Assembly (NCBI GenBank): GCA_963767605.1
Contig: CAVYEP010000014.1
Coordinates: 106,696-170,695, forward strand
Direction of reading: 5' to 3'
Source: an uncultured Acidobacteriaceae bacterium
Lineage (GTDB): Bacteria > Acidobacteriota > Terriglobia > Terriglobales > Acidobacteriaceae
Length of the DNA: 64,000 nucleotides
Position numbers and translations under genes: made by a program. Below are positions 1 through 64,000 of this stretch, piece after piece. Each line of letters starts with the position of its first letter. The stretch's first letter is position 1. A model generated the notes under the pieces. That model was not told where the DNA came from. It made no database searches and worked only from the letters and a program-made list of their open reading frames with translations.

Positions 1-1622
1 GGCGGGACGCCTTCAATTACTATCCCAGCAACAACCCATTCGCGGATCTTGGTCCCTCCAATTTGCAGCAGGAGACCATCTCACAATATCGGACGCTGGC
101 CAACACCGGCCTCCGCTCCGAGGTGTCCTATGTGAAGGGCATCAACAACATTAAGTTGGGGGCAACGTATCAACAAACGTTTCTTACCGAGAATTTCAAT
201 CTCGGTATCGTCGATCCGACCGTCAACGCGCCGTGTCTGGATGCCAACCTCGTTCCGGTGTTTGTGGGCAACCCTGGGCTCAACGATACGAGCCAGTGTA
301 CGCCATTGGCGACGACGACCAATCAAGCTCTTTATCCGACACCGTTTACTCCCAATCCCAGCTTCATTTCATTGCTGGGGTGCTACGACCTAACTAGGCC
401 GACTCCGTCGTCCAACGATGGATGTGCCGGTTCGAGCAGCACCTTGTATCCTTTTCGCGGCCACACGGACGTGAAAGAACTTGCCCTTTACCTGCAGGAT
501 TCGATCTCCGTGGGAAACTGGTCTGTCAACCTGGGAATTCGCGGCGATTTGTACAACGGCTTGGTCATTGCGCGTCAAGCGGAGCCACGTCTCGGAGTCG
601 CCTACAACATTAAGCGGACCAATACGGTGCTGCGCGCTTCCTATGCTCGAACGCTGGAGAGTCCGTTCAATGAGAATCTTGTCCTGGCCAGCGAAGGATG
701 CAATTTCCCTGTTATTGTGGACCTTATCCCTTGCAGGCCAGCGCCCAATACGCCGGGATATCGCAATGAGTTTCACGCTGGCCTGCAGCAAGCATTCGGG
801 AGATATGCTGTCATAAGTGGGGATTACATTTGGAAGTACACGCATACCGGGTACGATTTCAGCACGCTGGCTGCCACGCCAATCTTCTTTCCGATTGGAT
901 GGCACAATTCCAAGATACCGGGTTACGCAATTCGCGTGAGCGTGCCGGACTTTCATGGATTCACGGCGCTGGTAGTGATGTCGAGCGTGGCCGCCCGCTT
1001 CTTCCCACCCCAAACCAGCGGTCTGGGGGTTACGGTCGGGCAGAGTGGACTCCCCTTCCGCATCGACCACGACGAAAAATTTAACCAAACGACGCACCTG
1101 CAATATCAGCCCTGGAAAACCGGACCATGGGTGGGCTTCAACTGGCGGTTTGATAGCGGATTGGTGGCTGGCGCGGCACCCTGCTACGGTGGCAATTGCG
1201 CGCAGACGACAAAACTAGGCGGGCAACCGGCCATCAACATGACGGATGCGTTCGGAACCCCGCTAACCGCAGACCAGGAGTTCCAGGCTGGGCTCTTCTG
1301 CGGATCTCAGCATGCCACCCCAACTGTGGCTCTGCCGTTCCAATGCTTGGCATCGCAGTTTGGATCGACTTTTATAAGCGTACCGGCGCCGAACACGGAG
1401 AACGACGACCACAATCCGCCCCGCATCGCGCCGCGTAACCTGTTTGATGTGGCAATTGGCGACGACAACCTGTTTAAAGGCGACCACTACAAATGGAGTC
1501 TTACAGTCACCGCCATCAACATAGCCAACAAAACGGCGCTGTATAACTTCCTTTCAACCTTCAGCGGGACGCACTATGTGACGCCGCGCACCCTGACGGC
1601 TCAAATCGGATTTCACTTCTAA
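1..1622 (+). CDS. TonB-dependent-receptor-like outer-membrane beta-barrel, C-terminal part (5' end outside window)
   Basis: Frame 3 is open from nt 3; the listed ORF 63..1622 starts at an internal TTG. Alternating beta-strand pattern. Terminal ...TPRTLTAQIGFHF has the C-terminal Phe typical of OM barrels. Confidence 0.7.
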   Translation, partial: RDAFNYYPSNNPFADLGPSNLQQETISQYRTLANTGLRSEVSYVKGINNIKLGATYQQTFLTENFNLGIVDPTVNAPCLDANLVPVFVGNPGLNDTSQCTPLATTTNQALYPTPFTPNPSFISLLGCYDLTRPTPSSNDGCAGSSSTLYPFRGHTDVKELALYLQDSISVGNWSVNLGIRGDLYNGLVIARQAEPRLGVAYNIKRTNTVLRASYARTLESPFNENLVLASEGCNFPVIVDLIPCRPAPNTPGYRNEFHAGLQQAFGRYAVISGDYIWKYTHTGYDFSTLAATPIFFPIGWHNSKIPGYAIRVSVPDFHGFTALVVMSSVAARFFPPQTSGLGVTVGQSGLPFRIDHDEKFNQTTHLQYQPWKTGPWVGFNWRFDSGLVAGAAPCYGGNCAQTTKLGGQPAINMTDAFGTPLTADQEFQAGLFCGSQHATPTVALPFQCLASQFGSTFISVPAPNTENDDHNPPRIAPRNLFDVAIGDDNLFKGDHYKWSLTVTAINIANKTALYNFLSTFSGTHYVTPRTLTAQIGFHF

Positions 1623-1726
1623 CAGATGTCCTTGCCCGGTGAGGGTGGTACGGTCGAACCCGTGCCCCCCTCACTCTTACCTCTGGTCGCGGCAGCGACC
1701 GGGGGGCAAGAACTCGCGTCGATGGT

Positions 1727-2314
1727 TCACTTCCTGCCTACAAATTCGGTGACTCCCCGATCACGTACCGGCCGTTCCTGGTGATATAGAACGTGGAGGT
1801 CTGGAACCAGAGATGGCAGTTCATCTCTGCCCAACGGACCGGTGCCAACAGTCGTTGACCGACGATCTGAGTCCCAACGCAAGCTCATTTTAGAGATGAG
1901 CAGACCGCCCGGTTTCAATGCGGAAACTATTTTTGGGAAAAGATTGCGGTCCAGATGATAGAACAACACGATCAGGTCAAACCGCTCAGGTTCAAATTCG
2001 TACTCGGAGGCGTCTGCTACAAGAAGTTCGAGTTTGGCATTGCGCTCCAGCGCAGCCTGAGCCAGGTTTCCAATTGCCACATCGGAAAGGTCGACGACAG
2101 TGACCTGCCAGCGCCTGCTAGCCAGCCATAGGGCGTGTCTTCCGAGTCCACCCGCTACATCGAGTGCCACACCTGCTTTCGGGAACGATGCAATCACAAA
2201 CTTTTCGTAAGCTGCGATAAAGAACGGATCCGGTTCGGTCAGCGAAGGCAGGCCTTGCTCGTATTTCAGGTCCCAACGCGCCCTTTGATCTTCGCTGTTC
2301 ATGCTGATGCCCAC
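1727..2314 (-). CDS. class I SAM-dependent methyltransferase
   Basis: 195-aa ORF with motif I VALDVAGGLGRHALWLA, then VTVVDLSD and DLIVLFY. ATG at 2302 is an alternative to the GTG at 2314. Confidence 0.8.
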   Translation of the reverse strand: MGISMNSEDQRARWDLKYEQGLPSLTEPDPFFIAAYEKFVIASFPKAGVALDVAGGLGRHALWLASRRWQVTVVDLSDVAIGNLAQAALERNAKLELLVADASEYEFEPERFDLIVLFYHLDRNLFPKIVSALKPGGLLISKMSLRWDSDRRSTTVGTGPLGRDELPSLVPDLHVLYHQERPVRDRGVTEFVGRK

Positions 2315-2333
2315 ATCTAACGGGGGCGCGTCT

Positions 2334-5182
2334 CTACTGCAGCTTCGCGTATTCGGCTTTGGCTTCGTGCAGCAGCGGGAGGTCGGGGTCGGCGTCTTTC
2401 CAGGCGGCGAGGAAATTCTGATACGCGATGCGGGCCTTGGGGATGTCGCCCTGCTTCTGGTACAGCCGGCCCAGTTCCAGTTGCGCGGCCACCACTAAGG
2501 TGTCGGGGCCATGCGGTTTTCATATCGAGGATCTTCTGGAGATCCTGCTGCGCTTCGGAGAAGCGTCCGGCCTGCAAGTAGGCCATGCCCCGGACGAAGA
2601 GAACGCCGGTGCTGGCGCGGGCGTAGAGGGCGGCGGTGTTTTCGAGGTCAATGGCCTTGGCGGGGTCGGCTTTGGCGGGATTGGCGGGGAATAGATACGC
2701 GATGGCGCGAATGTTGGGAACGGCAACGTTTTGCGCGATCGTGTCGTTCGGGCGGGTGCGCTGGATTTCGTCGGCGATACTGAGCGCTTTCTGTCCCTGG
2801 CCGATGAGCGCAAAGGCCACGGCGGCATTCCATTGCACGTCTAAAGTTTTGGAGGATCCGAGAGCCGCATTGGCTTCGCTGGCAGCTTCGGCTTTTGTTT
2901 CCAACAAAAGCCTCGAAGCCGGCCAACTCGGATTCCACTTTGGCTCGGCCTTGCAGGTGCACGCGATCGAAGGCATCTCCAGCTCTGCGTGCGAATTCGC
3001 GGGCTTGGCGAACCTGGCCGCGCGTCAGCGCCAGTCCGCCGCGGAACCCGATAACGGCCAACTCTCCATCGGGCGTCCCGGAGGCGCTTGCAGTTCCTTC
3101 TCCATGTCGGCGTCTTTGCCTTCGGCCCAGTCCAGCGAGGCCAGCTCCACATGGAAGCCCGCAGGCGATGCCTTGTGCTGGAGTGCGGCGTTGAGGCTGG
3201 CGCGCGCTTCCTCGATCCGGTTCAGTCCGGCGTACGCTCGAGCGGCATTCTCATAGCCGCTGACCATGTCGGGATCGAGCTCGACGGCGCGCTTCGCGTT
3301 CTCCAGCGCGTTGTCGAATTGTCCGAGCTGGTTATAGATCGCCGCCAGATTGTTGAAGGGGATGGGATCCCGCGGGTAGGTCTGGCGATAGAGTTCGTAG
3401 GCGGTAATGCCTTTGTCGAGTTGGCCGCTGTCGGCGTAGTAGTGCGACATGATGTAGAGCTTCTCGCGCTCGCTGGCACGGTCGCGAAGCTCAAAGGCCT
3501 TCTGGCGGTTTTGCTCCGACAGTTCGGTCTGCCCCAGGTTGCTGTAGACCGTGCCGAGGCGGGCATAGGCCATGGCGAAATTGGGATCGATGCTCGATGG
3601 CGTGCTGGTAGTCGGGAACCGCCGCCAGTTCGTCGCCCATGTTGTGCTTGGCGTCGCCCAGGCTCAACGCCTTCAGCGCGTCGAGCGATGAAGTGGTGGC
3701 CTGGGAAAGGGACATGTCGTATTTCTGCACCATGGCGAGCGACTCGCCGAGTTGCCCGCGCAGCTTGCTGGCGGCGCCGTGCAGCGCATTCAGCACATCT
3801 TCTTTGCGTTCGGCCTGCGCCTGCTGGCGTCCGAGCGAATCGCCGGAAGAAACATTGGTCGCTTCCAGAGTGATGACGTACTGGCCGCCGACGCTATCGA
3901 TGCTGCCGTTCAGCATGGCCTTGATGCCATCGCGCTGGCAGATTTCGCGGCCGACGTCGCTGGTGATGCGGTCGCCGGGGCTGCGGCCCATGAACTGCAA
4001 TGTCTGGCGGATTTTCTGTTCGGGGAAAACGTTCAGATACGGGGATTGGCCCAGATCGACGGCCAGCGCTTTCTTGAGCGTGCCATCGAAGACGGGGTCG
4101 GCCGTGGTGTTTACGAAATCGGCAATCAGGATCGAATCTTTTTCGGTAAGCGCGTGGCCGCGCTTGAGAAACACAAAGCCGATGCCGGCGGCGACCAGGG
4201 CGACGATCAGAGACGGAATCAGCCAGCCCGGCAGCTTGCGGCTTAGCGCGGGAGTTCTGCGCAGCGACGAACCGGACGAAGGCGCGGCCAGCATCGTGCC
4301 CGATTCGGAGTCGCGTTTGAGCCGCTTCAAGTCGGAGCGCACGTCGGCGGCGCTCTGGTAGCGCAGGTCGCGGTCCTTTTCGAGCAGCTTGTTCAGGATC
4401 ACTTCAAACTGCGGAGGCAAGTCGGGGTTCAGGCGAAGCGGCGGCGCCGGAGGGCGATTCAGAATGGCGTCGAAAATAACGGCGGACGTGTCTCCGCGGA
4501 AAGGCAGCGCACCGGTGGCCATCTCATAGAGCACGGCGCCAAACGAGAACAGGTCCGTGCGGGCATCGAGATCCTTGCCGCGCGCCTGCTCCGGAGACAT
4601 GTAGGCCACGGTGCCGACGGTCGATCCCGGGCTGGTCAGGAAGGGTTCGTCCACGGTCGCCGCGGAGCCGATGGTGGCGGCGGACAGAACGGAAGGCTTG
4701 GCGGTGCGCTTGGCCAATCCGAAATCGAGAATCTTGGCCTGGTTGCGGCTGGTCACGAAAATGTTGGCCGGCTTGATGTCGCGGTGGATGATTCCCTTGG
4801 CATGGGCGGCGTCGAGAGCGTCGGCGATCTGCGTGCCGAGATTGAGCAATTGCTCCAGTTCCATGGGCTGACCGTGGATTCGGTTCTTGAGGGTTTCGCC
4901 TTCCAGCAACTCCATGGCGATGAAGTGGCGCCCGCTGTCTTCGCCAACCTCGTAGATGGTGCAGATATTCGGGTGGTTCAGGGCGGAGGCGGCACGAGCT
5001 TCGCGCTGAAAACGGTCGAGCGCGAGCGGATCTTTTTCCGTCTCGGGAGGCAGGAATTTGAGCGCGACATGGCGGCCCAGGTTGAGGTCCTCGGCTTCGT
5101 AGACCACGCCCATCCCGCCGCCACCCAACTGCGAGAGGACGCGGTAGTGCGAGAAGGTCTGGCCGATCATTCCGGGAAACAC
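2334..5182 (-). pseudogene. Ser/Thr protein kinase with TM segment and C-terminal TPR repeats, reading frame broken 4 times
   Basis: ORFs 3491..5182, 3025..3573, 2648..3061 and 2317..2976, plus a last frame ending at TAG 2334..2336, join into one protein. Kinase motifs: [43 protein letters not shown] units follow, ending ...HEAKAEYAKLQ. Frame changes near 3587, 3085, 2905 and in the T4 run 2517..2520. Confidence 0.85.
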
Positions 5183-5541
5183 TCCTGGGAGAGAGAGTTA
5201 TTCATGTTAGGCCCGCAGCTTCTGGCAAGTCAAACATCTGAGCTCGTATGGTTATACGATGCAGCGGGTGGGGAAGTTCAGGGTCGCCGTGGCGGTGCTT
5301 GACCCTGTATTTTCTTTGGCTTAAGGTCTGTTTCTCCGCGCTCGGACGGGTGAAGCAGTAACCACAAGGTCACCTTCTTCCCGTTACGGAAGTTTGCTCT
5401 CCGAATGCCCGAATGCTTTCCTGCCTGTCCGGTGCCTGCTATCAATAAGTGTTCCCTCATTTTCCCCTGGGAACTGTAGTCCCCGCTTCCCCGGGGAGGA
5501 GTTATTCAGAAGTGAAACTTCGCCCGCAATCGTGGAGGGAA

Positions 5542-8294
5542 ATGAGCGCGGCGCCTCGTTTCTTTGTCGCCGTGGTCGTGCTCTGTGGGACGACCGTGCT
5601 GACCTATGCGGTCTTGCACGGCAGGAGTGAGAATCCGCTCAAATTTCTCTGTTATCTGGTGATTGCGCTGGCGGCCTCGCGGCTCAAGGTGAATCTGCCC
5701 GGCATTAGCCGGGACGATGTCGGTGAATTTTCTGTTCCTGCTGCTGGGCGTGCTGGAACTGAGCTTGTCGGAAGCCATGGCGCTGGGCTGCGCCGCGGTC
5801 GTGGTGCAGTGCATGGGCGATCGTCCGATCCCGATTCAGGTCGCCTTCAACGTCTGCTCGACCGCCCTGGCCATCGCGGTCACGTTCGTCGTTTATCACT
5901 ATTCCTTGCGGCTTTATCCGATGGGGAATCCCACTACCTTGTTGTTTCTGGCGACGTGCGTTTACTTCGTGGCCAACACGCTTCCGGTGGCCTCCGTCAT
6001 CTCGCTGACCGAGCGCCGGTCGCTGCGAAAGATCTGGTCGGACTGCTACTTCTGGAGCTTCCCCTACTACCTGGTGGGCGCGGGCGTGGCCGGCATGATG
6101 AGCTGGCTGCACGGATTCACCGACTGGCAGACGTCGTTGCTGACGCTTCCGGTCGTGTACCTCATCTACCGCTCCTACCGCCTTTACCTTGGCAAACTGG
6201 AAGACGAGAAGCGGCACGTGGAAGAGATGGCCGACTTGCACATGCGCACGATCGAGGCGCTGGCGCTGGCCATCGAGGCCAAGGATCAGACCACCCACGA
6301 CCACTTGCAGAGAGTTCGCGTTTACGCCGTCGAGGTGGCGAAGGAACTCAAGGTTGACCGGGAGGGAATGGAGGCCTTGCAGGCCGCAGCCTTGCTGCAT
6401 GACATCGGCAAGCTGGCGATTCCCGAGCACATCATCTCGAAACCGGGCCGCCTGACGCCGGAAGAATTCGAAAAAATGAAGATCCATCCGCTGGTGGGAG
6501 CGGAAATTCTGGAACGGGTGCGCTTTCCCTACCCGGTCGTGCCCATCGTGCGGGCGCATCACGAAAAGTTCGACGGGACAGGCTATCCGCTGGGCTTGCG
6601 CGGGAACCAGATTCCGATTGGCGCCCGCATTCTGGCGGCGGTGGATTTTCTGGACGCGCTGGCTTCGGACCGGCAATATCGGCGCGCGCTGCCCCTGCAT
6701 GAAGCCATGGCGCGGCTGTCGGAGGAATCGGGGAAAGCGTTCGATCCGCAAGTGGTCAGCGTGCTCGAACGAAGATACGTGGAACTGGAGCAGCTTGGTC
6801 CACGAGCGCACGGACAGCTTGAGCAAGCAGAAATCGTCCGACGGAAGTCAAAGACAAAGAGGCGGGAGCGGAGCCGGGAAGTCAAGCCGGCAGCCGGTTT
6901 CGAGGCGCAAGGACAGCGGCAAACGTCGGAGCGCAGCTTTCTGGGTTCGATCGCAGCGGCCCGCCAGGAAGCGCAGACTCTTTTCGAACTCAGTCAGGAT
7001 CTGGGAGCTTCGCTCAGTCTGGGAGAAACGCTCTCGGTATTTGCCGTGAAGCTGCGCCACGCGATGTCCTACGATGCGATTGCGATCTACGTGCGCCACG
7101 GCGATGAACTGGTGCCGGAATATGTGAACGGCGACAACTTCCGGCTGTTTGCTTCGCTGCGGATTCCCATCGGACAGGGGCTGTCGGGGTGGGTGGCGCA
7201 AAACCTGAAGCCGATTCTGAATGGCAATCCTTCCGTCGAACCCGGTTATCTGAACGATACTTCGAAGTACAGCACGCTGAATTCGGCGCTGGCCGTTCCG
7301 CTGGAGGGCTTGCAGGGCGTGGTCGGCGTGGTCGCGCTGTACCACGCGGAAAAGGATTTCTTTACCTCCGACCACCTGCGCATTCTGCTGGCGGTAAGTT
7401 CCAAGATGGCGCTCGCCATCGAGAACGCGATGAAGTACGAGCAGGCGGAGAATTCGGCGGTTACCGATTACCTCACCGGGCTTCCCAATGCGCGCTCGCT
7501 CTTCCTGCAACTCGACCGCGAACTGGCGCGCTGCAAACGCGACAACAAAACGCTGACCGTGATGGTCGCCGACATGGACGGCTTCAAGCAGATCAACGAC
7601 CGCTTCGGACACCTGGAAGGCAACCGCGTGCTGCGGCTGTTTGCGCACTCCCTGAAGGAAACCAGCCGCGAGTACGATTACGTCGCGCGCATGGGCGGCG
7701 ACGAATTCGTGGTCATCGCTCCTGGACTGACGCCCGAAGCCGCCGCGCGCAAAGCGGAACAGATGCGGGAACTGGCCCAACAGGCGGGCAAGGAAGTCTG
7801 CAACGAGGACATTCTATCGCTCAGCGTCGGCAAGTCCGTCTATCCCGAGGATGGGATGGATGCCGAAAAGATTCTCTCCGAAGCCGACAAGCGCATGTAT
7901 CTGCAAAAGCAGAGTCAGGCGACGCAGAAGAACCGCCGTCTGTATCCGCGGGTGCGCGGCCGGCTCACCACCGAAATTTCCGGAAACGGCCAGGAAGTGG
8001 CGATGCTGGGCATCGTCACCAACCTGAGCCTGGGCGGCTGCTATGTGGAAACCAGCGGCCTGCTGCTGCCCGGATCGCAATTGAAACTCACCTTCTCGCA
8101 CGAACATACCAACGTTTCCATTGCGAAGCGAGGTCGTGCGTATGGACATGGGCATTGGAGCGGCGCTCAAGTTTAGAGAAACGACGCACGAGGTGCGCGC
8201 CGCCTTGCAGCGCATCCTGGAGCAGTTGGCCAGCGCGGAAGCGGTGGTGGATCTGAAGCGCAGCCACAGCGCCGCTGCCGCAAGCAAACAATAA
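5542..8294 (+). pseudogene. membrane-anchored HD-GYP / GAF / GGDEF / PilZ multidomain c-di-GMP protein, frame broken twice
   Basis: ATG 5542 preceded by GGAGGG 5534..5539. Multi-TM N-terminus, then HHEKFDGTGYP (HD-GYP), a GAF-like block, RMGGDEF, and PilZ motifs RRLYPR...NLSLGG. Frame changes at ~5708 (removing 1 nt restores LPGITGTMSVNF) and ~8118. The last segment ends at TAA 8292..8294. Confidence 0.85.
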
Positions 8295-8308
8295 GAGACG
8301 ATCACGCA

Positions 8309-9427
8309 TCAGGCCGGAACATCGATCGGCCGAATCTGGATCAGCGGTGCGCTATTCGCCGATGCGCTGCGCGGCTTCGACAGCCCTTGCCGCAGCATGT
8401 TCGCCGTCGGCACGCCCGTTCGGTAAAACGACTTCTCGCAATCCGCGGTGGATGGTCCCCGCATACTTCCTTCCATATAGGCCAAGCCCGGGCAACGCGA
8501 GCAACTGGCGACATGCGAGCACGACGAGCAGACGGTCAGGTCTTTGGCCTGGATCGAGCGAACCTCTTTCATTTGCGGGGAAAGATTCCAGATATCCAAA
8601 AACTTCTGCTGGCGGATATTTCCCGTGGGGAGCGGGAACTGCACGCAGGGAAAGACATCGCCGTAGGGCGAAATGTAGCAGAAAGAATGGCCCGCGCTGC
8701 ACGAGTAACCCTCGAGGTCCTCCTTCGAGGGCGGCTTGGGAGGAGCGCAGAATTCTTCCTGGCTGCCGACCAGCGCGGGATTGTGGAAAATGTCCGGAAG
8801 CTCTTCTCCTGGGATGCGCAGCGACAGAACCGACATGTCGCCATCCATCATGGGCGTGATCGTGGGATCGAGCGTGTAATGCACGCCGAGTTCGGCGGCC
8901 AGCTTTTGCACTCCGGCATGATCGGCAGAATTCACGGTCATCAGCACGTTGGCGATGGTGACTCGCAGCCCCTGTTCGCGCAAGAAGCGAATGGACTTGA
9001 TGGTCCGCTCGAACGAGTGCGGCAGCTTGGTGATGGCATCGTGAACTTCGGGTCGATGCGAGTAGACGCTGATCTGGATGGTGTCCACGTCCAGTTCGCG
9101 AATTCTCTTCGCTTCCCTTTCGTGGATCATGACCGCGTTGGTCTTGATCTTGACGTTGAACATGAGACGCCGCGCGTGCTCGACAAGTTCAAAGAAGTCG
9201 CGGCGCATAAAGACCTCGCCGCCGCTGAAGGTGAGAAAGAAAACGCCCGCCTCGGCCAGTTGATCGAGGACGTCCTTGATTTCGGCGGTCGTCATCTCGC
9301 CGTGGTCGTCGTGGTCGAGATAACAATGCACGCAGCGCTCGTTGCAGCGATACGTGACGTCCATGTGCACGGCGAGGGGCACGCCCAGATCAAAGGCCTT
9401 CTGGCCCACCTCACTCATCAGGCTCAT
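8309..9427 (-). CDS. radical SAM enzyme with C-terminal SPASM-like Cys-rich domain (peptide-maturase type)
   Basis: Intact 372-aa ORF. CNERCVHC (CxxxCxxC) near the N-terminus. C-terminal CSAGHSFCYISPYGDVFPC...CSSCSHVASCSRCPG. Its start overlaps the upstream PqqD-like stop by 4 nt. Confidence 0.85.
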   Translation of the reverse strand: MSLMSEVGQKAFDLGVPLAVHMDVTYRCNERCVHCYLDHDDHGEMTTAEIKDVLDQLAEAGVFFLTFSGGEVFMRRDFFELVEHARRLMFNVKIKTNAVMIHEREAKRIRELDVDTIQISVYSHRPEVHDAITKLPHSFERTIKSIRFLREQGLRVTIANVLMTVNSADHAGVQKLAAELGVHYTLDPTITPMMDGDMSVLSLRIPGEELPDIFHNPALVGSQEEFCAPPKPPSKEDLEGYSCSAGHSFCYISPYGDVFPCVQFPLPTGNIRQQKFLDIWNLSPQMKEVRSIQAKDLTVCSSCSHVASCSRCPGLAYMEGSMRGPSTADCEKSFYRTGVPTANMLRQGLSKPRSASANSAPLIQIRPIDVPA

Positions 9428-9732
9428 CGGGGCTTCTCCGAGGCCAGCGGTTGATTGGAAACGAGAAGAATTCCGTGGCCGGAGAGTTCGGCGACAAATT
9501 GCTCGGCATCGGCCTGGGCCTGTTCGGGATCGACGTCAAATTGCTCGCAGACGCGGTCGCGGACAATTTCCCGCAGAGGAGTGCGGCCGTCGGCCGCTTG
9601 AAAGATGGCGGTGGCGACCTCGTTCAGCGTGAAGAAGGTCGAATCGGCCGAGTTCATGACCATCATTTCGCCGGCCAGCGCGCGGGCGGCAATGGCAGAA
9701 CTGCGCGCAATGTAGATGCAATTCTCAGACAT
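9424..9732 (-). CDS. PqqD-family protein (RiPP recognition element-like)
   Basis: About 100 aa from ATG 9732 (the ORF track extends to a GTG at 9771). ...STFFTLNEVATAIFQAADGRTPLREIVDRV...FVAELSGHGILL resembles PqqD/RRE proteins. Translationally coupled to the rSAM gene. Confidence 0.75.
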   Translation of the reverse strand: MSENCIYIARSSAIAARALAGEMMVMNSADSTFFTLNEVATAIFQAADGRTPLREIVRDRVCEQFDVDPEQAQADAEQFVAELSGHGILLVSNQPLASEKPR

Positions 9733-10608
9733 GCTCGAGGCACCCCGTGGAAGTTCCGGATTTCGTCCCACACCCTGCCATCAGGATAGAACGTCAGGCG
9801 GCGAATGGGAACCCTGGCGACGAAATCGCAAGCGGTGGCGAAGAGCTTTTCCACCAGGCCCTGGTCTTCGGCAAAGAAGAGAATATTGCGCATCAGCCGG
9901 CGGACCGCATCCGCGGAGGGCAATTCATCGACCCGGTTCTCCGGGCCCTGCTCCAAGAAAAACAGAGCCGCGACCGGGGCGGCGCAGTTCTCACCGGCCT
10001 TGGCCAGTTCTCCGGCGAAAGGAGTGCCGAACGCATGGTAGCCGTGGCCGCTCTGAGGGTCGTTGCTCGGACGGGCGTTGCTCGGGCGTACGTCGTTCGG
10101 GCGGGCGTCGTTCGGACGTACGTAGGAAATTTCGTCGGTCAGCAGGGTGATGTCGGCGGGCGCCAGACGCGTCATCGTGGTTTTGCCCGCGCCCGAAACG
10201 CCCGAAAACAGATACGCCCGGCCATCACAAATCGCGCTGGCGGCGTGCAGCAGGAATCCTCCGCGCTCGGCAAGAATCAGGCTGTGCACAATGCGCAGCA
10301 CCGAATCGAGGGAATACGGGTTGGCATTTTGCCGCACGCTGCCCCGTCCAGTGCGAGGGTCCCAGCGGGCGTGGAAGTCTCCGCGCTCGCAGGAGCCACT
10401 CGTCGCCTTCGCGACGGACCCGAACGTCGTCGTCGGAAGCCAGTCCCGTGCTGGTGAGATCAAACTCCAGCTCAAACTCGGGATGCGAAGAACTCAGGAA
10501 CCCGTCATAGCGCTGGCGCAGCAGATCGAGGAAGCCTTCGTCGCAGGTGGACAAGGCAATCGGAATTCCTCCGATCTCGACACACGCGACTTTTCGGGGC
10601 GCGGCCAT
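9663..10608 (-). pseudogene. HprK-related (HPr kinase-like) P-loop kinase, frame broken once, 3' end uncertain
   Basis: N-terminal part is in ORF 10225..10611, the rest in ORF 9663..10475, joined near 10390 (...EGDEWLL/ERGDFHARWD...). P-loop FSGVSGAGKTT. GGGAG lies 8 nt upstream of ATG 10608. The listed stop overlaps the PqqD-like gene by ~70 nt. Confidence 0.7.
10058..10121. repeat. 4 x 15-bp imperfect tandem repeat inside the HprK-like gene
   Basis: ggtcgttgctcggac / gggcgttgctcgggc / gtacgtcgttcgggc / gggcgtcgttcggac. On the coding strand this reads RPNDA RPNDV RPSNA RPSND. Confidence 0.9.
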
Positions 10609-10767
10609 CACAAGACTCCCGGCTCGGCGGAACCCAAATCCGCGGCGGACTCAGGGTTTCGAAATTCGTGCGCCGATGTTTCTGGCGGCCATGAAGCTTC
10701 AGAGCAAGGCGGCGTGCAAGGCCGCAATGACAGAGCAGCATCCCTACCGCGCGAGACCACTTCACGC

Positions 10768-11310
10768 TCAGCGTCCGCCGGCCACCAGCTTTCCCAGGAG
10801 TGCTTCGGGAGGATACGGAGGGTCGGCGCCAGGCATGGAATCGCCGCGAAGCAGGAAGCCGTCCGGCGCACAAGGAGCCACCAGGCGATGCAGAAAAAGC
10901 CGGCCGTCACGCCGCGCCAGCACGATCTCGCCGGGCCGGACATCTTCCAGCGGGCAGCCTTCGATCTCGACCACATCGCCCGGCCAAAGAGTGGGCAGCA
11001 TGCTTTCCCCGTGAACGCGCAGACGCAGACTACCACGTCCACGCAAAGCGTCCGCCACCAATGCTGAACCTTCCGCACTCCAGCGCAGGCGTGTCGTGCT
11101 TGGGGTGTCTTCCAGCATCAGGAAGTTTTTCTTGAGGAACGCGATGACATGTGCGTTGAGTGGCGGCGATTTTGCCGCAAGATAGGGCCTGGGTCTCGAA
11201 AACCCGCTCATAGCGGAATGCCGGCTTCTGGTAGAGCTTCTTTCCCTTACCCGCATTGCCCGTTGGTTGCGTTCTCGCGAGGGGCCCGATTGTCCGTCAT
11301 AGTTGGTCAA
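10768..11310 (-). CDS. S24/S26-family (LexA / signal-peptidase fold) serine peptidase
   Basis: Core ...LRVHGESMLPTLWPGDVVEIE...IVLARRDGRLFLHRLV...LLRGDSM... The first ~64 codons are Arg/Ser-rich and may be non-coding; alternative ATG at 11118. Confidence 0.65.
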   Translation of the reverse strand: MTNYDGQSGPSRERNQRAMRVRERSSTRSRHSAMSGFSRPRPYLAAKSPPLNAHVIAFLKKNFLMLEDTPSTTRLRWSAEGSALVADALRGRGSLRLRVHGESMLPTLWPGDVVEIEGCPLEDVRPGEIVLARRDGRLFLHRLVAPCAPDGFLLRGDSMPGADPPYPPEALLGKLVAGGR

Positions 11311-11433
11311 GCCAGTTGCTAATCAGCTGACTTATCCCCCCAGTTCTGACTAAGAGTGAAGGCAGTGTACTACACGCCTTTCCCCGGTGCCAACACGACC
11401 AGTCGGCAAACCGAGGACAGCGAATCAACATTC

Positions 11434-12232
11434 TCAATAAAATGAAAGAGTTCCGTTCTGCCGCGCTCGCCGCAAACTTAGCGACAGGCCGGCCAGCGCC
11501 AGTGGAAGCAGGACCACGCCAAACCCGGCCAGGACCGCCAGTGTGCGAGCCATCGCGATCATGGACTGCCCTTCGATCAGCGCCCGGCGCATTCCGTCGA
11601 TGGCGTAGGTGAGAGGAACGGCGCGCGCAAGAAGTTCGAGCGGGCGCGGCAAGCTCTGGATCGGGAACATGGTTCCGCTAAGAAACCAGAGTCCGGAGCC
11701 GAGCAGCCAGAGCACCGCCGAGCCTTTCTGGAACGCAACCTGAAGCGTGGCCGCGGCGATCCCCAGGGCCAGGGCGATGCCAGAGAAAGAACCAACACTG
11801 CCACGCACGAGAAGAAGTTGGCATGGATCGATGCCCGGAAAACCGCCACTCCCGCGAAAAGATAGACCAGCAGATTGACCAGGTTTCCGGCAAAGGCGGA
11901 AATGGAGCTGAGGATCACGAGCTCAGCCGGGGCGGTCGAGGTGGTCATCAGCACTTCCAATGTCCCTGTCTGTTGTGCTTCCTGCACCGCGCTCAGGAAG
12001 CTTGCGCGCTCATGACGAAGAAAGTGTAGATGCCGGTGCCGACCAGGAGGAAGGGAAAGTACTCGACGCCACCGGGGCGAAAACCGGGACCGATGGCGCG
12101 GGATAGAAAATAAAAAGCCGCCAACTCGGTGAATACTCCGACCAGGGTCACGACGAAACCGCTGCGGTGGCGGATGGCCGTCAGCAGATCGCGCCGCAGG
12201 ATGGCATGAAGCTTGTCGAGGGTCGAAGTCAT
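11434..12232 (-). pseudogene. ABC-2 type transporter permease, frame broken twice
   Basis: Hydrophobic fragments in ORF 11993..12259 (real start ATG 12232, MTSTLDKLHAILRRDLL), the middle of ORF 11577..12272, and ORF 11434..11808. Joins near 12005 and 11795. Confidence 0.7.
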
Positions 12233-12237
12233 AGAGG

Positions 12238-12335
12238 ATTTGTAATTTGTAATTTCCAATTTGTAATTGCAAGCATGGGCAATGTGAGCGACATATTCTG
12301 AAACAATTGCAAATTACGAATTACCAATTACAAAT
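12238..12335. repeat. word-periodic hairpin (TTTGTAA heptads) in the ABC ATPase-permease spacer
   Basis: Left arm 12238..12272: atttgtaatttgtaatttccaatttgtaattgcaa. Right arm 12307..12335: ttgcaaattacgaattaccaattacaaat. 34-nt loop. Confidence 0.85.
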
Positions 12336-12337
12336 TT

Positions 12338-13124
12338 TCAGCGTTTGAGCACGGCCTCATCGATCTCACCGGTCATGCGGAAGTAAAAAGACCGCAGAGC
12401 TTCGGCGCTTTCGCCGTCCCTCACCGGGCGGTCGGCGAGCAATTCGCCGCGATGCAGCAGGAGCAGGCGATCCGCAACGGCGGCCGCCTCCGCGAAATTG
12501 TGAGTGGCGAGCAGAACGGTGGTCTCTTGCCGTGCCAAGGCGCGGATCGTCGCCCAGAAGTGTGCCGTGGTGGCCGCGTCGAGGCTGCGCGTCGGTTCGT
12601 CGAGCAAGCAGAACGCTGGGGCGCTTGACCAGGGCGCGCGCGATCCCCAGCCGCTGGTACATGCCGCTGGAGAACTTCATGACCAGCGTGTCGGCCTGCT
12701 CTTCGAGGCCGGTATCGCGGAGAACTTCGTTGATTCTTTGCGCGCGCTCGCGGTGCGACACTTCGTCAAGCGCGGCAAAGAAATCAAGGTTCTCGCGAGC
12801 CGAGAGTCGAGGGAAGAATGAGCGCTCCGCTGCGACAGCGATGCCGACCTGCCGCCGCACTTCACCGGCGTTGCGCCGCGCATCGAAGCCGCCCACGCGC
12901 ACCGATCCGGCATCGGGCAAGCAGCATGGTCGAAATCAGCTTGAGGGCCGTGGTTTTTCCGCTGCCGTTCGGGCCGAGTAACACCAATACCTCCGCGCGC
13001 GCCGCCGAGAAAGAAACGTCTTTCAAGGCAAGGTTTCGCCGCCCCGCTCCCGTCCCAGCCAATTGAACAGAGCTGGACGATGGCGAAAGATCTTGCGAAC
13101 GGATTCGAAGACGACTCGGTCCAT
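12338..13124 (-). pseudogene. ABC transporter ATP-binding protein, frame broken three times
   Basis: ATG 13124 gives MDRVVFESVRKIFRHRPALFNWLGRERGGETL. This is followed by LKDVSF..LLGPNGSGKTT (Walker A), FSSGMYQRLGIARAL and LLLDEPT (Walker B). Joins near 13030, 12915 and 12608. Confidence 0.8.
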
Positions 13125-13254
13125 GAAAGCGGGACGACGAACCAGCGTGAACTAAACGTTCGAACGTGCCGAGGACTCTGTATTATAGTGGCGATTCGCA
13201 ATCCAATTGATTCCGGCTTGCAGTTGCTTGTCTATCCGTCGGGATCCGCTGTTC

Positions 13255-14456
13255 ATGACCGAAGGCTTGCCTTCGTCTCCTGCGTCAAGCACAGTGCCGC
13301 GGGGTGAAAACGAATTCGAGCTCTTGTGCGCGCTGACTGGCGTGGAGTTGGCTCCGGAGCGTGATCGAGCGCATTGCGAACTGGAATCTCTCAAGACTCG
13401 ACTGGAGCGAATTCCTTCGCCTGGCGGAGCACCATGGAGTTCTTCCGCTCGCGGCGCGCAATCTGATCGAACACGGTCGCGGGCTTCCACCCGAAATCGA
13501 GCGCTCTCTGCGATCTGCGTACGACGCGAACCTGCGGCGCAGCCTGTGGTTCACCGCCGAACTGGCGCGCATCATGCAGCACTTCGAGCGCAGGCAGTTG
13601 CGGGCAGTTCCGTACAAAGGGCCGGTGCTGGCGCAATCGGCTTACCGCGATGTGGGGCTGCGAAGTTTTTCGGATCTCGACTTCCTGATTTCTCCCGCGG
13701 ACTTCGAGACGGGCGAAGCAGGCTCTTGCTGAAATCGGATATCGCCCTTCCGCGGATTTCACTCCGGCCGTCGAGCGATTCTGGCTGCCGAAAGGCTACG
13801 AGCGCTCGTTTGACAGCGCAGCGGGACAGAACCTGGTCGAACTGCAGTGGGCGTTGCTGCCGCATTTCTATGCAGTGGATCTGCGCGTGGCGGATCTGCT
13901 GGCGCGCGCGGGCCGGACAGTTGTGGGCGGGTGCGAGGTGCCTTGCCTGTCTCCCGAAGATTCGCTGCTGGTGCTGTGCTTGCATGCCGCAAAGCATCTT
14001 TGGACGCGCCTGATCTGGCTGGCGGACATTGCGGAGACTTTGCAATCCCAATCCCGATCCCAGACCATCGACTACTCGCTGGTGTTCTCCCGAGCGCGCG
14101 CGCTGGGAATCGCTCGTATTCTCGGCGTGAGTTTCTGGCTGGCGAAGAACGTGCTTCGGACGGAGCTTCCCAGCCCGCGGAGGAAATGATTGCGGCCGAT
14201 CCTCGGGTGCCTGCTCTCGGCAGCGAATTTGCCGAGCGCCTGGCGCGCGGCGCGACCTATGATTTCGAATCCACGGAATACTTCCGACTGATCCTGAAAC
14301 TGCGCGAGCGGCGCGGCGACCGCTGGCGATATCTCTGGCGGCTGGTGTGGACGCCGGGCGCGGGAGATGTTGCGGCGGTGCAGATTGCCGGAAGCGCTTT
14401 TTCCTCTTTATCGAATCGTGCGCATTGGGCGGCTGCTGCGAAAGTCCCACTTGTAG
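13255..14456 (+). pseudogene. nucleotidyltransferase-family protein (PF14907-like, the type found beside HprK-like kinases), frame broken about 4 times
   Basis: Segments: MTEGLP...ELLCALTG; LDWSEFLRLAEHHGVLPLAARNL...VPYKGPVLAQSAYRDVGLRSFSDLDFLI; LSPEDSLLVLCLHAAKH; and the terminal ...LPEALFPLYRIVRIGRLLRKSHL, ending at TAG 14454..14456. Joins near 13370, 13712, 14172 and 14384. Confidence 0.65.
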
Positions 14457-14535
14457 AGACGGGGCTTGCCCCGTCTCCCGCCTGCGTGTTCGCGCTGCGA
14501 CCAGGGGAGACGCGGCAAGCCGCGTCTCTACAGGG
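14453..14535. repeat. inverted pair of GC-rich REP-like palindromes (GAGACG[CG]GG-CWWG-CC[CG]CGTCTC)
   Basis: Cores at 14456..14477 (gagacggggcttgccccgtctc) and 14507..14528 (gagacgcggcaagccgcgtctc). The pair overlaps the nucleotidyltransferase stop and lies between convergent genes. Confidence 0.9.
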
Positions 14536-14586
14536 ACGCGTTATTGCTAGTGCGTTTCCCCGTCGCCAGGCGCGACGTCTGGCGTG

Positions 14587-16783
14587 TCAACTTTCTTCTG
14601 CGCAACGGCCGTGTTCCCTGGCGCCGGCGCCGGCTGGAAATTCGCCGGGATCTTTGCCGGCCAGCGCGACGTTCATGAACTGCATCCAGATGGGCAGAGC
14701 GGCGCGGGCTCCGGTTTCTTTTTCGCCCAGCGATTTCTTTTCGTCGTAGCCGATCCACACGCCGCAAGTGAGCGACGGCGAAAAGCCCACGAACCAGGCG
14801 TCGGTGAAATCGTTGGTCGTGCCCGTCTTGCCCGCCAGCGGATACGGCATTTTGGCGGCGGCGACCGCGGTGCCGTGGAGCACCACTTCCCGCAGCATCG
14901 AGGTCATGATGCGCGCGGTGCGCGAGCTGACCGCGTCTTTAACGTCGGAGAAATCTTCTTCCAGAATGCGCCCTTCGTAGTCGGTCACTTTGGTGATGTA
15001 GCGCGGGGCGACGCGCACGCCGTCGTTGGGAAACACGCTGAAGGCCGAGGTCTGCTCGAGCGGCGTGATTTCCGCCGAGCCCAGCGCCACCGGAAGATAG
15101 GCGGGAATGTTTGCGGTGATGCCGAAGCGGTGCGCGTAGTCGATCACGGTCTTGATGCCGACGCGGTCGGCAAGCTTGAGCGCGGGAATGTTTCTGGACT
15201 GGGCGAGCGCGCGCCGCAGCGTGATCGTGCCCTCAAATTTGTCGTCGTAGTTGTGCGGCGAATAAGGGCCGGAGGCGGTTTGGAAAGTTACCGGCGCGTC
15301 GAGAATCGTGTCGTCGGGGCTGCCGCCCTGGTCGATCACCGCGGTATAGACATAGGGCTTGAACGACGACCCAACCTGGCGCAGCGCCTGCGTGGCGCGG
15401 TTGAACTTGGAGAGATTGAAGTCGCGGCCGCCGACCATGGCCTTGATTTCTCCGGTGGCGTTGTCGATGGCGACCAGCGCTCCTTCGGCGCCGGAATCCT
15501 GTTCCAGGCTGACGCGCGCTTTTCCGCCTGCATCCAGCGCGAGCACTTTGACGTAGACGATGTCGCCGGCATGGAGAATGTCGGGAGGCTTGAGCTTGCA
15601 GCTTCGTCCATGCGACGTCGGCCGGCGAGAGCGTGGCCTTGTGCTGCCCGAAGCGGACCTCCGCGGCGCCCGGCGAGACTTGCGTCACCAGCGCGTGCAT
15701 GTATCCGTTGACTTCGGGCTCTTCATCCCAATCGGGATCGACGTACTTGTCGAGCTTCTGCCCCTGGGCAATCACGTTCACGAGCTTGCCGTGCCAGCCG
15801 TGCCGGCGCTCGTAGGCGGCGAGGCCGTCGAGCAGCGCCTGGCGCGCCGATTTCTGCAGATCCATGTCGAGCGAGGTGTAAACGCGCAGCCCGCCTTCGT
15901 GCACCTGGTCGCTGCCATACTTCGCTTCCAGGTAGCGGCGGATTTCCTCGACATAGTGCGGAGCCAGCGAATTCGGATCTTTCTGCAGGTTGAGCGGGAT
16001 CGGCTTGCTCTTGGCGTCCGCCGCTTGGGCGGCGGTGATCTTGCCGTCCTCCAGCATGGCATTGAGCACGAGGTTGCGCCGCTTGACCGCGCGTTCCGGA
16101 TGGTTGATCGGCGAGTAATACTGCGGCGCCTTGGGAAGTCCCGCGAGCAGCGCGGCCTCTTCCAGTTTCAGTTGCTTGGCCGGTTTGCTGAAATAGTATT
16201 CCGAAGCGGCTTCAAAGCCGTAGGCGCCGTGGCCGAGAAAAATCTGGTTGGCGTAGAGCGTGAAGATCTGCGGCTTGGTGAAGCGGCGCTCGATCTGGAT
16301 GGCAAGCAGCGCCTCCTGCACCTTGCGATAAAACGAGCGGTCGGGAGAGAGAAACAGATTGCGGGCGAGCTGCATGGTGAGCGTGGAGGCTCCCTGCACT
16401 TTCCCGCCGGATTCGATATCGCGATACGCCGCGCCTGCGATGCGCCAGAGGTTGATGCCCGAGTGCCGGTAGAAATCCTTGTCTTCGATCGAGACCAGCG
16501 CATTGCGCAGAACTTCGGGATAGTCGTCATAGGTGGCGATGACGCGGCGCTGCAGCGCGAAGGTGCCGATGACTCGCCCTTGTCCGTCATAGAGTTCGGT
16601 GACGGAACTGGGACGGTAACGTTCGAGTTGCTCGACCTGGGGCAGGTCGGTCGAGTAGACCAGCAGCAGCCCGGCGGCCGCGCCCACCGCGGCGGCGAGC
16701 AGGACGAGCAATCCGAACAGGACGAGTCCCACCAACTTCCGTCCGCCAATTTTTATCGTTAGCAAGATGTTGGCAGGTTTCAA
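14587..16783 (-). pseudogene. mrcA: class A penicillin-binding protein (PBP1A: transglycosylase + transpeptidase), frame broken once
   Basis: GT51 motifs EDKDFYRHSGIN, GASTLTMQLARN and RKVQEALLA. Transpeptidase motifs SSFKP, SRN and KTGTT. Join near 15596 (...ADVAWTKLQ/LKPPDILHAGDIVYV...). The start codon (TTG 16783) is uncertain. Confidence 0.85.
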
Positions 16784-16810
16784 GGTTTCAAAGTTTCAAC
16801 GTTTCCATGG
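16773..16810. repeat. word-periodic repeat (AAGGTTTC octads), left half
   Basis: gcaggtttc aaggtttc aaagtttc aacgtttc. The complementary cctgaaactctgaaacctgc lies at 16960..16979. Confidence 0.75.
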
Positions 16811-16915
16811 TACGCAAAGGCATAGAAACTGTTTCACCGCCGAGACGCCGAGGACGCCGAGAAGAGCTGGTGCTTGCCAAGTCCTATAGGCAAGCAATGT
16901 CAAAGTCCTCTCCAC

Positions 16916-16955
16916 AAAAAAAATCGCCCGCCGAAGCGAGCGATTCGCAATTTTT
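16916..16955 (-). terminator. intrinsic (bidirectional-type) terminator downstream of the S41 peptidase-like gene
   Basis: A8 run 16916..16923, stem aatcgcccg/cgagcgatt (16922..16945), then T5 at 16951..16955. On the minus strand the hairpin is followed by U8. Confidence 0.75.
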
Positions 16956-16983
16956 AAATCCTGAAACTCTGAAACCTGCTTTC

Positions 16984-18212
16984 TTATCCCTTCGATTCCC
17001 GGTTCTTCAACACTTCCAGCGCTTTGTTCAGCTGGTCGTCCTCCTGGTTCTTCGGTTTCACTTCTTTCTTCTCGTTGGGAGCCGCCGTCTGGTCTTCGTC
17101 GGGTAATCCACCGTCGTCGTCCGCAGTGTCGGCGATCAGCACGTTGGGCGTGACGGCCGCATCCTGAATTGCTTTTCCGCTGGGCGAGTAATACTTCGCG
17201 ACCGAAAGAATCAGGGCGGAGTTGTCCTGCATCTCGATCAGTTTCTGCACCGAGCCGTCGCCGAAAGTCTTGTCGCCGACCACGTCGCCGCGAGCGTTTT
17301 CCAGGATCGCGGCGGCCACAATCTCCGCCGGTCCCGCCGTGCCACGATTCACCAGCACCGCCACGGGAAGCTTGGTGATGTCCTTGGCGGGATCGGCGTT
17401 AAACGCCTGGCGCGGATATTTCTGCCCCTGCAGATAGGTGATGGTGCCATGGTCGAGGAAAAGATTGGCGGTGGCAATGCCTTCCGACTTCGGCTCCACC
17501 GGCGGAGTTGCGCAGGTCAAGCACAAGCTTCTTCGCTCCCTGCTTCTGCAGATCGCGAATCTTGCTGGCGATCTCCTGCGACTTGCCTTCGGGGAACGCG
17601 TCCACCTGGATGTAGCCGACGTTATCGGCCAGCATCTTTTCGCTAACGGGAGGGATGGCGACCACGTCGCGCGTGATCACGATCTTCTGCGGTTCGGCTC
17701 GCCGCGGCCGGACCACCGCCACAGTTGATCGTAGATCCAACCTCGCCCGTCAGGAGGCTGTGAATCTCAGCCAGCGACATGTCGTGCGTGGTCTTGCCCT
17801 CGATCGACTCGATGATGTCGGAGTTCTCGACGCCGGCCTTGTCCGCCGGGCCGCCGGGAATCACCGCGACCACGGCCGCGTATCCGAAGCGCTTGGAGAC
17901 GGTGGCGCCGATATCCGCCTTGCCGTCGGTCTTCATCGTCTTGTAGCGCTTGTACTCAGCCGCCGACAGGTAGCTGGAATTGGCGTCGAGCGACTCCAGC
18001 AGTCCGTGCAGCGCGCCGTCGGTGACGCCGGCAATATTGGGCTCTTCGACGTATTCGAGGCGGATGCGCGACAGCACTTCGCTGTACACCGACAACTGGC
18101 GATACGCGCCTTCATTCGAAGAAGCGCGAACGTGGACGAAACCGCCCACGATGGTGAACAGCAGAATGGCCAGCGAACTGGCAAGGATGGTGACCTTCAA
18201 CTTCGTCGACAT
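16984..18212 (-). pseudogene. S41 (C-terminal processing peptidase, CtpA-like) homologue with PDZ domain; frame broken twice and catalytic residues apparently substituted
   Basis: ATG 18212 (MSTKLKV, TM anchor). PDZ-like ...VIPGGPADKAGVENSDIIESIEG. S41 core ...VAVLVNRGTAGPAEIV...VGDKTFGDGSVQ. Joins near 17725 and 17510. Confidence 0.75.
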
Positions 18213-18491
18213 AATTTGATCTTCGCTCTTTAATTGGATCTGTGGTCTTGGATCGGCTTTATTGGGCCGGGCTTCCCCGAGAAACTGATGCTTCATTATA
18301 GACGGTTTGATGCTGGGATCGGAGGGCAAGCTTCTCGGGGAAATGCCGTGGGTAACGTAAGGAGTACAGTGTGCAAAGAGACCCCGTCCCCCTCTATTAG
18401 AATCATCGACTTAGCCGCACGTGGCGAAGCTCGTGAGGCGAGCCGCGCCCGGCTTGACGGGCGAGGACGCTCGTCGCTCCAGGAGCACCGT

Positions 18492-19169
18492 TCACGTTTC
18501 CAGCAGGGCGGCTATCGCCTCGTGACCCTTTTCTCTCGCCACCGTAGCGGGAGTTTTGCCTTCGTCGTTGGCTAGCTTGGGATCGGCGTGGTGCTTCAGC
18601 AAGAGCTCCACCATCGGACGATCTCCGTTCTGAGCCGCCGCGTGAATTGGAACCCAACCTCCTTGCTGACGGGCATTAGCTGGGGCTCCGTGTTCGAGCA
18701 GCAGGCGGGCGGCTTCGAGGTTGCGGGCAGACGCGGCGGAGTGCAGCGGCATGACCTGTGTCGGATTCGCGGCCACGGCGTCGACCGCGGCTCCGCCTTC
18801 GACGAGCAGGCGGGCGGCTTCAGGTTGTCCGAAGAAACACGCGAAGTGCAGGGCCGTGAAGCCGTCTTTTGAACGCGAGTCAATCGAGTGGGAATCGATG
18901 GCGGAGGTATCGCGGAGGCATTCTTTAATGCGGTCGAGACGGCCGAGCGCGGTCGCTTCGAAAATGTCGAGCGCCTTCTTCTTGCGCGCAATCAATTCCG
19001 CCAGGTCGCGGCGGCCACGATAGAGAGAGTGCATGAGGAGACTAACGCCGGCCGCGTCGCGCGCTTCAGAGGCCGCGGGATCTTGTTCGAGAATTTGCCG
19101 GAGCCCGTCCGCATCGCCCGTCCGCAAGAGTTCGAAACAACGCTCAAAGCCACGCCGGGAGTCTTCCAT
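18492..19169 (-). CDS. ankyrin-repeat protein
   Basis: 225 aa with repeated ...G.T.LH.A...G....A.LLLE.GA... units (GFTALHFACFFGQPEAARLLVEGGA, MPLHSAASARNLEAARLLLEHGA, VPIHAAAQNGDRPMVELLLKHHA). Confidence 0.85.
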   Translation of the reverse strand: MEDSRRGFERCFELLRTGDADGLRQILEQDPAASEARDAAGVSLLMHSLYRGRRDLAELIARKKKALDIFEATALGRLDRIKECLRDTSAIDSHSIDSRSKDGFTALHFACFFGQPEAARLLVEGGAAVDAVAANPTQVMPLHSAASARNLEAARLLLEHGAPANARQQGGWVPIHAAAQNGDRPMVELLLKHHADPKLANDEGKTPATVAREKGHEAIAALLET

Positions 19170-19393
19170 GGGTGCCTCCTAATTTAATTTAGCATTGCTC
19201 GGAAACCTACTTGCCCGGAGAGCGGTAGGTATAAGGTGCATGGGGGTGGAAAGAATTTCCGTGCGTTTTGGGTGGAAGAGATTTTGGACGGAGGAAGACG
19301 AGCAGGGTCAGCGACTTGGAAGATGGCAGAGAACGGAAGGGTCATTGCTATGAGGTGGGGACTCAAGGAAATTTCTCCAAATAGGAGGGATCC

Positions 19394-19546
19394 ATGACAA
19401 CCGACCCGGTTTGTGGAATTAGAATCGATGAGCAGGAATCCGAATTCCAGACGATGTTTGCTGGGAGGAAATACTTCTTCTGCTCGGAAGACTGTAGGAA
19501 GGAATTCGAGAATGAGCCAGAGGAGTACCTGGAGACAGCGGCGTAG
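19394..19546 (+). CDS. YHS/TRASH-type small metal-binding domain protein (50 aa, below the ORF-track cutoff)
   Basis: AGGAGGG at 19384..19390, then ATG 19394. Sequence MTTDPVCGIRIDEQESEFQTMFAGRKYFFCSEDCRKEFENEPEEYLETAA matches the DPVCG...YYFCS..C...F pattern. A stem-loop follows downstream. Confidence 0.75.
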   Translation: MTTDPVCGIRIDEQESEFQTMFAGRKYFFCSEDCRKEFENEPEEYLETAA

Positions 19547-19597
19547 AAGCTGTCGAGGTTAATTGCAAAGCAAAACTCAAAGATCAGAAAAGAAAAA

Positions 19598-19620
19598 GGC
19601 CCTCGCGTGTAGCGGGGGCC
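19598..19620 (+). terminator. stem-loop downstream of the YHS gene
   Basis: ggccctcgc gtgta gcgggggcc (9-bp stem). A-run upstream and T-rich tract downstream. Confidence 0.55.
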
Positions 19621-19632
19621 TTCATCCTTTAG

Positions 19633-19692
19633 AGTCGTTGGTCGTCAGTCGTTGGGAAGACATTGCTAACGACCAACGACTAGCGACCAGCG
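19633..19692. repeat. word-periodic hairpin (GTCGTTG heptads)
   Basis: Left arm agtcgttggtcgtcagtcgttggg. Right arm ctaacgaccaacgactagcgaccagcg. Confidence 0.85.
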
Positions 19693-19727
19693 GCTGTTTC
19701 TGGTCCCTGCCGAACTGAATTCTGCTG

Positions 19728-20543
19728 CTAGGGTTGGTCGGCAACGGAATTGCGCAACTGGCCAATGCCTTCGATCGAAACTTCGACGGCATCGCCCGCA
19801 ACTACCGGTCCGACGCCCTTGGGCGTGCCGGTCGCGATCAGGTCTCCGGGCTCGAGGGTCATGATCTGCGAGATGTAGCGGATGACGACGTCGAGCGAAA
19901 AAATGAAATCCTTCGTATTGCCGGATTGTCGTACCTCGCCATTCACGCGGGTTTCGACCTGGACCCCGGCCCAGGGGTCAATATTGATACCGTCGGCGAC
20001 CACGGGGCCGACGGGGCAGAAGGTATTGAAGCCTTTGGCGCGGGTCCACTGACCGTCTTTGTTTTGCAGATCGCGGGCGGTGAAATCATTGACGCAGGTG
20101 TAGCCGAGGATGTAGGGACGCACGTCTTCGGTGTCGGCGAGTTGTTGGCAGCGCCGGGCGATGACCACGCCCAGTTCGCCCTCGTAGTCGGTGCGCGCGG
20201 AAACTTTGGGCCGCAGAATCGTTCCGCCCGGCGGCAGCAGAGAAGACGGCGGCTTGAAGAATAGCAGCGGCTCCTGCGGAACTTCGTTTCCGAGTTCGGC
20301 GGCGTGCTCGCGATAGTTGCGGCCGACGCAGACGATCTTCGAAGGCTCGACCGGCGGCAACAGGATCGCCTGGGCGAGCGGGATGCGGTCCATGCGGCGG
20401 CTGGGAAGGCCTTCGACGTCGCCATCGCTATCCTGCGGAGGCTGGAGGAGCAGGCGAGTGATTTCGTCCTCAGTGTTGCCTGCGGCGGACTCGACCAGGC
20501 CGTAGTGGGCGGAACCGTTGAGATGGAAGCGGCAGTATTTCAT
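19728..20543 (-). CDS. fumarylacetoacetate hydrolase (FAH) family protein
   Basis: From ATG 20543 (MKYCRFHLNG...). ...KIVCVGRNYREHAAE...PLLFFKPPSS...DYEGELGVVI...GYTCVNDFTARD...GDLIATGTPKGVG. Confidence 0.85.
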   Translation of the reverse strand: MKYCRFHLNGSAHYGLVESAAGNTEDEITRLLLQPPQDSDGDVEGLPSRRMDRIPLAQAILLPPVEPSKIVCVGRNYREHAAELGNEVPQEPLLFFKPPSSLLPPGGTILRPKVSARTDYEGELGVVIARRCQQLADTEDVRPYILGYTCVNDFTARDLQNKDGQWTRAKGFNTFCPVGPVVADGINIDPWAGVQVETRVNGEVRQSGNTKDFIFSLDVVIRYISQIMTLEPGDLIATGTPKGVGPVVAGDAVEVSIEGIGQLRNSVADQP

Positions 20544-20602
20544 CAGAGGAATATTCAAACACAATTTCCAAGGACAAGGGGCAGAAAGATCGCGACACAA
20601 AA

Positions 20603-21709
20603 CTACGGGACGGGCTCGCTGGTTTCTTCAGAGCGCTGGCTTTCGTTTCCACGCACGTCCACGGCGGAAACCGAGTAGGTATAGGTTTTGCCGGAAGCGA
20701 CCGCGCTATCGCGATACGACGGCGCTTTCACCAGCTCGGAATTCAGCTTGGTTGCGGCCGCATCTGCTTCGCTGCGATAGATGTTGTATCCGGCGAGGTC
20801 GGCGTTTGTGACTGGGGCCCAGATGAGGTCGATAAATGGCTTTTGTCCTTCGCCCGAGAAGGCCGCCTGCAACCCGGCGGGGACGGAGGGCGGGAAGACG
20901 TCATGGGCGATGACGCGCACGGGCGGAGTGTCGTCTCCCTCGACCTGCACCTCGCTGTCGGGGCGTTTGACGATGGTCACAGCCGTGACGCGGTAGAGGT
21001 AGGTCTTTTCCCATTCAAAGGCGGAGTCGGTGAAATGCGCGGGGCCGGGCTCGGCCGTTGGCCCAGGAACTGGAATTGGGGCTTCGCCGGCAATCGCGTC
21101 TTTGCCGGAGCTTTCGTCGCGACGATAGACGCGATAGCGATACTGAACGTTAGGGACATTCCGTGACTCGCCCGTGTTCGTCCAGGTGAGCACTACGCCA
21201 TCGCCAGTGAGTTCCGCGGCCAGATCAGGTGGCGGCGGCAGCGTCAGGACGGCGGGCACGTGCACACGATTCGACAATCCAGCGCCGCGGGCATTGCGGT
21301 TCAAGACCTCGACGGCGTAGGTGACTTCGGCGGCCGGATCGAGCGGTTCCATGGCCGCGGGCAGTGTGCCGGTATAAGTCTGCGGCGGGGGACGCGGGGA
21401 TCCTGGTTTCTGCGGGGCAGCAGATGGTGCGGGCAACATCTCGGCGGGACTCCCGCATTCGGCCATCTCATATTCGAGGCTGAGGCAGACCAGGGTCGGG
21501 CCGACGTAGCGCACGCCCTGGCGGTCGGTGGTGAGCGCGGGCTCGCTCCAGGTGAGGGTGACGCGATTGCCTTTGCGGCTGGCGCGGAGATCGCTGGGCG
21601 GCTTGGGAAGTTCGAGCGACGGCGGCCGCGGCGGCCCGGGCTGGGCGCAACCGGCCAGCAGAAGGCAGAGTGCGGTCGGCGCGATGAACTTTCCGAGATG
21701 CAGTTTCAT
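20603..21709 (-). CDS. lipoprotein with fibronectin-III-like repeats (function unknown)
   Basis: From ATG 21709: MKLHLGKFIAPTALCLLLAGC (lipobox). Repeated ...VTLTW...Y.Y.V.A.. Fn3-like segments. Confidence 0.7.
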   Translation of the reverse strand: MKLHLGKFIAPTALCLLLAGCAQPGPPRPPSLELPKPPSDLRASRKGNRVTLTWSEPALTTDRQGVRYVGPTLVCLSLEYEMAECGSPAEMLPAPSAAPQKPGSPRPPPQTYTGTLPAAMEPLDPAAEVTYAVEVLNRNARGAGLSNRVHVPAVLTLPPPPDLAAELTGDGVVLTWTNTGESRNVPNVQYRYRVYRRDESSGKDAIAGEAPIPVPGPTAEPGPAHFTDSAFEWEKTYLYRVTAVTIVKRPDSEVQVEGDDTPPVRVIAHDVFPPSVPAGLQAAFSGEGQKPFIDLIWAPVTNADLAGYNIYRSEADAAATKLNSELVKAPSYRDSAVASGKTYTYSVSAVDVRGNESQRSEETSEPVP

Positions 21710-21763
21710 GCGGAAAGAGAAAGAGTACCAGAGGCAGCGCGGGCGAGTCGCCCGCGCCCACAC

Positions 21764-23119
21764 TCATCCCGCCAGTTCGCGCACGGCTTCGCGAAAGACC
21801 TTGGTGTGGTAGTCGACGTCTTCGGGCGTGGTGGCCGGCGACATCAGCGCCATGTTGTGGAAGGGCGTAAGCAGAATGCCGCGATTCATGGCGTAGAGAT
21901 GCATGAAGCGTTCGAGTTCGAAGTCCATGGCATCGTGCGCTTCGGTTCCGTTCTTGGGCGGGTTCGGGCTGAACAGATACTCGGCGCGGCATCCGAGACG
22001 CGTGACGTGCCAGGGGAGACGGAAATCCTGAATGACTTTTTGCACGCCGGCGGTCCAACGCTCGGCCATCGGGATCATGCGGTCGAAAGCTTCTTTGGTC
22101 AAGACTTTTGTGAGCGTGGCGCGCATGGCGGCCAGGGACAGGGCGTTGCCGGCGAGGGTTCCGCCGATTCCGCCGGTGTCGCAGTCTTCGAGGCTGTGGC
22201 GTTCGAGAATCATGTCCGCAACTTTTTGCGTGAAGCCATAGGCCGCGCCGGGGAGTCCGCCAGCGATCGGCTTGCCGAATACGAGGAAGTCGGGGTCGAG
22301 GTTTTCGGCGCGAGTGTAGCCGCCGGGACCGGCGCAGATGGTGTGTGTCTCGTCGATGATGAGCAGGGTGCCGGACTTGCGCGTGAGCTCGCGCAGCGCC
22401 TGGTGGTAGCCGGGTGCAGGATGCACGATGCCGACGTTGGTCAAGGCAGGCTCCGCCAGCACGCAGGCGACATCGCCGTGAGCGAGTGCCTGTTCGAGAG
22501 CGGAGACGTCATTGAATTCCACGACGCGCGTGGTCACGGAAGGGTCGACCGGCGGTCCAATGTTGCCGCGCCGCGCGCCGGATTTGCCGTCGGGATGAAG
22601 CGTGATGAAGGTTTCATCGACCGTGCCGTGGTAGCACCAATTGAAGACCAGGATTTTCGCGCGGCCGGTGATCTGGCGCGCTAGGCGAATCGAAAAGCGG
22701 TTGGCGTCGGTGGCGGTGAGTGCAAACTGCCAGTAGGTCAAGCCGAAGCGCTGCTGCAATTCTTCGGCGACAAAGACGGCATCTTCAGAGGGCAGCATGA
22801 GGGTGATGCCGCGTTTGACCTGCTCCTCGATGGCCTTGGCGGTGGCGAAGGGAGAATGCCCGGTCATGGCGCCGGTGTCGCCTAGGCAGAAGTCCACGTA
22901 GCGATGGCCGTCGACATCGTAGAAGTGCGCGCCCTGCGCCTCGCGGACAACGGGTGGAAACGCTCCGGCCCACTTCACCATCCAGTTCATGGGGACGCCG
23001 GAGAGCAGCGACTTCTTGCCGCGTTCGTAGATAGACTTTGATTTCGGGCGTTCGTCGACGAAGCGCTTTTGCTCGCGCTCCATTAGGGATTTGAGGCGGG
23101 TGCGGTCGAGAGTGGGCAT
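21764..23119 (-). CDS. class III (GSA-aminomutase-like) PLP-dependent aminotransferase
   Basis: From ATG 23119 (MPTLDRTRLKSL...). ...GDTGAMTGHSP..., LIIDETHT..., GGTLAGNALSLAAMRATL. The upstream 26 codons of the listed ORF translate a palindromic repeat. Confidence 0.75.
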   Translation of the reverse strand: MPTLDRTRLKSLMEREQKRFVDERPKSKSIYERGKKSLLSGVPMNWMVKWAGAFPPVVREAQGAHFYDVDGHRYVDFCLGDTGAMTGHSPFATAKAIEEQVKRGITLMLPSEDAVFVAEELQQRFGLTYWQFALTATDANRFSIRLARQITGRAKILVFNWCYHGTVDETFITLHPDGKSGARRGNIGPPVDPSVTTRVVEFNDVSALEQALAHGDVACVLAEPALTNVGIVHPAPGYHQALRELTRKSGTLLIIDETHTICAGPGGYTRAENLDPDFLVFGKPIAGGLPGAAYGFTQKVADMILERHSLEDCDTGGIGGTLAGNALSLAAMRATLTKVLTKEAFDRMIPMAERWTAGVQKVIQDFRLPWHVTRLGCRAEYLFSPNPPKNGTEAHDAMDFELERFMHLYAMNRGILLTPFHNMALMSPATTPEDVDYHTKVFREAVRELAG

Positions 23120-23172
23120 GATTTTCTGCGAATCTAGCAGAAAGTCATGGCGATGGCGAGGAGAACAAAGAT

Positions 23173-23243
23173 AACCACAGGGTACACAGAGGTACACAGG
23201 GGTTTCTAGGTTTTCCCCTGTGCACCTCTGTGTACCCTGTGGT
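23173..23243. repeat. AACCACAGRGG...CCYCTGTGGT palindromic element (28-bp arms, 1 mismatch)
   Basis: Left arm 23173..23202: aaccacagggtacacagaggtacacagggg. Right arm 23215..23243: cccctgtgcacctctgtgtaccctgtggt. Confidence 0.9.
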
Positions 23244-23252
23244 CGAGACTTT

Positions 23253-24677
23253 CTACAGTATGTAGCGCGACAGATCCTGGTCTTTCACGATCTCGCTGAG
23301 CATCTTCTGCACGTAGGCTGCGTCGACCTTGAACTCCTGCCCTTTTTTCTCGGGGGCCTCAAAGCTGATTTCGTCGAGCACGCGTTCCATGATGGTGTGC
23401 AGACGGCGGGCGCCGATGTTTTCCGTGCCTTCATTCACGCGGAAGGCGAAGCGCGCGACTTCTTCGAGCGAGTCGGGCGTGAACTCCAGCTTCACGCCTT
23501 CGGTTTCCAGCAACGCGATGTATTGCTGGGTCAGCGATGACTTCGGTTCGGTCAGAATGCGGACGAAGTCTTCCATGGTGAGCGACTGCAGTTCCACGCG
23601 GATGGGGAAGCGGCCCTGCAATTCGGGGATCAGGTCGCTCGGCTTCGAAACGTGGAACGCGCCCGCGGCGATGAACAGAATGTGGTCGGTGCGCACCATG
23701 CCGTAGCGCGTGTTCACCGTGGTGCCTTCGACGATGGGCAGAATGTCGCGCTGCACGCCTTCGCGTGAAACGTCCGGGCCATGGCCGCTTTCACGGCCGG
23801 CGATCTTGTCGATTTCGTCGAGGAAGATGATGCCGGAATTTTCTACGCGATCGATGGCGGTGCGCGTGACCTGCTCCATGTCGATCAGGCGCTGCTCTTC
23901 TTCCTGAATCAGGTACTCGAAGGCCTCGTTGACCTTCATCTTCCGCTTCTTGGTGCGCTGGCCGAAGATGTTGGGCAACATGTCCTTGAGATTGACGTCC
24001 ATCTCCTCGACGCCCTGGTTGGAAATGATTTCAAAAGACGGGAAATTGCGCTCGCGGGTTTCGATTTCGACGGTGCGGTCGTCGAGCTTGCCTTCGCGCA
24101 GCTGCTGACGCAGTTTCTCGCGGGTGCGGCTGGAGGATTCGGTCAGGCTGGTGCTGGCGTCGATGACCACGCCGCCGGTCGAACTGGCGGTGGAGCTTGA
24201 ATCCTGACGCGGCGAAATCGGGGGCAGGAGAATATCGAGCAGCCGCTCTTCGGCGTTGAGTTCTGCTTTATCGGCGACGTCCTCGAGTTTCTCTTCGCGG
24301 ATCATTTCGATGGCGATCTCGACCAGGTCGCGGATCATGGATTCGACATCGCGGCCCACGTAGCCGACTTCCGTGAACTTGGAGGCCTCGACCTTCAGGA
24401 AGGGCGAGTTCGCAAGCTTGGCCAGGCGGCGGGCGATTTCGGTTTTGCCGACGCCCGTAGGCCCGATCATGATGATGTTCTTGGGGATGACCTCTTCGGC
24501 CATCTCGGGCGCGAGCTTCTGCCGGCGCATGCGGTTGCGCAGGGCGATGGCGACGGCGCGCTTCGCGTCCTTTTGGCCGACAACGTATTTGTCGAGTTCG
24601 GCGACAATTTCGCGCGGCGTCAGTTCGTCAAGCGTAACTTGTTCTTCTTCGGCGGTTCCGGGTAAGTAGATGGCCAT
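23253..24677 (-). CDS. hslU: ATP-dependent protease ATPase subunit HslU
   Basis: Intact 474 aa. ...[29 protein letters not shown], Walker [26 protein letters not shown], and a C-terminal ...DLSRYIL. Confidence 0.95.
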
Positions 24678-24681
24678 AAAT

Positions 24682-24768
24682 GCGTCGTTGGTCGTTAGTC
24701 GTTGGTCGTTAGGCAGGAACTGCGCTCATCCGCAACCCGCGAACGACTAGCGACCAACGACTATCGAC
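24682..24768. repeat. word-periodic hairpin (GTCGTTG heptads) filling the hslV-hslU spacer
   Basis: Left arm 24682..24713: gcgtcgttggtcgttagtcgttggtcgttagg. Right arm 24738..24768: cgcgaacgactagcgaccaacgactatcgac. Same word family as 19633..19692. Confidence 0.9.
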
Positions 24769-25358
24769 TAGAGCTCCTCAATCGTTACCTTGTCATTGGT
24801 ATAGATGCACATCCGGCCGGCAATCTTCATTGCTTCTTCGGCAATTTCGCGTGGCGAGAGCTGGGTGTGATCGGCGAGGGCCTGCGCTGCGGCCTGGGCA
24901 AACGGGCCGCCGGAGCCGATTGCTGCAATGCCGGTATCGGGCTCGATCACGTCTCCCTGGCCGCTGAGCAGGAACGTCGTTTCTTTGTCTGTGACCAGCA
25001 GCAGGGCTTCGAGATGGCGCAGAAATTTGTCGGTGCGCCAGTCTTTTGCCAGTTCGACGGCGGCGCGGCCGAGGTTGCCGTGATACTGCTCCAGTTTGGC
25101 CTCGAAGCGGCTGAACAGAGTGAAAGCGTCGGCGGTCGAGCCGGCAAATCCGGCTAGAATTTTATCTTGATAGAGGCGGCGAATTTTTTTTGCTCCGTGC
25201 TTGATGATGGATTCACCGAGCGTGACCTGGCCGTCGCCAGCCATGACAACTTTATTGTCGCGGCGGACGCAGAGGACGGTGGTGGAGCGAATGAGGCGGC
25301 GAGCGCGGACTTCGGCGGTCCTTTTGGCGGCCGTGGCTACTAGTGTGTTCTTCTTCAT
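24768..25358 (-). CDS. hslV: ATP-dependent protease subunit HslV, with a ~25-residue N-terminal extension
   Basis: ...[25 protein letters not shown]...[15 protein letters not shown]...[12 protein letters not shown]...AIGSGG. The only in-frame start upstream of the TT nucleophile position is ATG 25358. Confidence 0.9.
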
Positions 25359-25478
25359 GAGCGCAATTTTTAATTATACAGCCCTTCGACGGCCAGATTC
25401 TCATTCGCGCGTTGGGGATTCGACAACAACTGGAACCGAGCGAGTCTTTAGCCCCTGCGGTTTCTGACAGTTAAACAT

Positions 25479-25526
25479 CTTGACAACTTCGCGTTTTGCG
25501 AAGTACAATGTTCGCAGATTGCGAAG
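25479..25526 (+). promoter_or_regulatory. higBA promoter with two palindromic operator-like sites
   Basis: TTGACA at 25479..25484 and TACAAT at 25504..25509 (19-nt spacer). Inverted repeats cttcgc-gtttt-gcgaag (25487..25503) and ttcgca-gat-tgcgaa (25511..25525). Confidence 0.6.
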
Positions 25527-25541
25527 TTTACGAGGGGCGGC

Positions 25542-25829
25542 ATGCATGTCATCAGCCGCAAAAAGCTCAAACAGGCCGCCGCACGGCACGCTGACTTGGA
25601 AGGCCCGCTCGAAGCGTGGTTTCGCATTGCCAAGAAGGCCGAGTGGAAGAATCTGGCCGATGTCCGGAAGACGTTTTCCAGCGCGGATTCCGTTAACAAG
25701 TGGACGGTCTTTAATATTAAAGGGAACCAGTACCGGCTGATGGCTGAGATCAACTATGTTTTCGGACGAATTTATGTCCGCCATGTTTTAACCCATGCCG
25801 GGTATGACCGTGGAGGTTGGAAATCATGA
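25542..25829 (+). CDS. higB: HigB-type mRNA-interferase toxin
   Basis: 95 aa: MHVISRKKLKQAAARHADLEGPLEAWFRIAKKAEWKNLADVRKTF...FNIKGNQYRLMAEINY...IYVRHVLTHAGYD. Its stop overlaps the antitoxin start (ATGA at 25826..25829). Confidence 0.85.
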   Translation: MHVISRKKLKQAAARHADLEGPLEAWFRIAKKAEWKNLADVRKTFSSADSVNKWTVFNIKGNQYRLMAEINYVFGRIYVRHVLTHAGYDRGGWKS

Positions 25830-26227
25830 GTGCGACCGCAGTCCGTTCTGAATATGCCGCTCTGCTCTCCAGCACTCTGCCTGCGGTCATTCGCAGCGAG
25901 GCGGAGAACGAGCGTTACATCGCCGTGCTGGAAGAACTGGACGGCAAAGGGAACCAGATGACGGCTGCCGAACGCCGCATGGCCGAGCTCTTGACTCTGC
26001 TCATCGAAGACTTCGAAGACAAGCACTACGCGCTCAAGGCGTCCAAGCCCGTGGACGTCCTCACCGAACTGATGGCCGCGAACCACTTAAAGCAAAAAGA
26101 CCTGCTGGATGTTTTCGGCGCACCCAGCATAGTCTCCGAAGTCCTCCACGGAAAACGCCAGCTGACCACCGAGCACATTCGCAGGCTCAGCCGGCGGTTC
26201 CAGGTCTCCCCGGAAGTCTTCATTTGA
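25826..26227 (+). CDS. higA: HigA-type antitoxin with C-terminal XRE-like HTH
   Basis: GGAGG at 25812..25816, ATG 25826. ...LTELMAANHLKQKDLLDVFGAPSIVSEVLHGKRQLTTEHIRRLSRRFQVSPEVF. Confidence 0.85.
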   Translation: MSATAVRSEYAALLSSTLPAVIRSEAENERYIAVLEELDGKGNQMTAAERRMAELLTLLIEDFEDKHYALKASKPVDVLTELMAANHLKQKDLLDVFGAPSIVSEVLHGKRQLTTEHIRRLSRRFQVSPEVFI

Positions 26228-26337
26228 TTGCAGGGAAGCCGGGCGACCATGCGACACCAGAGAACAAGCGTGTTCACGCGTGTCTCCACCGGCGCAATGT
26301 AGAATTCAAGCAGCGATTCCGCGGGAGCCATTCTCTT

Positions 26338-28998
26338 TTGTCGTTTCTGGACGAGTTAAATCCGCAACAACGCGAAGCGGTCGAGACCACCGAAGGCCCG
26401 GTGCTCATCCTGGCTGGGGCGGGCAGCGGGAAGACTCGCGTCATCACCTACCGTATTGCTTACCTGATCGAGAAGATGGGCGTGATGCCGGAATCCATTC
26501 TTGCGGTCACGTTTACCAACAAAGCTGCCTCGGAGATGGCCGAGCGGGTGGAAAAGCTGGTGGGCGGCCTCAGCGTTGCCAAGCCGGTGATTTCTACTTT
26601 CCATTCGTTTTGCGTGCGCGTGCTACGGCGCGACATTGAGGCTTTGCGGATTCCCTCGACCGTGCCGGGACAGCCGCCGATTGGGCTCACGAGAAATTTT
26701 GTCATCTACGATGAAGCCGACCAGCAGCAAGTGGTCAAGGGCGTCATGCGGCGGTTGGGCCTCGACGACAAGCAACTGACGCCGCGCAATGTGCTTTCGC
26801 GGATTTCCTGGGCCAAGAATCACATGCTCGATCCGCAGGAAATTTATCTGCAATCAGGCGATCCGAAGACCGAAAAGATTGCGCATATTTTCGAGGAGTA
26901 CCGGAAGGAACTTCGAAAAGCGAATGCGATGGACTTCGACGATCTGTTGCTTGAAGCCATGCGCCTGCTCAAGTCGGTGACGGCGGTGCGCGAGTATTAC
27001 AACCGGCGATTTCAATACCTTCTCGTCGATGAATATCAGGACACGAACCGTCCGCAGTACGAACTGATGCGGTTGCTGGCGGGTGACGGGCACAACGTCT
27101 GTGCGGTGGGCGATGAAGATCAGTCGATCTACTCGTGGCGCGGGGCCGACATTCGCAACATCCTGGAGTTCGAGGCCGACTTCCCGGAGGCGAAGATCGT
27201 GCGCCTGGAACAGAACTACCGCTCGACCGAGAACATTCTGGAGGCGGCGTCGGTAGTGGTGGCCAATAACGTCCGGCGCAAGGGCAAGAACCTGTGGACC
27301 TCGCGGCAGGGCGGGGCGAAGATCGGCTACTACGAGGCTCCGGACGGAGAGAACGAGGCCCTGTTTGCGGCCGATACGATCAACCGCTACGTGCGGCAGG
27401 CGGGCGAAAACGGCGAAGCGGCGCGCGCGGCGGTGCTCTACCGGACCAACTCGCAATCGCGGTTGTTTGAAGAGGCGATGCGCCGCTACGGGCTGAAGTA
27501 TCACGTGGTGGGCGGGTTCTCGTTCTACGAGCGGGCGGAGATCAAGGATCTGATCTCGTACTTAAAGGTCATCCAGAACCCGGATGATTCGGTTTCGCTG
27601 CTGCGCGTGATCAATACTCCGGTGCGCGGGATTGGCAAGACGACCATCGAGATGATTGAGCGGCTCGCGCTTGAAACTGGACTATCCATGTGGGGCGCTG
27701 TTGGTGAAGCTGCGACGCGGCAGTTGTTACCGGCGCGGGCGTTGGCGGCGTTGAAGAGCTTCCGCGAGATCATCGAGGATGGGCGCGCGATGCTGGCAGG
27801 GACTTATACGGAGCAGTTGGAAGAGACGGCTTCGGCGAAGGCGGGCGGGGATGCGGGGGCCGACGCTGCCGAGCTTCGCTCGGCTGGACAGCCGGGGGCG
27901 GCTGTCCCTACGCAAACCGATGACGATACCGATTTTGATCCGGGGAACTTTAGCTTTGATTTTGCGGCCAGCGATTCGACTGAAGGCAGCGTGACGGGCG
28001 AGGGCGCCCGTCTCTCTACCGACGAAGCGGTTGAAGGTTTCCGCGCTCCTGGAACGGCAGCGAATACTTCCGAGATTCTCAAGTTCCTGATCGACCGCAC
28101 GGGATACATCAAGCAACTGGAGGAGGAGGACACGCCCGAGGCCTACTCGCGCATCGAGAACCTGCGCGAATTGGTGAATGCCGCCATGGACTCGCGCGAT
28201 CGCGGGGAGACGCTCGATCAGTTTCTCGACCACGCCGCTCTGGTTAGCGATGCCGATCAGTACGACGAGCACGCGCAGATTACCCTGATGACGCTGCACG
28301 CGGCCAAGGGACTGGAGTTCCCGCTGGTGGTGCTTGCGGGAATGGAGGAAGGCCTGTTTCCGCATTCGCGCACCATGCTTGAGCCGGATTCGATCGAAGA
28401 GGAACGGAGGCTGTGCTACGTCGGCATGACGCGCGCCATGGATACGCTGGTTTTGTCGCGCGCCGTGTATCGGCGGCGCTACGGCACGGATATGCCCGAG
28501 GCGAGTGTGGCGTCGCGATTTTTGGAAGAAGTTCCGCCGCGGCTGGTGGAAGAGTTGGGCGGATCGCGGCGGCGGGATTCTTCGGCGGCTGGTTCTTCTG
28601 CCGCTGGCTTTTCGCGGACAGGAGTGTCCGCGCCACACAAGCATCGGGGCGGGGCTGCGCATTATTCCTACGAAGATGAAGACCAGAGCGCCGCCTGGAA
28701 CCCCGAGCGGGTCAAGCCGAAGACGCCGACTCCGCTGCGGAATTACAACTCCATCGACAACATTGCGGAATTTTTTGCGTCCCGCGGCAAGAAGTTCAAT
28801 GTTTCGAAAATGCCGCCGGAGGAACCTAAGGGCAGGCGGGGCTTCCATCCAGGACAAAAGGTCAAGCACCCGAAATATGGGGAAGGGACGGTGTATCAGC
28901 GCGAAGGGGATGGGGAAGACGCCAAGATTACGGTACAATTTCCTCGCTTCGGTTTGAAGAAGCTGGTGGAGAGGTACGCGCAGTTGGAGAAGGCGTAG
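26338..28998 (+). CDS. uvrD: UvrD/PcrA-family DNA helicase with long low-complexity insertions
   Basis: Likely TTG start at 26338 (MSFLDELNPQQREAV), with GGGAG 10 nt upstream. Motifs: AGAGSGKTRV, TFTNKAA, LLVDEYQDTN, QNYRST, TLHAAKGLEF, YVGMTRA. C-terminal ...KHPKYGEGTV tail. Confidence 0.9.
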   Translation: MSFLDELNPQQREAVETTEGPVLILAGAGSGKTRVITYRIAYLIEKMGVMPESILAVTFTNKAASEMAERVEKLVGGLSVAKPVISTFHSFCVRVLRRDIEALRIPSTVPGQPPIGLTRNFVIYDEADQQQVVKGVMRRLGLDDKQLTPRNVLSRISWAKNHMLDPQEIYLQSGDPKTEKIAHIFEEYRKELRKANAMDFDDLLLEAMRLLKSVTAVREYYNRRFQYLLVDEYQDTNRPQYELMRLLAGDGHNVCAVGDEDQSIYSWRGADIRNILEFEADFPEAKIVRLEQNYRSTENILEAASVVVANNVRRKGKNLWTSRQGGAKIGYYEAPDGENEALFAADTINRYVRQAGENGEAARAAVLYRTNSQSRLFEEAMRRYGLKYHVVGGFSFYERAEIKDLISYLKVIQNPDDSVSLLRVINTPVRGIGKTTIEMIERLALETGLSMWGAVGEAATRQLLPARALAALKSFREIIEDGRAMLAGTYTEQLEETASAKAGGDAGADAAELRSAGQPGAAVPTQTDDDTDFDPGNFSFDFAASDSTEGSVTGEGARLSTDEAVEGFRAPGTAANTSEILKFLIDRTGYIKQLEEEDTPEAYSRIENLRELVNAAMDSRDRGETLDQFLDHAALVSDADQYDEHAQITLMTLHAAKGLEFPLVVLAGMEEGLFPHSRTMLEPDSIEEERRLCYVGMTRAMDTLVLSRAVYRRRYGTDMPEASVASRFLEEVPPRLVEELGGSRRRDSSAAGSSAAGFSRTGVSAPHKHRGGAAHYSYEDEDQSAAWNPERVKPKTPTPLRNYNSIDNIAEFFASRGKKFNVSKMPPEEPKGRRGFHPGQKVKHPKYGEGTVYQREGDGEDAKITVQFPRFGLKKLVERYAQLEKA
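27886..27911. repeat. REP-like palindrome embedded in frame in uvrD
   Basis: ggacagccg gggg cggctgtcc ctac, encoding ..GQPGAAVPT.. within a low-complexity insertion. Confidence 0.8.
28614..28631. repeat. second palindrome embedded in frame in uvrD
   Basis: gcggaca ggag tgtccgc, encoding ..RTGVSAP.. in the C-terminal linker. Confidence 0.7.
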
Positions 28999-29033
28999 AG
29001 TTGCGAACTTCGCGCCGCGAGCGAGAAACCCGG

Positions 29034-29098
29034 CCCCCGCAGGGGCGTCCGACTTTGAAGGATTTGCGGCGTCGCTAAAGCGATGCCCTGATACGAAA
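29034..29098. repeat. partial, inverted copy of one end of the 45153..45421 composite element
   Basis: gcggcgtcgctaaagcgatgccctgatacgaaa (29066..29098) matches the reverse complement of 45155..45187, with 3 mismatches in 33 nt. It is preceded by a cccc-gca-gggg hairpin, as in the other copy. Confidence 0.8.
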
Positions 29099-29146
29099 CT
29101 GGAACACTAACGAAATCTAAAACACTAAAGGAAACTAACCGCAGGC

Positions 29147-29308
29147 ATGGCAAATACAAAGAAGCTGACCAAAGACGAGCGCAAGAAAACCAAGCGAGCC
29201 TCCCGCAAGAAGATGAAAGCGGAAAAGCCGAAGAAGCCCCGCGACTACGCCCGCGGATCGAAAAAGCGCAAAGTGAAAAAGCTGGCACGCGGCCAGGCGA
29301 AACGGTAG
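29147..29308 (+). CDS. possible 53-aa highly basic small protein
   Basis: ATG 29147 to TAG 29306..29308: MANTKKLTKDERKKTKRASRKKMKAEKPKKPRDYARGSKKRKVKKLARGQAKR. A 10-bp GC hairpin (29337..29361) follows. No strong RBS. Confidence 0.4.
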   Translation: MANTKKLTKDERKKTKRASRKKMKAEKPKKPRDYARGSKKRKVKKLARGQAKR

Positions 29309-29390
29309 GCCGATAGCCCGAGCCGTGAGCATTTCCGGGCATGGGCCCTGCGCCCATGCCCGACTCCCGTTGTGAGGAGACAACCAATTC

Positions 29391-30977
29391 TTGCCGCCAT
29401 CATCTACTGGACCTGCCGCCGGCACCGTACGTACTTCTGACAGCCAACTTCTCTGTTGCAAGTCCATCGACAAACTGATCTCGGAATCGCAGAACCCGGA
29501 ACACCGGCTCAGTAAGACGCTGGGGCCGTGGTCGCTGACGGCGCTCGGCATCGGCGCCATTATCGGTTCGGGAATTTTCGTGCTTACGGGAACAGCGGCG
29601 GCGGGAGAATATTTCCAGGCGCCTTCCCTCCTGCACGCGCAGGCGCTTGACGTGATCGTGAATTTCCTGCGCACCGGCAGCACCGCCGGAGCGCTGATGC
29701 ATGGCCGTCCACCGGCCGGGCCTTCGATTGCAATTTCGTTTTTCCTGGTGGCGATTGCCTGCAGTTTTGCCGGATTATGCTACGCCGAGTTGGCGTCGAT
29801 GATTCCCATCGCCGGCAGCGCCTACACCTATTCGTATGCAACGCTTGGCGAGATTTTTGCCTGGATCATCGGCTGGGACCTGATTCTCGAATACGTGGTC
29901 AGTAACGTCGCGGTTGCGGTGGGCTTCGCCGGTTATACGAAAGCGCAATTCGCGGCCTTCGGTGTCCACTTGCCCGACAAATGGGCGAGCCCCGTCTGGG
30001 CCTCGGGACAGTGGACGGGCGCGTACTTCAATCTGCCCGGCTTCCTGATCGTTTTCATTCTCACGCTGTTGCTGGTACGCGGGGTGAAGGAATCGGCCGA
30101 GACTAATAACATCATGGTCGCGGTCAAGATCGGCGCGATTCTCACCTTCCTGGTGGTCGGTGGAATGTTGGTAAGGCCCGCGAACTGGACGCCCTTCGCG
30201 CCTTCGGGCTTTGCCGGAATCGTTACGGGCGGCGCAATCGTTTTCTTTACCTACATCGGATTCGATTCGGTGTCGACCGCCGCGGAGGAATCGCGCAATC
30301 CACAGAAAGACTTGCCCTTCGGCATCATCATGTCGCTGATTGTCTGCACGCTGTTGTATGTCGGCGTCGCTTTGGTGCTGCTCGGCATGATGAAGTACAC
30401 GACGTTTGTCTCCGGGGAAGCCGCCGAAGCGCCCGTCGCCTACGCGATGAAGTATCTGGGAGTGCACCCGTTCTTCCGGTCGATAATCGTGATCGGAGCG
30501 CTGACGGGGATGATCTCTTCGTTGCTGGTGTTTCAGTACGGGCAAGCGCGCATCTGGTACGCCATGTCGCGCGATGGCCTGCTGCCGAAGCTGTTCTCGG
30601 CGGTGCACCCGAAATATAAGACTCCGCATTGGTCCACGTGGATCGCCTGTTTTGCCGTGGGAATTCCCGCTGGGCTGGTGGATATCGGCGACGCTGCCGA
30701 CCTCGCCAACATTGGGACGCTGTTTGCCTTTGTGCTGGTCTCGCTGGGAGTCATTTTTCTCCGACGCAGGCAGCCCGATCGCAAGCGCGCCTTCCGCGTG
30801 CCGTTTGTGCCGTGGTTCCCGCTGATGTCCGTGATACTGTGCGGCGGACTAATGTTCGGGCTGACGTTGATTACCTGGCTGCGCTTTGTGATCTGGCTGG
30901 CACTGGGGTTGGTCATCTACATCTTCTACAGCCGGCATCACAGCGAATTTTGCAAGAAGGATCGGGCCATCGGGTGA
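29391..30977 (+). CDS. APC-superfamily amino-acid permease (cationic amino-acid transporter-like)
   Basis: 528 aa, about 12+ TM. ...KSIDKLISE...LSKTLGPWSLTALGIGAIIGSGIFVLTG... GAGGAG lies 10 nt upstream of the TTG start at 29391. Confidence 0.85.
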   Translation: MPPSSTGPAAGTVRTSDSQLLCCKSIDKLISESQNPEHRLSKTLGPWSLTALGIGAIIGSGIFVLTGTAAAGEYFQAPSLLHAQALDVIVNFLRTGSTAGALMHGRPPAGPSIAISFFLVAIACSFAGLCYAELASMIPIAGSAYTYSYATLGEIFAWIIGWDLILEYVVSNVAVAVGFAGYTKAQFAAFGVHLPDKWASPVWASGQWTGAYFNLPGFLIVFILTLLLVRGVKESAETNNIMVAVKIGAILTFLVVGGMLVRPANWTPFAPSGFAGIVTGGAIVFFTYIGFDSVSTAAEESRNPQKDLPFGIIMSLIVCTLLYVGVALVLLGMMKYTTFVSGEAAEAPVAYAMKYLGVHPFFRSIIVIGALTGMISSLLVFQYGQARIWYAMSRDGLLPKLFSAVHPKYKTPHWSTWIACFAVGIPAGLVDIGDAADLANIGTLFAFVLVSLGVIFLRRRQPDRKRAFRVPFVPWFPLMSVILCGGLMFGLTLITWLRFVIWLALGLVIYIFYSRHHSEFCKKDRAIG

Positions 30978-30997
30978 TCGGGCCATCTGGTCATCTG
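30958..30997. repeat. word-periodic repeat (ATCGGGNN octads) overlapping the permease stop
   Basis: ggatcgggccatcgggtgatcgggccatctggtcatctg. Confidence 0.75.
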
Positions 30998-31060
30998 TAG
31001 TGTTCTCATTTCTAGGAACTCATCGCATTCTCGTGTCCTAATGGATAGAATTCAATCCTT

Positions 31061-31381
31061 ATGCTGCTTCCGTTCATGGGACTTTTCATGTTTTTTATTC
31101 CGTTGGCTGGATTCTTGTCTGGAATTGTATTGTTGTGTATCAGACGCTTGCGTTTTATGGCGCCGTTCGCGTTCCTTGTGCCACTTCTGGGTTCGTATGC
31201 AGCGTTGGCGGGCCTTTGGGGCACTGGGCTGGGTTTGGAGCGCCTGGGCTTTCATGGATGGGTCGTTGGTACAATGGCATGCCTCGGCTTCGTTATTAGC
31301 GGAGGTCTGGGTTGTGCTGCAGGTCTCGCCGGCGGCTTTGCTCTGACTCTTGCCGGTCGCCGACTGAAGCACCGACACTAA
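31061..31381 (+). CDS. small hydrophobic membrane protein (function unknown)
   Basis: 106 aa with 3-4 predicted TM segments. Locally low GC. Flanked by ATCGGGNN-word repeats. Confidence 0.45.
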   Translation: MLLPFMGLFMFFIPLAGFLSGIVLLCIRRLRFMAPFAFLVPLLGSYAALAGLWGTGLGLERLGFHGWVVGTMACLGFVISGGLGCAAGLAGGFALTLAGRRLKHRH

Positions 31382-31412
31382 GCACAATCTGCATCCTCAA
31401 ATTAGGAAACTA

Positions 31413-31495
31413 CCGGGCCATCATGTCATCGGATGATCGGGCCATCTGTTTCTGATTTTGAACTTAGATCACCCGATGGTCGGATGACCCGATTG
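31413..31495. repeat. word-periodic imperfect hairpin (ATCGGGNN words)
   Basis: Left arm ccgggccatcatgtcatcggatgatcgggccatctg. Right arm agatcacccgatggtcggatgacccgattg. Shares gatcgggccatctg with 30958..30997. Confidence 0.75.
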
Positions 31496-31510
31496 CTTTA
31501 GAATCGCCAC

Positions 31511-32521
31511 ATGTCTTCGGAGCCTTCCAGCTTCGTCCTCTCGCTACCCAAGGCCGAACTCCATCTGCATCTCGAAGGCTCGATCGAACCATCCACGCTG
31601 CTGGAACTGCGGCAGCGTCATGGGATGGAAGGAGCCTCGCTCGCCGAAGTCGAGCAACTCTACAATTACAAGGACTTCGCGGGCTTCCTCGTGGCCTTCA
31701 AGGATGTGACCGGACACTTGCGCACTCCGGAAGACTACGAACTGATCACTTACCGGCTGATGGAGCGGCTGAAAGCGCAGAACGTTCTGCATGTGGAGGT
31801 GATTGTTTCGGCCGGCGTCTGCCTCTGGCGCAAGCAGGATTTCGCGGCGATTTTCGAGGGCCTCGAACGCGGCCGCGCGCGCGGCGAGAAAGACTTCGGC
31901 CTATCGCTCGGGTGGATCTTCGATGCCATCCGGCAGTTTGGGGCTGAGAAAGCGCAGCGCGTGCTCGATCTCGCCATCCAGTTTCGTGAGCGCAACGTAG
32001 TCGCTTTCGGCATTGGCGGCGACGAGCGTGCTGGACCGCCGGAGTGGTTCACTTCGGTGTACGCGCGCGCTGCGGAGCACGGCCTTCATCTTACGGCCCA
32101 CGCCGGTGAAAGCGCCGGGCCGGAATCCATCTGGGGCGCGCTGAACCTCAAGGCGGAGCGCATTGGCCACGGCCTTACCGCCGGGCAGGATCCGGAATTG
32201 ATCGAAGAGCTGGCCGAAAGCCAGGTTCCAATTGAAATCTGCGTGACCAGCAATCTGCGGACGGGCTGCTGCGCCGAGCTGGCGCAACATCCGGTGCGGC
32301 GGTACTTCGATCAGGGACTGATGCTGACCCTCAACAGCGACGATCCTGCCATGTTTCGTACGTCGCTGGCCGCGGAGTACGGTCTGGTGCAGGAGACGTT
32401 CGGCTTTACCGACGAACACCTGCGAGAATTGGCGCGCAATTCGTTTGAGGCGTCGTTCCTGCCGCCAGACAAGAAAGTGGAATTTCTCAACCTGTTTGAC
32501 GCCGCTGCCCCGCGGCTGTAA
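31511..32521 (+). CDS. add: adenosine deaminase
   Basis: 336 aa. LPKAELHLHLEGSI, ...HAGE..., ...RIGHG..., ...TLNSDDPAMF. Confidence 0.9.
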   Translation: MSSEPSSFVLSLPKAELHLHLEGSIEPSTLLELRQRHGMEGASLAEVEQLYNYKDFAGFLVAFKDVTGHLRTPEDYELITYRLMERLKAQNVLHVEVIVSAGVCLWRKQDFAAIFEGLERGRARGEKDFGLSLGWIFDAIRQFGAEKAQRVLDLAIQFRERNVVAFGIGGDERAGPPEWFTSVYARAAEHGLHLTAHAGESAGPESIWGALNLKAERIGHGLTAGQDPELIEELAESQVPIEICVTSNLRTGCCAELAQHPVRRYFDQGLMLTLNSDDPAMFRTSLAAEYGLVQETFGFTDEHLRELARNSFEASFLPPDKKVEFLNLFDAAAPRL

Positions 32522-32598
32522 ATCCGGCCTCGCATCACACAACCCTGTGGCAGTCGTCACGCTTTAAATATTTTGGCGCTCGCCTATAATGGCTCCCT

Positions 32599-34149
32599 AT
32601 GAAACTCGAAGAGAAGATTGCCGAACTGAAAAAACGAGACCAGATGGCCCAGGAAGGCGGCGGCGCGCAGCGGCGTGAGCGCCAGCACAAAGAGGGCAAG
32701 ATGTCGGCCCGCGAGCGCGTCGAGTTTCTGCTCGACGAGGGCACCTTCGAGGAAACCGATAAGCTGGTCACGCATCGCTGCCACGACTTCGGCATGGAAA
32801 AGCAGAAGTTCTACGGCGACGGTTTTATCACCGGTTACGGCCGCGTGGAAGGGCGGCTGGTCTTCGTTTTTGCGCAGGATTTCACGGTGTTTGGCGGGTC
32901 GCTCTCCGAGGCCAACGCCGGAAAAATCGTTAAGGTCATGGATCTGGCGGCCAAGATGGGCGCTCCGGTCATTGGACTGAACGATTCGGGGGGCGCGCGC
33001 ATTCAGGAAGGCGTGATGTCGCTGGCCGGCTACGCCGACATTTTTTTGCGCAACACGCTTTATAGCGGAGTCGTGCCGCAGATCTCGGCCATCATGGGCC
33101 CATGCGCGGGCGGCGCCGTGTATTCGCCGGCCATTACCGATTTCATCTTGATGGTCGATCAGACCTCCTACATGTTTATTACTGGACCCGATGTGATCAA
33201 GACGGTCACCCACGAAGAGGTCACCAAAGACCAGCTTGGCGGAGCGCGCACCCACAACGAAACTTCGGGCGTAGCGCACTTCATGTGCCGCGATGACGCC
33301 GAATGTCTGTCGATGGTTCGCGAGTTGTTGAGTTTTGTTCCCTCGAATAATCTGGAAGACCCGCCGCGCAAGGCCTGCACCGACCCGATTGATCGTCTGG
33401 ACGAGAAGCTGGACACGGTGATCCCCGATCAATCGAACGTGCCCTATGACATGAAAGACGTGATTCACACGGTGGTGGATGACTGCTACTTTTTTGAAGT
33501 TCACGAGCACTATGCCAAGAACATCGTCGTGGGCTTTGCGCGCTTCAATGGGAAGCCGGTCGGGATCGTGGCTAACCAGCCGGCAATGCTAGCCGGCACG
33601 CTCGATATCAATGCGTCGGTGAAGGGCGCGCGCTTCGTGCGCTTCTGTGACTGCTTCAATATTCCGCTGGTGACGTTTGAAGATGTTCCCGGCTTCCTGC
33701 CCGGCACGAACCAGGAGTATGGCGGCATCATCAAACATGGAGCGAAGTTGCTGTTTGCGTTTGCGGAAGCGACGGTGCCGAAAGTGACGGTGATTACGCG
33801 CAAAGCCTACGGCGGAGCGTATTGCGTGATGGCGTCCAAGCACATCCGGGCGGACGTGAACTACGCCTGGCCAAGCGCCGAAATCGCGGTGATGGGGCCG
33901 GAAGGCGCGGTGGATATCGTCTACAAGCGCGAACTGGACGGGGCGGAAAATCGCGAAGCGGTTCGGCAACAGAAGATCGAAGAATTCCGCGACCGGCTGG
34001 CGAATCCTTACGTGGCCGCTGACCGCGGATTTGTGGATGCGGTCATCCAGCCGCGCGAGACTCGCAAGAAGGTGATTCAGGCGCTGGAGATGCTCGAGAC
34101 CAAGCGGGATAAGAACCCGCCTAAGAAGCACGGAAATATACCTCTGTAA
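32599..34149 (+). CDS. acyl-CoA carboxylase carboxyltransferase subunit (propionyl-CoA carboxylase beta / methylmalonyl-CoA carboxyltransferase type)
   Basis: 516 aa. ...[20 protein letters not shown]...[18 protein letters not shown]...[13 protein letters not shown]...[12 protein letters not shown]...[10 protein letters not shown]. Confidence 0.9.
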
Positions 34150-34175
34150 GGGCGCTCGCTGGTACGGAGATTGAT

Positions 34176-34724
34176 ATGCAAAAACGAACGATGATCCTCT
34201 TCGGATTCATCCTGCTCGGAGCTTGTCTAATGGTTTCAGTTGCCGCCAACGAGAAACCGCGGGCATTTTTTTTTGGCGGTGAGGAAGTCCATATTGGCAT
34301 GTCTCAGCAACAGGCGGTTGCTGCGCTCTCCCGCTGCTGCAAACTTTCCCCGCCCATGGAATCTGGGGTCGAGAAACGACCTGCCCCGGAGGGCCGGATG
34401 TTGGGCCACATGATCCTTCCCAACGAAGAATCGCCACAACGCATTCTCGGGGCAATATATTTCTCCGGCGAAAAGGTTGCGCGTGTCACGCGTCCGCTCG
34501 CCGAAGAGGTCGACGCATATAACGACGACGTAGTGGGTTTCGCAAGGGCCATCAAGCGTTTCCTTGCTGCTGAAGGTGATACTGAGACCACTGCCACTGT
34601 TGCTGTGCACCATGAGCGGATAAGCAACGCAGAGTCCGACGTTGTACTAATAACTTTGAAGGATGGTCGAGGGATTGAAATACACATTGGAACGCTTGAT
34701 AAGCCGAAATGGGCCCACCGATAA
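34176..34724 (+). CDS. hypothetical secreted protein
   Basis: GGAGA 5 nt upstream of ATG 34176. N-terminal signal-like MQKRTMILFGFILLGACLMVSVAA. No recognisable domain. Lower-GC island. Confidence 0.55.
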   Translation: MQKRTMILFGFILLGACLMVSVAANEKPRAFFFGGEEVHIGMSQQQAVAALSRCCKLSPPMESGVEKRPAPEGRMLGHMILPNEESPQRILGAIYFSGEKVARVTRPLAEEVDAYNDDVVGFARAIKRFLAAEGDTETTATVAVHHERISNAESDVVLITLKDGRGIEIHIGTLDKPKWAHR

Positions 34725-34780
34725 GAGAGACTTCGTAACCCTCGACGGGACTCTAGAACGCTAAGCTCGCACCGGCAACT

Positions 34781-35597
34781 CTACCGGAGATTCCCCGATT
34801 GCCGGGCCTGCTGCCTAGCGAAGCACTCGGGGCAATAACAAATCCGTTTGTCGTCTTTGTCGAACTCCCTGTGCGGCCCCGACTGACCCTTGTGTTCAGG
34901 GCCGAAGCATTTCCAGCACTGCTGGTCAGGATCTCGAGTCCCACCTCATTCGTACGCCGCAGTGGCTGCACGGGCGATCCATCATCATCGTAGTCATAGA
35001 CGCTGGGCTCCTCCGCAAGATGACGGCAGCTAGCCTCAGCTACCGCGTGGCCAGGGGATTCCAATTGCAATACGTAACTGTCGCCGTGCTGGCTCCGTTC
35101 CCTAGAGTCGGCAGGTGGGTGCCAAGTTCAGGGGGAACGGGGAACCGCTGCAAAAATGCCTGGATCGCCGGTTGCAGTTCTTTGAACATCTCGCGGTAGT
35201 TCCAGAACTTGCCTCCGTCAAATCTGCGTTCCGTGCAGTGCTGAAGATACCGAGAGATGTCTTGGAAATACTTGTCATCGACCTTCTTTGCCGGGGTTTG
35301 GATCTCAGCCAGTTCTTCCGGGCTTAACTCCCGCCCAGCCCATGGTTTCGGATCGAATGTGCTCAGATCGCTAGTCTCGCCCGTTCTTTTGGCTGTTCGG
35401 TGATGGGCACCACTCAAGAATTCCATCGTGTTCCTGTAGTGGAGTAGAAAACATTCAAGGAACGCGTTGAAATGTGCACGTTGGCGCGCAGCTGAGAGTC
35501 CGTCCAGCTCTTTGCCGCAGAAGTTTAGCATTGAGAGTTCATAGTGGATCGTATCGAGATGGGACTCCTTTTCAGTTCTGGAGTAGGCGTCATGCAT
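34781..35597 (-). pseudogene. hypothetical protein with C-terminal CxxC...CxxC zinc ribbon, reconstructed across three frames
   Basis: ORF 35040..35597 (185 aa) joins the middle of ORF 34753..35070 (...AEEPSVYDYDDDGSPVQPLRRTNEVGLE). That in turn joins a start-less 54-codon frame, ...DPDQQCWKCFGPEHKGQSGPHREFDKDDKRICYCPECFARQQ..., ending at TAG 34781..34783. Joins near 35110 and 34940. Confidence 0.45.
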
Positions 35598-35944
35598 ACT
35601 GCCTCCATAGCCCCGATTTGTTTCAATCGTGGGCTAAACTTCAGCATACTTCAACGGGCTGATAGATGGCTCTCAACTTCCCCATCCAATTGACCGACGC
35701 GACCTGGAACCCCGTCCGCGACCGCGTCAAGGATCAACCCGAGTCGCTGAGGACACTTTTGTCAAGCTTGACTTTTCAATCGGGATGAAATGGGGTCCGA
35801 TCGGACGCCCATGGACTAAGTCCTTATTCCAGAATACGTCGATATAAAAACCTGGTCAGGGTACACGCCAGAACGCTCCAGCGAAGAAAAATATTTTCAG
35901 GGGGTAGTTGGAAGCAAGCGGCTGAGACTTGACAGCAAAAAATA

Positions 35945-36111
35945 AGAGTCCCGAGGTGATGTTGAACTCATTCCTCTCGGCCAGTAGCTCGCGTTTAGAC
36001 CCTTGCTGACCTTATTCCTACAACTCCCTTGCGGGTGCATTGTAAGCCGATCTTGCTCGGGCTCCGGGCTCACCGCCAACCGGATAAATTAGTTCAACGC
36101 CTCGGGACTCT
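35945..36111. repeat. 167-bp element bounded by ~20-bp terminal inverted repeats (MITE-like or structured RNA)
   Basis: Left end 35945..35968: agagtcccgagg tgat gttgaact. Right end 36091..36111: agttcaac g cctcgggactct. The interior is repeated degenerately 165 bp downstream (35996..36083 versus 36161..36241; both start tagacccttgct and end caccaaccgg-like). Confidence 0.6.
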
Positions 36112-37578
36112 ATCTTGCCTTTAACAGTGGCTCCTGTTCTCCTCAACCAGCGCTTAGCTATAGACCCTTGCTCGCCCTCCCAAACTCACCTCGCGGTGGT
36201 CTGAGTGACTACGCTTGAGCCCCGGACGCCGCACCAACCGGGAAAACTTCAGAACGTGTCAAAGAACGATTATGCTTTTAGCACTTTCAGTTTTTACGTC
36301 AACACAATTCATGCATCTCTAACTTCTTATTCATCAATCGAGTGCAGCCCGTTCACAGGCGGGTGACACGGAAGTTGTGCAACAGGCGGCGGGCGGCTGC
36401 GAAATCGCCAGCATCCATGCGGTATTTCGCGGTTTCGCCTCGGAAAACTCCTGCTTTTGTCGTACGGGCATAAAGACTCCGGCTGTGCAAATCGACGGTT
36501 CAAGCGCGTGAATCCTAATCGCTCCGCAGCCCTCGCGGCTGAGGCCGCCATTGATTTTGCGGCACTTGCGGCGCGGCTGAAGCCGCAGCCCTGCGAAACA
36601 AAGTCAAACCCCGACGAGTTACACTAGGCTCCGATGGGCCTTCCGGTTTCACGGCTGCGCCAGTGGTTCGCCTTGGGCGCGATTTTGATGATTGCCACGG
36701 TTGCGGGGATGTATTTCTACGCGCGCTGGCGTGTGCGCACGGCTGTGCACGAGGTTCCGGCGAAAATCGGTTTGGACATTCAGCAAACTGCCGAGGGGTT
36801 TTCGATCTCCAAGTCCGTGGAAGGCCGCACTTTGTTTACGGTGAGTGCCTCCAAGGCGGTGCAGTTCAAAGGGGGCGGACATGCGGAGTTGCACAACGTC
36901 AAAATTGTCGTTTACGGAAAGGATTCCAGCCGTTTCGACCGCATTACTGGAGACGACTTCGAGTACGATCCCGCGTCGGGCGATGTGAGCGCCAAGGGAA
37001 CGGTGCTGATTGACCTGGAGGCGAATCCCGAGGGGATGCGGCATTCGGACCAGACACCTCCGGAGCAAACGAGCAACCCGATTCATCTGGAAACCAACGG
37101 ACTGGTATTCAACAAGAATACGGGGGACGCTTCCGCCACTGGGAAAGTGGTGTTTCAGACGCCGCAGGCTTCGGGTTCGGCGATGGGCATTGAATATGTG
37201 GCAAAGACGGAGCTCGCTGAAGCTCGTGTCGGCGGTGGAGGTGAAGGTCAGCAGGCCGCAGGCGGTCCGTCTGAGTGCGGATCATGGCCAGATTTCGAAA
37301 GCGCCCCGGCAGATCGCGCTCGCGGGGGTGCGCCTGACGCGCGAGGGGCAGCGACTACAGTCCGACCAGGCGACGTTTTTCTTGCGCGATGACAATACGG
37401 TGGACCGCATTCTTGCCGAGGGCAATGTGCGGAGCGAGTTTCACGGGCAGGCATCCTCCAACTCGAAAACGTCCAACTCGGAAGCGCAGGCGCGGTCGGA
37501 CCGCGCCGAATTGTTCTTGGCCGGAGCTCGGAATCAGCTGACCACGGCGGTTCTCAGCGGGAACGTGCAACTGGCTGC

Positions 37579-37605
37579 GGGAGACGCGGCAAGCCGCGTC
37601 TCTAC
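37579..37605. repeat. REP-like palindrome embedded in frame in the LptC/A-like gene
   Basis: gg gagacgcgg caag ccgcgtctc tac, encoding ..AGDAASRVSTG.. The core is identical to the intergenic copy at 14507..14528. Confidence 0.85.
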
Positions 37606-38543
37606 TGGAGGGCAGAATCAGGGAGAAAAGGGAGGTTTGGGAACGCAGATCGCCGAGGCTTCCGCTGGACGGGTGACACTGCGCTTTGCCGGGCAGCAGA
37701 TTCTCCGAACCGTTCATGCGGAAGACGGCGTGCGGCTGGCGCAGATGAAGGGGGAGCCGGTGGGACGGGCGGGGACGCCCGTCGCTCCACTATCTAAATC
37801 TGACGATGCGCAGGAAGTTGAGATGACCGCGCCGGTGATGGACTTCATTGTGAAAGACGGGCGCCGACTGGAGCGCGCCGAGACCAGCGGACCGCCACAG
37901 ATCGTGATCACGCAGCCGGGCACGAATCAGAAGACGGTGGTCACGGCGGCCAAGTTCACGGCGAAGTTCACGGAGAAGAATCGGCTGGCCACGCTGCATG
38001 GCGAGCCGGAGGCGAAGATTGTGAGCAGCAAGATTGGCAGCAGTCAGGTCGACGAGAATAAGATCGGCGGCGCGCCGGGACAAGATCGAGTATCGACCAG
38101 CCAGATGCTGGACGTCATCTTCCGGCCTGAAGGCGGGGTTCGGTCGATTACGCAGACGGGCCGTGTCGCTTACGTCGATCGGCCGCAGAAGGCCTGGGCC
38201 GAGCGCGGAGAGTACACGACCGCCGATCAGATGCTGGTGCTGAGCGGATCGCCTCGGGTGGTGGACAACGGCATGACGACGACGGCCCAGACGATTCGCA
38301 TGAACCGCGCGACGGGCGACGCCATTGCCGAGGGCAACGTCAAGAGCACGTACTCCGATCTGAAAGCGCAACCGGAGGGCGGCATGCTCGCCTCCTCCGA
38401 CCCGATCCACGTGGCCAGCCGCAGCATGACGGCCCATCGTTCGCCGGCGATTGCGGTGTACACGGGCGACGCGCGCTTGTGGCAGAACGCGAATGTGGTG
38501 GAGGCTCCCACGCTGCAATTTGATCGCGACCACCGATCATTGC

Positions 38544-38599
38544 TTGCGCAGGGGTTGGCGCAGGAGAACTTGGCGCAGGGAAGTTTGGCGCAGCCAGTT
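38544..38599. repeat. in-frame tandem repeat (about 4 units, 12-15 bp) in the LptC/A-like gene
   Basis: ttgcgcagggg / ttggcgcaggagaac / ttggcgcagggaagt / ttggcgcagccagtt, encoding LAQG LAQEN LAQGS LAQPV. Confidence 0.85.
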
Positions 38600-39076
38600 T
38601 CGACCGTGCTCGTGCAGGTGGACAAGAGCGGGAAGGCGACCCCGGTCCGCATCACATCGGCGCGTCTGAACTACGCGGATGCGGAGCGGAAGATTGTCTT
38701 GGATGGTGGAGTGACGGCGAAAGGGTCCGACGCTACGCTGACTGGACAGCAGATGACGGTGTTTCTGTTGCCCCAGAGCGCAAACGCGCCAATCGCCGGC
38801 AACTGCGGGACCCGGAACGCCGGGCAAGTGGAGCGGATCGTGGCCGAGGACAAGGTGGTGATTACGCAGCCGACGCGGCATGCGACCGGCGAACGGTTGG
38901 TGTACACGGCAGCCGAGGACAAGTTCGTCCTGACGGGCGGACCCCCTAGCATTTTTGATGCCGAACGGGGCAAAATTACTGGCGATTCGTTGACTTTCTA
39001 CAGACACGATGATAGGGTGCTCGTAGAAGGAAGAGAGACCTCCCCTACCGTCACTAAGACTCAAGTGGCACGATAA

Positions 39077-39805
39077 ATGCACACGCTAGCCACCGACGAA
39101 ATTGGGAAATCCTATCGTGGCCGACGCGTAGTAAACGGTGTCAGCCTTCAGGTCCTGCAGGGCGAGGTCGTGGGCCTTCTGGGACCGAATGGCGCCGGAA
39201 AAACCACCACATTCTATGCCATCGTAGGTCTGGTTCCTCCCGATACCGGCAGGGTGTTGTACGACGACGAAGATATCACCAGCGTTCCCATGTACTTACG
39301 GGCGCGCCAGTACGGCATCAGCTATCTCCCTCAGGAGGCTTCGGTTTTTCGCAAACTGACGGTCGAGGAGAACATCCTGGCCGTGCTGGAAGTCCAGCCG
39401 ATTTCCTGGCATGAACGCCGGGAAAAGGCGGAGAAGCTGATTGACCAGCTCGGGCTGGAGCATATACGGCAGAATCGTGGGTATGCGTTGTCGGGCGGGG
39501 AGCGGCGGCGGGTGGAGATCGCGCGGTCGCTCTGCATCAACCCCACGTTCATTCTGCTGGACGAGCCGTTCTCGGGTATTGACCCGATTGCCGTTTTGGA
39601 TTTGCAGAAGATCATTTCAGATTTGCGGGCCAGCGGGATCGGGATCCTGATCACGGACCACAACGTCCGCGAGACGTTGTCGGTGACGGATCGGGCCTAC
39701 ATCATCAACGAGGGCCGAATTTTTCGCTCCGGTACGCCGGAGGAGTTGGGGAGTGACCCGGAGGTACGGCGCGTTTATTTGGGGGAAAGCTTCTCATTGG
39801 TGTGA
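39077..39805 (+). CDS. lptB: LPS export ABC transporter ATP-binding protein LptB
   Basis: 242 aa. [49 protein letters not shown]. Classical position upstream of rpoN. Confidence 0.92.
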
Positions 39806-39811
39806 GGAAAA

Positions 39812-39870
39812 CCGTTGTCAGTTATCAGTTATCAGTAAAACCCGCACTGAGAACTGACAACTGAAAACAA
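39812..39870. repeat. word-periodic hairpin (GTTATCA heptads) just after lptB
   Basis: Left arm ccgttgtcagttatcagttatcagt. Right arm actgagaactgacaactgaaaacaagg. Confidence 0.8.
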
Positions 39871-40040
39871 GGTTTCCGGTTACCAAGGCGTAGTCGCATT
39901 GACCTTTCGTGTCGACGCGATCTACCTCGGTGCATGAGAAGCTAAGTTTTCCACACTCGGAAGTGCAGAAGCGTAAGGTGCGCCGGGTGGGTGAAGAACG
40001 ATAGGCATTAGACTGCCAGTTCCCCCTGACTCTAACAGGG

Positions 40041-40067
40041 CACTGACAACTGGCAACTGGCAACTGC
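40041..40067. repeat. word-periodic half element (CTGGCAA/CTGACAA heptads) just before rpoN
   Basis: cactgacaactggcaactggcaactgc. Same orientation as the right arm at 39846..39870. Confidence 0.7.
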
Positions 40068-40079
40068 TTTTAAGGGGAG

Positions 40080-41973
40080 ATGGTGCTTCTTCAGCACAAA
40101 CTGAACGTCAAGTTATCGCAGCGGCAGATTCTGACGCCGGGTCTCGTGCAGATGGTCTCGGTGCTCGCGCTCAACAAGCTCGAGCTCAAGGACATGATCA
40201 ATGCCGAGATGGTGGAGAATCCGGTGCTGGAAGAGCTGGAAGATGCCATTCCGATGCTCGACGATGTCGGGCGCCAGGAGGAAGAGCGGGACCGTCTCGC
40301 CGCCAAGGCAACCGCCCCGGAAGAGGGTCCCGCGACCATTGCGGACGAGAAGAAGGATCCTTTCGAAGAGATCGATTTTGGTTCGTTCTTCCAGGATTAT
40401 CTGGATCCGGGCTATCGCAGCTCGGGAGAAATGGAAGAGATCGAGAAGCCTTCGTTCGAGAACTTCCTGTCGAAGCCCGGGAACCTGAGCGACCACCTGC
40501 TGTGGCAGTTGGGCGCGATTTCGGTGCGGCCGGCGGTGCACAGGCGGCTGAGCTGATCATTGGGAATCTGAACGAAGAAGGCTACCTGATTGCCAGCGAC
40601 GAGGAACTGCTGGGCATCGCCCCGGTAGCGGCTCCCGAGGCCGATGTGGAAGTGGCGGCCAAGATTGTTGGCGAAGCGGAGGCGCTGGGGATTGCCGTCG
40701 GCGAGGTTCCGCCCGAAAGTTCCGGCCACGAGACTTCCGGCCTTGAGGCTTCTGTTCTCGCGCCGGAGGAATTGGCCGCAAAAGATATGTACTCTTCGCC
40801 GTCGATGGCCGCAGGCGCTGGAATTGAGTCTTTGGTCGAGTCAGAGGCTGCCTTAGAAATAGCAGCGGACATTCCGCTGCCCGGCGCGGCGAGCCCTGCT
40901 GGAGCGGGCATTGTAGCGGGCGTTGCAGCGAACAACGGAACGAACACCGCGCAACGCTGGAGCAACGGGCACGGGAACCGCCACAGCTCCGGCGCGCTAT
41001 GCACCGGTGAACTTTACCCTCGCGGATCTGCACGAAGCGCTGGAAGTTGTGCGCCAGTTCGATCCGCCGGGCATCGCCTGCCGCGGCTTGCGCGAATGCT
41101 TGCTGTATCAGTTGCGCTACCATCTGGAGCAGTTGCGCTGCACCGAAACGGCAACGCGCTCACCGAGCAGGTCGTGAGAGACGCGATGGCCATCGTCGAC
41201 CAGCATTTGAGAGCGGTGACGCTGAAGCAGTTCAAGGAAATTGGGCGCGCGATCGGGCGTCCGGTGGAAGCGGTGCAGGCGGCGCTCGAGTACGTCCGCA
41301 CGCTGGATCCGCGGCCGGGCTTGCGCTACAACAAAGTTCCGGCCCGGTGATCGAGCCCGATGTCGCGTTCGTGAAGCATGGCGACGAGTGGCTGGTGATC
41401 ATGAACGACGAAGACATGCCGCAGTTGCGCTTGAATCCCGCGTACAAGCGCCTGCTGACCCGCGACGGCAATGACCGCGACACGCGCAACTACGTCAAAG
41501 ACCGCTACAAGTCGGCCATCCAGCTGATCAAGAACATCGAACAACGCAAGCAGACGATCGCCAAGGTTTGCTACTCGATCGTGGCGCGCCAGCAGGATTT
41601 TCTGGAACGTGGAATCGATCAGTTGAAGCCGATGATGATCAAGGAAGTGGCGGAAGAGATCGGCGTGCATCCTTCGACCGTCAGCCGCGCGGTCGCCAAT
41701 AAGTATGTCCACACGCAGCAGGGCGTGTTCGAACTGCGGTACTTCTTCTCGGAGAGCGTGCAAGGGCCCGAGGGTGGAGGCACTTCACTTCTGATTTTGA
41801 AACGCCGCGTCAAGAAACTGATCGAAGAAGAAGATCCGAGCCGGCCGTTGACCGACGAACAGATTACTCGCATTCTGCAATCGCAAGGCATCCAGGTTAC
41901 TCGCCGAACCGTCGCGAAATATCGGGAAGACATGAAGATTCCGAGCACGCATCAGAGAAGAGTGAAAAAGTGA
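40080..41973 (+). pseudogene. rpoN: RNA polymerase sigma-54 factor RpoN, frame broken about 4 times
   Basis: N-terminal MVLLQHKLNVKLSQRQILTPGLVQMVSVLAL. Core ...ELIIGNLNEEGYL..., ...FDPPGIACRGLRECLLYQL... C-terminal ...IKEVAEEIGVHPSTVSRAV.NKYV.T..GVFELRYFF (RpoN box). Frame path 3>2>3>2>1, with joins near 40515, 40960, 41138 and 41338. Confidence 0.9.
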
Positions 41974-42056
41974 AGTCAGAAGTCAGAAGTCAAATTGAAG
42001 AAGTAAAACCAATTCGCCTTTACTTCTTCAATTTGACTTCTGACTTCTGACTTTTT
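41974..42056 (+). terminator. perfect 34-bp-stem hairpin + T-run after rpoN (AGTCAGA heptad family, copy 1)
   Basis: Left arm 41974..42007: agtcagaagtcagaagtcaaattgaagaagtaaa. 11-nt loop. Right arm 42019..42052 is its exact reverse complement, followed by tttt. Confidence 0.85.
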
Positions 42057-42089
42057 GCATCCTGACTCCCGCCTCACTGGAGAGTGCTA

Positions 42090-42683
42090 ATGAACGTGGA
42101 ATATACCGCGAGAAAATACCAAATCACTCCTACCATCCGCAAGGAAGTTGAAACCGGCCTCAACAAGATCCGCAAAATTCTAGGCGACCGATTCGAGACC
42201 AAGGTGATTCTGGCGGTCGAAAAGCGCCAGCATAAAGCCGAGATCACGATCAATCCGCCGAACGGCCCGATTGTCGGGATGGCTCAGACCACCGACATGA
42301 TGTCGGCCATCAATGAAGCGCTCGACCACCTGGAAAAGCAGGCGCTCAAACATAAAACAAAGTGGCTGAGCAAGAAGCGCAAGGCGGGCAAGAAGTTTGA
42401 TGGCCAGTCGTTACAGGACAACCTGGAGGCGGCGCTCGGGCTGGCGGAAAATGCGACCGTTTCCGTTCTGGTGCATAAATTTCCCTCGGTGGCGCGAACC
42501 ACGGAAGTGCATCTGGTGCATGCCACGGACTCGGTCGCACTTCGTCCGATGACGTTGGAAGAAGCGATTAAAGAGACGCACTTCCGCGACAAAGATGTTT
42601 TTGTGTTCCGCGATCCCGAGGGCAAGTTGATGATCCTGCACCGCACGCGGGACGGGAAGATGGAGTTGATTGAAGCACCGTAG
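42090..42683 (+). CDS. hpf: ribosome hibernation-promoting factor (long HPF, sigma-54 modulation protein family)
   Basis: GGAGAG upstream of ATG 42090. MNVEYTARKYQITPTIRKEVETGLNKIRK..., ...KAEITI..., and a C-terminal dimerisation-type tail. Position downstream of rpoN. Confidence 0.88.
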   Translation: MNVEYTARKYQITPTIRKEVETGLNKIRKILGDRFETKVILAVEKRQHKAEITINPPNGPIVGMAQTTDMMSAINEALDHLEKQALKHKTKWLSKKRKAGKKFDGQSLQDNLEAALGLAENATVSVLVHKFPSVARTTEVHLVHATDSVALRPMTLEEAIKETHFRDKDVFVFRDPEGKLMILHRTRDGKMELIEAP

Positions 42684-42687
42684 GGAA

Positions 42688-42790
42688 AGTCAGAAGTCAG
42701 AAGTCAGATTGAAGAAGTAAAACGAGTAGAACCCAGTTGTCCACGCTCGCATTCACTTCTTCAATTTGACTTCTGACTTCTGACTTTTTG
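42688..42790. repeat. AGTCAGA heptad-family hairpin, copy 2, after hpf
   Basis: Left arm 42688..42721: agtcagaagtcagaagtcagattgaagaagtaaa. Right arm 42755..42785: acttcttcaatttgacttctgacttctgact, then ttttgcat. Same tail as copy 1. Confidence 0.9.
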
Positions 42791-42795
42791 CATTC

Positions 42796-44055
42796 TCACA
42801 CGCCGCTGGTTGCTTCCTGCGCCCATTGCAGGGCCTGCCACCAGGTGGAGGCGACTTCTTCATCGGTCAGTTGCAATTGTTTGGCGAGTTCGCTGGATTG
42901 CGCCCACTCCCCCGATTCCTGGGCCAGCATGAGCCGGTACAAGGGGCGGAGGCTGCTCTGCTGGCCGAGCAAGGCGGCTTTGGTTTCGCGCTCCACCGGC
43001 AGTTGTTGAAGGAGTACGTCCATGGCGACCTCGAGGATGGCGTCCATGATGGAGAGCAGTCCCATCAGGAACAAATCGGTGGTTCGAATTTCAAACGGGT
43101 GGAGAGCAGTTCGCAGAAACGGCCGCGGGCCAAACCCATCAGCACCAGTTCGCTGCACTTCTGCTCGGCCGCGCTCACGGTGACCACGAGGCGGATCCAA
43201 CGGCGCATTTCCCGTTCTCCGAGGACGGCCATGGCATGGCGGACCGACTTGATTTCGAGGGAAAATCCAAAGAGCGGGGAATTCAGGTAGCGGAGCAAGC
43301 GGTAACAAATCGAGGCTTCCTGCTTGAGCATCTTCTCCAGTTCGCGCATGTCGATTTCCGGGCGGCAGACCATTTCGAGCAGCCGAATATAGTGCAAGCG
43401 GTTGGCCGGAACTTCGCGGCCGACGACGAGTTCGGGACGGCAGAAAAAGTATCCCTGGAAATAGACGAATCCCATGTCGCGCGCCTGATAAGAACTCGTG
43501 GGGGGTTTCGAGTTTTTCGGCCAGCATCTTGCATTTCGGAGATGCGAAGCGGCGCATCATGCCCGCCCGTTCTTCGGGCCGGGTGGCGCGGACGTCGACT
43601 TTGATGATGTCGGCAAACTCGCAGAGCGGGAGGCGCGGATCGTTGGGTGCGAAGTCGTCGAGGGCGATCATATAGCCCGCCGTTTTCAGGCGCTTGCAGG
43701 CGGCGATGACGCGGTCTTCGGGCTCCACCGTTTCCAGAATCTCGGCCACGGTTTGGTCTGGGGGCAGCAAGGTGAGCAAATCTTTAAACAGGACCTCGCG
43801 GGTGCAATTCATGAAGGCGCGGCGGTGATCGCAAATCGTCTCGATACCGAAGAGCAGCGAACTATCGAGGGTGGAGCGGCAGGCAAGTTCCGGGTCGGCG
43901 TTGAAGTAGTCTTCGACACCGTTGCGGAAAAGGATTTCGTATCCGAACACTTTCTGCGAGCGGTCAAAAATTGGCTGGCGGGCAACGAAACGCTGTCCCG
44001 GCAAGGCGAGGAAGTTCGGGTCCGTGGCTTTCTCGGTGGCAGCTGCTGGTTTCAC
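42796..44055 (-). pseudogene. EAL-like + HDOD domain protein, frame broken twice (compensating)
   Basis: N-terminal ...FVARQPIFDRSQKVFGYEILFR...IALDDF... The middle is in ORF 43065..43475 (GFVYFQGYFFCRP...LLRYLNSPLFGF...IKSVRHAMAVLG, HDOD). The C-terminal part returns to the first frame. Joins near 43490 and 43085. Confidence 0.75.
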
Positions 44056-44450
44056 GCCTTTTATATCGGCGTTGCCTTAGCGGAACTTCAGGCGAAACCG
44101 GGTGGGTGTCATCCCGGGTGTGGAAAACTAAAGGCACTCCCCCCTTGCGCGTTCGACGGTTTCGTGAGTAACATCAAGGTGTTCCCAATGGCCATGCTTC
44201 CAGGCTGGCCGTTCGCGCCCAGCAAAACTCCAGGCGCCCAGAATAAAGACAGTTTGAAACATCGTTCTCGATTTGCGTTCTCGAATAGTATCCAGCCGAG
44301 GTGGGGTTTGGTCTGCCGTTAGGCGGTGAGCAGTACGTCGCGCGTTGCGCCACACGCCACAACTTAACGTGCCGACCGCAGGGGAAGACGAAACAATCGG
44401 GCCTGTGATCCAGGCCGGAAATTAACTTCAAAGCTTCACAAGAGAAAAAT

Positions 44451-45131
44451 ATGAATGCAGGACCCGGACACTCCTCCTCGGGGGGAGGGAAACATAAACG
44501 GCGCCGTGGACGGCGTCCGCCAAGACGAGGCGCGGGTGGCCCGATGGGCCGCCAGCGCCAGGAGCAGCAAGGCATTTTTACCGCTCCCATGGATCACAGT
44601 TACCGCGCCAATATGGGCATGGATAGTGGCAATGGCAATGGCAGCGGCAGCAACCGGGGACCGCGACGGCCGGGTTTTTCCGCGTCGTACCCGGTGGCCG
44701 ATCCAGAACCTCTGCCGGCTCCACGAGAAGACGCCGCTTCGCGCGTTTTCGCGTTTGTCGAAGACCTGTTCTTCCTGAGCAAGATTCAGGCCACCGGACA
44801 AAAGATGAATGTGAAGGTGGAGTTCGTGAAGAACGAGAAGGAACTCACCGACCGCATGAAGAGCAACGGAGAAGAAAAGCCTTCGCTGATCATCTTCGAC
44901 TTGAACAATGCCAATGCCAAGCCTTTGACGCTCATCCCAAAACTGAAAAGCAAGCTGAAGAAAGGGACGTCGATCATCGGATTTCTCTCGCACGTGCAGG
45001 GCGACTTGAAACAGAAAGCGCACGACGTGGGCTGTGACATGGTGCTGCCGCGGTCGGCGTTTTCGCAGAATCTGCCGCAGTTGCTGCGTCGGCATGGGGC
45101 GGTCGAGGCCGATACCGGAGCAGGCGACTAG
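44451..45131 (+). CDS. hypothetical protein: RG-rich disordered N-terminus + atypical receiver-like domain
   Basis: 226 aa. The C-terminal 130 aa resemble a CheY-like fold (..VFAFVEDLFF.., ..LIIFDLN.., ..IIGFLSH..), but the conserved Lys position reads LPRS. Confidence 0.55.
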   Translation: MNAGPGHSSSGGGKHKRRRGRRPPRRGAGGPMGRQRQEQQGIFTAPMDHSYRANMGMDSGNGNGSGSNRGPRRPGFSASYPVADPEPLPAPREDAASRVFAFVEDLFFLSKIQATGQKMNVKVEFVKNEKELTDRMKSNGEEKPSLIIFDLNNANAKPLTLIPKLKSKLKKGTSIIGFLSHVQGDLKQKAHDVGCDMVLPRSAFSQNLPQLLRRHGAVEADTGAGD

Positions 45132-45152
45132 CTGGACGTTCCGAAGCTAGTG

Positions 45153-45421
45153 AATTTCGTATCAGGGTATCGCTTTAGCGATACCGCATTTCATCGAACT
45201 GAATGCCCCTTTAGGGGTGCGCGTGAGAACTACTCTTTCGCCCCGCTGGGGCTGCATGATTTACCACTTTTTACCCACGGCTTGCGCCGTGGGCTGCATT
45301 CTTACGCCGCTTCGCGGCTAAAAATCTGGAGCATTGCTCCACCGCGTCGGCGAAACTCACGCACACACTTTAGGGGCTGGGCGTCGAAGCGTGCAAGCCG
45401 GCAGAGCCTGATACAATTTCG
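45153..45421. repeat. ~270-bp composite of short GC hairpins with imperfect terminal inverted repeats (MITE-like)
   Basis: Ends aatttcgtatcagg (45153..45166) and cctgatacaatttcg (45407..45421). Internal hairpins: ggtatcgc-ttta-gcgatacc, gcccc-ttta-gggg, cccacggc-ttgc-gccgtggg, gccgc-ttc-gcggc. One frame reads PTACAVGCILTPLRG*. Confidence 0.7.
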
Positions 45422-45423
45422 CC

Positions 45424-46161
45424 GTGCTCCTTCATAAGATTCTGATTCTGACTGCGGCCACCGCTTTGGGTTCCGCCGCTCCCGCCCAGCAGTCCCCGGT
45501 CAACGCGCAGCAGCCTCCGGTAAAAGTGAGCGTCCTCAACGTGTGCGCGCCTTCGGCGGACGAGCAGAAGGAATTGTCGTCGGCACTGGCCAAAGTTCCG
45601 GGCAAGCCGGTATTCAGCGCGGACTACGAAGTTTCTCGCGGCCATTCCACACTCGACGCGAGCACTCCCATCCCCGGCATGCAGCCCTTGCCGGCTGGGG
45701 CAGTGTCGGCGGCCGATTATGTTCGGGTTCGGCGCGAGTTCCCCGGCGCCACCCTGTTCAGCAACGTCCAATACTCGTTCAGCGCGGATGCGACGAATAT
45801 GGTGGAGACGCTGGTGCTGCGCGTGCGCGATCCCAAAGATCTATTGCAGGTTTCGATCGAGGACAGCGCTTCCAGCGTTGCTTCCGCGACTGCGATGTTG
45901 TCGGCCAGCACACCGGTTTCGCGAGTCAGGCTGGAGCGCTTTGGAAAGTCGTCGGTTGCGTTGGCGCGGTGCTCGGGAGCGGAAGGAAATCCGGCGACGG
46001 ATGAGAGCGCATACGAACCGATCTTTCGCGCCGCCTCTTCGATTATGGAGCGCTATCGCGACGCTCTGGGCGCGCGCAAGATGGTGCCCCAGGAACTGGC
46101 TCACTTGCGCGCGGGAAGTTTAGCCAAGGCGGCTGGCGGCAGCAAGAAGAATAACAAATAG
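45424..46161 (+). CDS. hypothetical secreted protein
   Basis: GTG 45424. Signal-like MLLHKILILTAATALGSAAPAQQ. No recognisable domain. Confidence 0.6.
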   Translation: MLLHKILILTAATALGSAAPAQQSPVNAQQPPVKVSVLNVCAPSADEQKELSSALAKVPGKPVFSADYEVSRGHSTLDASTPIPGMQPLPAGAVSAADYVRVRREFPGATLFSNVQYSFSADATNMVETLVLRVRDPKDLLQVSIEDSASSVASATAMLSASTPVSRVRLERFGKSSVALARCSGAEGNPATDESAYEPIFRAASSIMERYRDALGARKMVPQELAHLRAGSLAKAAGGSKKNNK

Positions 46162-46245
46162 TTTGCCCTGTGTTGTGCGGCTTGAAGCGAAATCTGTTTT
46201 CCAGAATCTACCTTCTAGCACTTGTTTAACCACTTTCTAACTACT

Positions 46246-47175
46246 ATGGAAATCCGCAATGTTGTCATCATCGGCTCTGGATGCGCCGGTCACACCGCCG
46301 CCCTCTACAGCGCCCGCGCCAACCTCAAGCCGCTCGTAATCGAAGGCCATGAACCGGGCGGACAACTCTCGCTGACCACGCTGGTGGAAAATTTCCCCGG
46401 TTTTCCCGAAGGCATCCAGGGGCCGGAACTGATCGAGAACATGCGTAAGCAGGCCGAGCGCTTCGGCGCCGACTATCGCATGGGCCACGTAGTCAAGGCC
46501 GATTTGAGCAAACATCCGTTCGAGTTAAGCTTCGGCAAAGAGATCATTCCGACCCGCACGCTCATCATCGCCAGTGGTGCATCGGCGCGCTGGCTGGGAT
46601 TGGCGAACGAGCAGGCGCTGATTGGCCACGGTGTTTCTTCCTGCGCCACTTGCGATGGCTTCTTTTTTTCGGGCAAGGAAATCGCGGTCATCGGCGGCGG
46701 CGACTCGGCCATGGAAGAAGCGACCTTTCTGACGCGCTTTGCCAGCAAGGTGACGCTTATCCATCGCCGCGAGCAGTTTCGCGCTTCGAAAATCATGCTC
46801 GACCGCGCGCGGGCTAATTCAAAGATCGCGTTTCTCACCGATACCGTGGTGGATGACGTTCTCGATGTCAGCAAGAAGGAAGTCACGGCCCTGCGCCTGC
46901 GCAATCTGAAGAGCGGCGAAAGTTGGGAATTTCCCACGAGCGCAATGTTTCTTGGCATCGGACACATCCCGAACGCGAAAATATTCGAAGGCCAGCTCGA
47001 AACCGATGCCGATGGTTATCTGGTCACGCAGAAGAACGTGTTCACCAAAGTGCCGGGCGTATTCGCGTGCGGCGACGTACAGGACCGCCGCTATCGCCAG
47101 GCCATCACGGCCGCTGGCTCCGGCTGCATGGCGGCGCTGGAAGTGGAGAAATTTCTGGAAAACCAAGGGCACTGA
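46246..47175 (+). CDS. trxB: thioredoxin-disulfide reductase
   Basis: From ATG 46246. VVIIGSGCAGHTAALY, redox-active CATCDG, VIGGGDSAMEEA, GVFACGDV. Confidence 0.93.
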   Translation: MEIRNVVIIGSGCAGHTAALYSARANLKPLVIEGHEPGGQLSLTTLVENFPGFPEGIQGPELIENMRKQAERFGADYRMGHVVKADLSKHPFELSFGKEIIPTRTLIIASGASARWLGLANEQALIGHGVSSCATCDGFFFSGKEIAVIGGGDSAMEEATFLTRFASKVTLIHRREQFRASKIMLDRARANSKIAFLTDTVVDDVLDVSKKEVTALRLRNLKSGESWEFPTSAMFLGIGHIPNAKIFEGQLETDADGYLVTQKNVFTKVPGVFACGDVQDRRYRQAITAAGSGCMAALEVEKFLENQGH

Positions 47176-47209
47176 GGGTGAACTTTTCTGGACTACCGTC
47201 GAAAGGCAT

Positions 47210-47288
47210 TACCACAGAGGTCACAGCGGTACACAGAGGAAACCCCACGCATATCTTAGATTCTCCTCTGGGCCCTCTGTGGTTAAGG
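47210..47288. repeat. AACCACAGAGG-family palindromic element
   Basis: Left arm taccacagaggtcacagcggtacacagaggaaacccc. Right arm ctcctctgggccctctgtggttaagg. Overlaps the stop of the minus-strand gene at 47283. Confidence 0.85.
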
Positions 47289-48080
47289 TTTTGTTCTTTC
47301 GCGCAACACTCGCTTCCGCGTGGCAACCGGCAGCGTTTCGCACGCCGCGCGCAGCACCCGTCGCGGCGCGTTTCTTCGGATCCTCATCAAGTAAGGCACG
47401 GTGCGCTTCGGATCGGCTTTCGCAGTCTCGCGCAACAGCCAACCCAATCCCTTCTGCACCATGTCGTCCTCGTCAAGCAGCAAACGATTGGAAAGCCGCA
47501 CGATCTCGGCAAAGAACCGGCGCTCGCGCGCTCCCCGGATCAGCGCCACACACGCCGCGCGCCGCCGCCAGCGATTCCGCGACTTCGCCCAGCGGAATAC
47601 CTCGCGGCAACGGGCAGTCTTGGCGGCCACCATCGGCGCCAACAGATAATGCGCCAGCGCGTCGTGATCGGCCCAACTGGTCACGCGGTCGAGCCACGAG
47701 GTAAAGAGCTTAAATTCATTGTCGCCAAAATTCTCAGTTTGTTTTTCGAGCAGGAAAACCGCCATCACCTTCTCTTCCAGAATCCGGCCGGAGAAAAGTT
47801 GGTCCGCGACCTGTACCAGGAATTCCATCCCCCGTTCGCGAGCGATCGCGCGCCGGAACCGCGCCGCAAATCTTCTGAGTTCGGCCGTGTACCAGCCGCG
47901 CGATTGGATTTCTTCCTTGAAAAAGCGCTGCACGTCTTCCGAGTGCGGGGCGGACCCGCCATCCTTCAGCACGCGCCGGATGTGGTCCGCAATGTAGTTG
48001 GGTGTGACTTTGCTCTTGGACACGTTCTCCTCAGGTAGCCACTCGCGTCTCCGCGCGTCGGTGTGCGGAGAGTTGCTCAT
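47283..48080 (-). CDS. DNA alkylation repair enzyme-like HEAT-repeat protein
   Basis: From ATG 48080. ...VQRFFKEEIQSRGW...VTSWADHDAL...MVQKGLGWLLRE... pattern as in the PF08713-type family (recognised by eye). Confidence 0.6.
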   Translation of the reverse strand: MSNSPHTDARRREWLPEENVSKSKVTPNYIADHIRRVLKDGGSAPHSEDVQRFFKEEIQSRGWYTAELRRFAARFRRAIARERGMEFLVQVADQLFSGRILEEKVMAVFLLEKQTENFGDNEFKLFTSWLDRVTSWADHDALAHYLLAPMVAAKTARCREVFRWAKSRNRWRRRAACVALIRGARERRFFAEIVRLSNRLLLDEDDMVQKGLGWLLRETAKADPKRTVPYLMRIRRNAPRRVLRAACETLPVATRKRVLRERTKP

Positions 48081-48169
48081 GATAAGAAAGTGCGAAGCGA
48101 ATTGCAGTGATCGGGCGTCACAGTGAGATGTTCGCGACTGTCCCACCCCCGACGTCGAAGAACACGACG

Positions 48170-49600
48170 TTAGGATGGGGCACCCGCTGCGTTGCCCGTG
48201 CTCACTGTTTTGTCATAAATCCACAGCGCCGCCGCCGTGACCAGGCCGACCGCCGTGACGCTCCACCAAATCCTCGCCGGTTGATGAGTGACTTCTCCGA
48301 AGTGGTGGACCAGCGTTCCGCCAAACCAGCCGCCGATCAGCGAGCCAATGCCAATGGGCAGGAATGCGAAGCCCATGTATGTGCCCTGCTGTCCGGGAGG
48401 CGCGAGCCTCGAAATGTATTCGTAATAGCGCGGCGCCTGGATGATCTCGCCCAGCGCCAGCACAAACAGCGAAAGCACCGCGCCCCAAATCGTTGGCCGA
48501 AACGCGAGGATTAGCCACGACGCGGACGTGATCACCGTCCCCAGTATGACGGCTTGAAATGCGGGGATCTTGCGGGTCAGGTAATTCATCGCCAGCGTAA
48601 GACAGATCACGGTCAATCCATCCGTCACTAAAACGGTTTCAGCGGATGCCTTGGCGTTGATGTAGCCGTGGATGTAGCCGGGCAGACTGATGTACTGCTG
48701 CCAGAACACGACCCAATAGCCGGTGAACAGCACCAGGAACCACATGAAGCGGCTCAAACCGGCGAGCACCAGCGCCAAAAGTATGACCCAGATCCACCAG
48801 GGAAAATGGGACGCGGGATAGACCCACAACCCGATCCGCAATAATAAAGCGACTGCCAAAACGGGCAAGACCAGCCGGTAGTTTCCCACCACCACGCAGA
48901 AGTTCCGCGCGACCGTCGCGACTGAAGGCGGAGGCGCGTCTCCAGGCTTGCGCGGTTCCCGGAAAAACAATAAGACCACAAAGAACATCGCGAAGACGCC
49001 GATCGCCGCCACGCGATAGACGTTCTCGACGCCCAAATGACGGTGGGCCCACCCAGCGAAAAGAGGGCCGAAAGCGCCGCCGATGTTCACCATCGTGTAG
49101 TAGATCGAGTAGCCGATCGAGCGGACGTTCTCCTTGGAAGCGCGGGCCGTCGTGCCAACCACGCAAGGTTTCACCAGCGAGATGCCGAGCGCGGGAAGGA
49201 TGAGAATGCAGCCGACGAACAATCCCAGCGGCACGGCGTTGCGCACCGGCGCCAGCCATGACGCTCCAATCGATCCGATCAGGAAATAGGCTGCGGCCAG
49301 GATGAGGTAAGCCATCGACAGCGCGCGGCGAAAGCCGAGACGATCGGCGGCGGCTCCGCCGAAGATGGCGAGAAACCATACCATGCCACCGAACAAGCCA
49401 GTCAGAGTCCCGGTCTGCTCGGTGGAGAAATTCAGCTTTTCCTGCAGATAGAGGGCGAGCGAAGCAAAGGCTCCGTAGTAGGAAAGACGTTCAAATATCT
49501 CGCTGATGTTGGCGATCCAGAAGGGCTGTTCGAAGCCGGTGCGGATCTCTTGGAAACGTTCGGAAAAGGTCAAAGTCCGGGCCTCCTGGCCCATCGCCAC
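48170..49600 (-). CDS. proton-dependent oligopeptide transporter (POT/PTR2, MFS)
   Basis: 476 aa, multi-TM. N-terminal FWIANISEIFERLSYYGAFASLALYL (ExxERFxYYG-like signature). Confidence 0.8.
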   Translation of the reverse strand: MAMGQEARTLTFSERFQEIRTGFEQPFWIANISEIFERLSYYGAFASLALYLQEKLNFSTEQTGTLTGLFGGMVWFLAIFGGAAADRLGFRRALSMAYLILAAAYFLIGSIGASWLAPVRNAVPLGLFVGCILILPALGISLVKPCVVGTTARASKENVRSIGYSIYYTMVNIGGAFGPLFAGWAHRHLGVENVYRVAAIGVFAMFFVVLLFFREPRKPGDAPPPSVATVARNFCVVVGNYRLVLPVLAVALLLRIGLWVYPASHFPWWIWVILLALVLAGLSRFMWFLVLFTGYWVVFWQQYISLPGYIHGYINAKASAETVLVTDGLTVICLTLAMNYLTRKIPAFQAVILGTVITSASWLILAFRPTIWGAVLSLFVLALGEIIQAPRYYEYISRLAPPGQQGTYMGFAFLPIGIGSLIGGWFGGTLVHHFGEVTHQPARIWWSVTAVGLVTAAALWIYDKTVSTGNAAGAPS

Positions 49601-49941
49601 AGAACAACCAGCTCACCGGCAACGAACAAAGAACCAAAAATACTCTTGTTGGAGCACGCCACCCACAACGGAAGGTAGATATCGAAATTGCAGGCGCGAT
49701 CGTCCGTATAGCGGGCCGCCACATCAGTGAGCGGACAGCGTCCGCCGTTGACGGCCAACACCAGGCACTCGCCAACGATCAACAGCGTCAACCCGAACGC
49801 CCAACGAAACTTCCCGAACCACCCGAGCCAGGGCAGGGCGAGGATCGATGCCGCCATGACGGCCCAGATTGCCGTATGCAGCAGCTTGATCTGCCGGAGC
49901 TCGTGCGCCAGCGTCGCGGCGGAATCGTGCACCTGTAGCAT
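49570..49941 (-). CDS. small membrane protein (DUF2784-like, CPLT motif)
   Basis: 123 aa, 3 TM. ...NGGRCPLTDVAARY... Overlaps the downstream transporter ORF by ~30 nt. Confidence 0.55.
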   Translation of the reverse strand: MLQVHDSAATLAHELRQIKLLHTAIWAVMAASILALPWLGWFGKFRWAFGLTLLIVGECLVLAVNGGRCPLTDVAARYTDDRACNFDIYLPLWVACSNKSIFGSLFVAGELVVLWRWARRPGL

Positions 49942-49991
49942 GGCAAAGACCTCTCTTTTTGCGGCCTGTTTTCGCGAGTGTATTCCAAGGG

Positions 49992-50279
49992 TCAGTGTGT
50001 AAGCCGCCTTCGGACTTCCTCCGCCGACAAACCCGCCACGCGGATCACTTTGTTCCGGCTGGTCTGGCCGGCTGCAATAGTAATTGAGGACCGCGGCACA
50101 TTCAAAAGTTTGGCAAAGAACTCGGTGCAGGCTTGGTTGGCTTTGCCGTCGGCGGGAGGGGCGGTGAGGGAGACCTTCAGCGCGTCACCCACTTCGCCCG
50201 TGATGGCATTCTTCTTGGCGCGCGGGTGGACTTTGACCGCGAAGGTGGCGCCAGCGGGCGAGTCTTTTATCGCTGCCAT
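49992..50279 (-). CDS. DUF167 (YggU) family protein
   Basis: 95 aa. ...FAVKVHPRAKKNAITGEVGDALKVSLTAPPADGKANQACTEFFAKLL. Adjacent to yggS, as in many bacteria. Confidence 0.85.
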   Translation of the reverse strand: MAAIKDSPAGATFAVKVHPRAKKNAITGEVGDALKVSLTAPPADGKANQACTEFFAKLLNVPRSSITIAAGQTSRNKVIRVAGLSAEEVRRRLTH

Positions 50280-50289
50280 CGGAAGGCTC

Positions 50290-50374
50290 TACCACAGAGG
50301 GCACAAAGATACACGGGGGATTTGCATAAATAACGTTGGGTTCCCCCGTGCACCTCCGTGCCCCCTGTGGTTAA
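50290..50374. repeat. AACCACAGAGG-family palindromic element
   Basis: Left arm taccacagagggcacaaagatacacggggga. Right arm tcccccgtgcacctccgtgccccctgtggttaa. Lies between yggU and yggS and overlaps the yggS stop. Confidence 0.9.
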
Positions 50375-51075
50375 CGTTTTTCTCTCTCCCCGAAGATCGC
50401 GGTCCCCACGCGCACGCAGGTTGCCCCCTCTTCAATCGCGACTTCGAAATCGTGCGACATGCCCATGGAGACCACATCCATCGAGACGGCGGGCAAGCGT
50501 CGGGCGGCAATTCCATCGCGAATTTCGCGTAACTGCCGGAAGTAAGCCCGCGCGCCCTCTGGATCTTCAGTGTATGGCGGTACGGTCATCAACCCTCGGA
50601 CCCTCAAGTTCTTCCACCGCGGCGCGCCTTGCAGAATCTGCTCCAGTTCGTCCGAGCTTGGTTCGACCCCGCTTTTTGCCTGCTCGCCACCGACGTTGAT
50701 TTCGATCAGGACGGATAATATCTTGCCCGCGCCTTCCGCGGATGCATTCAGCTTCTCCGCCAACCGCACGGAGTCGACCGAATCCACCGCGTCGAACAAC
50801 TCCGTTGCCTTCGCGGCTTTGTTGGACTGCAGATGTCCGATCAGGTGCCATTCTGCGTCGGGCAAGTCGCCCAAAGCGCCCGCCTTTCCGGCAAACTCCT
50901 GCACCCGGTTCTCGCCGAAGACGCGCAGGCCGGCGGCATGCGCCTCGCGGATTCGTTCGGTCGGAAACGTCTTGCTCACGCCCATCAACGTGATTCCGTT
51001 TGGATCGCGGCCAGACCGCCGCGCTGCGGCTGCGATCCGCTCCCGCACCTGGGCAATATTTTCTGCAATCGACAT
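50371..51075 (-). CDS. yggS: YggS-family pyridoxal-phosphate homeostasis protein
   Basis: From ATG 51075 (MSIAENIAQVRERI...). ...LMGVSKTFP..., HLIGHLQSNK, SMGMSHDFEVAIEEGAT.VRVG. Confidence 0.88.
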   Translation of the reverse strand: MSIAENIAQVRERIAAAARRSGRDPNGITLMGVSKTFPTERIREAHAAGLRVFGENRVQEFAGKAGALGDLPDAEWHLIGHLQSNKAAKATELFDAVDSVDSVRLAEKLNASAEGAGKILSVLIEINVGGEQAKSGVEPSSDELEQILQGAPRWKNLRVRGLMTVPPYTEDPEGARAYFRQLREIRDGIAARRLPAVSMDVVSMGMSHDFEVAIEEGATCVRVGTAIFGEREKR

Positions 51076-51082
51076 AGAGCGA

Positions 51083-51167
51083 AAACCACGAAGGACACAA
51101 AGTATCACGAAGGGGAACTCTCCTGAACTGGCTTCCTTCGTGAACCTTAGTGTCCTTCGTGGTTAAA
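51083..51167. repeat. AACCAC[AG][GA]AGG-family palindromic element (ACGAAGG variant)
   Basis: Left arm aaaccacgaaggacacaaagtatcacgaagggga. Right arm cttccttcgtgaaccttagtgtccttcgtggttaaa. Confidence 0.9.
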
Positions 51168-51225
51168 GCACCCGCTTGCAGCGGCACAGTTCAAAATTCT
51201 GCAATCCGACCTCGAACATCTGACC

Positions 51226-53281
51226 TCACATAATCGCTGTCGGCGGAGCCGGATCCTCGGGCCTGCCGGCGTTCGCCAGCGGAACGCGGATCATGACAAT
51301 CGCCAGTATGGCGAGCGCGCCGAGCGCCAGAAAGAATGACGGAGTCCACGTGAACAACGTGACGTCGCGGCCAGAGCCCACCAAAGCCGCGATGGCCAGG
51401 CCGCACAGCGCCTCGCCCGCGATCAGACCCGAGGCCGTCAGGACGCCGGCGTTTTCCACGCGCGCCTTCTGCGCATCGTTCAAGCCACGGCGATCGCGCA
51501 ACGTGTCGGTGATCCAGCGAATCACGCCTCCGATAAAAATGGCAAAGGTTGTGCCTAACGGCAGATACATGCCGACCGCAAACAGCATCACGCTCTTTAC
51601 CTCGATCATGATCATGGCCAGTCCCAAGAGGATGCCCACGATCACCAGCGGCCACGCCATGTCGCCGCCAACAATTCCCTTCGACAGCATGGCCATTAAG
51701 CCCGCCTGCGGGGCGGGAAGAGCGGGACTGCCGAAGTGATAGGCCTTATCGAGGATCGCCACGGGTACGAAAAGGACAAGCGATGCCACGACGATGCCGA
51801 AAAGATCTCCAATCTGCATCTTCGCAGGCGTGCCACCGAGGATGTGTCCGACCTTCAGGTCCTGCAGCATCTCACCCGCGACCGCCGACGAGACGCAGAC
51901 CACGGCTGCTACTCCAAGCACGGCTGCGACTCCACCGGTGCCCGATACTCCCAGAGCGACCATCAGCAGGGCGGCGATCACCAGCGTGCAGAGCGTGAGG
52001 CCCGACACGGGATTGTTCGACGAGCCGATCATCCCGACCAGATTGCCGGAAACCGCGGCGAAGAAGAATCCGACGACGATCATGACGCCAGCCGCGACCA
52101 GGGAGCCGGACAAGAATCTTGGAAGCGGAGAGGTTTCCTGCGCCGCTGATAAAGAAGTGATAGAGCAGGATCATGGCGACGAATACTACGGCGATCCCGG
52201 CGAAAACAGCTTTGGCGGGCAGGTCACGCTCGGTGCGATTGGTGGCAGCCTGCACTGCCGCCGACTTTTTCAGATCGGAAACAGCGCGGCCCATGCCGAG
52301 TGCCAATTGTTTGCGCATCTTGAAAAGCGTGTAGGTCGCGCCCACCAGCATCCCGCCGACCGCGATCGGCCGCACAATCGAGAAGTAGATCGCTTGTGCC
52401 AGCAGCGGCCAGGCGATGGTTTGTCCCTCGGGCATCGATGCCTGGATGTACGGACCGATAGTGAAGGTTAGGAGTGGAACCAGCAGGCCCCATGCCAACA
52501 CGCCTCCCGCGAAGTTCAAGGCAGCGAGTCTGGGGCCAATGATGTATCCCACGCCGAGATAGGCGGGGCTGATGTCGGGCGCCGTCATCAGTGTCGCGCC
52601 GCCGGTAATGGTCGTAGCCACGTTGGGATTTGTGCTGGTGCGGAGCAGCAGCTTCTTCCCCAAAGCGCTGATCTTCATGGGGAAGGTGTTGCTGGGATTG
52701 AATACGTTGATCGCTCCCAGGAGATACATGAACGCGCCGAAGCCCATGTTGGCGAACAGAATTTTTGCGGCCTTAGCTCCTTGTTGCCCAGCCTTGTGAA
52801 TCTCGGAGGCAGCCACGGATTCAGGAAACGGCAGATCGGGATCCTCGACCATCACGCGGCGCAGGAGGGTCACGAACAGAATGCCGAGCGTCCCGCCAAT
52901 CAACATCAGAGCTACCGACTTCCAATATTCGTCGCGAGTGAGCCCCGGCCAAATCCCGGCCATCACAAAGGCAGGGATCGTGAATATAGCGCCGGCCGCC
53001 ACCGATTCTCCAATCGAGCCCACGGTTCGCGCGATGTTCTCTTCCAGCAGCGACCCCTTCATCAAGCGCAGCAGTGCCATGGAGATGACGGCCGCCGGAT
53101 AGGTCGCGGCAATCGTCATCCCCGCCTTCAGGCCGAGGTAAGCGTTGGCCGAGCCCAACAGGGCGGTCAGGAACAGTCCGATCAGTACAGCCCGGAAGGT
53201 AAACTCCTTCATTTCCATCGTTTCTGGAACATAAGGGCGATGCTTGCGGGGAGCTTCGGTACTCGCCACAGTAGTGCTCAT
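51226..53281 (-). pseudogene. OPT-family oligopeptide transporter, frame broken once
   Basis: ORF 51872..53281 (...EFTFRAVLIGL...GLKAGMTIAATYPAAVISMA...) joins ORF 51226..52113 (...SGSLVAAGVMIVVGFFFAAVSGNLVGMIGSSNNPVSG...) near 52112. Confidence 0.8.
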
Positions 53282-53461
53282 GAGGACCTCGTCGTGAATC
53301 GGGATTTCATCACAGATTAACAGTAGCAGCGACGGCGCACCTTACCATGAGGAAAGGCAGGTTTACAAGTGCAGCTCTCACTGGGCAAGGTGGGGTGAGC
53401 GACGACCTGCTTTTTTGTCCGAAACTTTTCCTTGCAACTTTGCGCCTTAACCGGGGTTAGA

Positions 53462-53761
53462 ATGGTCTCAACCAGTGGGTGTCCCGTGACTTCCGTTGCC
53501 AGATCCTCTTGGAGCCGATTTTTGGAGGAATTCCACTGCCGGGGATGTGGCGCTCACCACGCCTATCGCTCCCGCCCCCGTGGGTTCTTTGAACGACATG
53601 TGCTTCGGTTCTTGTTGCTGCAAGCGGTCCGCTGTGAGCGATGCTCTCACCGAAGCTACGTGTTGAGTACAATTCCAGCGCTCGAACGCGTTCCGCCCGG
53701 CCGTAAGCAGTCACAGAGTGAACCGGCAGGCGATTCGAAGTCCGATGGCCGCGTTGCATAG
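53462..53761 (+). CDS. possible small zinc-ribbon protein
   Basis: From ATG 53462. ...FHCRGCGAHHAYRSRPRGFFERHVLRFLLLQAVRCERCSHR... (CxxC...CxxC). Confidence 0.4.
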   Translation: MVSTSGCPVTSVARSSWSRFLEEFHCRGCGAHHAYRSRPRGFFERHVLRFLLLQAVRCERCSHRSYVLSTIPALERVPPGRKQSQSEPAGDSKSDGRVA

Positions 53762-53804
53762 GGCGTGCGCCGCGGCTTATACTGACGGAGTGTAGCTTGG
53801 CGAG

Positions 53805-54872
53805 GTGTTGTCGGCTTGCCAGGTGCGGGAGGCTGTCTTCAGCAGTAGCAGCACTGGGTTTCGAATACGGGCTGCCCAGGGCCAAGCGGTGACGCGTGGT
53901 TTGGCAGATCATGGTTTGGCAGATCGCGGTTTGGCAGATCATGGTGTGGCAAAGCAAGGGTTCGCCGGCTTTGCCGAGCGCGTTGCTGCGACTTTATTCT
54001 TCACGTTTTTTCCTGCCGATTGCCGTATCTGTGGTTCCCCGCTGCTTCGAGTTTCCCGGCTCCCCGTTTGTGAGACCTGCTTGACCGCGCTGCGACCGCT
54101 AAAGGGGTCGTACTGCGCGGTTTGTGGAGCAGCGATGAACTGGCCGGGCTACCTTGATTGCGAAGAGGCGGATCGCGGAGAGGTGAATGGTGGCGAAGTT
54201 CGGTGTCTGCTTTGTCAGCGCATCGATCCTCCCTTCGAGCGGGCGGTCGCCTACGGCAGCTATGCCGGCGGACTGCGCGATTTGATCCATGTACTCAAGT
54301 TCGAGCAGGTTCGTCCGGCGGCGGCCGTTCTGGGACGCGTGTTGGCAGAAACGATTGCCAACCTGGAAAAGGCGATGCCCGTCGGGACCATCGTGGTCGT
54401 CCCCGTTCCCCTGCATGCAAGCAAACAGGCGCAGCGCGGATTCAATCAGGCGGAGATGATCGCACGGAGTGCGCTCAAGCAACTGTCGCGCCCAAATCCA
54501 AATTCAAAGAGGTTCGATCTGTCGACCGGAGTTCTGCTGCGCCGCCGCGACACGGGAAGCCAGATTGGCCTGACCAGTCATCAACGGCGCGAGAACCTGC
54601 GTGGCGCTTTTGCGGTGAGCGATCCAGCGCGAATCGTGAACCGCGACATCTTATTGATCGATGACGTGTACACGACGGGGACCACGGCGTCCGAGTGCGC
54701 GCGGGTGCTTCTCCGAGCTGGGGCGGCGCGGGTGTGGGTGGCGACCGTGGCGCGCACGCTGAAGATTTACGATGTCATTTCGTTGCCGGAAAACATGGCG
54801 GGGAATCTGCCGGAGGAAGGGAGCGAAGATAGCCTGGACCAAGCCCGCGTGGGCATGGCGGCTCACGGGTAG
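53805..54872 (+). CDS. comF: ComF-family (phosphoribosyltransferase-like) protein
   Basis: ...FFPADCRICGSPL...PVCETCL...CAVCG... zinc-finger part and ...ILLIDDVYTTGTTASECARVL PRT motif. The true start is probably near GTG 53946; the upstream ORF part is a 15-bp tandem repeat. Confidence 0.8.
   Translation: MLSACQVREAVFSSSSTGFRIRAAQGQAVTRGLADHGLADRGLADHGVAKQGFAGFAERVAATLFFTFFPADCRICGSPLLRVSRLPVCETCLTALRPLKGSYCAVCGAAMNWPGYLDCEEADRGEVNGGEVRCLLCQRIDPPFERAVAYGSYAGGLRDLIHVLKFEQVRPAAAVLGRVLAETIANLEKAMPVGTIVVVPVPLHASKQAQRGFNQAEMIARSALKQLSRPNPNSKRFDLSTGVLLRRRDTGSQIGLTSHQRRENLRGAFAVSDPARIVNRDILLIDDVYTTGTTASECARVLLRAGAARVWVATVARTLKIYDVISLPENMAGNLPEEGSEDSLDQARVGMAAHG
53898..53957. repeat. 4 x 15-bp tandem repeat at the 5' end of comF
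   Basis: ggtttggcagatcat / ggtttggcagatcgc / ggtttggcagatcat / ggtgtggcaaagcaa. Confidence 0.9.
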
Positions 54873-54878
54873 AAGATC

Positions 54879-55487
54879 ATGTCGTTGCGATTCCACAATT
54901 TCGGCGGAAGTATCCGGCCGCACCTTCCGGCGGCGATGCTTGCCCCTGGACATCATCAAGAGAATGACGGCCACGCGCTGCATCAGCCGGTGCTGGTGCT
55001 GAACGCCTCCTACGAGCCGATCAACGTCTGCGCCGCGCGCCGCGCGATCGTGCTGGTGTTGAAGGGCGTTGCCATGACCGAAGAGGAAAACGGACATTTC
55101 CTGCACGCTGCCCGCGTTGCCATGCGCGTGCCCTCGGTGATCCGGCTGCTGGAGTATCGCCGCATTCCGCATCAGTCGCGGGCGCTGTCACGAAAGAACA
55201 TTTTGCTGCGCGACCGCAACACCTGCCAGTACTGCAGCACCACGCTCCCCTCCGGCGAACTTACGCTGGACCACGTGATTCCCCGCTCGCGCGGCGGTCT
55301 CTCCACCTGGGAGAACCTGGTCGCCTGTTGCCATCCCTGCAACCGCCGCAAAGGCAACCAGCTTCCCCACGAAGCCAACATGAGGCCCATGCGCGAACCT
55401 CGCTCCTTCAATCTCCACACTAGCCGCCACATCATGCGGCTGATGGGGCACTCGGACGATAAGTGGAGAAAATACTTGTTTTATTGA
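54879..55487 (+). CDS. HNH endonuclease
   Basis: ...[13 protein letters not shown]...[10 protein letters not shown]...[33 protein letters not shown]. Confidence 0.85.
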
Positions 55488-55541
55488 GGGGTCGAAGGCT
55501 GGCACGCAGGTTTCACTGTTTCACTAAGGACTCAAAATCAA

Positions 55542-55624
55542 ATTGTCATCCTGAGCGAAGCGAAGGACCTGCTCTCTTTTGCATCGGCAAGAAGCAGGTC
55601 TTTCGCTTCGCTCAAGATGACAAT
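55542..55624. repeat. 32-bp-arm palindromic element between convergent genes
   Basis: Left arm 55542..55573: attgtcatcctgagcgaagcgaaggacctgct. Right arm 55593..55624: agcaggtctttcgcttcgctcaagatgacaat. 2 mismatches. Confidence 0.9.
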
Positions 55625-55628
55625 CCTC

Positions 55629-56480
55629 TTACTGCGGCTTCGGCGGCTCAGGCGGTTTCTGCTCTCCTGGCTTTGGCTCCGCCTTCTGCACTTCCTGCCC
55701 TTCGTACGTGATCCTCGATCTTGATCCGAAGCGCTTGTAGTTGGTGTACTTGATGATCTCGCGGATCTTTACGTCTCCCAGGGCGAACTTGAGGGTGTCC
55801 TCGGCGCGCGTGTAGGTTGGGAACCAGTACTGGCCGTCAATCTGCTCGCGCCAGGTGGTGAATTTGGGGAACAGGTTCTCTTGGCCCTTCTTCTTCCGGA
55901 TGTCGGGGACGGTTTTGCCGTAAGTTTCCACGATTTGAAAATCGTGGTCGTCCACCCAGATTCGCCCCTGAAAATACCGCTTCTTGCCGACGATCTGCTT
56001 GGGGGCAATATCGAAAACATAGGTGTTCAGTTCGTCCTGCTTTTGCTGGCCGACGTAGAGGATGTCGTACTCCCCGATTTCATCCGAGGTCAGCACGAAC
56101 GGCAGGCGGTTCTCGATGTCGTCAAAATCTTCCTCGGTCATCTGGATGCGCTGCAGCGTGGGCTGCGGCGCGAAAACCACGTTTTTGACCTTGTGTCCCT
56201 TGTCGTCGAAGGTCACGTCGAACACTTGCTGGTAGTTGCCGTCCGGAGTGTCGCCGTCGAGCGTCATGACCTTGACGTCTTGCCGGTAGGTGTACTGATC
56301 GCGCGCCTCTTTGAACTGTTTTTCCTTGGTGGCGAAACGCTTGATGATTTCCTCGGCCGTGATCCCCTTAGGCTCGGACTTGTCGAGCGGGCCTTGCTGG
56401 GCGTGCGCCGCCTGAGGGACCGCAAGGACGGACAACAGAACGAACAACAGAATGACTGGCAGCAGGACGCTAAACCGCAC
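55629..56480 (-). CDS. secreted protein, LolA-like / outer-membrane lipoprotein-sorting fold (function tentative)
   Basis: GTG 56480. Signal MRFSVLLPVILLFVLLSVLAVPQAAHA. ...YFQGRIWVDDHDFQIVE... Pro/Lys-rich tail. Confidence 0.7.
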   Translation of the reverse strand: MRFSVLLPVILLFVLLSVLAVPQAAHAQQGPLDKSEPKGITAEEIIKRFATKEKQFKEARDQYTYRQDVKVMTLDGDTPDGNYQQVFDVTFDDKGHKVKNVVFAPQPTLQRIQMTEEDFDDIENRLPFVLTSDEIGEYDILYVGQQKQDELNTYVFDIAPKQIVGKKRYFQGRIWVDDHDFQIVETYGKTVPDIRKKKGQENLFPKFTTWREQIDGQYWFPTYTRAEDTLKFALGDVKIREIIKYTNYKRFGSRSRITYEGQEVQKAEPKPGEQKPPEPPKPQ

Positions 56481-56785
56481 AGACAGAGGAGGGGAACATC
56501 GAACCGCGCACGCGGGGACCGGAGTCTCATAAACCCTATTCTAACGAAAAACCGAGCACGGAAGAATTAACGGCAGCCTCCACCCCCAAGGGCCGCCGTG
56601 CAAACGGCCTTTCGCCGGGGGGTGGAAGACTGCAGTTCTGCCTATCTCATTGGATGCTTCAGGAGTCCGAAGGTTAGCCGAAATTACGTTTCTTTACCGT
56701 TGCGTTTTCGCGTTCGCGGCAAGCGACATGCGGTGAAGTTGTGCCCGTCCCAAAAGCAAAACAACCTAGGCTGGTTCAGCAGCCT

Positions 56786-56808
56786 GAGACGGGGCAAGCC
56801 CCGTCTAC
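56786..56808. repeat. single REP-like palindrome
   Basis: gagacgggg caag ccccgtct(a)c. Confidence 0.8.
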
Positions 56809-56850
56809 ACGAGCTCTTCCGTCCCGATACGAATGGCAGATACTCCGTGG

Positions 56851-57639
56851 TCAGCGCGAATTTCGCATGGCCCTCGCCATTCCCCATTCGACCACGCCCG
56901 GAAACAACTGGTACAGCTTGATGACGGGAATCATGGTCCAGGGGACGACGACCTCACGCTGTCTTTTGCGATAGCCGCGATAAGCCGCTTGCGCTACTCG
57001 CTCCGCCGTGACGCCACGCACCGACTTCGGCCGGATGCTGCTTTTGCGAGAAGCGAGCATGTTCTCGGCAAAGGCGGTACTAACGAAGCCAGGACAGACG
57101 GTGAGTACATGGATATTGGCGCGCCGCAGTTCCAGACGGGCGGCCTTCCCGAGGGCGTTCATGGCGAACTTACTGGCCGAATAAGCGGAACCGAAGGGCA
57201 AAGGAATGTGTCCGGCAACGCTCGAAATATTGATGATGGCGCCGCTGCCTTCTTTTTGCATCGCGGGAATGACGGCCTGCATGCCCGCGATCATGCCGAA
57301 GAAATTGGTTTCGAACAGTTCGCGGCAGGCGGACATATCCATTTCAGCGGCGGTGTCATACATGCCGATCCCGGCGTTGTTAACCCAGACATCGACGCGG
57401 CCGAAGTCGTGCAGCGTGAGGGCAACCGCGCGGTCGATCGCTTCGCGATTGCGCACGTCGCAGGCCAGGGCGAGCGTGCGACCGGTGTTACCGACGCGCT
57501 GGGGGGCGGCCTCGGCGCGACTGGCATCGCGCGACAACAAGACGACGCTCGCCCCGGCGTCGGCGAAAACTTTGGCTATCGCTTCCCCAATGCCCATGGA
57601 AGCCCCGGTTACAACCACCACTTTTCCGTCCATCTCCAT
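56851..57639 (-). CDS. SDR-family oxidoreductase
   Basis: From ATG 57639. VVVVTGASMGIGEAIA (TGxxxGxG), NNAG, YSASK. Confidence 0.88.
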   Translation of the reverse strand: MEMDGKVVVVTGASMGIGEAIAKVFADAGASVVLLSRDASRAEAAPQRVGNTGRTLALACDVRNREAIDRAVALTLHDFGRVDVWVNNAGIGMYDTAAEMDMSACRELFETNFFGMIAGMQAVIPAMQKEGSGAIINISSVAGHIPLPFGSAYSASKFAMNALGKAARLELRRANIHVLTVCPGFVSTAFAENMLASRKSSIRPKSVRGVTAERVAQAAYRGYRKRQREVVVPWTMIPVIKLYQLFPGVVEWGMARAMRNSR

Positions 57640-57684
57640 GGCGACTCTTGTATCGCGCGGCGGGCGGCAAGTCAAACGAGGGCA

Positions 57685-57776
57685 AGCTATCAGCTGTCAG
57701 CTATCAGCTATCAGTGAGAACCGAAACGCTTAGGTTTTACTGAGAGCTGATAGCTGATAGCTGAGAGCTGACAGCT
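57685..57776. repeat. word-periodic hairpin (AGCTATC heptads)
   Basis: Left arm agctatcagctgtcagctatcagctatcagtgag. Right arm ctgagagctgatagctgatagctgagagctgacagct. Confidence 0.9.
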
Positions 57777-57812
57777 TCTCAATGGCGTAAAATTGCTGCA
57801 CTGGAAAACGCC

Positions 57813-58415
57813 GTGAATTCACTGTTGCCCATCTTCCCGCTCGATCTGGTGCTGTTGCCGGGCGTTCCCTTGCCGCTGCATATTTTCGAGCCGCGGTATC
57901 GGGAGATGATCGCGGAATGCCTGGAGCGGAAGAAACCGTTTGGGGTGGTGCGGGTGTCCTCGGACGGAGTTGCCGATATCGGCTGCACGGCTGAGATCAT
58001 GTCGGTCACCAAGAAATACGACGATGGGCGGATGGACATCCTGACGCGTGGGGTCGAGCGCTTTGAGGTGATTCATGTCAACAACGATCGATCGTTTTTG
58101 CAAGCCGAGATTTCGGTGATGCAGGACGAAGACGAAGACGAAGACGAGCCCGGCAAGCCGACAGCGCAATTGGCGACGCAGGCCGTACGGTTGCACGCCG
58201 AGATCGCGAAACTGGCCGGAACAGAGCCCTCGGGGCCCGACGAACATGCGGGCAATCTATCCTTTTTGCTCGCCGGATCGCTACCGCTCGATCTCGACTT
58301 CAAGCAGAACCTGCTTTCGACTTTGTCGGAAGCAAAACGGCTGGAAGCGGTGATCGGCTATCTCGAAGCGGTTCTGCCGGGACTGCGGCGGGCAGCGAAG
58401 GCGCAGTGGAATTAG
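57813..58415 (+). CDS. Lon N-terminal (LON substrate-binding) domain protein
   Basis: GTG 57813. LPIFPLDLVLLPGVPLPLHIFEPRYREMI...KPFGVV. 200 aa, with no ATPase or protease part. Confidence 0.8.
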   Translation: MNSLLPIFPLDLVLLPGVPLPLHIFEPRYREMIAECLERKKPFGVVRVSSDGVADIGCTAEIMSVTKKYDDGRMDILTRGVERFEVIHVNNDRSFLQAEISVMQDEDEDEDEPGKPTAQLATQAVRLHAEIAKLAGTEPSGPDEHAGNLSFLLAGSLPLDLDFKQNLLSTLSEAKRLEAVIGYLEAVLPGLRRAAKAQWN

Positions 58416-58423
58416 CGCTTCCC

Positions 58424-58490
58424 GGTAGAGACGCGGCTTGCCGCGTCTCCCCGCCGCATTTAAAGAAGACGGGGCAAGCCCCGTCTCTAC
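58424..58490. repeat. inverted pair of REP-like palindromes right after a stop codon
   Basis: ggtagagacgcggcttgccgcgtctccccgcc (core 58428..58449) and gaagacggggcaagccccgtctctac (58465..58490). Confidence 0.9.
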
Positions 58491-58539
58491 TCTAGGGCGG
58501 TATAATCCACCTAAGATTTCTTCCTGTGGGGGTTCCACC

Positions 58540-60033
58540 ATGAGTGTTGCCCGGACTCTGGGCGAATTACGCCGAAGTCCTTTCACTGCCGAGCGTCTGG
58601 CTTCGCGGCGGGTAAAAGATGAGTTGCGCGAGAACTTGATGTCGCGGCTCGGCGGGGGCAGCCCGATATTTCCGGGCATCGTTGGATACGACGACACGGT
58701 GGTGCCGCAGATCGTGAATGCGATCCTCTCGCGCCACAATTTTATTCTTCTAGGACTACGCGGACAGGCGAAGAGCCGCATTCTACGCGCCCTGACCACG
58801 CTGCTTGATCCCGAGATGCCTTACGTCGCGGGCTGCGAAATCCACGATAATCCTTACACCCCGATCTGCCGGCGGTGCCGCGAACTGGTGGCGAAAGAAG
58901 CGGACGCGACGCCGATTGCCTGGCTGACGCCCGAGCATCGCTACGTCGAAAAACTGGCCACGCCCGATGTCACGATTGCCGACCTGATCGGCGATATCGA
59001 TCCCATCAAGGCGGCGCGTGGCGGGCACGAACTGTCGAGCGAGTTCACGGTGCATTACGGGTTGCTGCCGCGCGCGAATCGCGGAATTTTTGCCATGAAC
59101 GAGTTGCCCGACCTCGCGGGCAAGATTCAGGTCGGCCTCTTCAACATCATGCAGGAAGGCGACGTGCAGATTAAGGGATACCCGATCCGGCTGCCACTCG
59201 ATGTGGCGATTGTGTTCAGTGCGAATCCGGAGGATTACACCGCGCGCGGGAAGATTATCACTCCGCTGAAGGATCGTATCGGGTCGGAGATTCGCACCCA
59301 CTATCCGGCAACGGTGGAGGAAGGCATCGCGATTACCGCGCAGGAGGCCTGGATTGCGCGAGACGGATCAAGGCTGCATATCCCGAAGTATGTGCAGGAG
59401 GTGATCGAGCGCATCGCCTTCGCGGCGCGCGACGACAAGAAGATCGACAAGCGGTCGGGCGTGAGCCAGCGGCTACCAATTTCGGCGATCGAGAACGTGA
59501 TTTCGAATGCCGAGCGGCGCGCGCTGACGCATCGGGAAAAATTGATCGTGCCGCGGATCAGCGACATCTACGCCGCGCTGCCGGCAATTACGGGCAAGCT
59601 GGAACTGGAGTATGAAGGCGAAATGAAGGGCGCGGACTACGTGAGCCGCGAGTTGATCCGCACCGCGATCGCAAAGACCTTCGATACTCATCTTCACGGC
59701 GTCAACCTGAGCCAGGTGGTGCAGTGGTTCGATCTGGGCGGAGAGATTCAACTCAGCGACAATACTGGGGCCGAGGAAGTGCTCGAAGGCCTGAGCCAGA
59801 TTCAGGGTTTGATGGAAAAACTCGGCAAGCTGAACGTGAACGCGAAAGACAGCGCCGAGATGCAGGTATCGGCGGCGGAGTTCGTCCTGGAAGGCCTGCA
59901 CGCCCACAAAAAAATCGGACGCAACGAAGAGCGTGTGTTCACGGCGGGAGAAAAGCCAATCAAGGTCGCCGAGAAGCCGCCAACGTTTGAGCGGGACGAG
60001 CCGGGATTTGGACGGAAGAGAGGATTTAACTAG
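58540..60033 (+). CDS. AAA+ ATPase of the Mg-chelatase ChlI-like / MoxR-like type
   Basis: From ATG 58540 (MSVARTLGELRR...). ...IVGYDDTVVPQIVNAILSRHNFILLGLRGQAKSRI..., GIFAMNELPDL..., ...SANPEDYT.RGKIITPLKDRIG. Upstream codons of the listed ORF translate a REP element. Confidence 0.8.
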   Translation: MSVARTLGELRRSPFTAERLASRRVKDELRENLMSRLGGGSPIFPGIVGYDDTVVPQIVNAILSRHNFILLGLRGQAKSRILRALTTLLDPEMPYVAGCEIHDNPYTPICRRCRELVAKEADATPIAWLTPEHRYVEKLATPDVTIADLIGDIDPIKAARGGHELSSEFTVHYGLLPRANRGIFAMNELPDLAGKIQVGLFNIMQEGDVQIKGYPIRLPLDVAIVFSANPEDYTARGKIITPLKDRIGSEIRTHYPATVEEGIAITAQEAWIARDGSRLHIPKYVQEVIERIAFAARDDKKIDKRSGVSQRLPISAIENVISNAERRALTHREKLIVPRISDIYAALPAITGKLELEYEGEMKGADYVSRELIRTAIAKTFDTHLHGVNLSQVVQWFDLGGEIQLSDNTGAEEVLEGLSQIQGLMEKLGKLNVNAKDSAEMQVSAAEFVLEGLHAHKKIGRNEERVFTAGEKPIKVAEKPPTFERDEPGFGRKRGFN

Positions 60034-60034
60034 C

Positions 60035-60162
60035 GCTCAGCCGTCAGCTTTCAGCTATTAGTCAGAACGTCCCCCAAGGCTGACTCGGGGCCGTAAGCGA
60101 TAACCAGTGGGTGGATTTCGACAGGTTTAACTGAAAGCTGACAACTGATAGCTGATAGCTGC
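60035..60162. repeat. word-periodic hairpin (AGCT[AT]TC heptads) with a 64-nt interior
   Basis: Left arm gctcagccgtcagctttcagctattagtcaga. Right arm ctgaaagctgacaactgatagctgatagctgc. Several pairing registers are possible. Confidence 0.8.
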
Positions 60163-60166
60163 TTTT

Positions 60167-61417
60167 ATGAAACGCATCCGCTACACCAAGTACGTCCCCG
60201 ACCCCGCCAGCGAAATGAGCATGGAGGACCTGCTCGACGCGCTCTCGGACTATTTCCTGCAGAGCGGATTCAATGACAATTTCTGGTACGAACTGCCCGA
60301 TGGCGAAAAGTCGCTCGACGAGTTGCGGCGCGCGCTGGAACAGGCCCTCCTCAACGGCGAGATGTTTGACGAAGAAATGCGCGACCGGCTGCAGCAGATG
60401 CAGATGGAAGGCCAACTTGAAGAGCTGATCGAGAAGTTGATCGAGCGCATGCAGCAGGAAGACTATATATCGATCGATCGTCCATTCGAAGCCCAGCCTC
60501 ACGATCCTTCCAAGCAATCGAGCGTCGGTGGACAAGTCGGTGACGCGCAATCAGCGAAGTTCGAGATCACCGACAAAAGCCTCGATTTCCTGGGATTCAA
60601 GGCGCTGCGCGATCTGCTGGGGTCACTCGGCAAGTCGAGTTTTGGACGCCATGACACGCGCGACATGGCCACGGGCGTCGAAGCCAGCGGCGCTTCGAAG
60701 CCGTATGAGTTTGGCGACACCTTGAACCTCGACATCACGGCGACGCTTTCTTCGGCCATCCAGCGCGAAGGGCTCGGGCTTCCTCTGAATCTCGAATACC
60801 GCGATTTGCAGGTGCATCAGTGCGAGTACCAATCGTCGTGCGCGACGGTGCTGATGCTCGACTGTTCGCATTCGATGATCCTGTATGGGGAGGACCGCTT
60901 CACCCCGGCGAAGAAGGTTGCGATGGCGTTGTCGCATTTGATCCGGACGCAGTATCCGGGAGACTCGCTGTCGCTGGTGCTGTTTCACGATTCCGCGGAA
61001 GAAGTTCCGCTCTCGCAACTGGCGCGAGTGAAAGTGGGTCCCTACTACACGAACACGCGCGAGGGATTGCGCATGGCGCAACGCATCCTGCAGCGCCAGC
61101 GCAAAGACATGAAGCAGATCGTCATGATCACAGATGGCAAGCCCTCAGCACTTACGCTGGAAGACGGGCGCATTTACAAGAATGCGTTTGGCCTCGATCC
61201 GCTCGTGGTCAGCCAGACGCTGGAAGAAGTTTCGAAGTGCAAACGGGCCGGCGTATTGATCAATACCTTCATGCTGGCGTCGGACTATGGGCTGGTGCAA
61301 TTTGTCCAGAAGGTGACCGAAATGTGCCGGGGCAAGGCCTACTTTACGACGCCGTACACGCTCGGGCAATATCTGTTGATGGATTACATGTCGCGGAAGA
61401 CCAAGACGATTCACTAG
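60167..61417 (+). CDS. von Willebrand factor A (vWA) domain protein, partner of the upstream ATPase
   Basis: 416 aa. MIDAS-like ...[10 protein letters not shown]... and ...[10 protein letters not shown]... Confidence 0.8.
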
Positions 61418-61430
61418 CCAATATCATTCC

Positions 61431-61490
61431 GGTAGAGACGCGGCTTGCCGCGTCTCCCGCCGCGTTCAAGGAAGATGGCCGAGTGTGCCC
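61431..61490. repeat. REP-like palindrome plus degenerate second copy, same composite as 58424..58490
   Basis: ggtagagacgcggcttgccgcgtctcccgccgc (core 61435..61456), then gttcaaggaagatggccgagtgtgccccgctc. Confidence 0.85.
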
Positions 61491-61640
61491 CGCTCATTCA
61501 CGTTTTTTGCGAATGAGGGTGAGCGAATGAGTGGGAGCTTCCTAGCCGGAGAGGTCGAATTACAGAAGTAACCTCCTAGTGTGCGAACCGGGGTATGACT
61601 CGGTGTAAGATCGCTGCAGGATCTTCCCTTCGGAGACGTT

Positions 61641-61874
61641 ATGAAACGACTTGCCGCCTTGTTTCTGCTGGCCGCTTTGAGTGTTGCGTGCTCGATGCCG
61701 GTGCAAGCTAAGAACACCACTACCGACGAAAACATGCACCGGGCCAAGCAGGCGGCCAAGCAGCATAGAAAAGCGTTGAAGAAGTTGTCCAAGAATCAGC
61801 GGAAAGCGATGAAGAAGTCCGGCATGGCGCAACGGAAGGCGACCAAGAAGTCGAAACGTCACGCTCAATATTAG
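61641..61874 (+). CDS. small secreted lysine-rich protein
   Basis: GGAGA 4 nt upstream of ATG 61641. Signal MKRLAALFLLAALSVACSMPVQA, then a K/R-rich 50-aa tail. Confidence 0.55.
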   Translation: MKRLAALFLLAALSVACSMPVQAKNTTTDENMHRAKQAAKQHRKALKKLSKNQRKAMKKSGMAQRKATKKSKRHAQY

Positions 61875-61906
61875 TATCAGTAGCTGTTAGCGTTTCGCGG
61901 GTGTCT

Positions 61907-62302
61907 TCAGCGGTTCGCCAAAACCGGCACCTGCCGGGCCTTGAGCAGGATCTCATCCGCTGTTACCAGGGTCAGATCGAACACCCGCGCGGTGGCCACC
62001 AGAAAACGGTCGGCGGGGTCGCGATGGGGGAGTTGCACGCGGGCGGTTTCCTGCGCGACCTGATAGGTGATCTGAGCTTCCCGCATGGGCACTGCATCCA
62101 GCGCATTGGCGATCCACGTTTGGGGATTGGGATGCAGAGTGAGACGCTGCTTCTGGCAAAGAGTCAGCACCTCCCACAACGAGATAGGGGAGAGCCACAG
62201 TTCGTTGCCGGGATTCTCCAGTGCGGCAGTCAAGCGCGCGGAAAGGCGCGCTCGATCAAGCGCGCTCCATACCCAAATGTGAGTATCGAGCAGCAGTTTC
62301 AT
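61907..62302 (-). CDS. vapC: PIN-domain toxin VapC
   Basis: From ATG 62302 (MKLLLDTHIWVW...). ...SPISLWE..., ...HRDPADRFLVATA... Its start overlaps the antitoxin stop (ATGA at 62299..62302). Confidence 0.85.
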   Translation of the reverse strand: MKLLLDTHIWVWSALDRARLSARLTAALENPGNELWLSPISLWEVLTLCQKQRLTLHPNPQTWIANALDAVPMREAQITYQVAQETARVQLPHRDPADRFLVATARVFDLTLVTADEILLKARQVPVLANR

Positions 62303-62541
62303 CGGCGCAGGGCTTCCCAATCGTCTTCCTCGCTGGCGGGGGAAACGATGTCGCCGATAATTTGACCGGTTCCCGCAAGAGAACCCACCCAGCGCTTCGG
62401 CCTCCGGGAGGCTTGCGGCGGGACAACCTCGGCCACCGGCTCTCCGAAACGCGTCACTAAAACTGTCTTCCCCGTTTTACGGACATTCTCAAGCACCGAC
62501 AGGCAGGTGGCTTTGAATTTGGAGATGGCAATTTCTTCCAT
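62299..62541 (-). CDS. vapB: Phd/YefM-type antitoxin
   Basis: 80 aa from ATG 62541: MEEIAISKFKATCLSVLENVRKTGKTVLVTRFGEPVAEVVP... The rest of the listed ORF 62299..62889 is upstream non-coding. Confidence 0.8.
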   Translation of the reverse strand: MEEIAISKFKATCLSVLENVRKTGKTVLVTRFGEPVAEVVPPQASRRPKRWVGSLAGTGQIIGDIVSPASEEDDWEALRR

Positions 62542-62563
62542 GTCGGCTCGCCTTCTTTTGCTT

Positions 62564-62592
62564 ATAGTACTATGGTCAAAGACCATGGTCAA
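62564..62592 (-). promoter_or_regulatory. vapBC promoter with repeated TTGACCAT operator-like motif
   Basis: On the minus strand: TTGACC (62592..62587), a 17-nt spacer, then TACTAT (62569..62564). Direct repeats ttgaccatggtc / ttgaccatagtac and the palindrome atggtc-aaa-gaccat overlap the promoter. Confidence 0.5.
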
Positions 62593-62751
62593 TAGACAAA
62601 ATCCGTCTTTTCCCAAGGGCGGCTGCACGATCCCATGATTCATCACAAAACCAGAGTGACCGCCCGCACATCGGTTTGATCGGCAGCGCGCTACTCTGAT
62701 TCCACTCCCAGGACCTCTCCCGGTCCGGTTCCCTCCAGAAAGAGACTGGCT

Positions 62752-63348
62752 ATGCGTACGCCTGGACGCGAGTTGATGGTCGCCCTGGTTTGTCTGTCGC
62801 ACGTCTGTTTGTCGATCTTCTGCTTGTCGATCCTTGCCCTCGCGCAGCCATCGGATCAAGTCATCGCTGAGCGTGTTCTCGGTCCGCAATGGAAACAGCT
62901 TTCACACCGGGCCGGGATGATCTTCGCCGGCACGGTGCTCAATTCCACACTGCCGACTGCGACCATCGGTCGGGCGGCTCCGGTGGTCCGGTTGACTTTT
63001 CGCGTCGACCGGGCGATCGCCGGGGTCGAGCGCGGGCAAGTCCTCACCATTCACGAGTGGACGGGGGCGTGGTCGATGCATCGTCCGATGCGCAAGGGCC
63101 AGCACATCTTGATCTTTCTATATCCACCCAGCCGCGTGGGCTTGACCAGCCCCGTGGGTGGATTACTGGGGCAGGTTGCTCTCGATACGAGAGGGAAGAA
63201 CGTGCCTAAGGCCGAGCCGAGGCCTGTCGCAGCGGTTGGCCTGCGGCATGAATCGTCTCCACAGCCTACCGGGCCGACCGATACTGGGACCGTCAGCGTC
63301 GTTCAACTGGAGCGCGCCATCCGCAGCGCCCGAAGTGAGCAGGAGTGA
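62752..63348 (+). CDS. hypothetical secreted protein
   Basis: 198 aa. Signal/TM-like ...LMVALVCLSHVCLSIFCLSILALAQP. No recognisable domain. Confidence 0.55.
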   Translation: MRTPGRELMVALVCLSHVCLSIFCLSILALAQPSDQVIAERVLGPQWKQLSHRAGMIFAGTVLNSTLPTATIGRAAPVVRLTFRVDRAIAGVERGQVLTIHEWTGAWSMHRPMRKGQHILIFLYPPSRVGLTSPVGGLLGQVALDTRGKNVPKAEPRPVAAVGLRHESSPQPTGPTDTGTVSVVQLERAIRSARSEQE

Positions 63349-63350
63349 AC

Positions 63351-64000
63351 ATGCGCTGGCGAATTCTGGCGGGTACGGTTTTCCTGATTTGCAGCGCGGT
63401 TGCCAGCCGCGCCGGAGGGCCGGCCTTTGTAGCGGGCTCCGGCTACAACCCCGGGGTCGAAGGCCAGCCCATAATCTGGGCGAGTGGCGCGGTACAGTAC
63501 TTCACCGACCAGGGGGACTTGAGTCCGATCCTCACGAACGCGCAGGCCGACACCTTGGTTGCCGGCGCTTTCAGCGCCTGGACCAGTATTTCCGGCGTTG
63601 CCCTCACCGCTTCGCAAGGCGGCCATCTCGCCGAGGACGTGAACGGAACCAACATTACCGCCGACGCCACGGGAACCATCACCGCACCGGCGGATATTAC
63701 ACCATCATCCACGGGCACGCCCGTCGGAATTGTTTACGACTTCGACGGAACCGTCACCAACGCGCTGCTGGGCCAGGGCGCTGGAGACCTGGCCGATTGC
63801 TTCACCAACGCCGTCTATGGCGGACCCGATAACTTCTCAGCGGGCGGGAACATCGCGCACGCGTTGGTGGTGATCAACGGAGTCTGCGCCGCTACCAGCG
63901 CGCAACTGCCCGACGTTCAATACCGGTTGGTGCGCGTTCTGGGGCGCATCTTGGGCTTGGGATGGTCGCAGGCCAACCTGAACGTGTTGACGCACCACCC
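63351..64000 (+). CDS. hypothetical secreted protein (3' end outside window; absent from the ORF track because no stop is reached)
   Basis: AGGAG at 63341..63345, ATG 63351: MRWRILAGTVFLICSAVASRAGG... Frame 3 stays open to nt 64000. The listed ORF 63158..63832 is an overlapping shadow frame. Confidence 0.65.
   Translation, partial: MRWRILAGTVFLICSAVASRAGGPAFVAGSGYNPGVEGQPIIWASGAVQYFTDQGDLSPILTNAQADTLVAGAFSAWTSISGVALTASQGGHLAEDVNGTNITADATGTITAPADITPSSTGTPVGIVYDFDGTVTNALLGQGAGDLADCFTNAVYGGPDNFSAGGNIAHALVVINGVCAATSAQLPDVQYRLVRVLGRILGLGWSQANLNVLTHH

Follow-up and report, generated by a model that had tools for sequence, protein, structure and literature searches.

A probable RiPP cluster of soil Acidobacteria that joins enzymes of the linear polyphosphorylated peptide type to a two-component radical-SAM/SPASM maturase

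The linear polyphosphorylated peptide (LPP) family, represented by lppA-K-B-S-D-N of Paenibacillus alginolyticus, is the closest known system to the locus described here, with a core set composed of SpI (TIGR02228), PqqD, an HprK kinase, NTP_transf_5 and an exporter (Popov et al., Nat Commun 2026, PMC13381572). LppK polyphosphorylates serine, LppS is an RRE-dependent, signal-peptidase-I-like leader peptidase, and the leader, YxxPxVLxHQxIxFETxxS, is cut after T-1; the family was described as Bacillota-restricted, and radical SAM is unmentioned in the paper (PMC13381572). The "putative NTP transferase" of LPP belongs to NTP_transf_5. Pseudomycoidin is known for phosphorylation of its C-terminal serine followed by NTP-transferase-dependent hexosylation on the phosphate, PsmN being the NTP-transferase that adds the hexose (PMC6993621).

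The window, which is the whole 64-kb stretch of DNA that was analysed, carries a related set of genes. Profile searches confirmed the family assignment of all seven genes of the sequence-only reading, as well as the order given there, with PF04055, PF13186, PF05402 and PF14907 all matching the genes for which they had been suggested. That reading had seen no convincing precursor gene; one of about 60 codons is present at 11118-11300 on the minus strand. The features are as follows:

8309..9427, minus strand: radical-SAM (rSAM)/SPASM maturase, 372 aa, intact
9424..9732, minus strand: discrete PqqD-type RRE, 102 aa; stop overlaps the rSAM start (ATGA)
9725..10608, minus strand: HprK/PEPCK-superfamily P-loop kinase, LppK homologue; one-base indels at ~10388 and ~9738
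10608..11118, minus strand: S24/S26 peptidase, ER/archaeal-type signal-peptidase-I-like; indels at ~10767-10782 and 10683
11118..11300, minus strand: precursor peptide gene; indels at ~11274 and 11140-11146
11301..11400, minus strand: promoter-like element and 5'-UTR hairpin before the precursor gene, from an upstream alignment
11434..12259, minus strand: ABC-2 type permease (DrrB-like; PF01061, PF12698); indels at ~11780 and ~12003
12338..13124, minus strand: ABC transporter ATPase (DrrA-like; PF00005); indels at ~12607, ~12920 and ~13031
13125..13254, no strand: divergent spacer, flanked by the ABC ATPase and NTP_transf_5 genes
13255..14456, plus strand: PF14907 (NTP_transf_5) nucleotidyltransferase; indels at ~13364, ~13709, ~14173 and ~14382

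The 4 nt shared by the PqqD and rSAM genes and the 130-bp length of the divergent spacer, both noted earlier, were read again from the sequence. The PqqD protein matches PF05402 (9.5e-16); its best NCBIfam matches are lasso PqqD chaperones, under cutoff, and BLASTP aligns it with the LPP RRE at 23% identity (2e-6) and with OLE53998.1 at 27% (7e-9). The kinase has ScmC (TIGR04249; 1e-10 to 1e-13, under cutoff) as its best NCBIfam match, and among 61 diverse members of its family 58 match ScmC, 53 HprK_rel_A and 51 HprK_rel_B. It aligns with LppK by BLASTP (1e-20) and hhalign (99.7%, E 8.5e-26) and, judged by its sequence, is a true homologue of this characterised RiPP kinase. The kinase motifs GfllHaa...G.SGAGK.T...ltDEis...GTPF.GE are conserved across 154 sequences, an RPSN(D/A) pentapeptide-repeat insert varies in length, and the AlphaFold model (pLDDT 46) is unusable. 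The peptidase, whose stop overlaps the kinase start, matches PF00717 (2e-6) and has TIGR02228, the archaeal-type signal peptidase I, as its best NCBIfam match; it resembles LPP SpI (30% identity, 9e-4) and OLE53994.1 (33%, 5e-9) by BLASTP. Of 102 sequences, at least 97% keep its Ser (G.SM.P), His (HR) and Asp (GD). It is predicted to be the leader peptidase, and the earlier proposal that an S24/S26 enzyme takes the place of the lasso leader protease has an experimental precedent in LppS (PMC13381572). On intact orthologues, the ABC ATPase matches TIGR01188 (2.9e-58) and the permease is unbroken at 275 aa (locus L003), while the PF14907 match rises from 3.7e-31 and 7.4e-20 on two window fragments to 1.7e-60 in L003. 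The PF14907 gene, which shares its Pfam family with LppN, is an accessory gene, a quarter of loci lacking it. Homology to LPP proteins extends to LppK, LppS, LppB and LppN.

The precursor gene was masked by two indels within the apparent 5' end of the peptidase ORF, which as read (10768-11310) is a composite whose 5' 190 nt form a separate gene in another frame. The repaired reading is MTDNRAPRETQPTGNAGKGKKLYQKPAFRYERVFETQALSCGKIAATQRTCHR?SSRKTS (middle frame read directly), and its stop overlaps the peptidase start (TGATG). Intact orthologues were found in 65 loci and follow the pattern ...KKxYQKPAFRxERVFET-x-AL[S/A]-CGK-x7-C-x4-K[T/S]S. All 63 sequences that match the full-length pattern share Y, K, P, E, V, FET, L, C and K without exception, and position +4 is Ser in 40 and Ala in 16 of them. 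Nine residues separate the two cysteines in 59/66 cores, seven follow the second in 61/66, and the C-terminal Ser is kept in 66/66. The family constitutes 367 database clusters, every one named "hypothetical", and no Pfam or NCBIfam family matched it. Alignment of 45 upstream regions revealed a conserved promoter-like TTGGCA-N17/18-TACACT and a 5'-UTR hairpin, AAGCCAG...CTGGCTT, to which a function may be ascribed from the sequence; the element had no match in Rfam.

Co-conservation of the gene set, together with a small ORF that travels with it, had been put forward as a check, and both hold in relatives across gene orders and lineages. The main set comprises 81 loci, namely the window and 80 related loci (the best 80 by rSAM orthologue), which retain the set: S24 and HprK-like genes are each found in 78/81, PqqD in 77/81, precursor in 67/81, ABC genes in 64-67/81 and NTP_transf_5 in 56/81. 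The rSAM/SPASM gene has orthologues in at least 563 species, linked there to precursor, PqqD, kinase and peptidase genes. In loci fetched by a distant kinase alone, rSAM lies downstream in 41/50, and where enough sequence was available the precursor is present in 23/23 and S24 in 18/23; these loci have the permuted order HprK-PqqD-rSAM-pep-S24, in which the linkage persists in soil metagenomes. A 31%-GC contig (L093) carries NTP_transf_5 (4e-57), kinase, PqqD, rSAM/SPASM, precursor and S24, and the rearranged L045 also has NTP_transf_5 (3e-58). PqqD was without a match in L076 and L077, and in ~11/78 Terriglobia loci no intact precursor occupies this position, although the enzymes are apparently intact. 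The arrangement goes far beyond chance, and the cluster is real and widely conserved in soil Acidobacteria. Its chromosomal position is fixed and housekeeping-like, with vertical rather than patchy inheritance.

The locus is rather likely to be a RiPP cluster in which an LPP enzyme module is joined to a two-component rSAM/SPASM maturase, yielding an rSAM-modified, Ser-phosphorylated, leader-cleaved exported peptide; a small exported peptide is the most likely product. The sequence-only reading is supported in its family assignments; the modified and phosphorylated exported peptide that it predicted is inferred, as are each chemical step, the sites of phosphorylation and cleavage, and export. 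A conserved promoter of its own would drive transcription of the ~60-aa precursor, which would then be translated, with translational coupling likely along pep-S24-kinase-PqqD-rSAM. The PqqD protein would bind the leader motif YxKPxF...VFET and present the peptide to the RRE-less rSAM/SPASM enzyme, which is predicted to modify the core scaffold CGK-x7-C-x6-S. Cysteine crosslinking by this enzyme is probable, most likely as thioethers (sacti/ranthi-type) from the two invariant cysteines, which could alternatively be simply disulfide-bonded. The kinase, also supplied by PqqD, would phosphorylate a serine, possibly several times; the best candidate is the invariant C-terminal Ser, a site taken from the lasso-peptide analogy rather than from LPP because LPP Ser3 (FETxxS) has no invariant counterpart here. 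The Ser/His/Asp peptidase would remove the leader from PqqD-presented peptide, with cleavage following FET, as the LPP analogy suggests, or AL[S/A]; the NTP_transf_5 enzyme, where present, may decorate the phosphate, and the ABC-2 transporter would export the product.

The rSAM/SPASM protein matches PF04055 (4e-26) and PF13186 (1e-11), has CxxxCxxC and the full 7-Cys SPASM motif, and is devoid of an N-terminal RRE domain, its rSAM core starting at about residue 24. It falls under every NCBIfam cutoff and scores about equally, and far under cutoff, for MftC, NirJ/AhbD, WgkB, StsB, ScmE and PqqE, so similarity does not discriminate among them. The best solved relative is SkfB (6efn, 5.5e-14), then PqqE, CteB and SuiB. 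Identity among Terriglobia is 72-96%, and per-locus tblastn identities are near those of PBP1A. The discrete PqqD chaperone beside an RRE-less rSAM/SPASM enzyme recalls PqqD/PqqE and MftB/MftC, and a redox cofactor or small molecule of the PQQ/mycofactocin type could be envisaged, in which rSAM/PqqD crosslink conserved residues, the peptidase trims and the backbone is discarded. The full-length match to MftC (4e-38), the high identities and the fixed chromosomal site are in line with such a product. However, MftC (131 bits vs cutoff 265) and PqqE scores are under cutoff, the precursor has neither a C-terminal GVY nor an E-x3-Y motif, there is a dedicated ABC-2 exporter, and elsewhere the combination of kinase, NTP-transferase and SpI is known only from peptide products. 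The cores, 58 of 66 being unique, are hypervariable between anchors with near-fixed Cys spacing, which is typical of peptide natural products. A product of this type is unlikely.

The presence of every LPP core family also allows for an ordinary LPP-type cluster with a linear polyphosphorylated, leader-cleaved product, next to which the rSAM/SPASM gene would be an unrelated neighbour, for instance in haem or cofactor maturation. The strongest NCBIfam matches of the rSAM N-terminal domain are NirJ2 and AhbD, and some sources name the protein a haem synthase (JGI: "AdoMet-dependent heme synthase"). Yet NirJ/AhbD scores reach 138-149 bits against cutoffs of 500, and the neighbourhood contains no further genes of haem d1 or alternative haem pathways. 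The rSAM and PqqD genes share an ATGA; the rSAM gene accompanies PqqD and precursor in permuted orders and on the 31%-GC contig, and is retained in the minimal locus L080 with pep and PqqD alone, kinase and peptidase being absent. The core here has two invariant, fixed-spacing cysteines, which LPP cores lack. This reading is very unlikely.

A split lasso cluster, with cyclase and B2 protease elsewhere and a product akin to the phosphorylated lasso peptides paeninodin and pseudomycoidin, is highly improbable. The locus shares with these systems an HprK-family kinase with a C-terminal Ser and an NTP-transferase (their signature), a PqqD RRE whose best NCBIfam matches are lasso chaperones, a lasso-type YxxPx[F/L] leader motif and an ABC exporter. 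It differs in having neither macrolactam cyclase nor B2 protease, the absence first noted from the window alone being borne out: a search of +/-10 kb around an intact orthologous locus gave neither an Asn_synthase nor a Transglut_core3 gene, and the window, read in all frames, is free of the SGGxDS PP-loop motif. The core has no ring-closing Asp or Glu conserved at positions 7-9, the cluster instead encodes rSAM/SPASM and S26-type peptidase proteins, and in LPP the module functions with no cyclase.

The frame disruptions reported earlier are real, affecting 6/8 cluster genes (precursor counted) at about one indel per 500 bp across 5000-17000, but they represent a sequence-quality artefact rather than pseudogenisation, since the flanking PBP1A and GGDEF genes, intact in relatives, carry one-base indels of like kind and density. 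A decaying cluster that makes no product, which these disruptions might suggest, is scarcely credible, as every gene is intact in close relatives from other assemblies and catalytic motifs are kept in 100-150 sequences.

The SynChlorMet cassette (ScmC TIGR04249, ScmD TIGR04248, ScmE TIGR04250 and ScmF TIGR04251) is a bioinformatically defined, uncharacterised system that likewise has an HprK/PEPCK-like P-loop protein, a PqqD-like protein and rSAM/SPASM. The present locus scores far under the equivalog cutoffs (ScmC 40-48 bits vs 125, ScmD 24-26 vs 100, ScmE 101 vs 400), has one rSAM gene instead of two, and adds an S26 peptidase, NTP_transf_5, an ABC-2 exporter and an identified precursor. HPr-rel-A (TIGR04352 HprK_rel_A, TIGR04355 HprK_rel_B, TIGR04353 PqqD_rel_X) also pairs an HprK-related P-loop protein with a PqqD-family chaperone. 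Kinase-family members do match both kinase models, as had been anticipated (best E-values 4.6e-12 and 5.6e-11), but far under the cutoffs (15-19 bits vs 200; PqqD_rel_X 23-26 vs 35), and one kinase is encoded here rather than an A/B pair. With PqqE/PqqD, MftC/MftB, SkfB and CteB it shares a 7-Cys rSAM/SPASM enzyme dependent on a PqqD-fold peptide-binding partner, and with SkfB, the closest solved structure, and CteB a Cys-containing substrate. The RRE is separate here, whereas it is fused in SkfB and CteB; the rSAM is under the cutoff of every curated family, and these classes are not known to possess tailoring by a kinase, NTP-transferase and SpI.

LPP is nearest, with a signal-peptidase-like peptidase, discrete RRE, HprK-like kinase, NTP_transf_5, exporter and YxxP...FET leader, and no lasso cyclase in either. 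The earlier statement that no characterised example is known gives way for the non-rSAM part, of which LPP (2026) is a characterised relative. The present locus adds the RRE-coupled rSAM/SPASM maturase, and its short core (~18-22 aa) keeps a pair of invariant Cys at fixed spacing and an invariant Ser at the C terminus; the cores of LPP are long and variable, rich in Gly and Pro, and have Ser3 as phosphosite. FET lies two residues nearer YxxP, the exporter is of the ABC-2 type and encoded by two genes instead of being MsbA-like, and the peptidase and RRE are nearer to the unanalysed "SSN cluster 3" proteins of the LPP paper. The hosts are Acidobacteriota (Terriglobia) and other non-Bacillota, in which it keeps to a fixed chromosomal site and is inherited vertically. 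It is a member of neither LPP nor SynChlorMet: the LPP enzyme set and a radical-SAM enzyme are combined in one cluster, for which the precursor gene has now been found.

All seven genes proposed for this locus by the sequence-only reading were confirmed by ORF listing and HMM scans, and the four Pfam families named there for checking (PF04055, PF13186, PF05402 and PF14907) were all matched. With the precursor gene (pep) included, the cluster comprises the following features.

8309-9427, minus strand: radical SAM (rSAM)/SPASM gene, intact, 372 aa; PF04055 4e-26, PF13186 1e-11; CxxxCxxC and the complete SPASM Cys pattern
9424-9732, minus strand: PqqD gene (discrete RRE); PF05402 1e-15
9725-10608, minus strand: P-loop protein (HprK-like kinase) gene; ORF listing and HMM scans
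10608-11118, minus strand: S24/S26 peptidase gene; PF00717 above its cutoff
11118-11300, minus strand: precursor gene, split over three frames; same gene as the 60-codon ORF of L003, an intact orthologous locus
11434-12259, minus strand: ABC-2 permease gene; ORF listing and HMM scans
12338-13124, minus strand: ABC ATPase gene; ORF listing and HMM scans
13255-14456, plus strand: PF14907 (NTP_transf_5) gene, divergent across a 130-bp spacer; PF14907 1.7e-60 on the intact orthologue

The pep and S24 genes overlap at TGATG, as do the S24 and kinase genes; the kinase and PqqD genes also overlap, and PqqD and rSAM share ATGA. The five genes overlap in series and are therefore translationally coupled. 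On the plus strand, 5717-8300 encodes a large signalling protein with HD-GYP-, GGDEF-type and PilZ-like motifs (translation read by eye), which is convergent with the rSAM gene, a synteny kept in 72 of 81 loci.

The frame disruptions claimed earlier for five genes are present, but they extend to the flanks. Compared with the related loci L001 and L002, window positions 5000-17000 carry approximately 22 coding single-base indels, mostly outside long homopolymers, and one-base indels against close relatives occur there at approximately one per 500 bp; the rSAM gene, unlike its surroundings, has none. PBP1A, an essential-looking gene, is broken at about 15598 and 14635, and the GGDEF/HD-GYP gene at 5710, 6792, 6837, 6875, and 8125; all of the broken genes are intact in close relatives. 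The disruptions are therefore sequence-quality noise and not decay of the locus, suggesting uncorrected assembly errors across 5000-17000. Locus-specific pseudogenisation was rejected, as the flanking genes carry the same type of indel and the relatives are intact.

The precursor, for which the sequence-only reading had seen no convincing gene, lies at 11118-11300 on the minus strand, and its intact equivalent in L003 sits between the permease and peptidase genes. Indels near 11274 and at 11140-11146 break its frame in the window, and the repaired product reads MTDNRAPRETQPTGNAGKGKKLYQKPAFRYERVFETQALSCGKIAATQRTCHR?SSRKTS. The peptidase ORF of that reading is a composite, with the precursor gene inside its supposed 5' end. 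Among 66 precursor copies from 65 motif-bearing loci, the leader segment Y-x-K-P-x-F-R-x-E-R-V-F-E-T-x-A-L-[S/A] is nearly invariant and is followed by a core of C-G-K, seven variable residues, C, four variable residues, and K-[T/S]-S before the stop. The Cys pair is nine residues apart in 59 of the 66 copies, seven residues follow the second Cys in 61, the final residue is Ser in all 66, and 58 of the cores are unique. The YxKPxF and VFET elements are invariant, with a spacing two residues shorter than in the leader of the linear polyphosphorylated peptides (LPP) of Bacillota (Popov et al., Nat Commun 2026; PMC13381572). The Ser nearest the putative FET cleavage site is at +4, in just 40 of 63 sequences. 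Comparison of the precursor with Pfam and NCBIfam found no family, and its relatives fall into 367 database clusters, every one annotated 'hypothetical'.

The region just upstream of the precursor ATG (approximately 11301-11400, minus strand) contains a promoter-like element, TTGGCA-N17/18-TACACT, together with a hairpin, AAGCCAG...CTGGCTT, in the 5'-UTR, and both are kept across most of 45 aligned upstream regions. A sigma-54 promoter was considered here and dropped, since the -12 element misfits in the alignment read by eye. An Rfam scan of window positions 8000-14700 gave zero matches. A separate AT-rich spacer runs from the ABC ATPase stop to the permease start (12238-12335) and forms an inverted repeat with 32-nt arms (12238-12269 and 12304-12335, 84% complementary), a 34-nt loop, and AATTACA heptads. 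The motif AATTACAAAT (at most one mismatch) has seven matches in this spacer, against 1.1 expected across the whole window, and also occurs in relatives, whose ORF translations show it as 'ITNYK' and 'KLQITN'. The inverted repeat may act as an operator or fold into a hairpin in the mRNA.

The kinase has no significant match in local Pfam. In NCBIfam it matches ScmC at 1e-10 to 1e-13, and the TIGR04352/TIGR04355 check proposed earlier did return HprK_rel_A and HprK_rel_B, weakly; all of these matches are below cutoff. With 12,430 representatives at E<=1e-3, the family is large; among 61 diverse members, matches were to ScmC (58), HprK_rel_A (53), HprK_rel_B (51), and PEPCK (31). Profile searches of the PDB with the kinase family gave P-loop-level matches only (PEPCK at 4e-4 and a designed P-loop protein), with no HprK/P entries, so the superfamily placement relies on NCBIfam transitivity and on homology to LppK, the HprK-like kinase of the LPP system. 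An AlphaFold2 model from a 30-sequence alignment of close relatives was too poor for a fold search (pLDDT 46.5, pTM 0.38). Compared at full length with LppK, whose sequence was reconstructed from the alignment in Supplementary Fig. 23 of the LPP paper, the protein shows 25% identity over 228 aa by BLASTP (1e-20) and a 99.7% hhalign match (E 8.5e-26). This homology is the decisive evidence for its predicted identity as a kinase. The motifs LLHaa...GxSGAGKTT...L(T/S)DE...GTPFxGE are kept across 154 kinase sequences. Between the DE motif and GTPF, the gene carries a 15-nt tandem repeat (approximately 10040-10110, minus strand) encoding RPSN(D/A)-like pentapeptides (VRPNDARPNDVRPSNARPSNDP), with a copy number that varies among close relatives. 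The kinase, like the HprK-like proteins P0121-P0240, bears the precomputed Pfam label PF27840, and a curated family for it may already exist behind that label.

The best NCBIfam model for the peptidase is TIGR02228, below cutoff (27.5 bits against 51.85). Its G-x-S-M-x-P, H-R, and G-D motifs are kept in at least 97% of 102 sequences, and we take them to be the Ser/His/Asp triad of ER/archaeal-type signal peptidases (S26B), not a Ser/Lys dyad. By BLASTP, the peptidase matches the LPP signal peptidase I WP_113022977 at 30% identity (9e-4), and the PqqD protein matches an LPP RRE at 2e-6. The LPP paper also lists, without analysis, 'SSN cluster 3' proteins from Acidobacteriota and other phyla (PMC13381572). 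The peptidase (33%, 5e-9) and the RRE (27%, 7e-9) are somewhat closer to these than to the LPP proteins. The rSAM protein scores below cutoff for every curated family and has no fused RRE; its Cys motif is CX14GX4C...CX2CX5CX3C...C, and among solved structures the sactisynthase SkfB is its closest relative.

The rSAM orthologue was found in at least 563 species in a scan that took one genome per species, and the 80 loci listed are from MAGs of Terriglobales, Acidobacteriaceae, or other Acidobacteriota. The gene-neighbourhood comparison suggested earlier bore out co-conservation of the set, and a small ORF, the precursor, travels with it. Across the window and the best 80 loci, the S24 peptidase and the kinase were each found in 78, PqqD in 77, and the precursor in 67; the ABC genes followed at 64-67 and NTP_transf_5 at 56, the last being missing from about a quarter of related loci. 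These loci share PBP1A and GGDEF flanks, and synteny by descent could therefore account for part of the agreement. Three observations go beyond synteny: variant loci, metagenome loci fetched by the kinase, and a contig of 31% G+C.

Among the variants, L080 is reduced to precursor, PqqD, and rSAM. L045, L047, and L055, where the precursor is on the opposite strand, have no ABC genes, nor has L063, and all four retain NTP_transf_5 at 29-30% identity (Pfam-confirmed for L045); five others (L009, L016, L031, L044, and L050) have the ABC genes and no NTP_transf_5. The metagenome loci were fetched by a distant kinase alone (31-43% identity, in a scan with three sequences), and an rSAM orthologue of approximately 50% identity was present in 41 of the 50 that had sufficient downstream sequence. 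Their gene order, HprK-PqqD-rSAM-pep-S24, is cyclically permuted; the precursor, located by tblastn, was found in 23 of 23 loci and the S24 peptidase in 18 of 23. This precursor, M.EDNKNSPPAPGEKKPYTKPSV.SEPIYETLALACGKLPGQGGVCNAAPRRS, has the C-x9-C-x7 spacing and terminal Ser of the copies described above. The 31% G+C contig (L093) carries NTP_transf_5, kinase, PqqD, rSAM/SPASM, a precursor (MSKKKSYEKPKLKSEKLFEATVLTCGKTSPTTPSCQAGLQIS), and S24. The gene set is therefore a functional unit, and its core is the precursor-PqqD-rSAM trio.

The intact precursor is missing between the ABC-2 and S24 genes in approximately 11 Terriglobia loci (L005, L009, L011, L024, L028, L033, L037, L039, L050, L072, and L075), which retain S24, kinase, PqqD, and rSAM matches; L011 and L075 keep just a 3' remnant, ...QCQFSHKTS. 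These genomes may have lost the precursor or may encode it at another site. Another locus, L007, has two near-identical copies (5509-5682 and 8083-8256) approximately 2.6 kb apart. Large proteins adjoin the precursor in the variant clusters L108 (10636-12891), L076 (6614-8302), and L045 (3741-7595); the first two have weak beta-propeller matches, and the third, of 1284 aa, has no Pfam match. Some metagenomic kinase relatives have PqqD adjacent and no rSAM; one of these, L148, has a neighbouring protein with a GNAT domain (Pfam) and a weak S24 tblastn match. The RRE and the kinase are thus a recurrent pair whose partners vary.

From the observed homology, gene anatomy, and linkage, we infer the chemistry of the following route. 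The rSAM enzyme, guided by the RRE, would modify the CGK-x7-C-x6-S core, most likely through Cys-derived thioethers in view of the two invariant Cys, the fixed ring spacing, and the relationship to SkfB. A Ser of the peptide would be phosphorylated, and the signal-peptidase-like enzyme would remove the leader, either after FET or after A-L-[S/A], the latter fitting the -3/-1 small-residue rule. Decoration by NTP_transf_5 would be optional, and the product would then be exported. The earlier interpretation is essentially right and is strengthened by the precursor and the LPP precedent. A more ambitious reading, held tentatively and as a whole considered possible rather than probable, is that of a new RiPP class: a peptide of approximately 18-22 residues would be macrocyclised by the RRE-dependent rSAM enzyme via the two invariant Cys, (poly)phosphorylated on its C-terminal Ser, glycosylated on the phosphate in many species, and freed of its leader by the signal-peptidase-like enzyme. 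The cluster is inherited vertically, its chromosomal position being fixed across hundreds of Terriglobia species, and under this tentative reading the pattern points to a physiological function (as a signal, in the envelope, or in connection with metals) and not to a sporadic antibiotic.

The host soil lineage is very abundant and poorly cultured, and very little is known of its natural products. Few RiPPs are phosphorylated, and none that also carries an rSAM modification has, to our knowledge, been reported. The precursor family is now defined, with a clear CGK-x7-C-x6-S scaffold, and intact loci such as L003 (JAIQFO010000020.1, region 47323-68438) are usable as expression templates. The locus is a good, well-defined target for expression, though it holds no conceptual surprise. 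The LPP module is now seen outside Bacillota and joined to an rSAM maturase, so it appears to be a portable tailoring/processing cassette, able to work with a lasso cyclase, without any cyclase, or with an rSAM enzyme.

The locus belongs to no curated family, and no relevant published work was found on SynChlorMet, PF27840, RiPPs combining HprK-like, PqqD, and rSAM proteins, or rSAM RiPPs of Acidobacteria. A lasso peptide cluster fits poorly: as noted earlier, the Asn-synthetase-like cyclase and the transglutaminase-like B2 protease are absent, with none within +/-10 kb of L003 and no SGGxDS motif in the 64-kb window, and the aligned precursor cores have no conserved acidic residue, and so do not match a lasso core, which has an N-terminal G/A/S/C and an Asp or Glu at positions 7-9 for ring closure. 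Mycofactocin and PQQ systems differ in their rSAM proteins (MftC 131 bits against 265, PqqE 103 against 381, both below cutoff) and in the precursor, which ends in K[T/S]S and not in a C-terminal GVY or E-x3-Y. HPr-rel-A systems differ by score (HprK_rel_A 15-19 bits against 200, HprK_rel_B 13-15 against 200, PqqD_rel_X 23-26 against 35). The HprK-like, PqqD, and rSAM trio is reminiscent of the uncharacterised SynChlorMet cassette, but the ScmC, ScmD, ScmE, and ScmF equivalog cutoffs are missed widely, and there is one rSAM gene here, not two. Sactipeptide and ranthipeptide systems resemble the locus in pairing an rSAM/SPASM protein (PF04055 and PF13186) with a precursor that has two invariant core Cys.

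The locus fits best as a variant of the LPP/phospho-lasso tailoring system that contains an rSAM gene. In pseudomycoidin, the C-terminal Ser is the target of an HprK kinase, and addition of hexose to the phosphate requires the NTP-transferase PsmN (PMC6993621). The LPP core set consists of the SipW-like signal peptidase I LppS, the discrete RRE LppB, LppK, the NTP_transf_5 protein LppN (a 'putative NTP transferase', NTP_transf_5 in the domain table), and the MsbA-like exporter LppD; LppK polyphosphorylates core Ser3, LppS cuts behind the FET Thr and depends on LppB to present the peptide, and LppN was inactive in the authors' expression host (PMC13381572). The module was reported as restricted to Bacillota, where it yields linear peptides from patchy, horizontally transferred clusters, and radical SAM is nowhere mentioned (PMC13381572). 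Every LPP component has a homologue here, namely, a TIGR02228-type peptidase, a discrete PqqD RRE, an LppK-homologous kinase, and NTP_transf_5, and the leader resembles that of LPP in its YxxP...FET architecture, the LPP motif being YxxPxVLxHQxIxFETxxS (PMC13381572). The differences are a DrrA/DrrB-like ABC-2 ATPase with a separate permease in place of the fused TMD-NBD MsbA-like exporter, an invariant C-terminal Ser and no invariant equivalent of the Ser3 site, a fixed chromosomal position with housekeeping-like conservation in contrast to the patchy LPP clusters, and a tightly linked rSAM/SPASM gene, where LPP clusters give a linear product and have no further class-defining maturase.

Follow-up and report, generated by a model that had tools for sequence, protein, structure and literature searches.

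Word-array palindromes in Terriglobales intergenic spacers: probable families of dispersed, REP/BIME-like repeats

Tandem-word palindromes occur far above chance in the window, i.e., in the whole 64-kb stretch of soil acidobacterial (Terriglobales) DNA that we analysed. These elements probably constitute several related families of short, dispersed, palindromic and non-coding REP/BIME-like DNA, with arms that evolve by slippage, and they are best read as a new member of a known, poorly understood kind of repeat. The recurrence of the elements with fixed polarity, the consensus of the ATCGGGNN family and the lack of a signal at the RNA level point to copying plus slippage, rather than to slippage or structural selection alone.

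Word arrays and register-shiftable stems in the window

The window contains 13 tandem arrays of period 7, against a mean of 0.2 and a maximum of 1 in 30 dinucleotide shuffles, and one array of period 8, against 0.0 in dinucleotide shuffles. Seven hairpin clusters could pair in at least two registers (mean 0.05, maximum 1 in the null, which comprised 20 whole-window shuffles and 20 in-place shuffles of the intergenic gaps, with the same result in both). The shuffle comparison proposed in an earlier, sequence-only reading of this DNA, applied here to the window, found word-periodic arrays and multi-register hairpins to be far commoner than in shuffled sequence. The register-shiftable stems described in that reading were also confirmed: steps were exact multiples of the word period, with up to six registers (three each at 24684 and 39814; the other counts are listed below).

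Every word that had been reported was recovered at its locus, both in the sequence and by TRF, and the shared design (word array, loop, complementary array) was present with some corrections. The loci number 12 instead of at least 13, because 16773 and 16960 are two arms of one pair; the remainder are present. Not every locus is a hairpin: RNA folding yields long hairpins for 9/12 (z -2 to -12), the other three being the solo array at 30958, the 16773/16960 pair with its arms ~150 nt apart, and the half-decayed 40041, which has only a decayed 5' partner. The description of arms as 2-5 tandem words needs amending at 41974 and 42688, where only three periodic words per arm are followed by a non-periodic inner stem. 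Four further palindromes, built on a ~10-nt word (CACAGRGGTA type), had been overlooked. The features are as follows (window coordinates; z, fold z).

12238..12336, no strand: tandem-word palindrome, word ATTTGTA, period 7, ~4.4 and 4.6 copies; arms 12238-12269 and 12304-12336, centre ~34 nt; 30 nt downstream of where a minus-strand ABC_tran fragment ORF stops (TRF; inverted repeat I7; 4 registers at 0, 7, 14, 28; z -3.2)
16773..16979, no strand: distant 8-mer array pair, AGGTTTCA x3.9 at 16773-16805 and a complementary GAAACYYT array at 16952-16979, with other short repeats and a GC hairpin in between; flanking genes convergent (TRF; 3 registers, steps of 8; sequence)
19633..19695, no strand: tandem-word palindrome, GTCGTTG, period 7, ~3 copies per arm, centre ~12-17 nt (TRF; I19; registers; z -3.6)
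23174..23243, no strand: ~10-nt-word palindrome, same architecture with a longer period, three words per arm: CCACAGGGTA CACAGAGGTA CACAGGGG
24682..24771, no strand: tandem-word palindrome, GTCGTTG/GTCGTTA, period 7 (or 14 as alternating words), ~4 copies per arm; fills the hslV-hslU spacer of an operon on the minus strand, beginning at the hslV stop and ending 5 nt short of the hslU ATG (flanks by Pfam: Proteasome, AAA_2) (TRF; inverted repeat; registers; z -3.9)
30958..30995, plus strand: solo 8-mer array, ATCGGGNN x4.4, 5'-arm type; overlaps the last ~6 codons and stop of an amino-acid permease ORF (TRF; z -0.8, no hairpin alone; Pfam on the ORF)
31413..31492, no strand: tandem-word palindrome of the ATCGGGNN family, period 8; centre ATCTG..TTGAACTTAGAT conserved in the family (z -4.0)
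39806..39877, no strand: tandem-word palindrome, GTTGTCA/GTTATCA (CAGTTNT class), period 7, 3 copies per arm, 9-nt loop; begins directly behind the lptB stop codon; each word has a 1x1 mismatch at its variable position (TRF; 3 registers; z -5.6)
40013..40066, no strand: half-decayed palindrome, 3' array ACTGACA ACTGGCA ACTGGCA ACTG (reverse complement of the CAGTTGC class); 5' remnant CTGCCAGTTCC at 40013-40026; followed by CTTTT, an SD and the rpoN start (TRF; sequence)
41972..42053, no strand: perfect palindrome with 35-bp arms, GAAGTCA x3 plus inner stem AATTGAAGAAGTAAA, 11-nt centre; fills the rpoN-hpf spacer, with an A-run and a T-run at the flanks (I1, 100% complementary; -55.7 kcal/mol, z -12.0)
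42686..42787, no strand: second AGAAGTC-family copy, arms ~94-97% like 41972-42053, unrelated 30-nt centre; fills the stop-to-stop spacer of the convergent hpf and EAL-domain genes (I2; z -10.9)
47202-47292, 50291-50371 and 51084-51164, no strand: sister ~10-nt-word copies (inverted repeats I5, I8, I10 and I15 cover all four copies; sequences)
57684..57777, no strand: tandem-word palindrome, AGCTATC/AGCTGTC (CAGCTNT class), 4.3 and 5.3 copies; between the divergent genes adh_short (minus) and LON_substr_bdg (plus), named by Pfam (TRF; inverted repeat; 6 registers, steps of 7; z -8.3)
60032..60161, no strand: tandem-word palindrome, CAGCTNT class, structured centre of 70-80 nt; 3' arm end ...GCTGCTTTT directly before an ATG at 60167 (TRF; I13, I25; registers; z -2.0)

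Genomic placement and tests for selection on RNA

For statistics we used the window plus 80 related loci around one syntenic region (1.42 Mb, roughly 1.5 Mb). None of the 56 periodic hairpins in this sample lay inside a called gene, and the median gap to the left ORF was 5 nt. The elements take up stop-to-start or stop-to-stop spacers almost entirely, also within operons (hslV, 24682, hslU; lptB, 39812...40041, rpoN, 41974, hpf), in agreement with the intergenic, codon-abutting and partly intra-operon placement originally described. A complementary partner was found within 200 nt for 122 of the 199 intergenic arrays, while 50 were solo arrays. The median element measures 93 bp, with arms of 3-5 copies of a 7-, 8- or ~10-nt word (mode ~4 words per arm), and the copy numbers of the two arms correlate (r = 0.60).

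Such sites could in principle be RNA elements selected for structure, such as bidirectional or U-tract-poor terminators, mRNA 3'-end stabilisers or processing sites, in which periodicity is simply a quick route to stems. The predicted hairpins are strong, they sit right behind stop codons and occupy convergent spacers exactly from stop to stop, A-runs and T-runs flank some copies (41972, 42686, 40066, 60161), and the arms occur in metatranscriptome assemblies. Moreover, canonical terminator-like sites in the region are at the shuffle level (23 vs 22.8), so that another type of terminator could be needed. However, sense-strand G:T and A:C mismatches were balanced (26 vs 31, p = 0.6), T-tracts had no sense-strand bias (at least 4 of 6 T downstream in 33% on the sense vs 42% on the antisense side), and divergent spacers were not depleted (8/53 vs 145/775 background gaps). 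Many copies lie within conserved operons and reach as far as the following gene's start codon, the stems as predicted often leave the hypervariable word position unpaired, and identical words of fixed polarity at unrelated loci would not be expected of such elements. We saw no sign of selection on sense-RNA structure and consider this explanation unlikely; the suggestion of selection for structure rather than sequence is thus without support at the RNA level. A role as transcript 3'-end barrier, partial terminator or translation-start modulator would be secondary, and is putative and unproven.

Dispersal, turnover and possible mode of spread

Every class of word makes up a family of dispersed repeats. 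Its words turn up again in spacers that are unrelated to one another and across many Terriglobales genomes, with one or two hypervariable positions per word and the remaining positions kept; the word family of 16773..16979, for example, also fills the rpoN-hpf spacer of L003 and L005 and the lptB-rpoN spacer of L012 and L026. Polarity is fixed: at an arm similarity of at least 12/14 we counted 153 pairs of same vs 3 of opposite polarity, and at 14/14, 44 vs 0. The ATCGGGNN family can be aligned over whole elements, conserved centre included (8 copies from 4 different spacers in 6 sequences, namely the window and five MAGs), the 31413 element matching the 7 other copies at full length. Word classes grade into one another, forming a single-linkage cluster of 27 elements, and the two AGAAGTC copies of the window have their arms in common, non-periodic inner stem included. 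In L014 and L024 the loop of an AGAAGTM hairpin contains a nested ~10-nt-word element. Arm sequences appear in metatranscriptome assemblies from soil and peat at ~10x the depth of their flanks and with many different flanks, implying that the family is multi-copy in the community. The sequence-only reading had held that ordinary REP copying does not explain the shared design; the recurrence, polarity, consensus and intergrading of the words speak against this.

Turnover was assessed on contigs with an identical LptB protein and ~85-93% nucleotide identity. Presence/absence differences and class swaps were evident among the spacers compared, and even genomes that are ~92% identical differ in the family that occupies a given spacer (stop-to-start or stop-to-stop). 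In relatives, the lptB site holds a CAGTTCT, CAGTTGC or ATCGGGNN class element or nothing. In the contigs just described, rpoN-hpf holds AGAAGTC, AGAGGTC or ATCGGGNN; hpf-EAL holds AGAAGTC, CAGCTCT, CAGCCGT, ATCGGGNN or CAGCCAT; and the permease-deaminase spacer is empty, or has an AGAAGTC hairpin, or ATCGGGNN arrays with an ORF. In the window, the elements at 30958 and 31413 bracket this 101-aa hydrophobic ORF (31041-31346), which is absent from L081-L083. BLAST alignments between relatives stop exactly at the element-bearing spacers. Turnover of element families between related genomes is thus fast. The 24682 element is 100% identical in L169, a contig of the same species (96.9% identical overall).

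Near-identical genomes differ by exactly one word in an arm at the lptB site (L083 vs L082), before rpoN (L082 vs the window, one extra word in L082) and at rpoN-hpf (L084 vs L082), implying that slippage is real. Before rpoN, L081, L082 and L084 keep the full hairpin; L081 and L082 have lost 11 nt including the SD, so that the rpoN ATG abuts ...CTGCTTTT. The spacer halves of L083 form a mosaic, partly L082-like and partly L002-like, in keeping with allele exchange through recombination.

One might then regard the elements as purely local by-products, slippage making an array from any seed and strand-switch replication adding an inverted copy, with no copying between loci. The one-word indels and the single word-like remnant beside the stop codon at the empty site of L003 would suit this, and heptanucleotide arrays, as a summary of Mrazek 2007 has it, are the commonest long simple repeats in many bacteria, with polymerase slippage as the suggested cause. 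However, the families recur with fixed polarity over dozens of genomes and spacers, and the non-periodic centre of the ATCGGGNN family is conserved, so this already disfavoured account is highly improbable. Slippage on hairpins, as first suggested, therefore stands as a contributor but not as the sole generating mechanism.

For dispersed families, the elements would spread as DNA by copying, either by means of a mobiliser whose action produces no target-site duplication or by way of recombination or conversion; homologous recombination between lineages would further shuffle spacer alleles, and the periodic arms would change by replication slippage within the element. What keeps the arms complementary may be processes at the DNA level, namely copying as a unit and intra-palindrome correction, and not selection acting on the sense transcript. 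We detected no target-site duplications, flanking direct repeats matching the shuffled expectation, and no transposase among the Pfam-scanned ORFs of the window, nor any mobilising gene. Of about 60 Y1 (TIRYT) transposase genes from acidobacteria, all but one have GGGTGCCCC-tagged hairpins rather than word arrays at their flanks, the exception having ~10-nt-word arrays. Copies with common arms but unrelated centres (41972 vs 42686) are awkward for simple cut- or copy-and-paste of the whole unit, and the many independent exact starts at stop codons need a strong target preference, replacement of resident hairpins, or selection. Hypervariable positions in otherwise kept words go beyond slippage alone and hint that some factor recognises the word core.

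Binding proteins and related systems

Word arrays could instead be tandem sites for DNA- (or RNA-) binding proteins, for instance IHF/HU-type nucleoid-associated proteins or cooperative ribbon-helix-helix-like binders with one dimer per 7-8 bp, the inverted pairing being a by-product or serving for looping. Binding of one protein per word to 7- or 8-bp tandem sites is established for omega heptads and MetJ metboxes. The conserved word cores with one hypervariable position, the ~4 words per arm (as in Xanthomonas and Geobacter, 3-5 words), the strand symmetry of the features, the background-rate occupancy of divergent, promoter-bearing spacers and the 50 solo arrays all agree with binding, as does the fact that two phyla have words in common (CTTCTGA, and arrays resembling TCTCCGTS and GTTGCTYN). 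Conversely, a single 64-kb window with more than eight classes of word would require many cognate proteins, complementarity extends through non-periodic inner stems up to perfect 35-bp arms, the function of neighbouring genes has no visible link to word class, and the class swaps between close relatives are unexpected for a gene-specific regulatory site. We therefore regard binding sites as a doubtful alternative to dispersed repeats.

The closest precedent is a set of "predicted global regulator binding sites", the paired sites of classes 1-3 in Geobacter metallireducens (Aklujkar et al. 2009, PMC2700814). They form opposite-strand pairs with variable spacing, intergenic and also intra-operon (proB-proA), each site consisting of 3-5 tandem 7-9-nt words (GTTGCTYN x4, TCTCCGTS[Y] x3, MTYCTGA x5), and the several classes of the genome are described as evolutionarily related. 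Class 3, 5'-(TCAGRAK)n...(MTYCTGA)n-3' of ~80-115 nt, has the word and polarity of 41972 and 42686. Compared through consensus strings only, Terriglobales arrays resemble classes 1 (AGTTGCT in L054, L062) and 2 (TCTCCGTG in L049, L057), and the ~10-nt-word core CCTCTGTG likewise appears to resemble class 2 TCTCCGTS. Geobacter belongs to a different phylum, and our elements have more classes (at least 8 with 7/8-mers, plus the 10-mer class). The Geobacter sites were interpreted as protein-binding, with IHF/HU-type proteins proposed, not as hairpins or repeat elements, and IS elements lie at a fixed distance from class-1 sites, with nothing comparable in the Terriglobales sample.

Also close are the GGGAATC heptamer arrays of Xanthomonas, which occur as convergent inverted pairs (Rehm et al. 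2015, PMC4692102). These are intergenic tandem heptamers, mostly of ~4 units, near or overlapping stop codons, with 70-75 stem-loop-capable opposite-strand pairs per genome and sites that are kept while length varies between related species. They differ in having a single G-rich word with G-quadruplex potential (our words lack G-tracts), in being under-represented between divergent ORFs, and in the conserved site occupancy of Xcc vs Xac (83%), whereas Terriglobales relatives swap classes.

Among direct repeats, the TAACTGA arrays of Beggiatoaceae and cyanobacteria (MacGregor 2015, PMC4679880) are intergenic tandem heptamers of 2-6 copies that often end a few nt before a start codon without a recognisable SD, and the word is similar to GAACTGA, CAACTGA and TAGCTGA of Terriglobales. 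Unlike our elements, they are overwhelmingly unpaired (1 inverted case/170 sets in the Beggiatoa genome), with one dominant word per genome.

REP/BIME elements, associated with RAYT/TIRYT Y1 transposases (Di Nocera et al. 2013, PMC3733652), are high-copy extragenic palindromes of operon spacers and gene 3' ends, often inverted dimers, without target-site duplication and with several sequence-specific families per genome. A REP is a single imperfect palindrome of 20-40 nt, whereas the arms described here are word arrays without a GTAG or CGTC tag, and the acidobacterial TIRYT genes sit by tagged hairpins instead.

The window also holds separate GTAG-tagged REP-like pairs, at 14452-14532 and 58425-58490. 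Intergenic tandem heptamer repeats reportedly occur in cyanobacteria as well, as the STRR heptamers that Mazel is said to have described in 1990.

Anatomy, placement and host genome

The tandem words named in the sequence-only reading were all present in the sequence, at every coordinate, and the arrays returned by Tandem Repeats Finder were mostly complementary pairs. The window holds 13 period-7 arrays against 0.2 expected from 30 dinucleotide shuffles, and one period-8 array against 0. Clusters that can pair in at least two registers numbered 7, compared with 0.05 (maximum 1) both in whole-window shuffles and when intergenic gaps were shuffled in place. The shuffles thus rule out a chance origin of arrays or hairpins.

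With a hairpin finder written for this analysis, which lists all ungapped pairing registers, we could see that the stems are register-shiftable in the literal sense: registers lie exactly 7 or 8 nt, or a multiple of this, apart, and 57684-57777 has the most, six. Long-hairpin folds at nine window loci gave z-scores of -2.0 to -12.0. The feature is thus real and abundant, with the anatomy first proposed. The list of loci stood as to design and words, except that 16773 and 16960 are a single pair, about 150 nt apart. Locus 30958 has the word array but no hairpin, being a solo array across the end of a permease ORF (fold z -0.8), and 40041 has the 3' array but its 5' arm survives only as a remnant. 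Loci 41974 and 42688 do carry three words per arm, but their arms are not fully periodic, because the inner stem is non-periodic. The same design, with three words of ~10 nt per arm, recurs in four further palindromes at 23174, 47202, 50291 and 51084.

For the general anatomy we used 56 clean period-7/8 hairpins from the window and 80 related loci (1.42 Mb), a sample dominated by one syntenic region. The elements have a median size of 93 bp (range 75-125 bp), a centre of median 30 nt (range 4-189 nt) and a median of 4.1 words in the 5' arm and 3.9 in the 3' arm; the period is 7 in 51 elements and 8 in 11. A complementary partner lies within 200 nt for 122 of 199 intergenic arrays. At the sampled loci, array density is ~0.7 per kb of non-coding sequence, and elements make up a large share of the intergenic DNA of this Terriglobales clade.

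The siting is strictly intergenic, as claimed: none of the 56 elements falls within a called gene, and 71% begin at most 10 nt from the left ORF. Tandem, convergent and divergent spacers hold 36, 9 and 8 elements, respectively, which tracks the background gaps (507, 123 and 145) in a sample drawn mostly from one syntenic region. Location inside operons was also borne out, by the element between hslV and hslU.

Window elements (start coordinates) and their surroundings, from Pfam matches on flanking ORFs
24682: interior of the hslVU operon
39812 and 40041: downstream of lptB, upstream of rpoN
41974: rpoN-hpf spacer
42688: spacer between convergent hpf and an EAL-domain gene
57685: spacer of divergent genes

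The window has a G+C content of 59.4%. Its LptB (39077-39805) has its nearest relatives in soil and peat MAGs of Terriglobales/Acidobacteriaceae, with 99% amino-acid identity for the top match in a species-representative collection. The rpoN gene (40080-41973) is broken across three frames, with the Sigma54 AID, CBD and DBD domains on ORFs 40080-40556, 40502-41350 and 41047-41973, respectively; it is a single intact gene of 605-636 aa in the related contigs L082-L086 and is in two pieces in L081. Other ORFs also look truncated: ABC_tran (12366-12920) begins at profile position 37, Peptidase_S41 (16984-17526) begins at profile position 47, and only the C-terminal part of OPT is covered (51226-52113). 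Frameshift-split genes that are intact in relatives suggest an error-prone assembly, and the split or truncated genes are likely assembly indels rather than pseudogenes. The repeats are unaffected by such errors and recur in many independent assemblies. In practical terms, the elements flag trouble spots of assembly and annotation, and could act as fine-scale strain markers.

Dispersed word families and slippage

In related MAGs, the lptB-rpoN and rpoN-hpf spacers share one architecture with other words, both 7-mers (GTTCTCA, GTCGTTG, CAGTGGC, AGCTCTT, TTAGGTC) and 8-mers (AAGGTTTC, ATCGGGNN, NNGTAATT). Since these are words found at other window loci, the classes are dispersed families common to a clade. 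Comparison of orthologous spacers, as had been proposed, showed that occupancy and word class vary between relatives, some spacers being empty; elements are largely absent from more distant Acidobacteriaceae (L048-L080). Among six contigs with an identical LptB protein, whose DNA is only ~85-93% identical, each spacer carries several classes, and the hpf-EAL stop-to-stop spacer carries five. BLAST alignments of relatives with the window stop exactly at element-bearing spacers.

Within the species, the hslV-hslU element is identical in contig L169 (96.9% identical overall). Together with the class swaps between relatives, this means that turnover is fast between species and was not seen in the one same-species comparison. 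Four changes, not one of them compensated, separate the ~10-nt-word palindrome at 23174-23243 from its counterpart in L169 (2760-2830), as against zero in the heptamer palindrome of hslV-hslU.

Several findings attest to copying. Arm pairs identical at 12 or more of 14 positions share polarity in 153 cases and have opposite polarity in 3; at 14/14 the counts are 44 and 0. Eight ATCGGGNN elements, located in four different spacers of the window and of five MAGs, can be aligned from end to end and have a conserved centre that is itself palindromic. The two AGAAGTC copies either side of hpf have their non-periodic inner stem in common, and in two genomes the loop of an AGAAGTM hairpin holds a nested ~10-nt-word element. 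In soil and peat metatranscriptome assemblies, which consist of assembled contigs of related strains and from which 3' ends are not derivable, the arms are multi-copy, reaching ~10x flank depth and running into many different flanks.

Taken together, fixed polarity, the ATCGGGNN alignment, the shared inner stem, nesting and arm depth exclude independent local origin. That purely local mutation makes the elements is accordingly most improbable, given the fixed polarity, whole-length ATCGGGNN alignment and nesting. The earlier statement that ordinary REP copying does not explain the elements cannot be upheld in this respect, as the classes are dispersed families with fixed polarity and, for ATCGGGNN, a consensus that includes the centre. 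We consider it probable that the elements form a set of dispersed families of palindromic repeats, related to one another, whose tandem-word arms are prone to slippage.

Each class reduces to a family consensus, but no single consensus covers them all. Single linkage at 12/14 joined 27 elements of the GTCGTTG, CAGTCGT, CAGTTNT, CAGCNNT and CAGTGGC classes, showing that classes grade into one another, and a TCAG (5' arm) / CTGA (3' arm) core is frequent. A universal YRG-YNNT word consensus was rejected because its phase had been hand-picked; in an unbiased analysis the variable column was class-dependent, with 53% of changes being transitions, and we therefore limit the claim to the frequent TCAG/CTGA core. 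A general inner-stem motif AGTAAAAC/GTTTTACT was also dropped, occurring on one side in 6 of 56 elements and on both sides in 0.

The suggestion that slippage shapes the arms fared well, as near-identical genomes differ by exactly one word. The 3' arm of the lptB element has one extra word in L083 with respect to the otherwise near-identical L082, and the rpoN-hpf element of L084 is that of L082 plus one CTGACCT. Upstream of rpoN, L082 has four words and the window three. The word number of orthologous TCAGTTC hairpins is 2, 3 or 4 and changes in the two arms together; across elements, too, the copy numbers of the two arms correlate (r = 0.60).

Variation within elements falls mainly in one or two word columns (196 transitions, 177 transversions), and in the predicted stems the variable column is often a 1x1 mismatch that recurs in each word. 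AGAAGTC and AGAGGTC variants differ at one same position in all words of both arms, which points to concerted evolution or else to a sister subfamily having taken the place of the element. While palindrome arms typically have 3-5 copies, a perfect microsatellite of ~16 x CTTGGTA occupies a contig end in a related locus (L058, 13961-14071).

In L083, one half of the lptB-rpoN spacer is L082-like and the other L002-like; such a mosaic implies that homologous recombination between lineages redistributes spacer alleles. Stop-to-start spacers of conserved operons (hslVU, lptB-rpoN-hpf) consist wholly of elements, which are swapped between species ~92% identical. This makes them one of the main forces in the evolution of intergenic DNA in a bacterial group that ranks among the most abundant in soil.

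RNA-level signals and the search for a mobiliser

Selection for structure, another of the original suggestions, found no support at the level of the sense RNA. Such selection would predict more G:T than A:C mismatches, but we counted 26 versus 31 in co-oriented spacers (p = 0.6) and 45 versus 44 overall. The background frequency of at least four T in six positions is 12%; downstream of elements it is 33% on the sense side and 42% on the antisense side, 33% for convergent spacers and 19% for divergent ones. At least five of six occurred in 11% on the sense side. The T-tract enrichment is thus mild and symmetric, with T-runs beside a few copies (41972, 42686, 40066, 60161).

A simple terminator scan called 0 elements between 41000 and 60999, and the scanned region had no excess of terminator-like sites (23 versus 22.8 in shuffles). 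Scan and T-tract data both speak against a canonical intrinsic terminator (short GC-rich stem, 3-8-nt loop, sense U-tract). Overall, the signatures of the elements are strand-symmetric and lie at the DNA level; with sense G:T mismatches not above A:C and T-tracts lacking sense bias, we regard it as unlikely that these are RNA elements.

Known RNA families were also rejected: a permissive Rfam scan of 39800-40090 had nothing on the hairpin except miRNA and CRISPR-DR look-alikes that stayed below threshold. At the gathering score, the sole Rfam match in the whole window, with none on the elements, was an Acido-Lenti-1 RNA (RF01687; 45274-45319, + strand; 50.7 bits versus a gathering score of 37). 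On anatomical grounds we could discard integron attC sites, CRISPR and G-quadruplexes, as the elements lack an R'/R'' core, regularly spaced direct repeats and G-tracts, respectively.

The search for target-site duplications was negative: the best flanking direct repeat had length 0, 2, 3 or 4 in 21, 23, 8 and 4 elements, against shuffled-partner expectations of 17, 24.9, 10.7 and 2.6 (0.7 for length 5), and a DDE-type MITE was discarded on this ground. No parent IS with matching termini was seen in ~1.5 Mb of sampled loci. REPs are imperfect palindromes of 20-40 nt with a GTAG/CGTC tag, whereas our elements measure 75-125 bp and have neither tag nor cognate RAYT; no such end tag is common to them, their ends following the class word. 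Among the scanned window ORFs there was no cognate Y1 transposase gene, and a tblastn search of the 1.5 Mb of loci, for which the queries were RayT of E. coli and four TIRYTs of acidobacteria (sequences from Additional file 5 of Di Nocera 2013), yielded a single partial match, with flanks devoid of words.

We also fetched 80 metagenomic loci with acidobacterial TIRYT genes (L089-L168), ~60 of which had GGGTGCCCC-tagged hairpin TIRs rather than word arrays. These hairpins (e.g., GGGTGCCCCAGGTCTCGCTTTTGAGACCTGGG) often form tandem clusters of 3-4 copies by the gene, as in L090 (1860-2130), L095 (1-414) and L112 (3000-3300), and the tag is not enriched in the window. The exception is L109 (= L111), with the only Y1 gene between tandem-word arms: inverted arrays (1490-1560 and 2085-2175) of six to eight ~10-nt words of TATAGCTTTT / AAAAGCTATA type. 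With that exception, mobilisation by RAYT/TIRYT was rejected, and the TIRYT group is thus not the evident mobiliser.

Two palindromic families distinct from the word elements also occur in the window. One, of conventional REP/BIME type, consists of GTAG-tagged head-to-head pairs (14452-14532, 58425-58490; TGTAGAGACGGGGCTTGCCCCGTCTC...). The other is a long inverted repeat with ATTGTCATCCTGAGCGAAGCGAAGGACC arms (55542-55624), also dispersed, which in more distant relatives (L032, L035, L040, L042, L043) fills the rpoN-hpf spacer instead of a word palindrome.

Parallels in other phyla and effects at gene boundaries

The closest known precedent comes from the genome of Geobacter metallireducens, which has three classes of paired sites: the octanucleotide GTTGCTYN four times in tandem (24 pairs), TCTCCGTS[Y] three times (21 pairs) and the heptanucleotide MTYCTGA five times (eight pairs). 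The partners are intergenic, on opposite strands and at variable distance (PMC2700814). The third class (Gmet_I301-I308) reads 5' (TCAGRAK)n ... (MTYCTGA)n 3' over ~80-115 nt (PMC2700814). The window and its relatives likewise have about four tandem words, mostly of 7 or 8 nt, per arm, in opposite-strand intergenic pairs at variable distance. The window elements at 41972-42053 and 42686-42787, (GAAGTCA)3...(TGACTTC)3, i.e., TCAGAAG / CTTCTGA, even have the word and polarity of class 3, and arrays of words resembling classes 1 and 2 occur in Terriglobales loci.

In one related locus (L058, 1422-1512), the 3' arm of a palindrome is (AATCACA)3. This equals WATCACW, the heptad to which the pSM19035 omega repressor binds, though it may be coincidence. 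The Geobacter pairs were read by their authors as sites for unknown global regulators, a hypothesis in the source paper too (PMC2700814); for our word arrays, a role as protein-binding sites seems doubtful.

Each Xanthomonas genome has 70-75 convergent pairs of GGGAATC arrays, mostly of four units, close to stop codons (PMC4692102). GTCGTTG, CAGYNNT, AGAAGTC, AAGGTTTC and TTTGTAA differ in having no GGG runs, and only ATCGGGNN has one GGG per word; a Xanthomonas-type G-quadruplex heptamer repeat was rejected because the words do not supply four or more G-tracts. Direct TAACTGA arrays touching start codons occur in Beggiatoaceae, cyanobacteria and Bacteroidetes (PMC4679880), where heptamers are quoted as the commonest long simple repeats in bacteria (Mrazek 2007, via PMC4679880). 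Like STRR-type and long simple repeats, the window arrays are head-to-tail, with a unit in the 5-11-nt range, intergenic and above chance.

The architecture, even word and polarity, has thus been on record since 2009 (as regulator sites, in the Geobacter genome paper), and a similar one in Xanthomonas since 2015. With many more word classes, ours is an instance from a further phylum of a kind recorded before yet never explained. The sharing of word and polarity across phyla is the most intriguing lead.

The Terriglobales palindromes, Geobacter classes 1-3, the Xanthomonas GGGAATC pairs and perhaps STRR/TAACTGA might form one cross-phylum class of mobile DNA, whose arm a putative enzyme would read at one word per protomer, in the way that AAV Rep recognises the GCTC repeats arrayed in the stem of its ITR hairpin; we put this forward as a speculative idea with a small chance of being right. 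Periods of 7, 8 and 10 nt would then correspond to a protein footprint. A word-reading enzyme would also account for the fixed polarity, for the conserved word core beside a position that is free to vary, for four being the modal word number, for the absence of target-site duplications and for identical words in different phyla. Joining the three cases makes the dominance of heptamers in bacterial long simple repeats, and the nature of inverted arrays, testable.

Whatever their origin, the positions of the elements must affect transcript ends and translation starts: in several genomes the rpoN Shine-Dalgarno is lost and the ATG adjoins the hairpin. In L081 and L082 (~11000-11016), an 11-nt deletion relative to window 40066-40085 takes both the Shine-Dalgarno and the original rpoN start, leaving a new ATG immediately next to the hairpin (...GCAACTGCTTTTATGCTTCTT). 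Window 60161-60169, L015 and L018 also have this 'hairpin + (C)TTTTATG' junction, and in L012, L014, L021 and L026 the array touches the rpoN ATG with zero spacer.

Between the variable hairpins of the lptB-rpoN spacer lies a non-coding block of ~130 nt (39878-40012) conserved in L001-L009 and L081-L086, with invariant stretches GTTAC.AAGGCGT, TGACCTTTCGTG and ACCTCGGTGCATGAGAAGCTAA.TTTTCCACAC. The block had no Rfam match; possible identities are a small RNA, a leader of rpoN and a promoter. A hydrophobic 101-aa ORF (31041-31346), without a Pfam match, lies between the ATCGGGNN solo array (30958) and the ATCGGGNN hairpin (31413). L081-L083 lack the ~460-nt insert that contains this ORF; their permease-deaminase spacer either holds an AGAAGTC hairpin, with a length of 72 nt, or is nearly empty.
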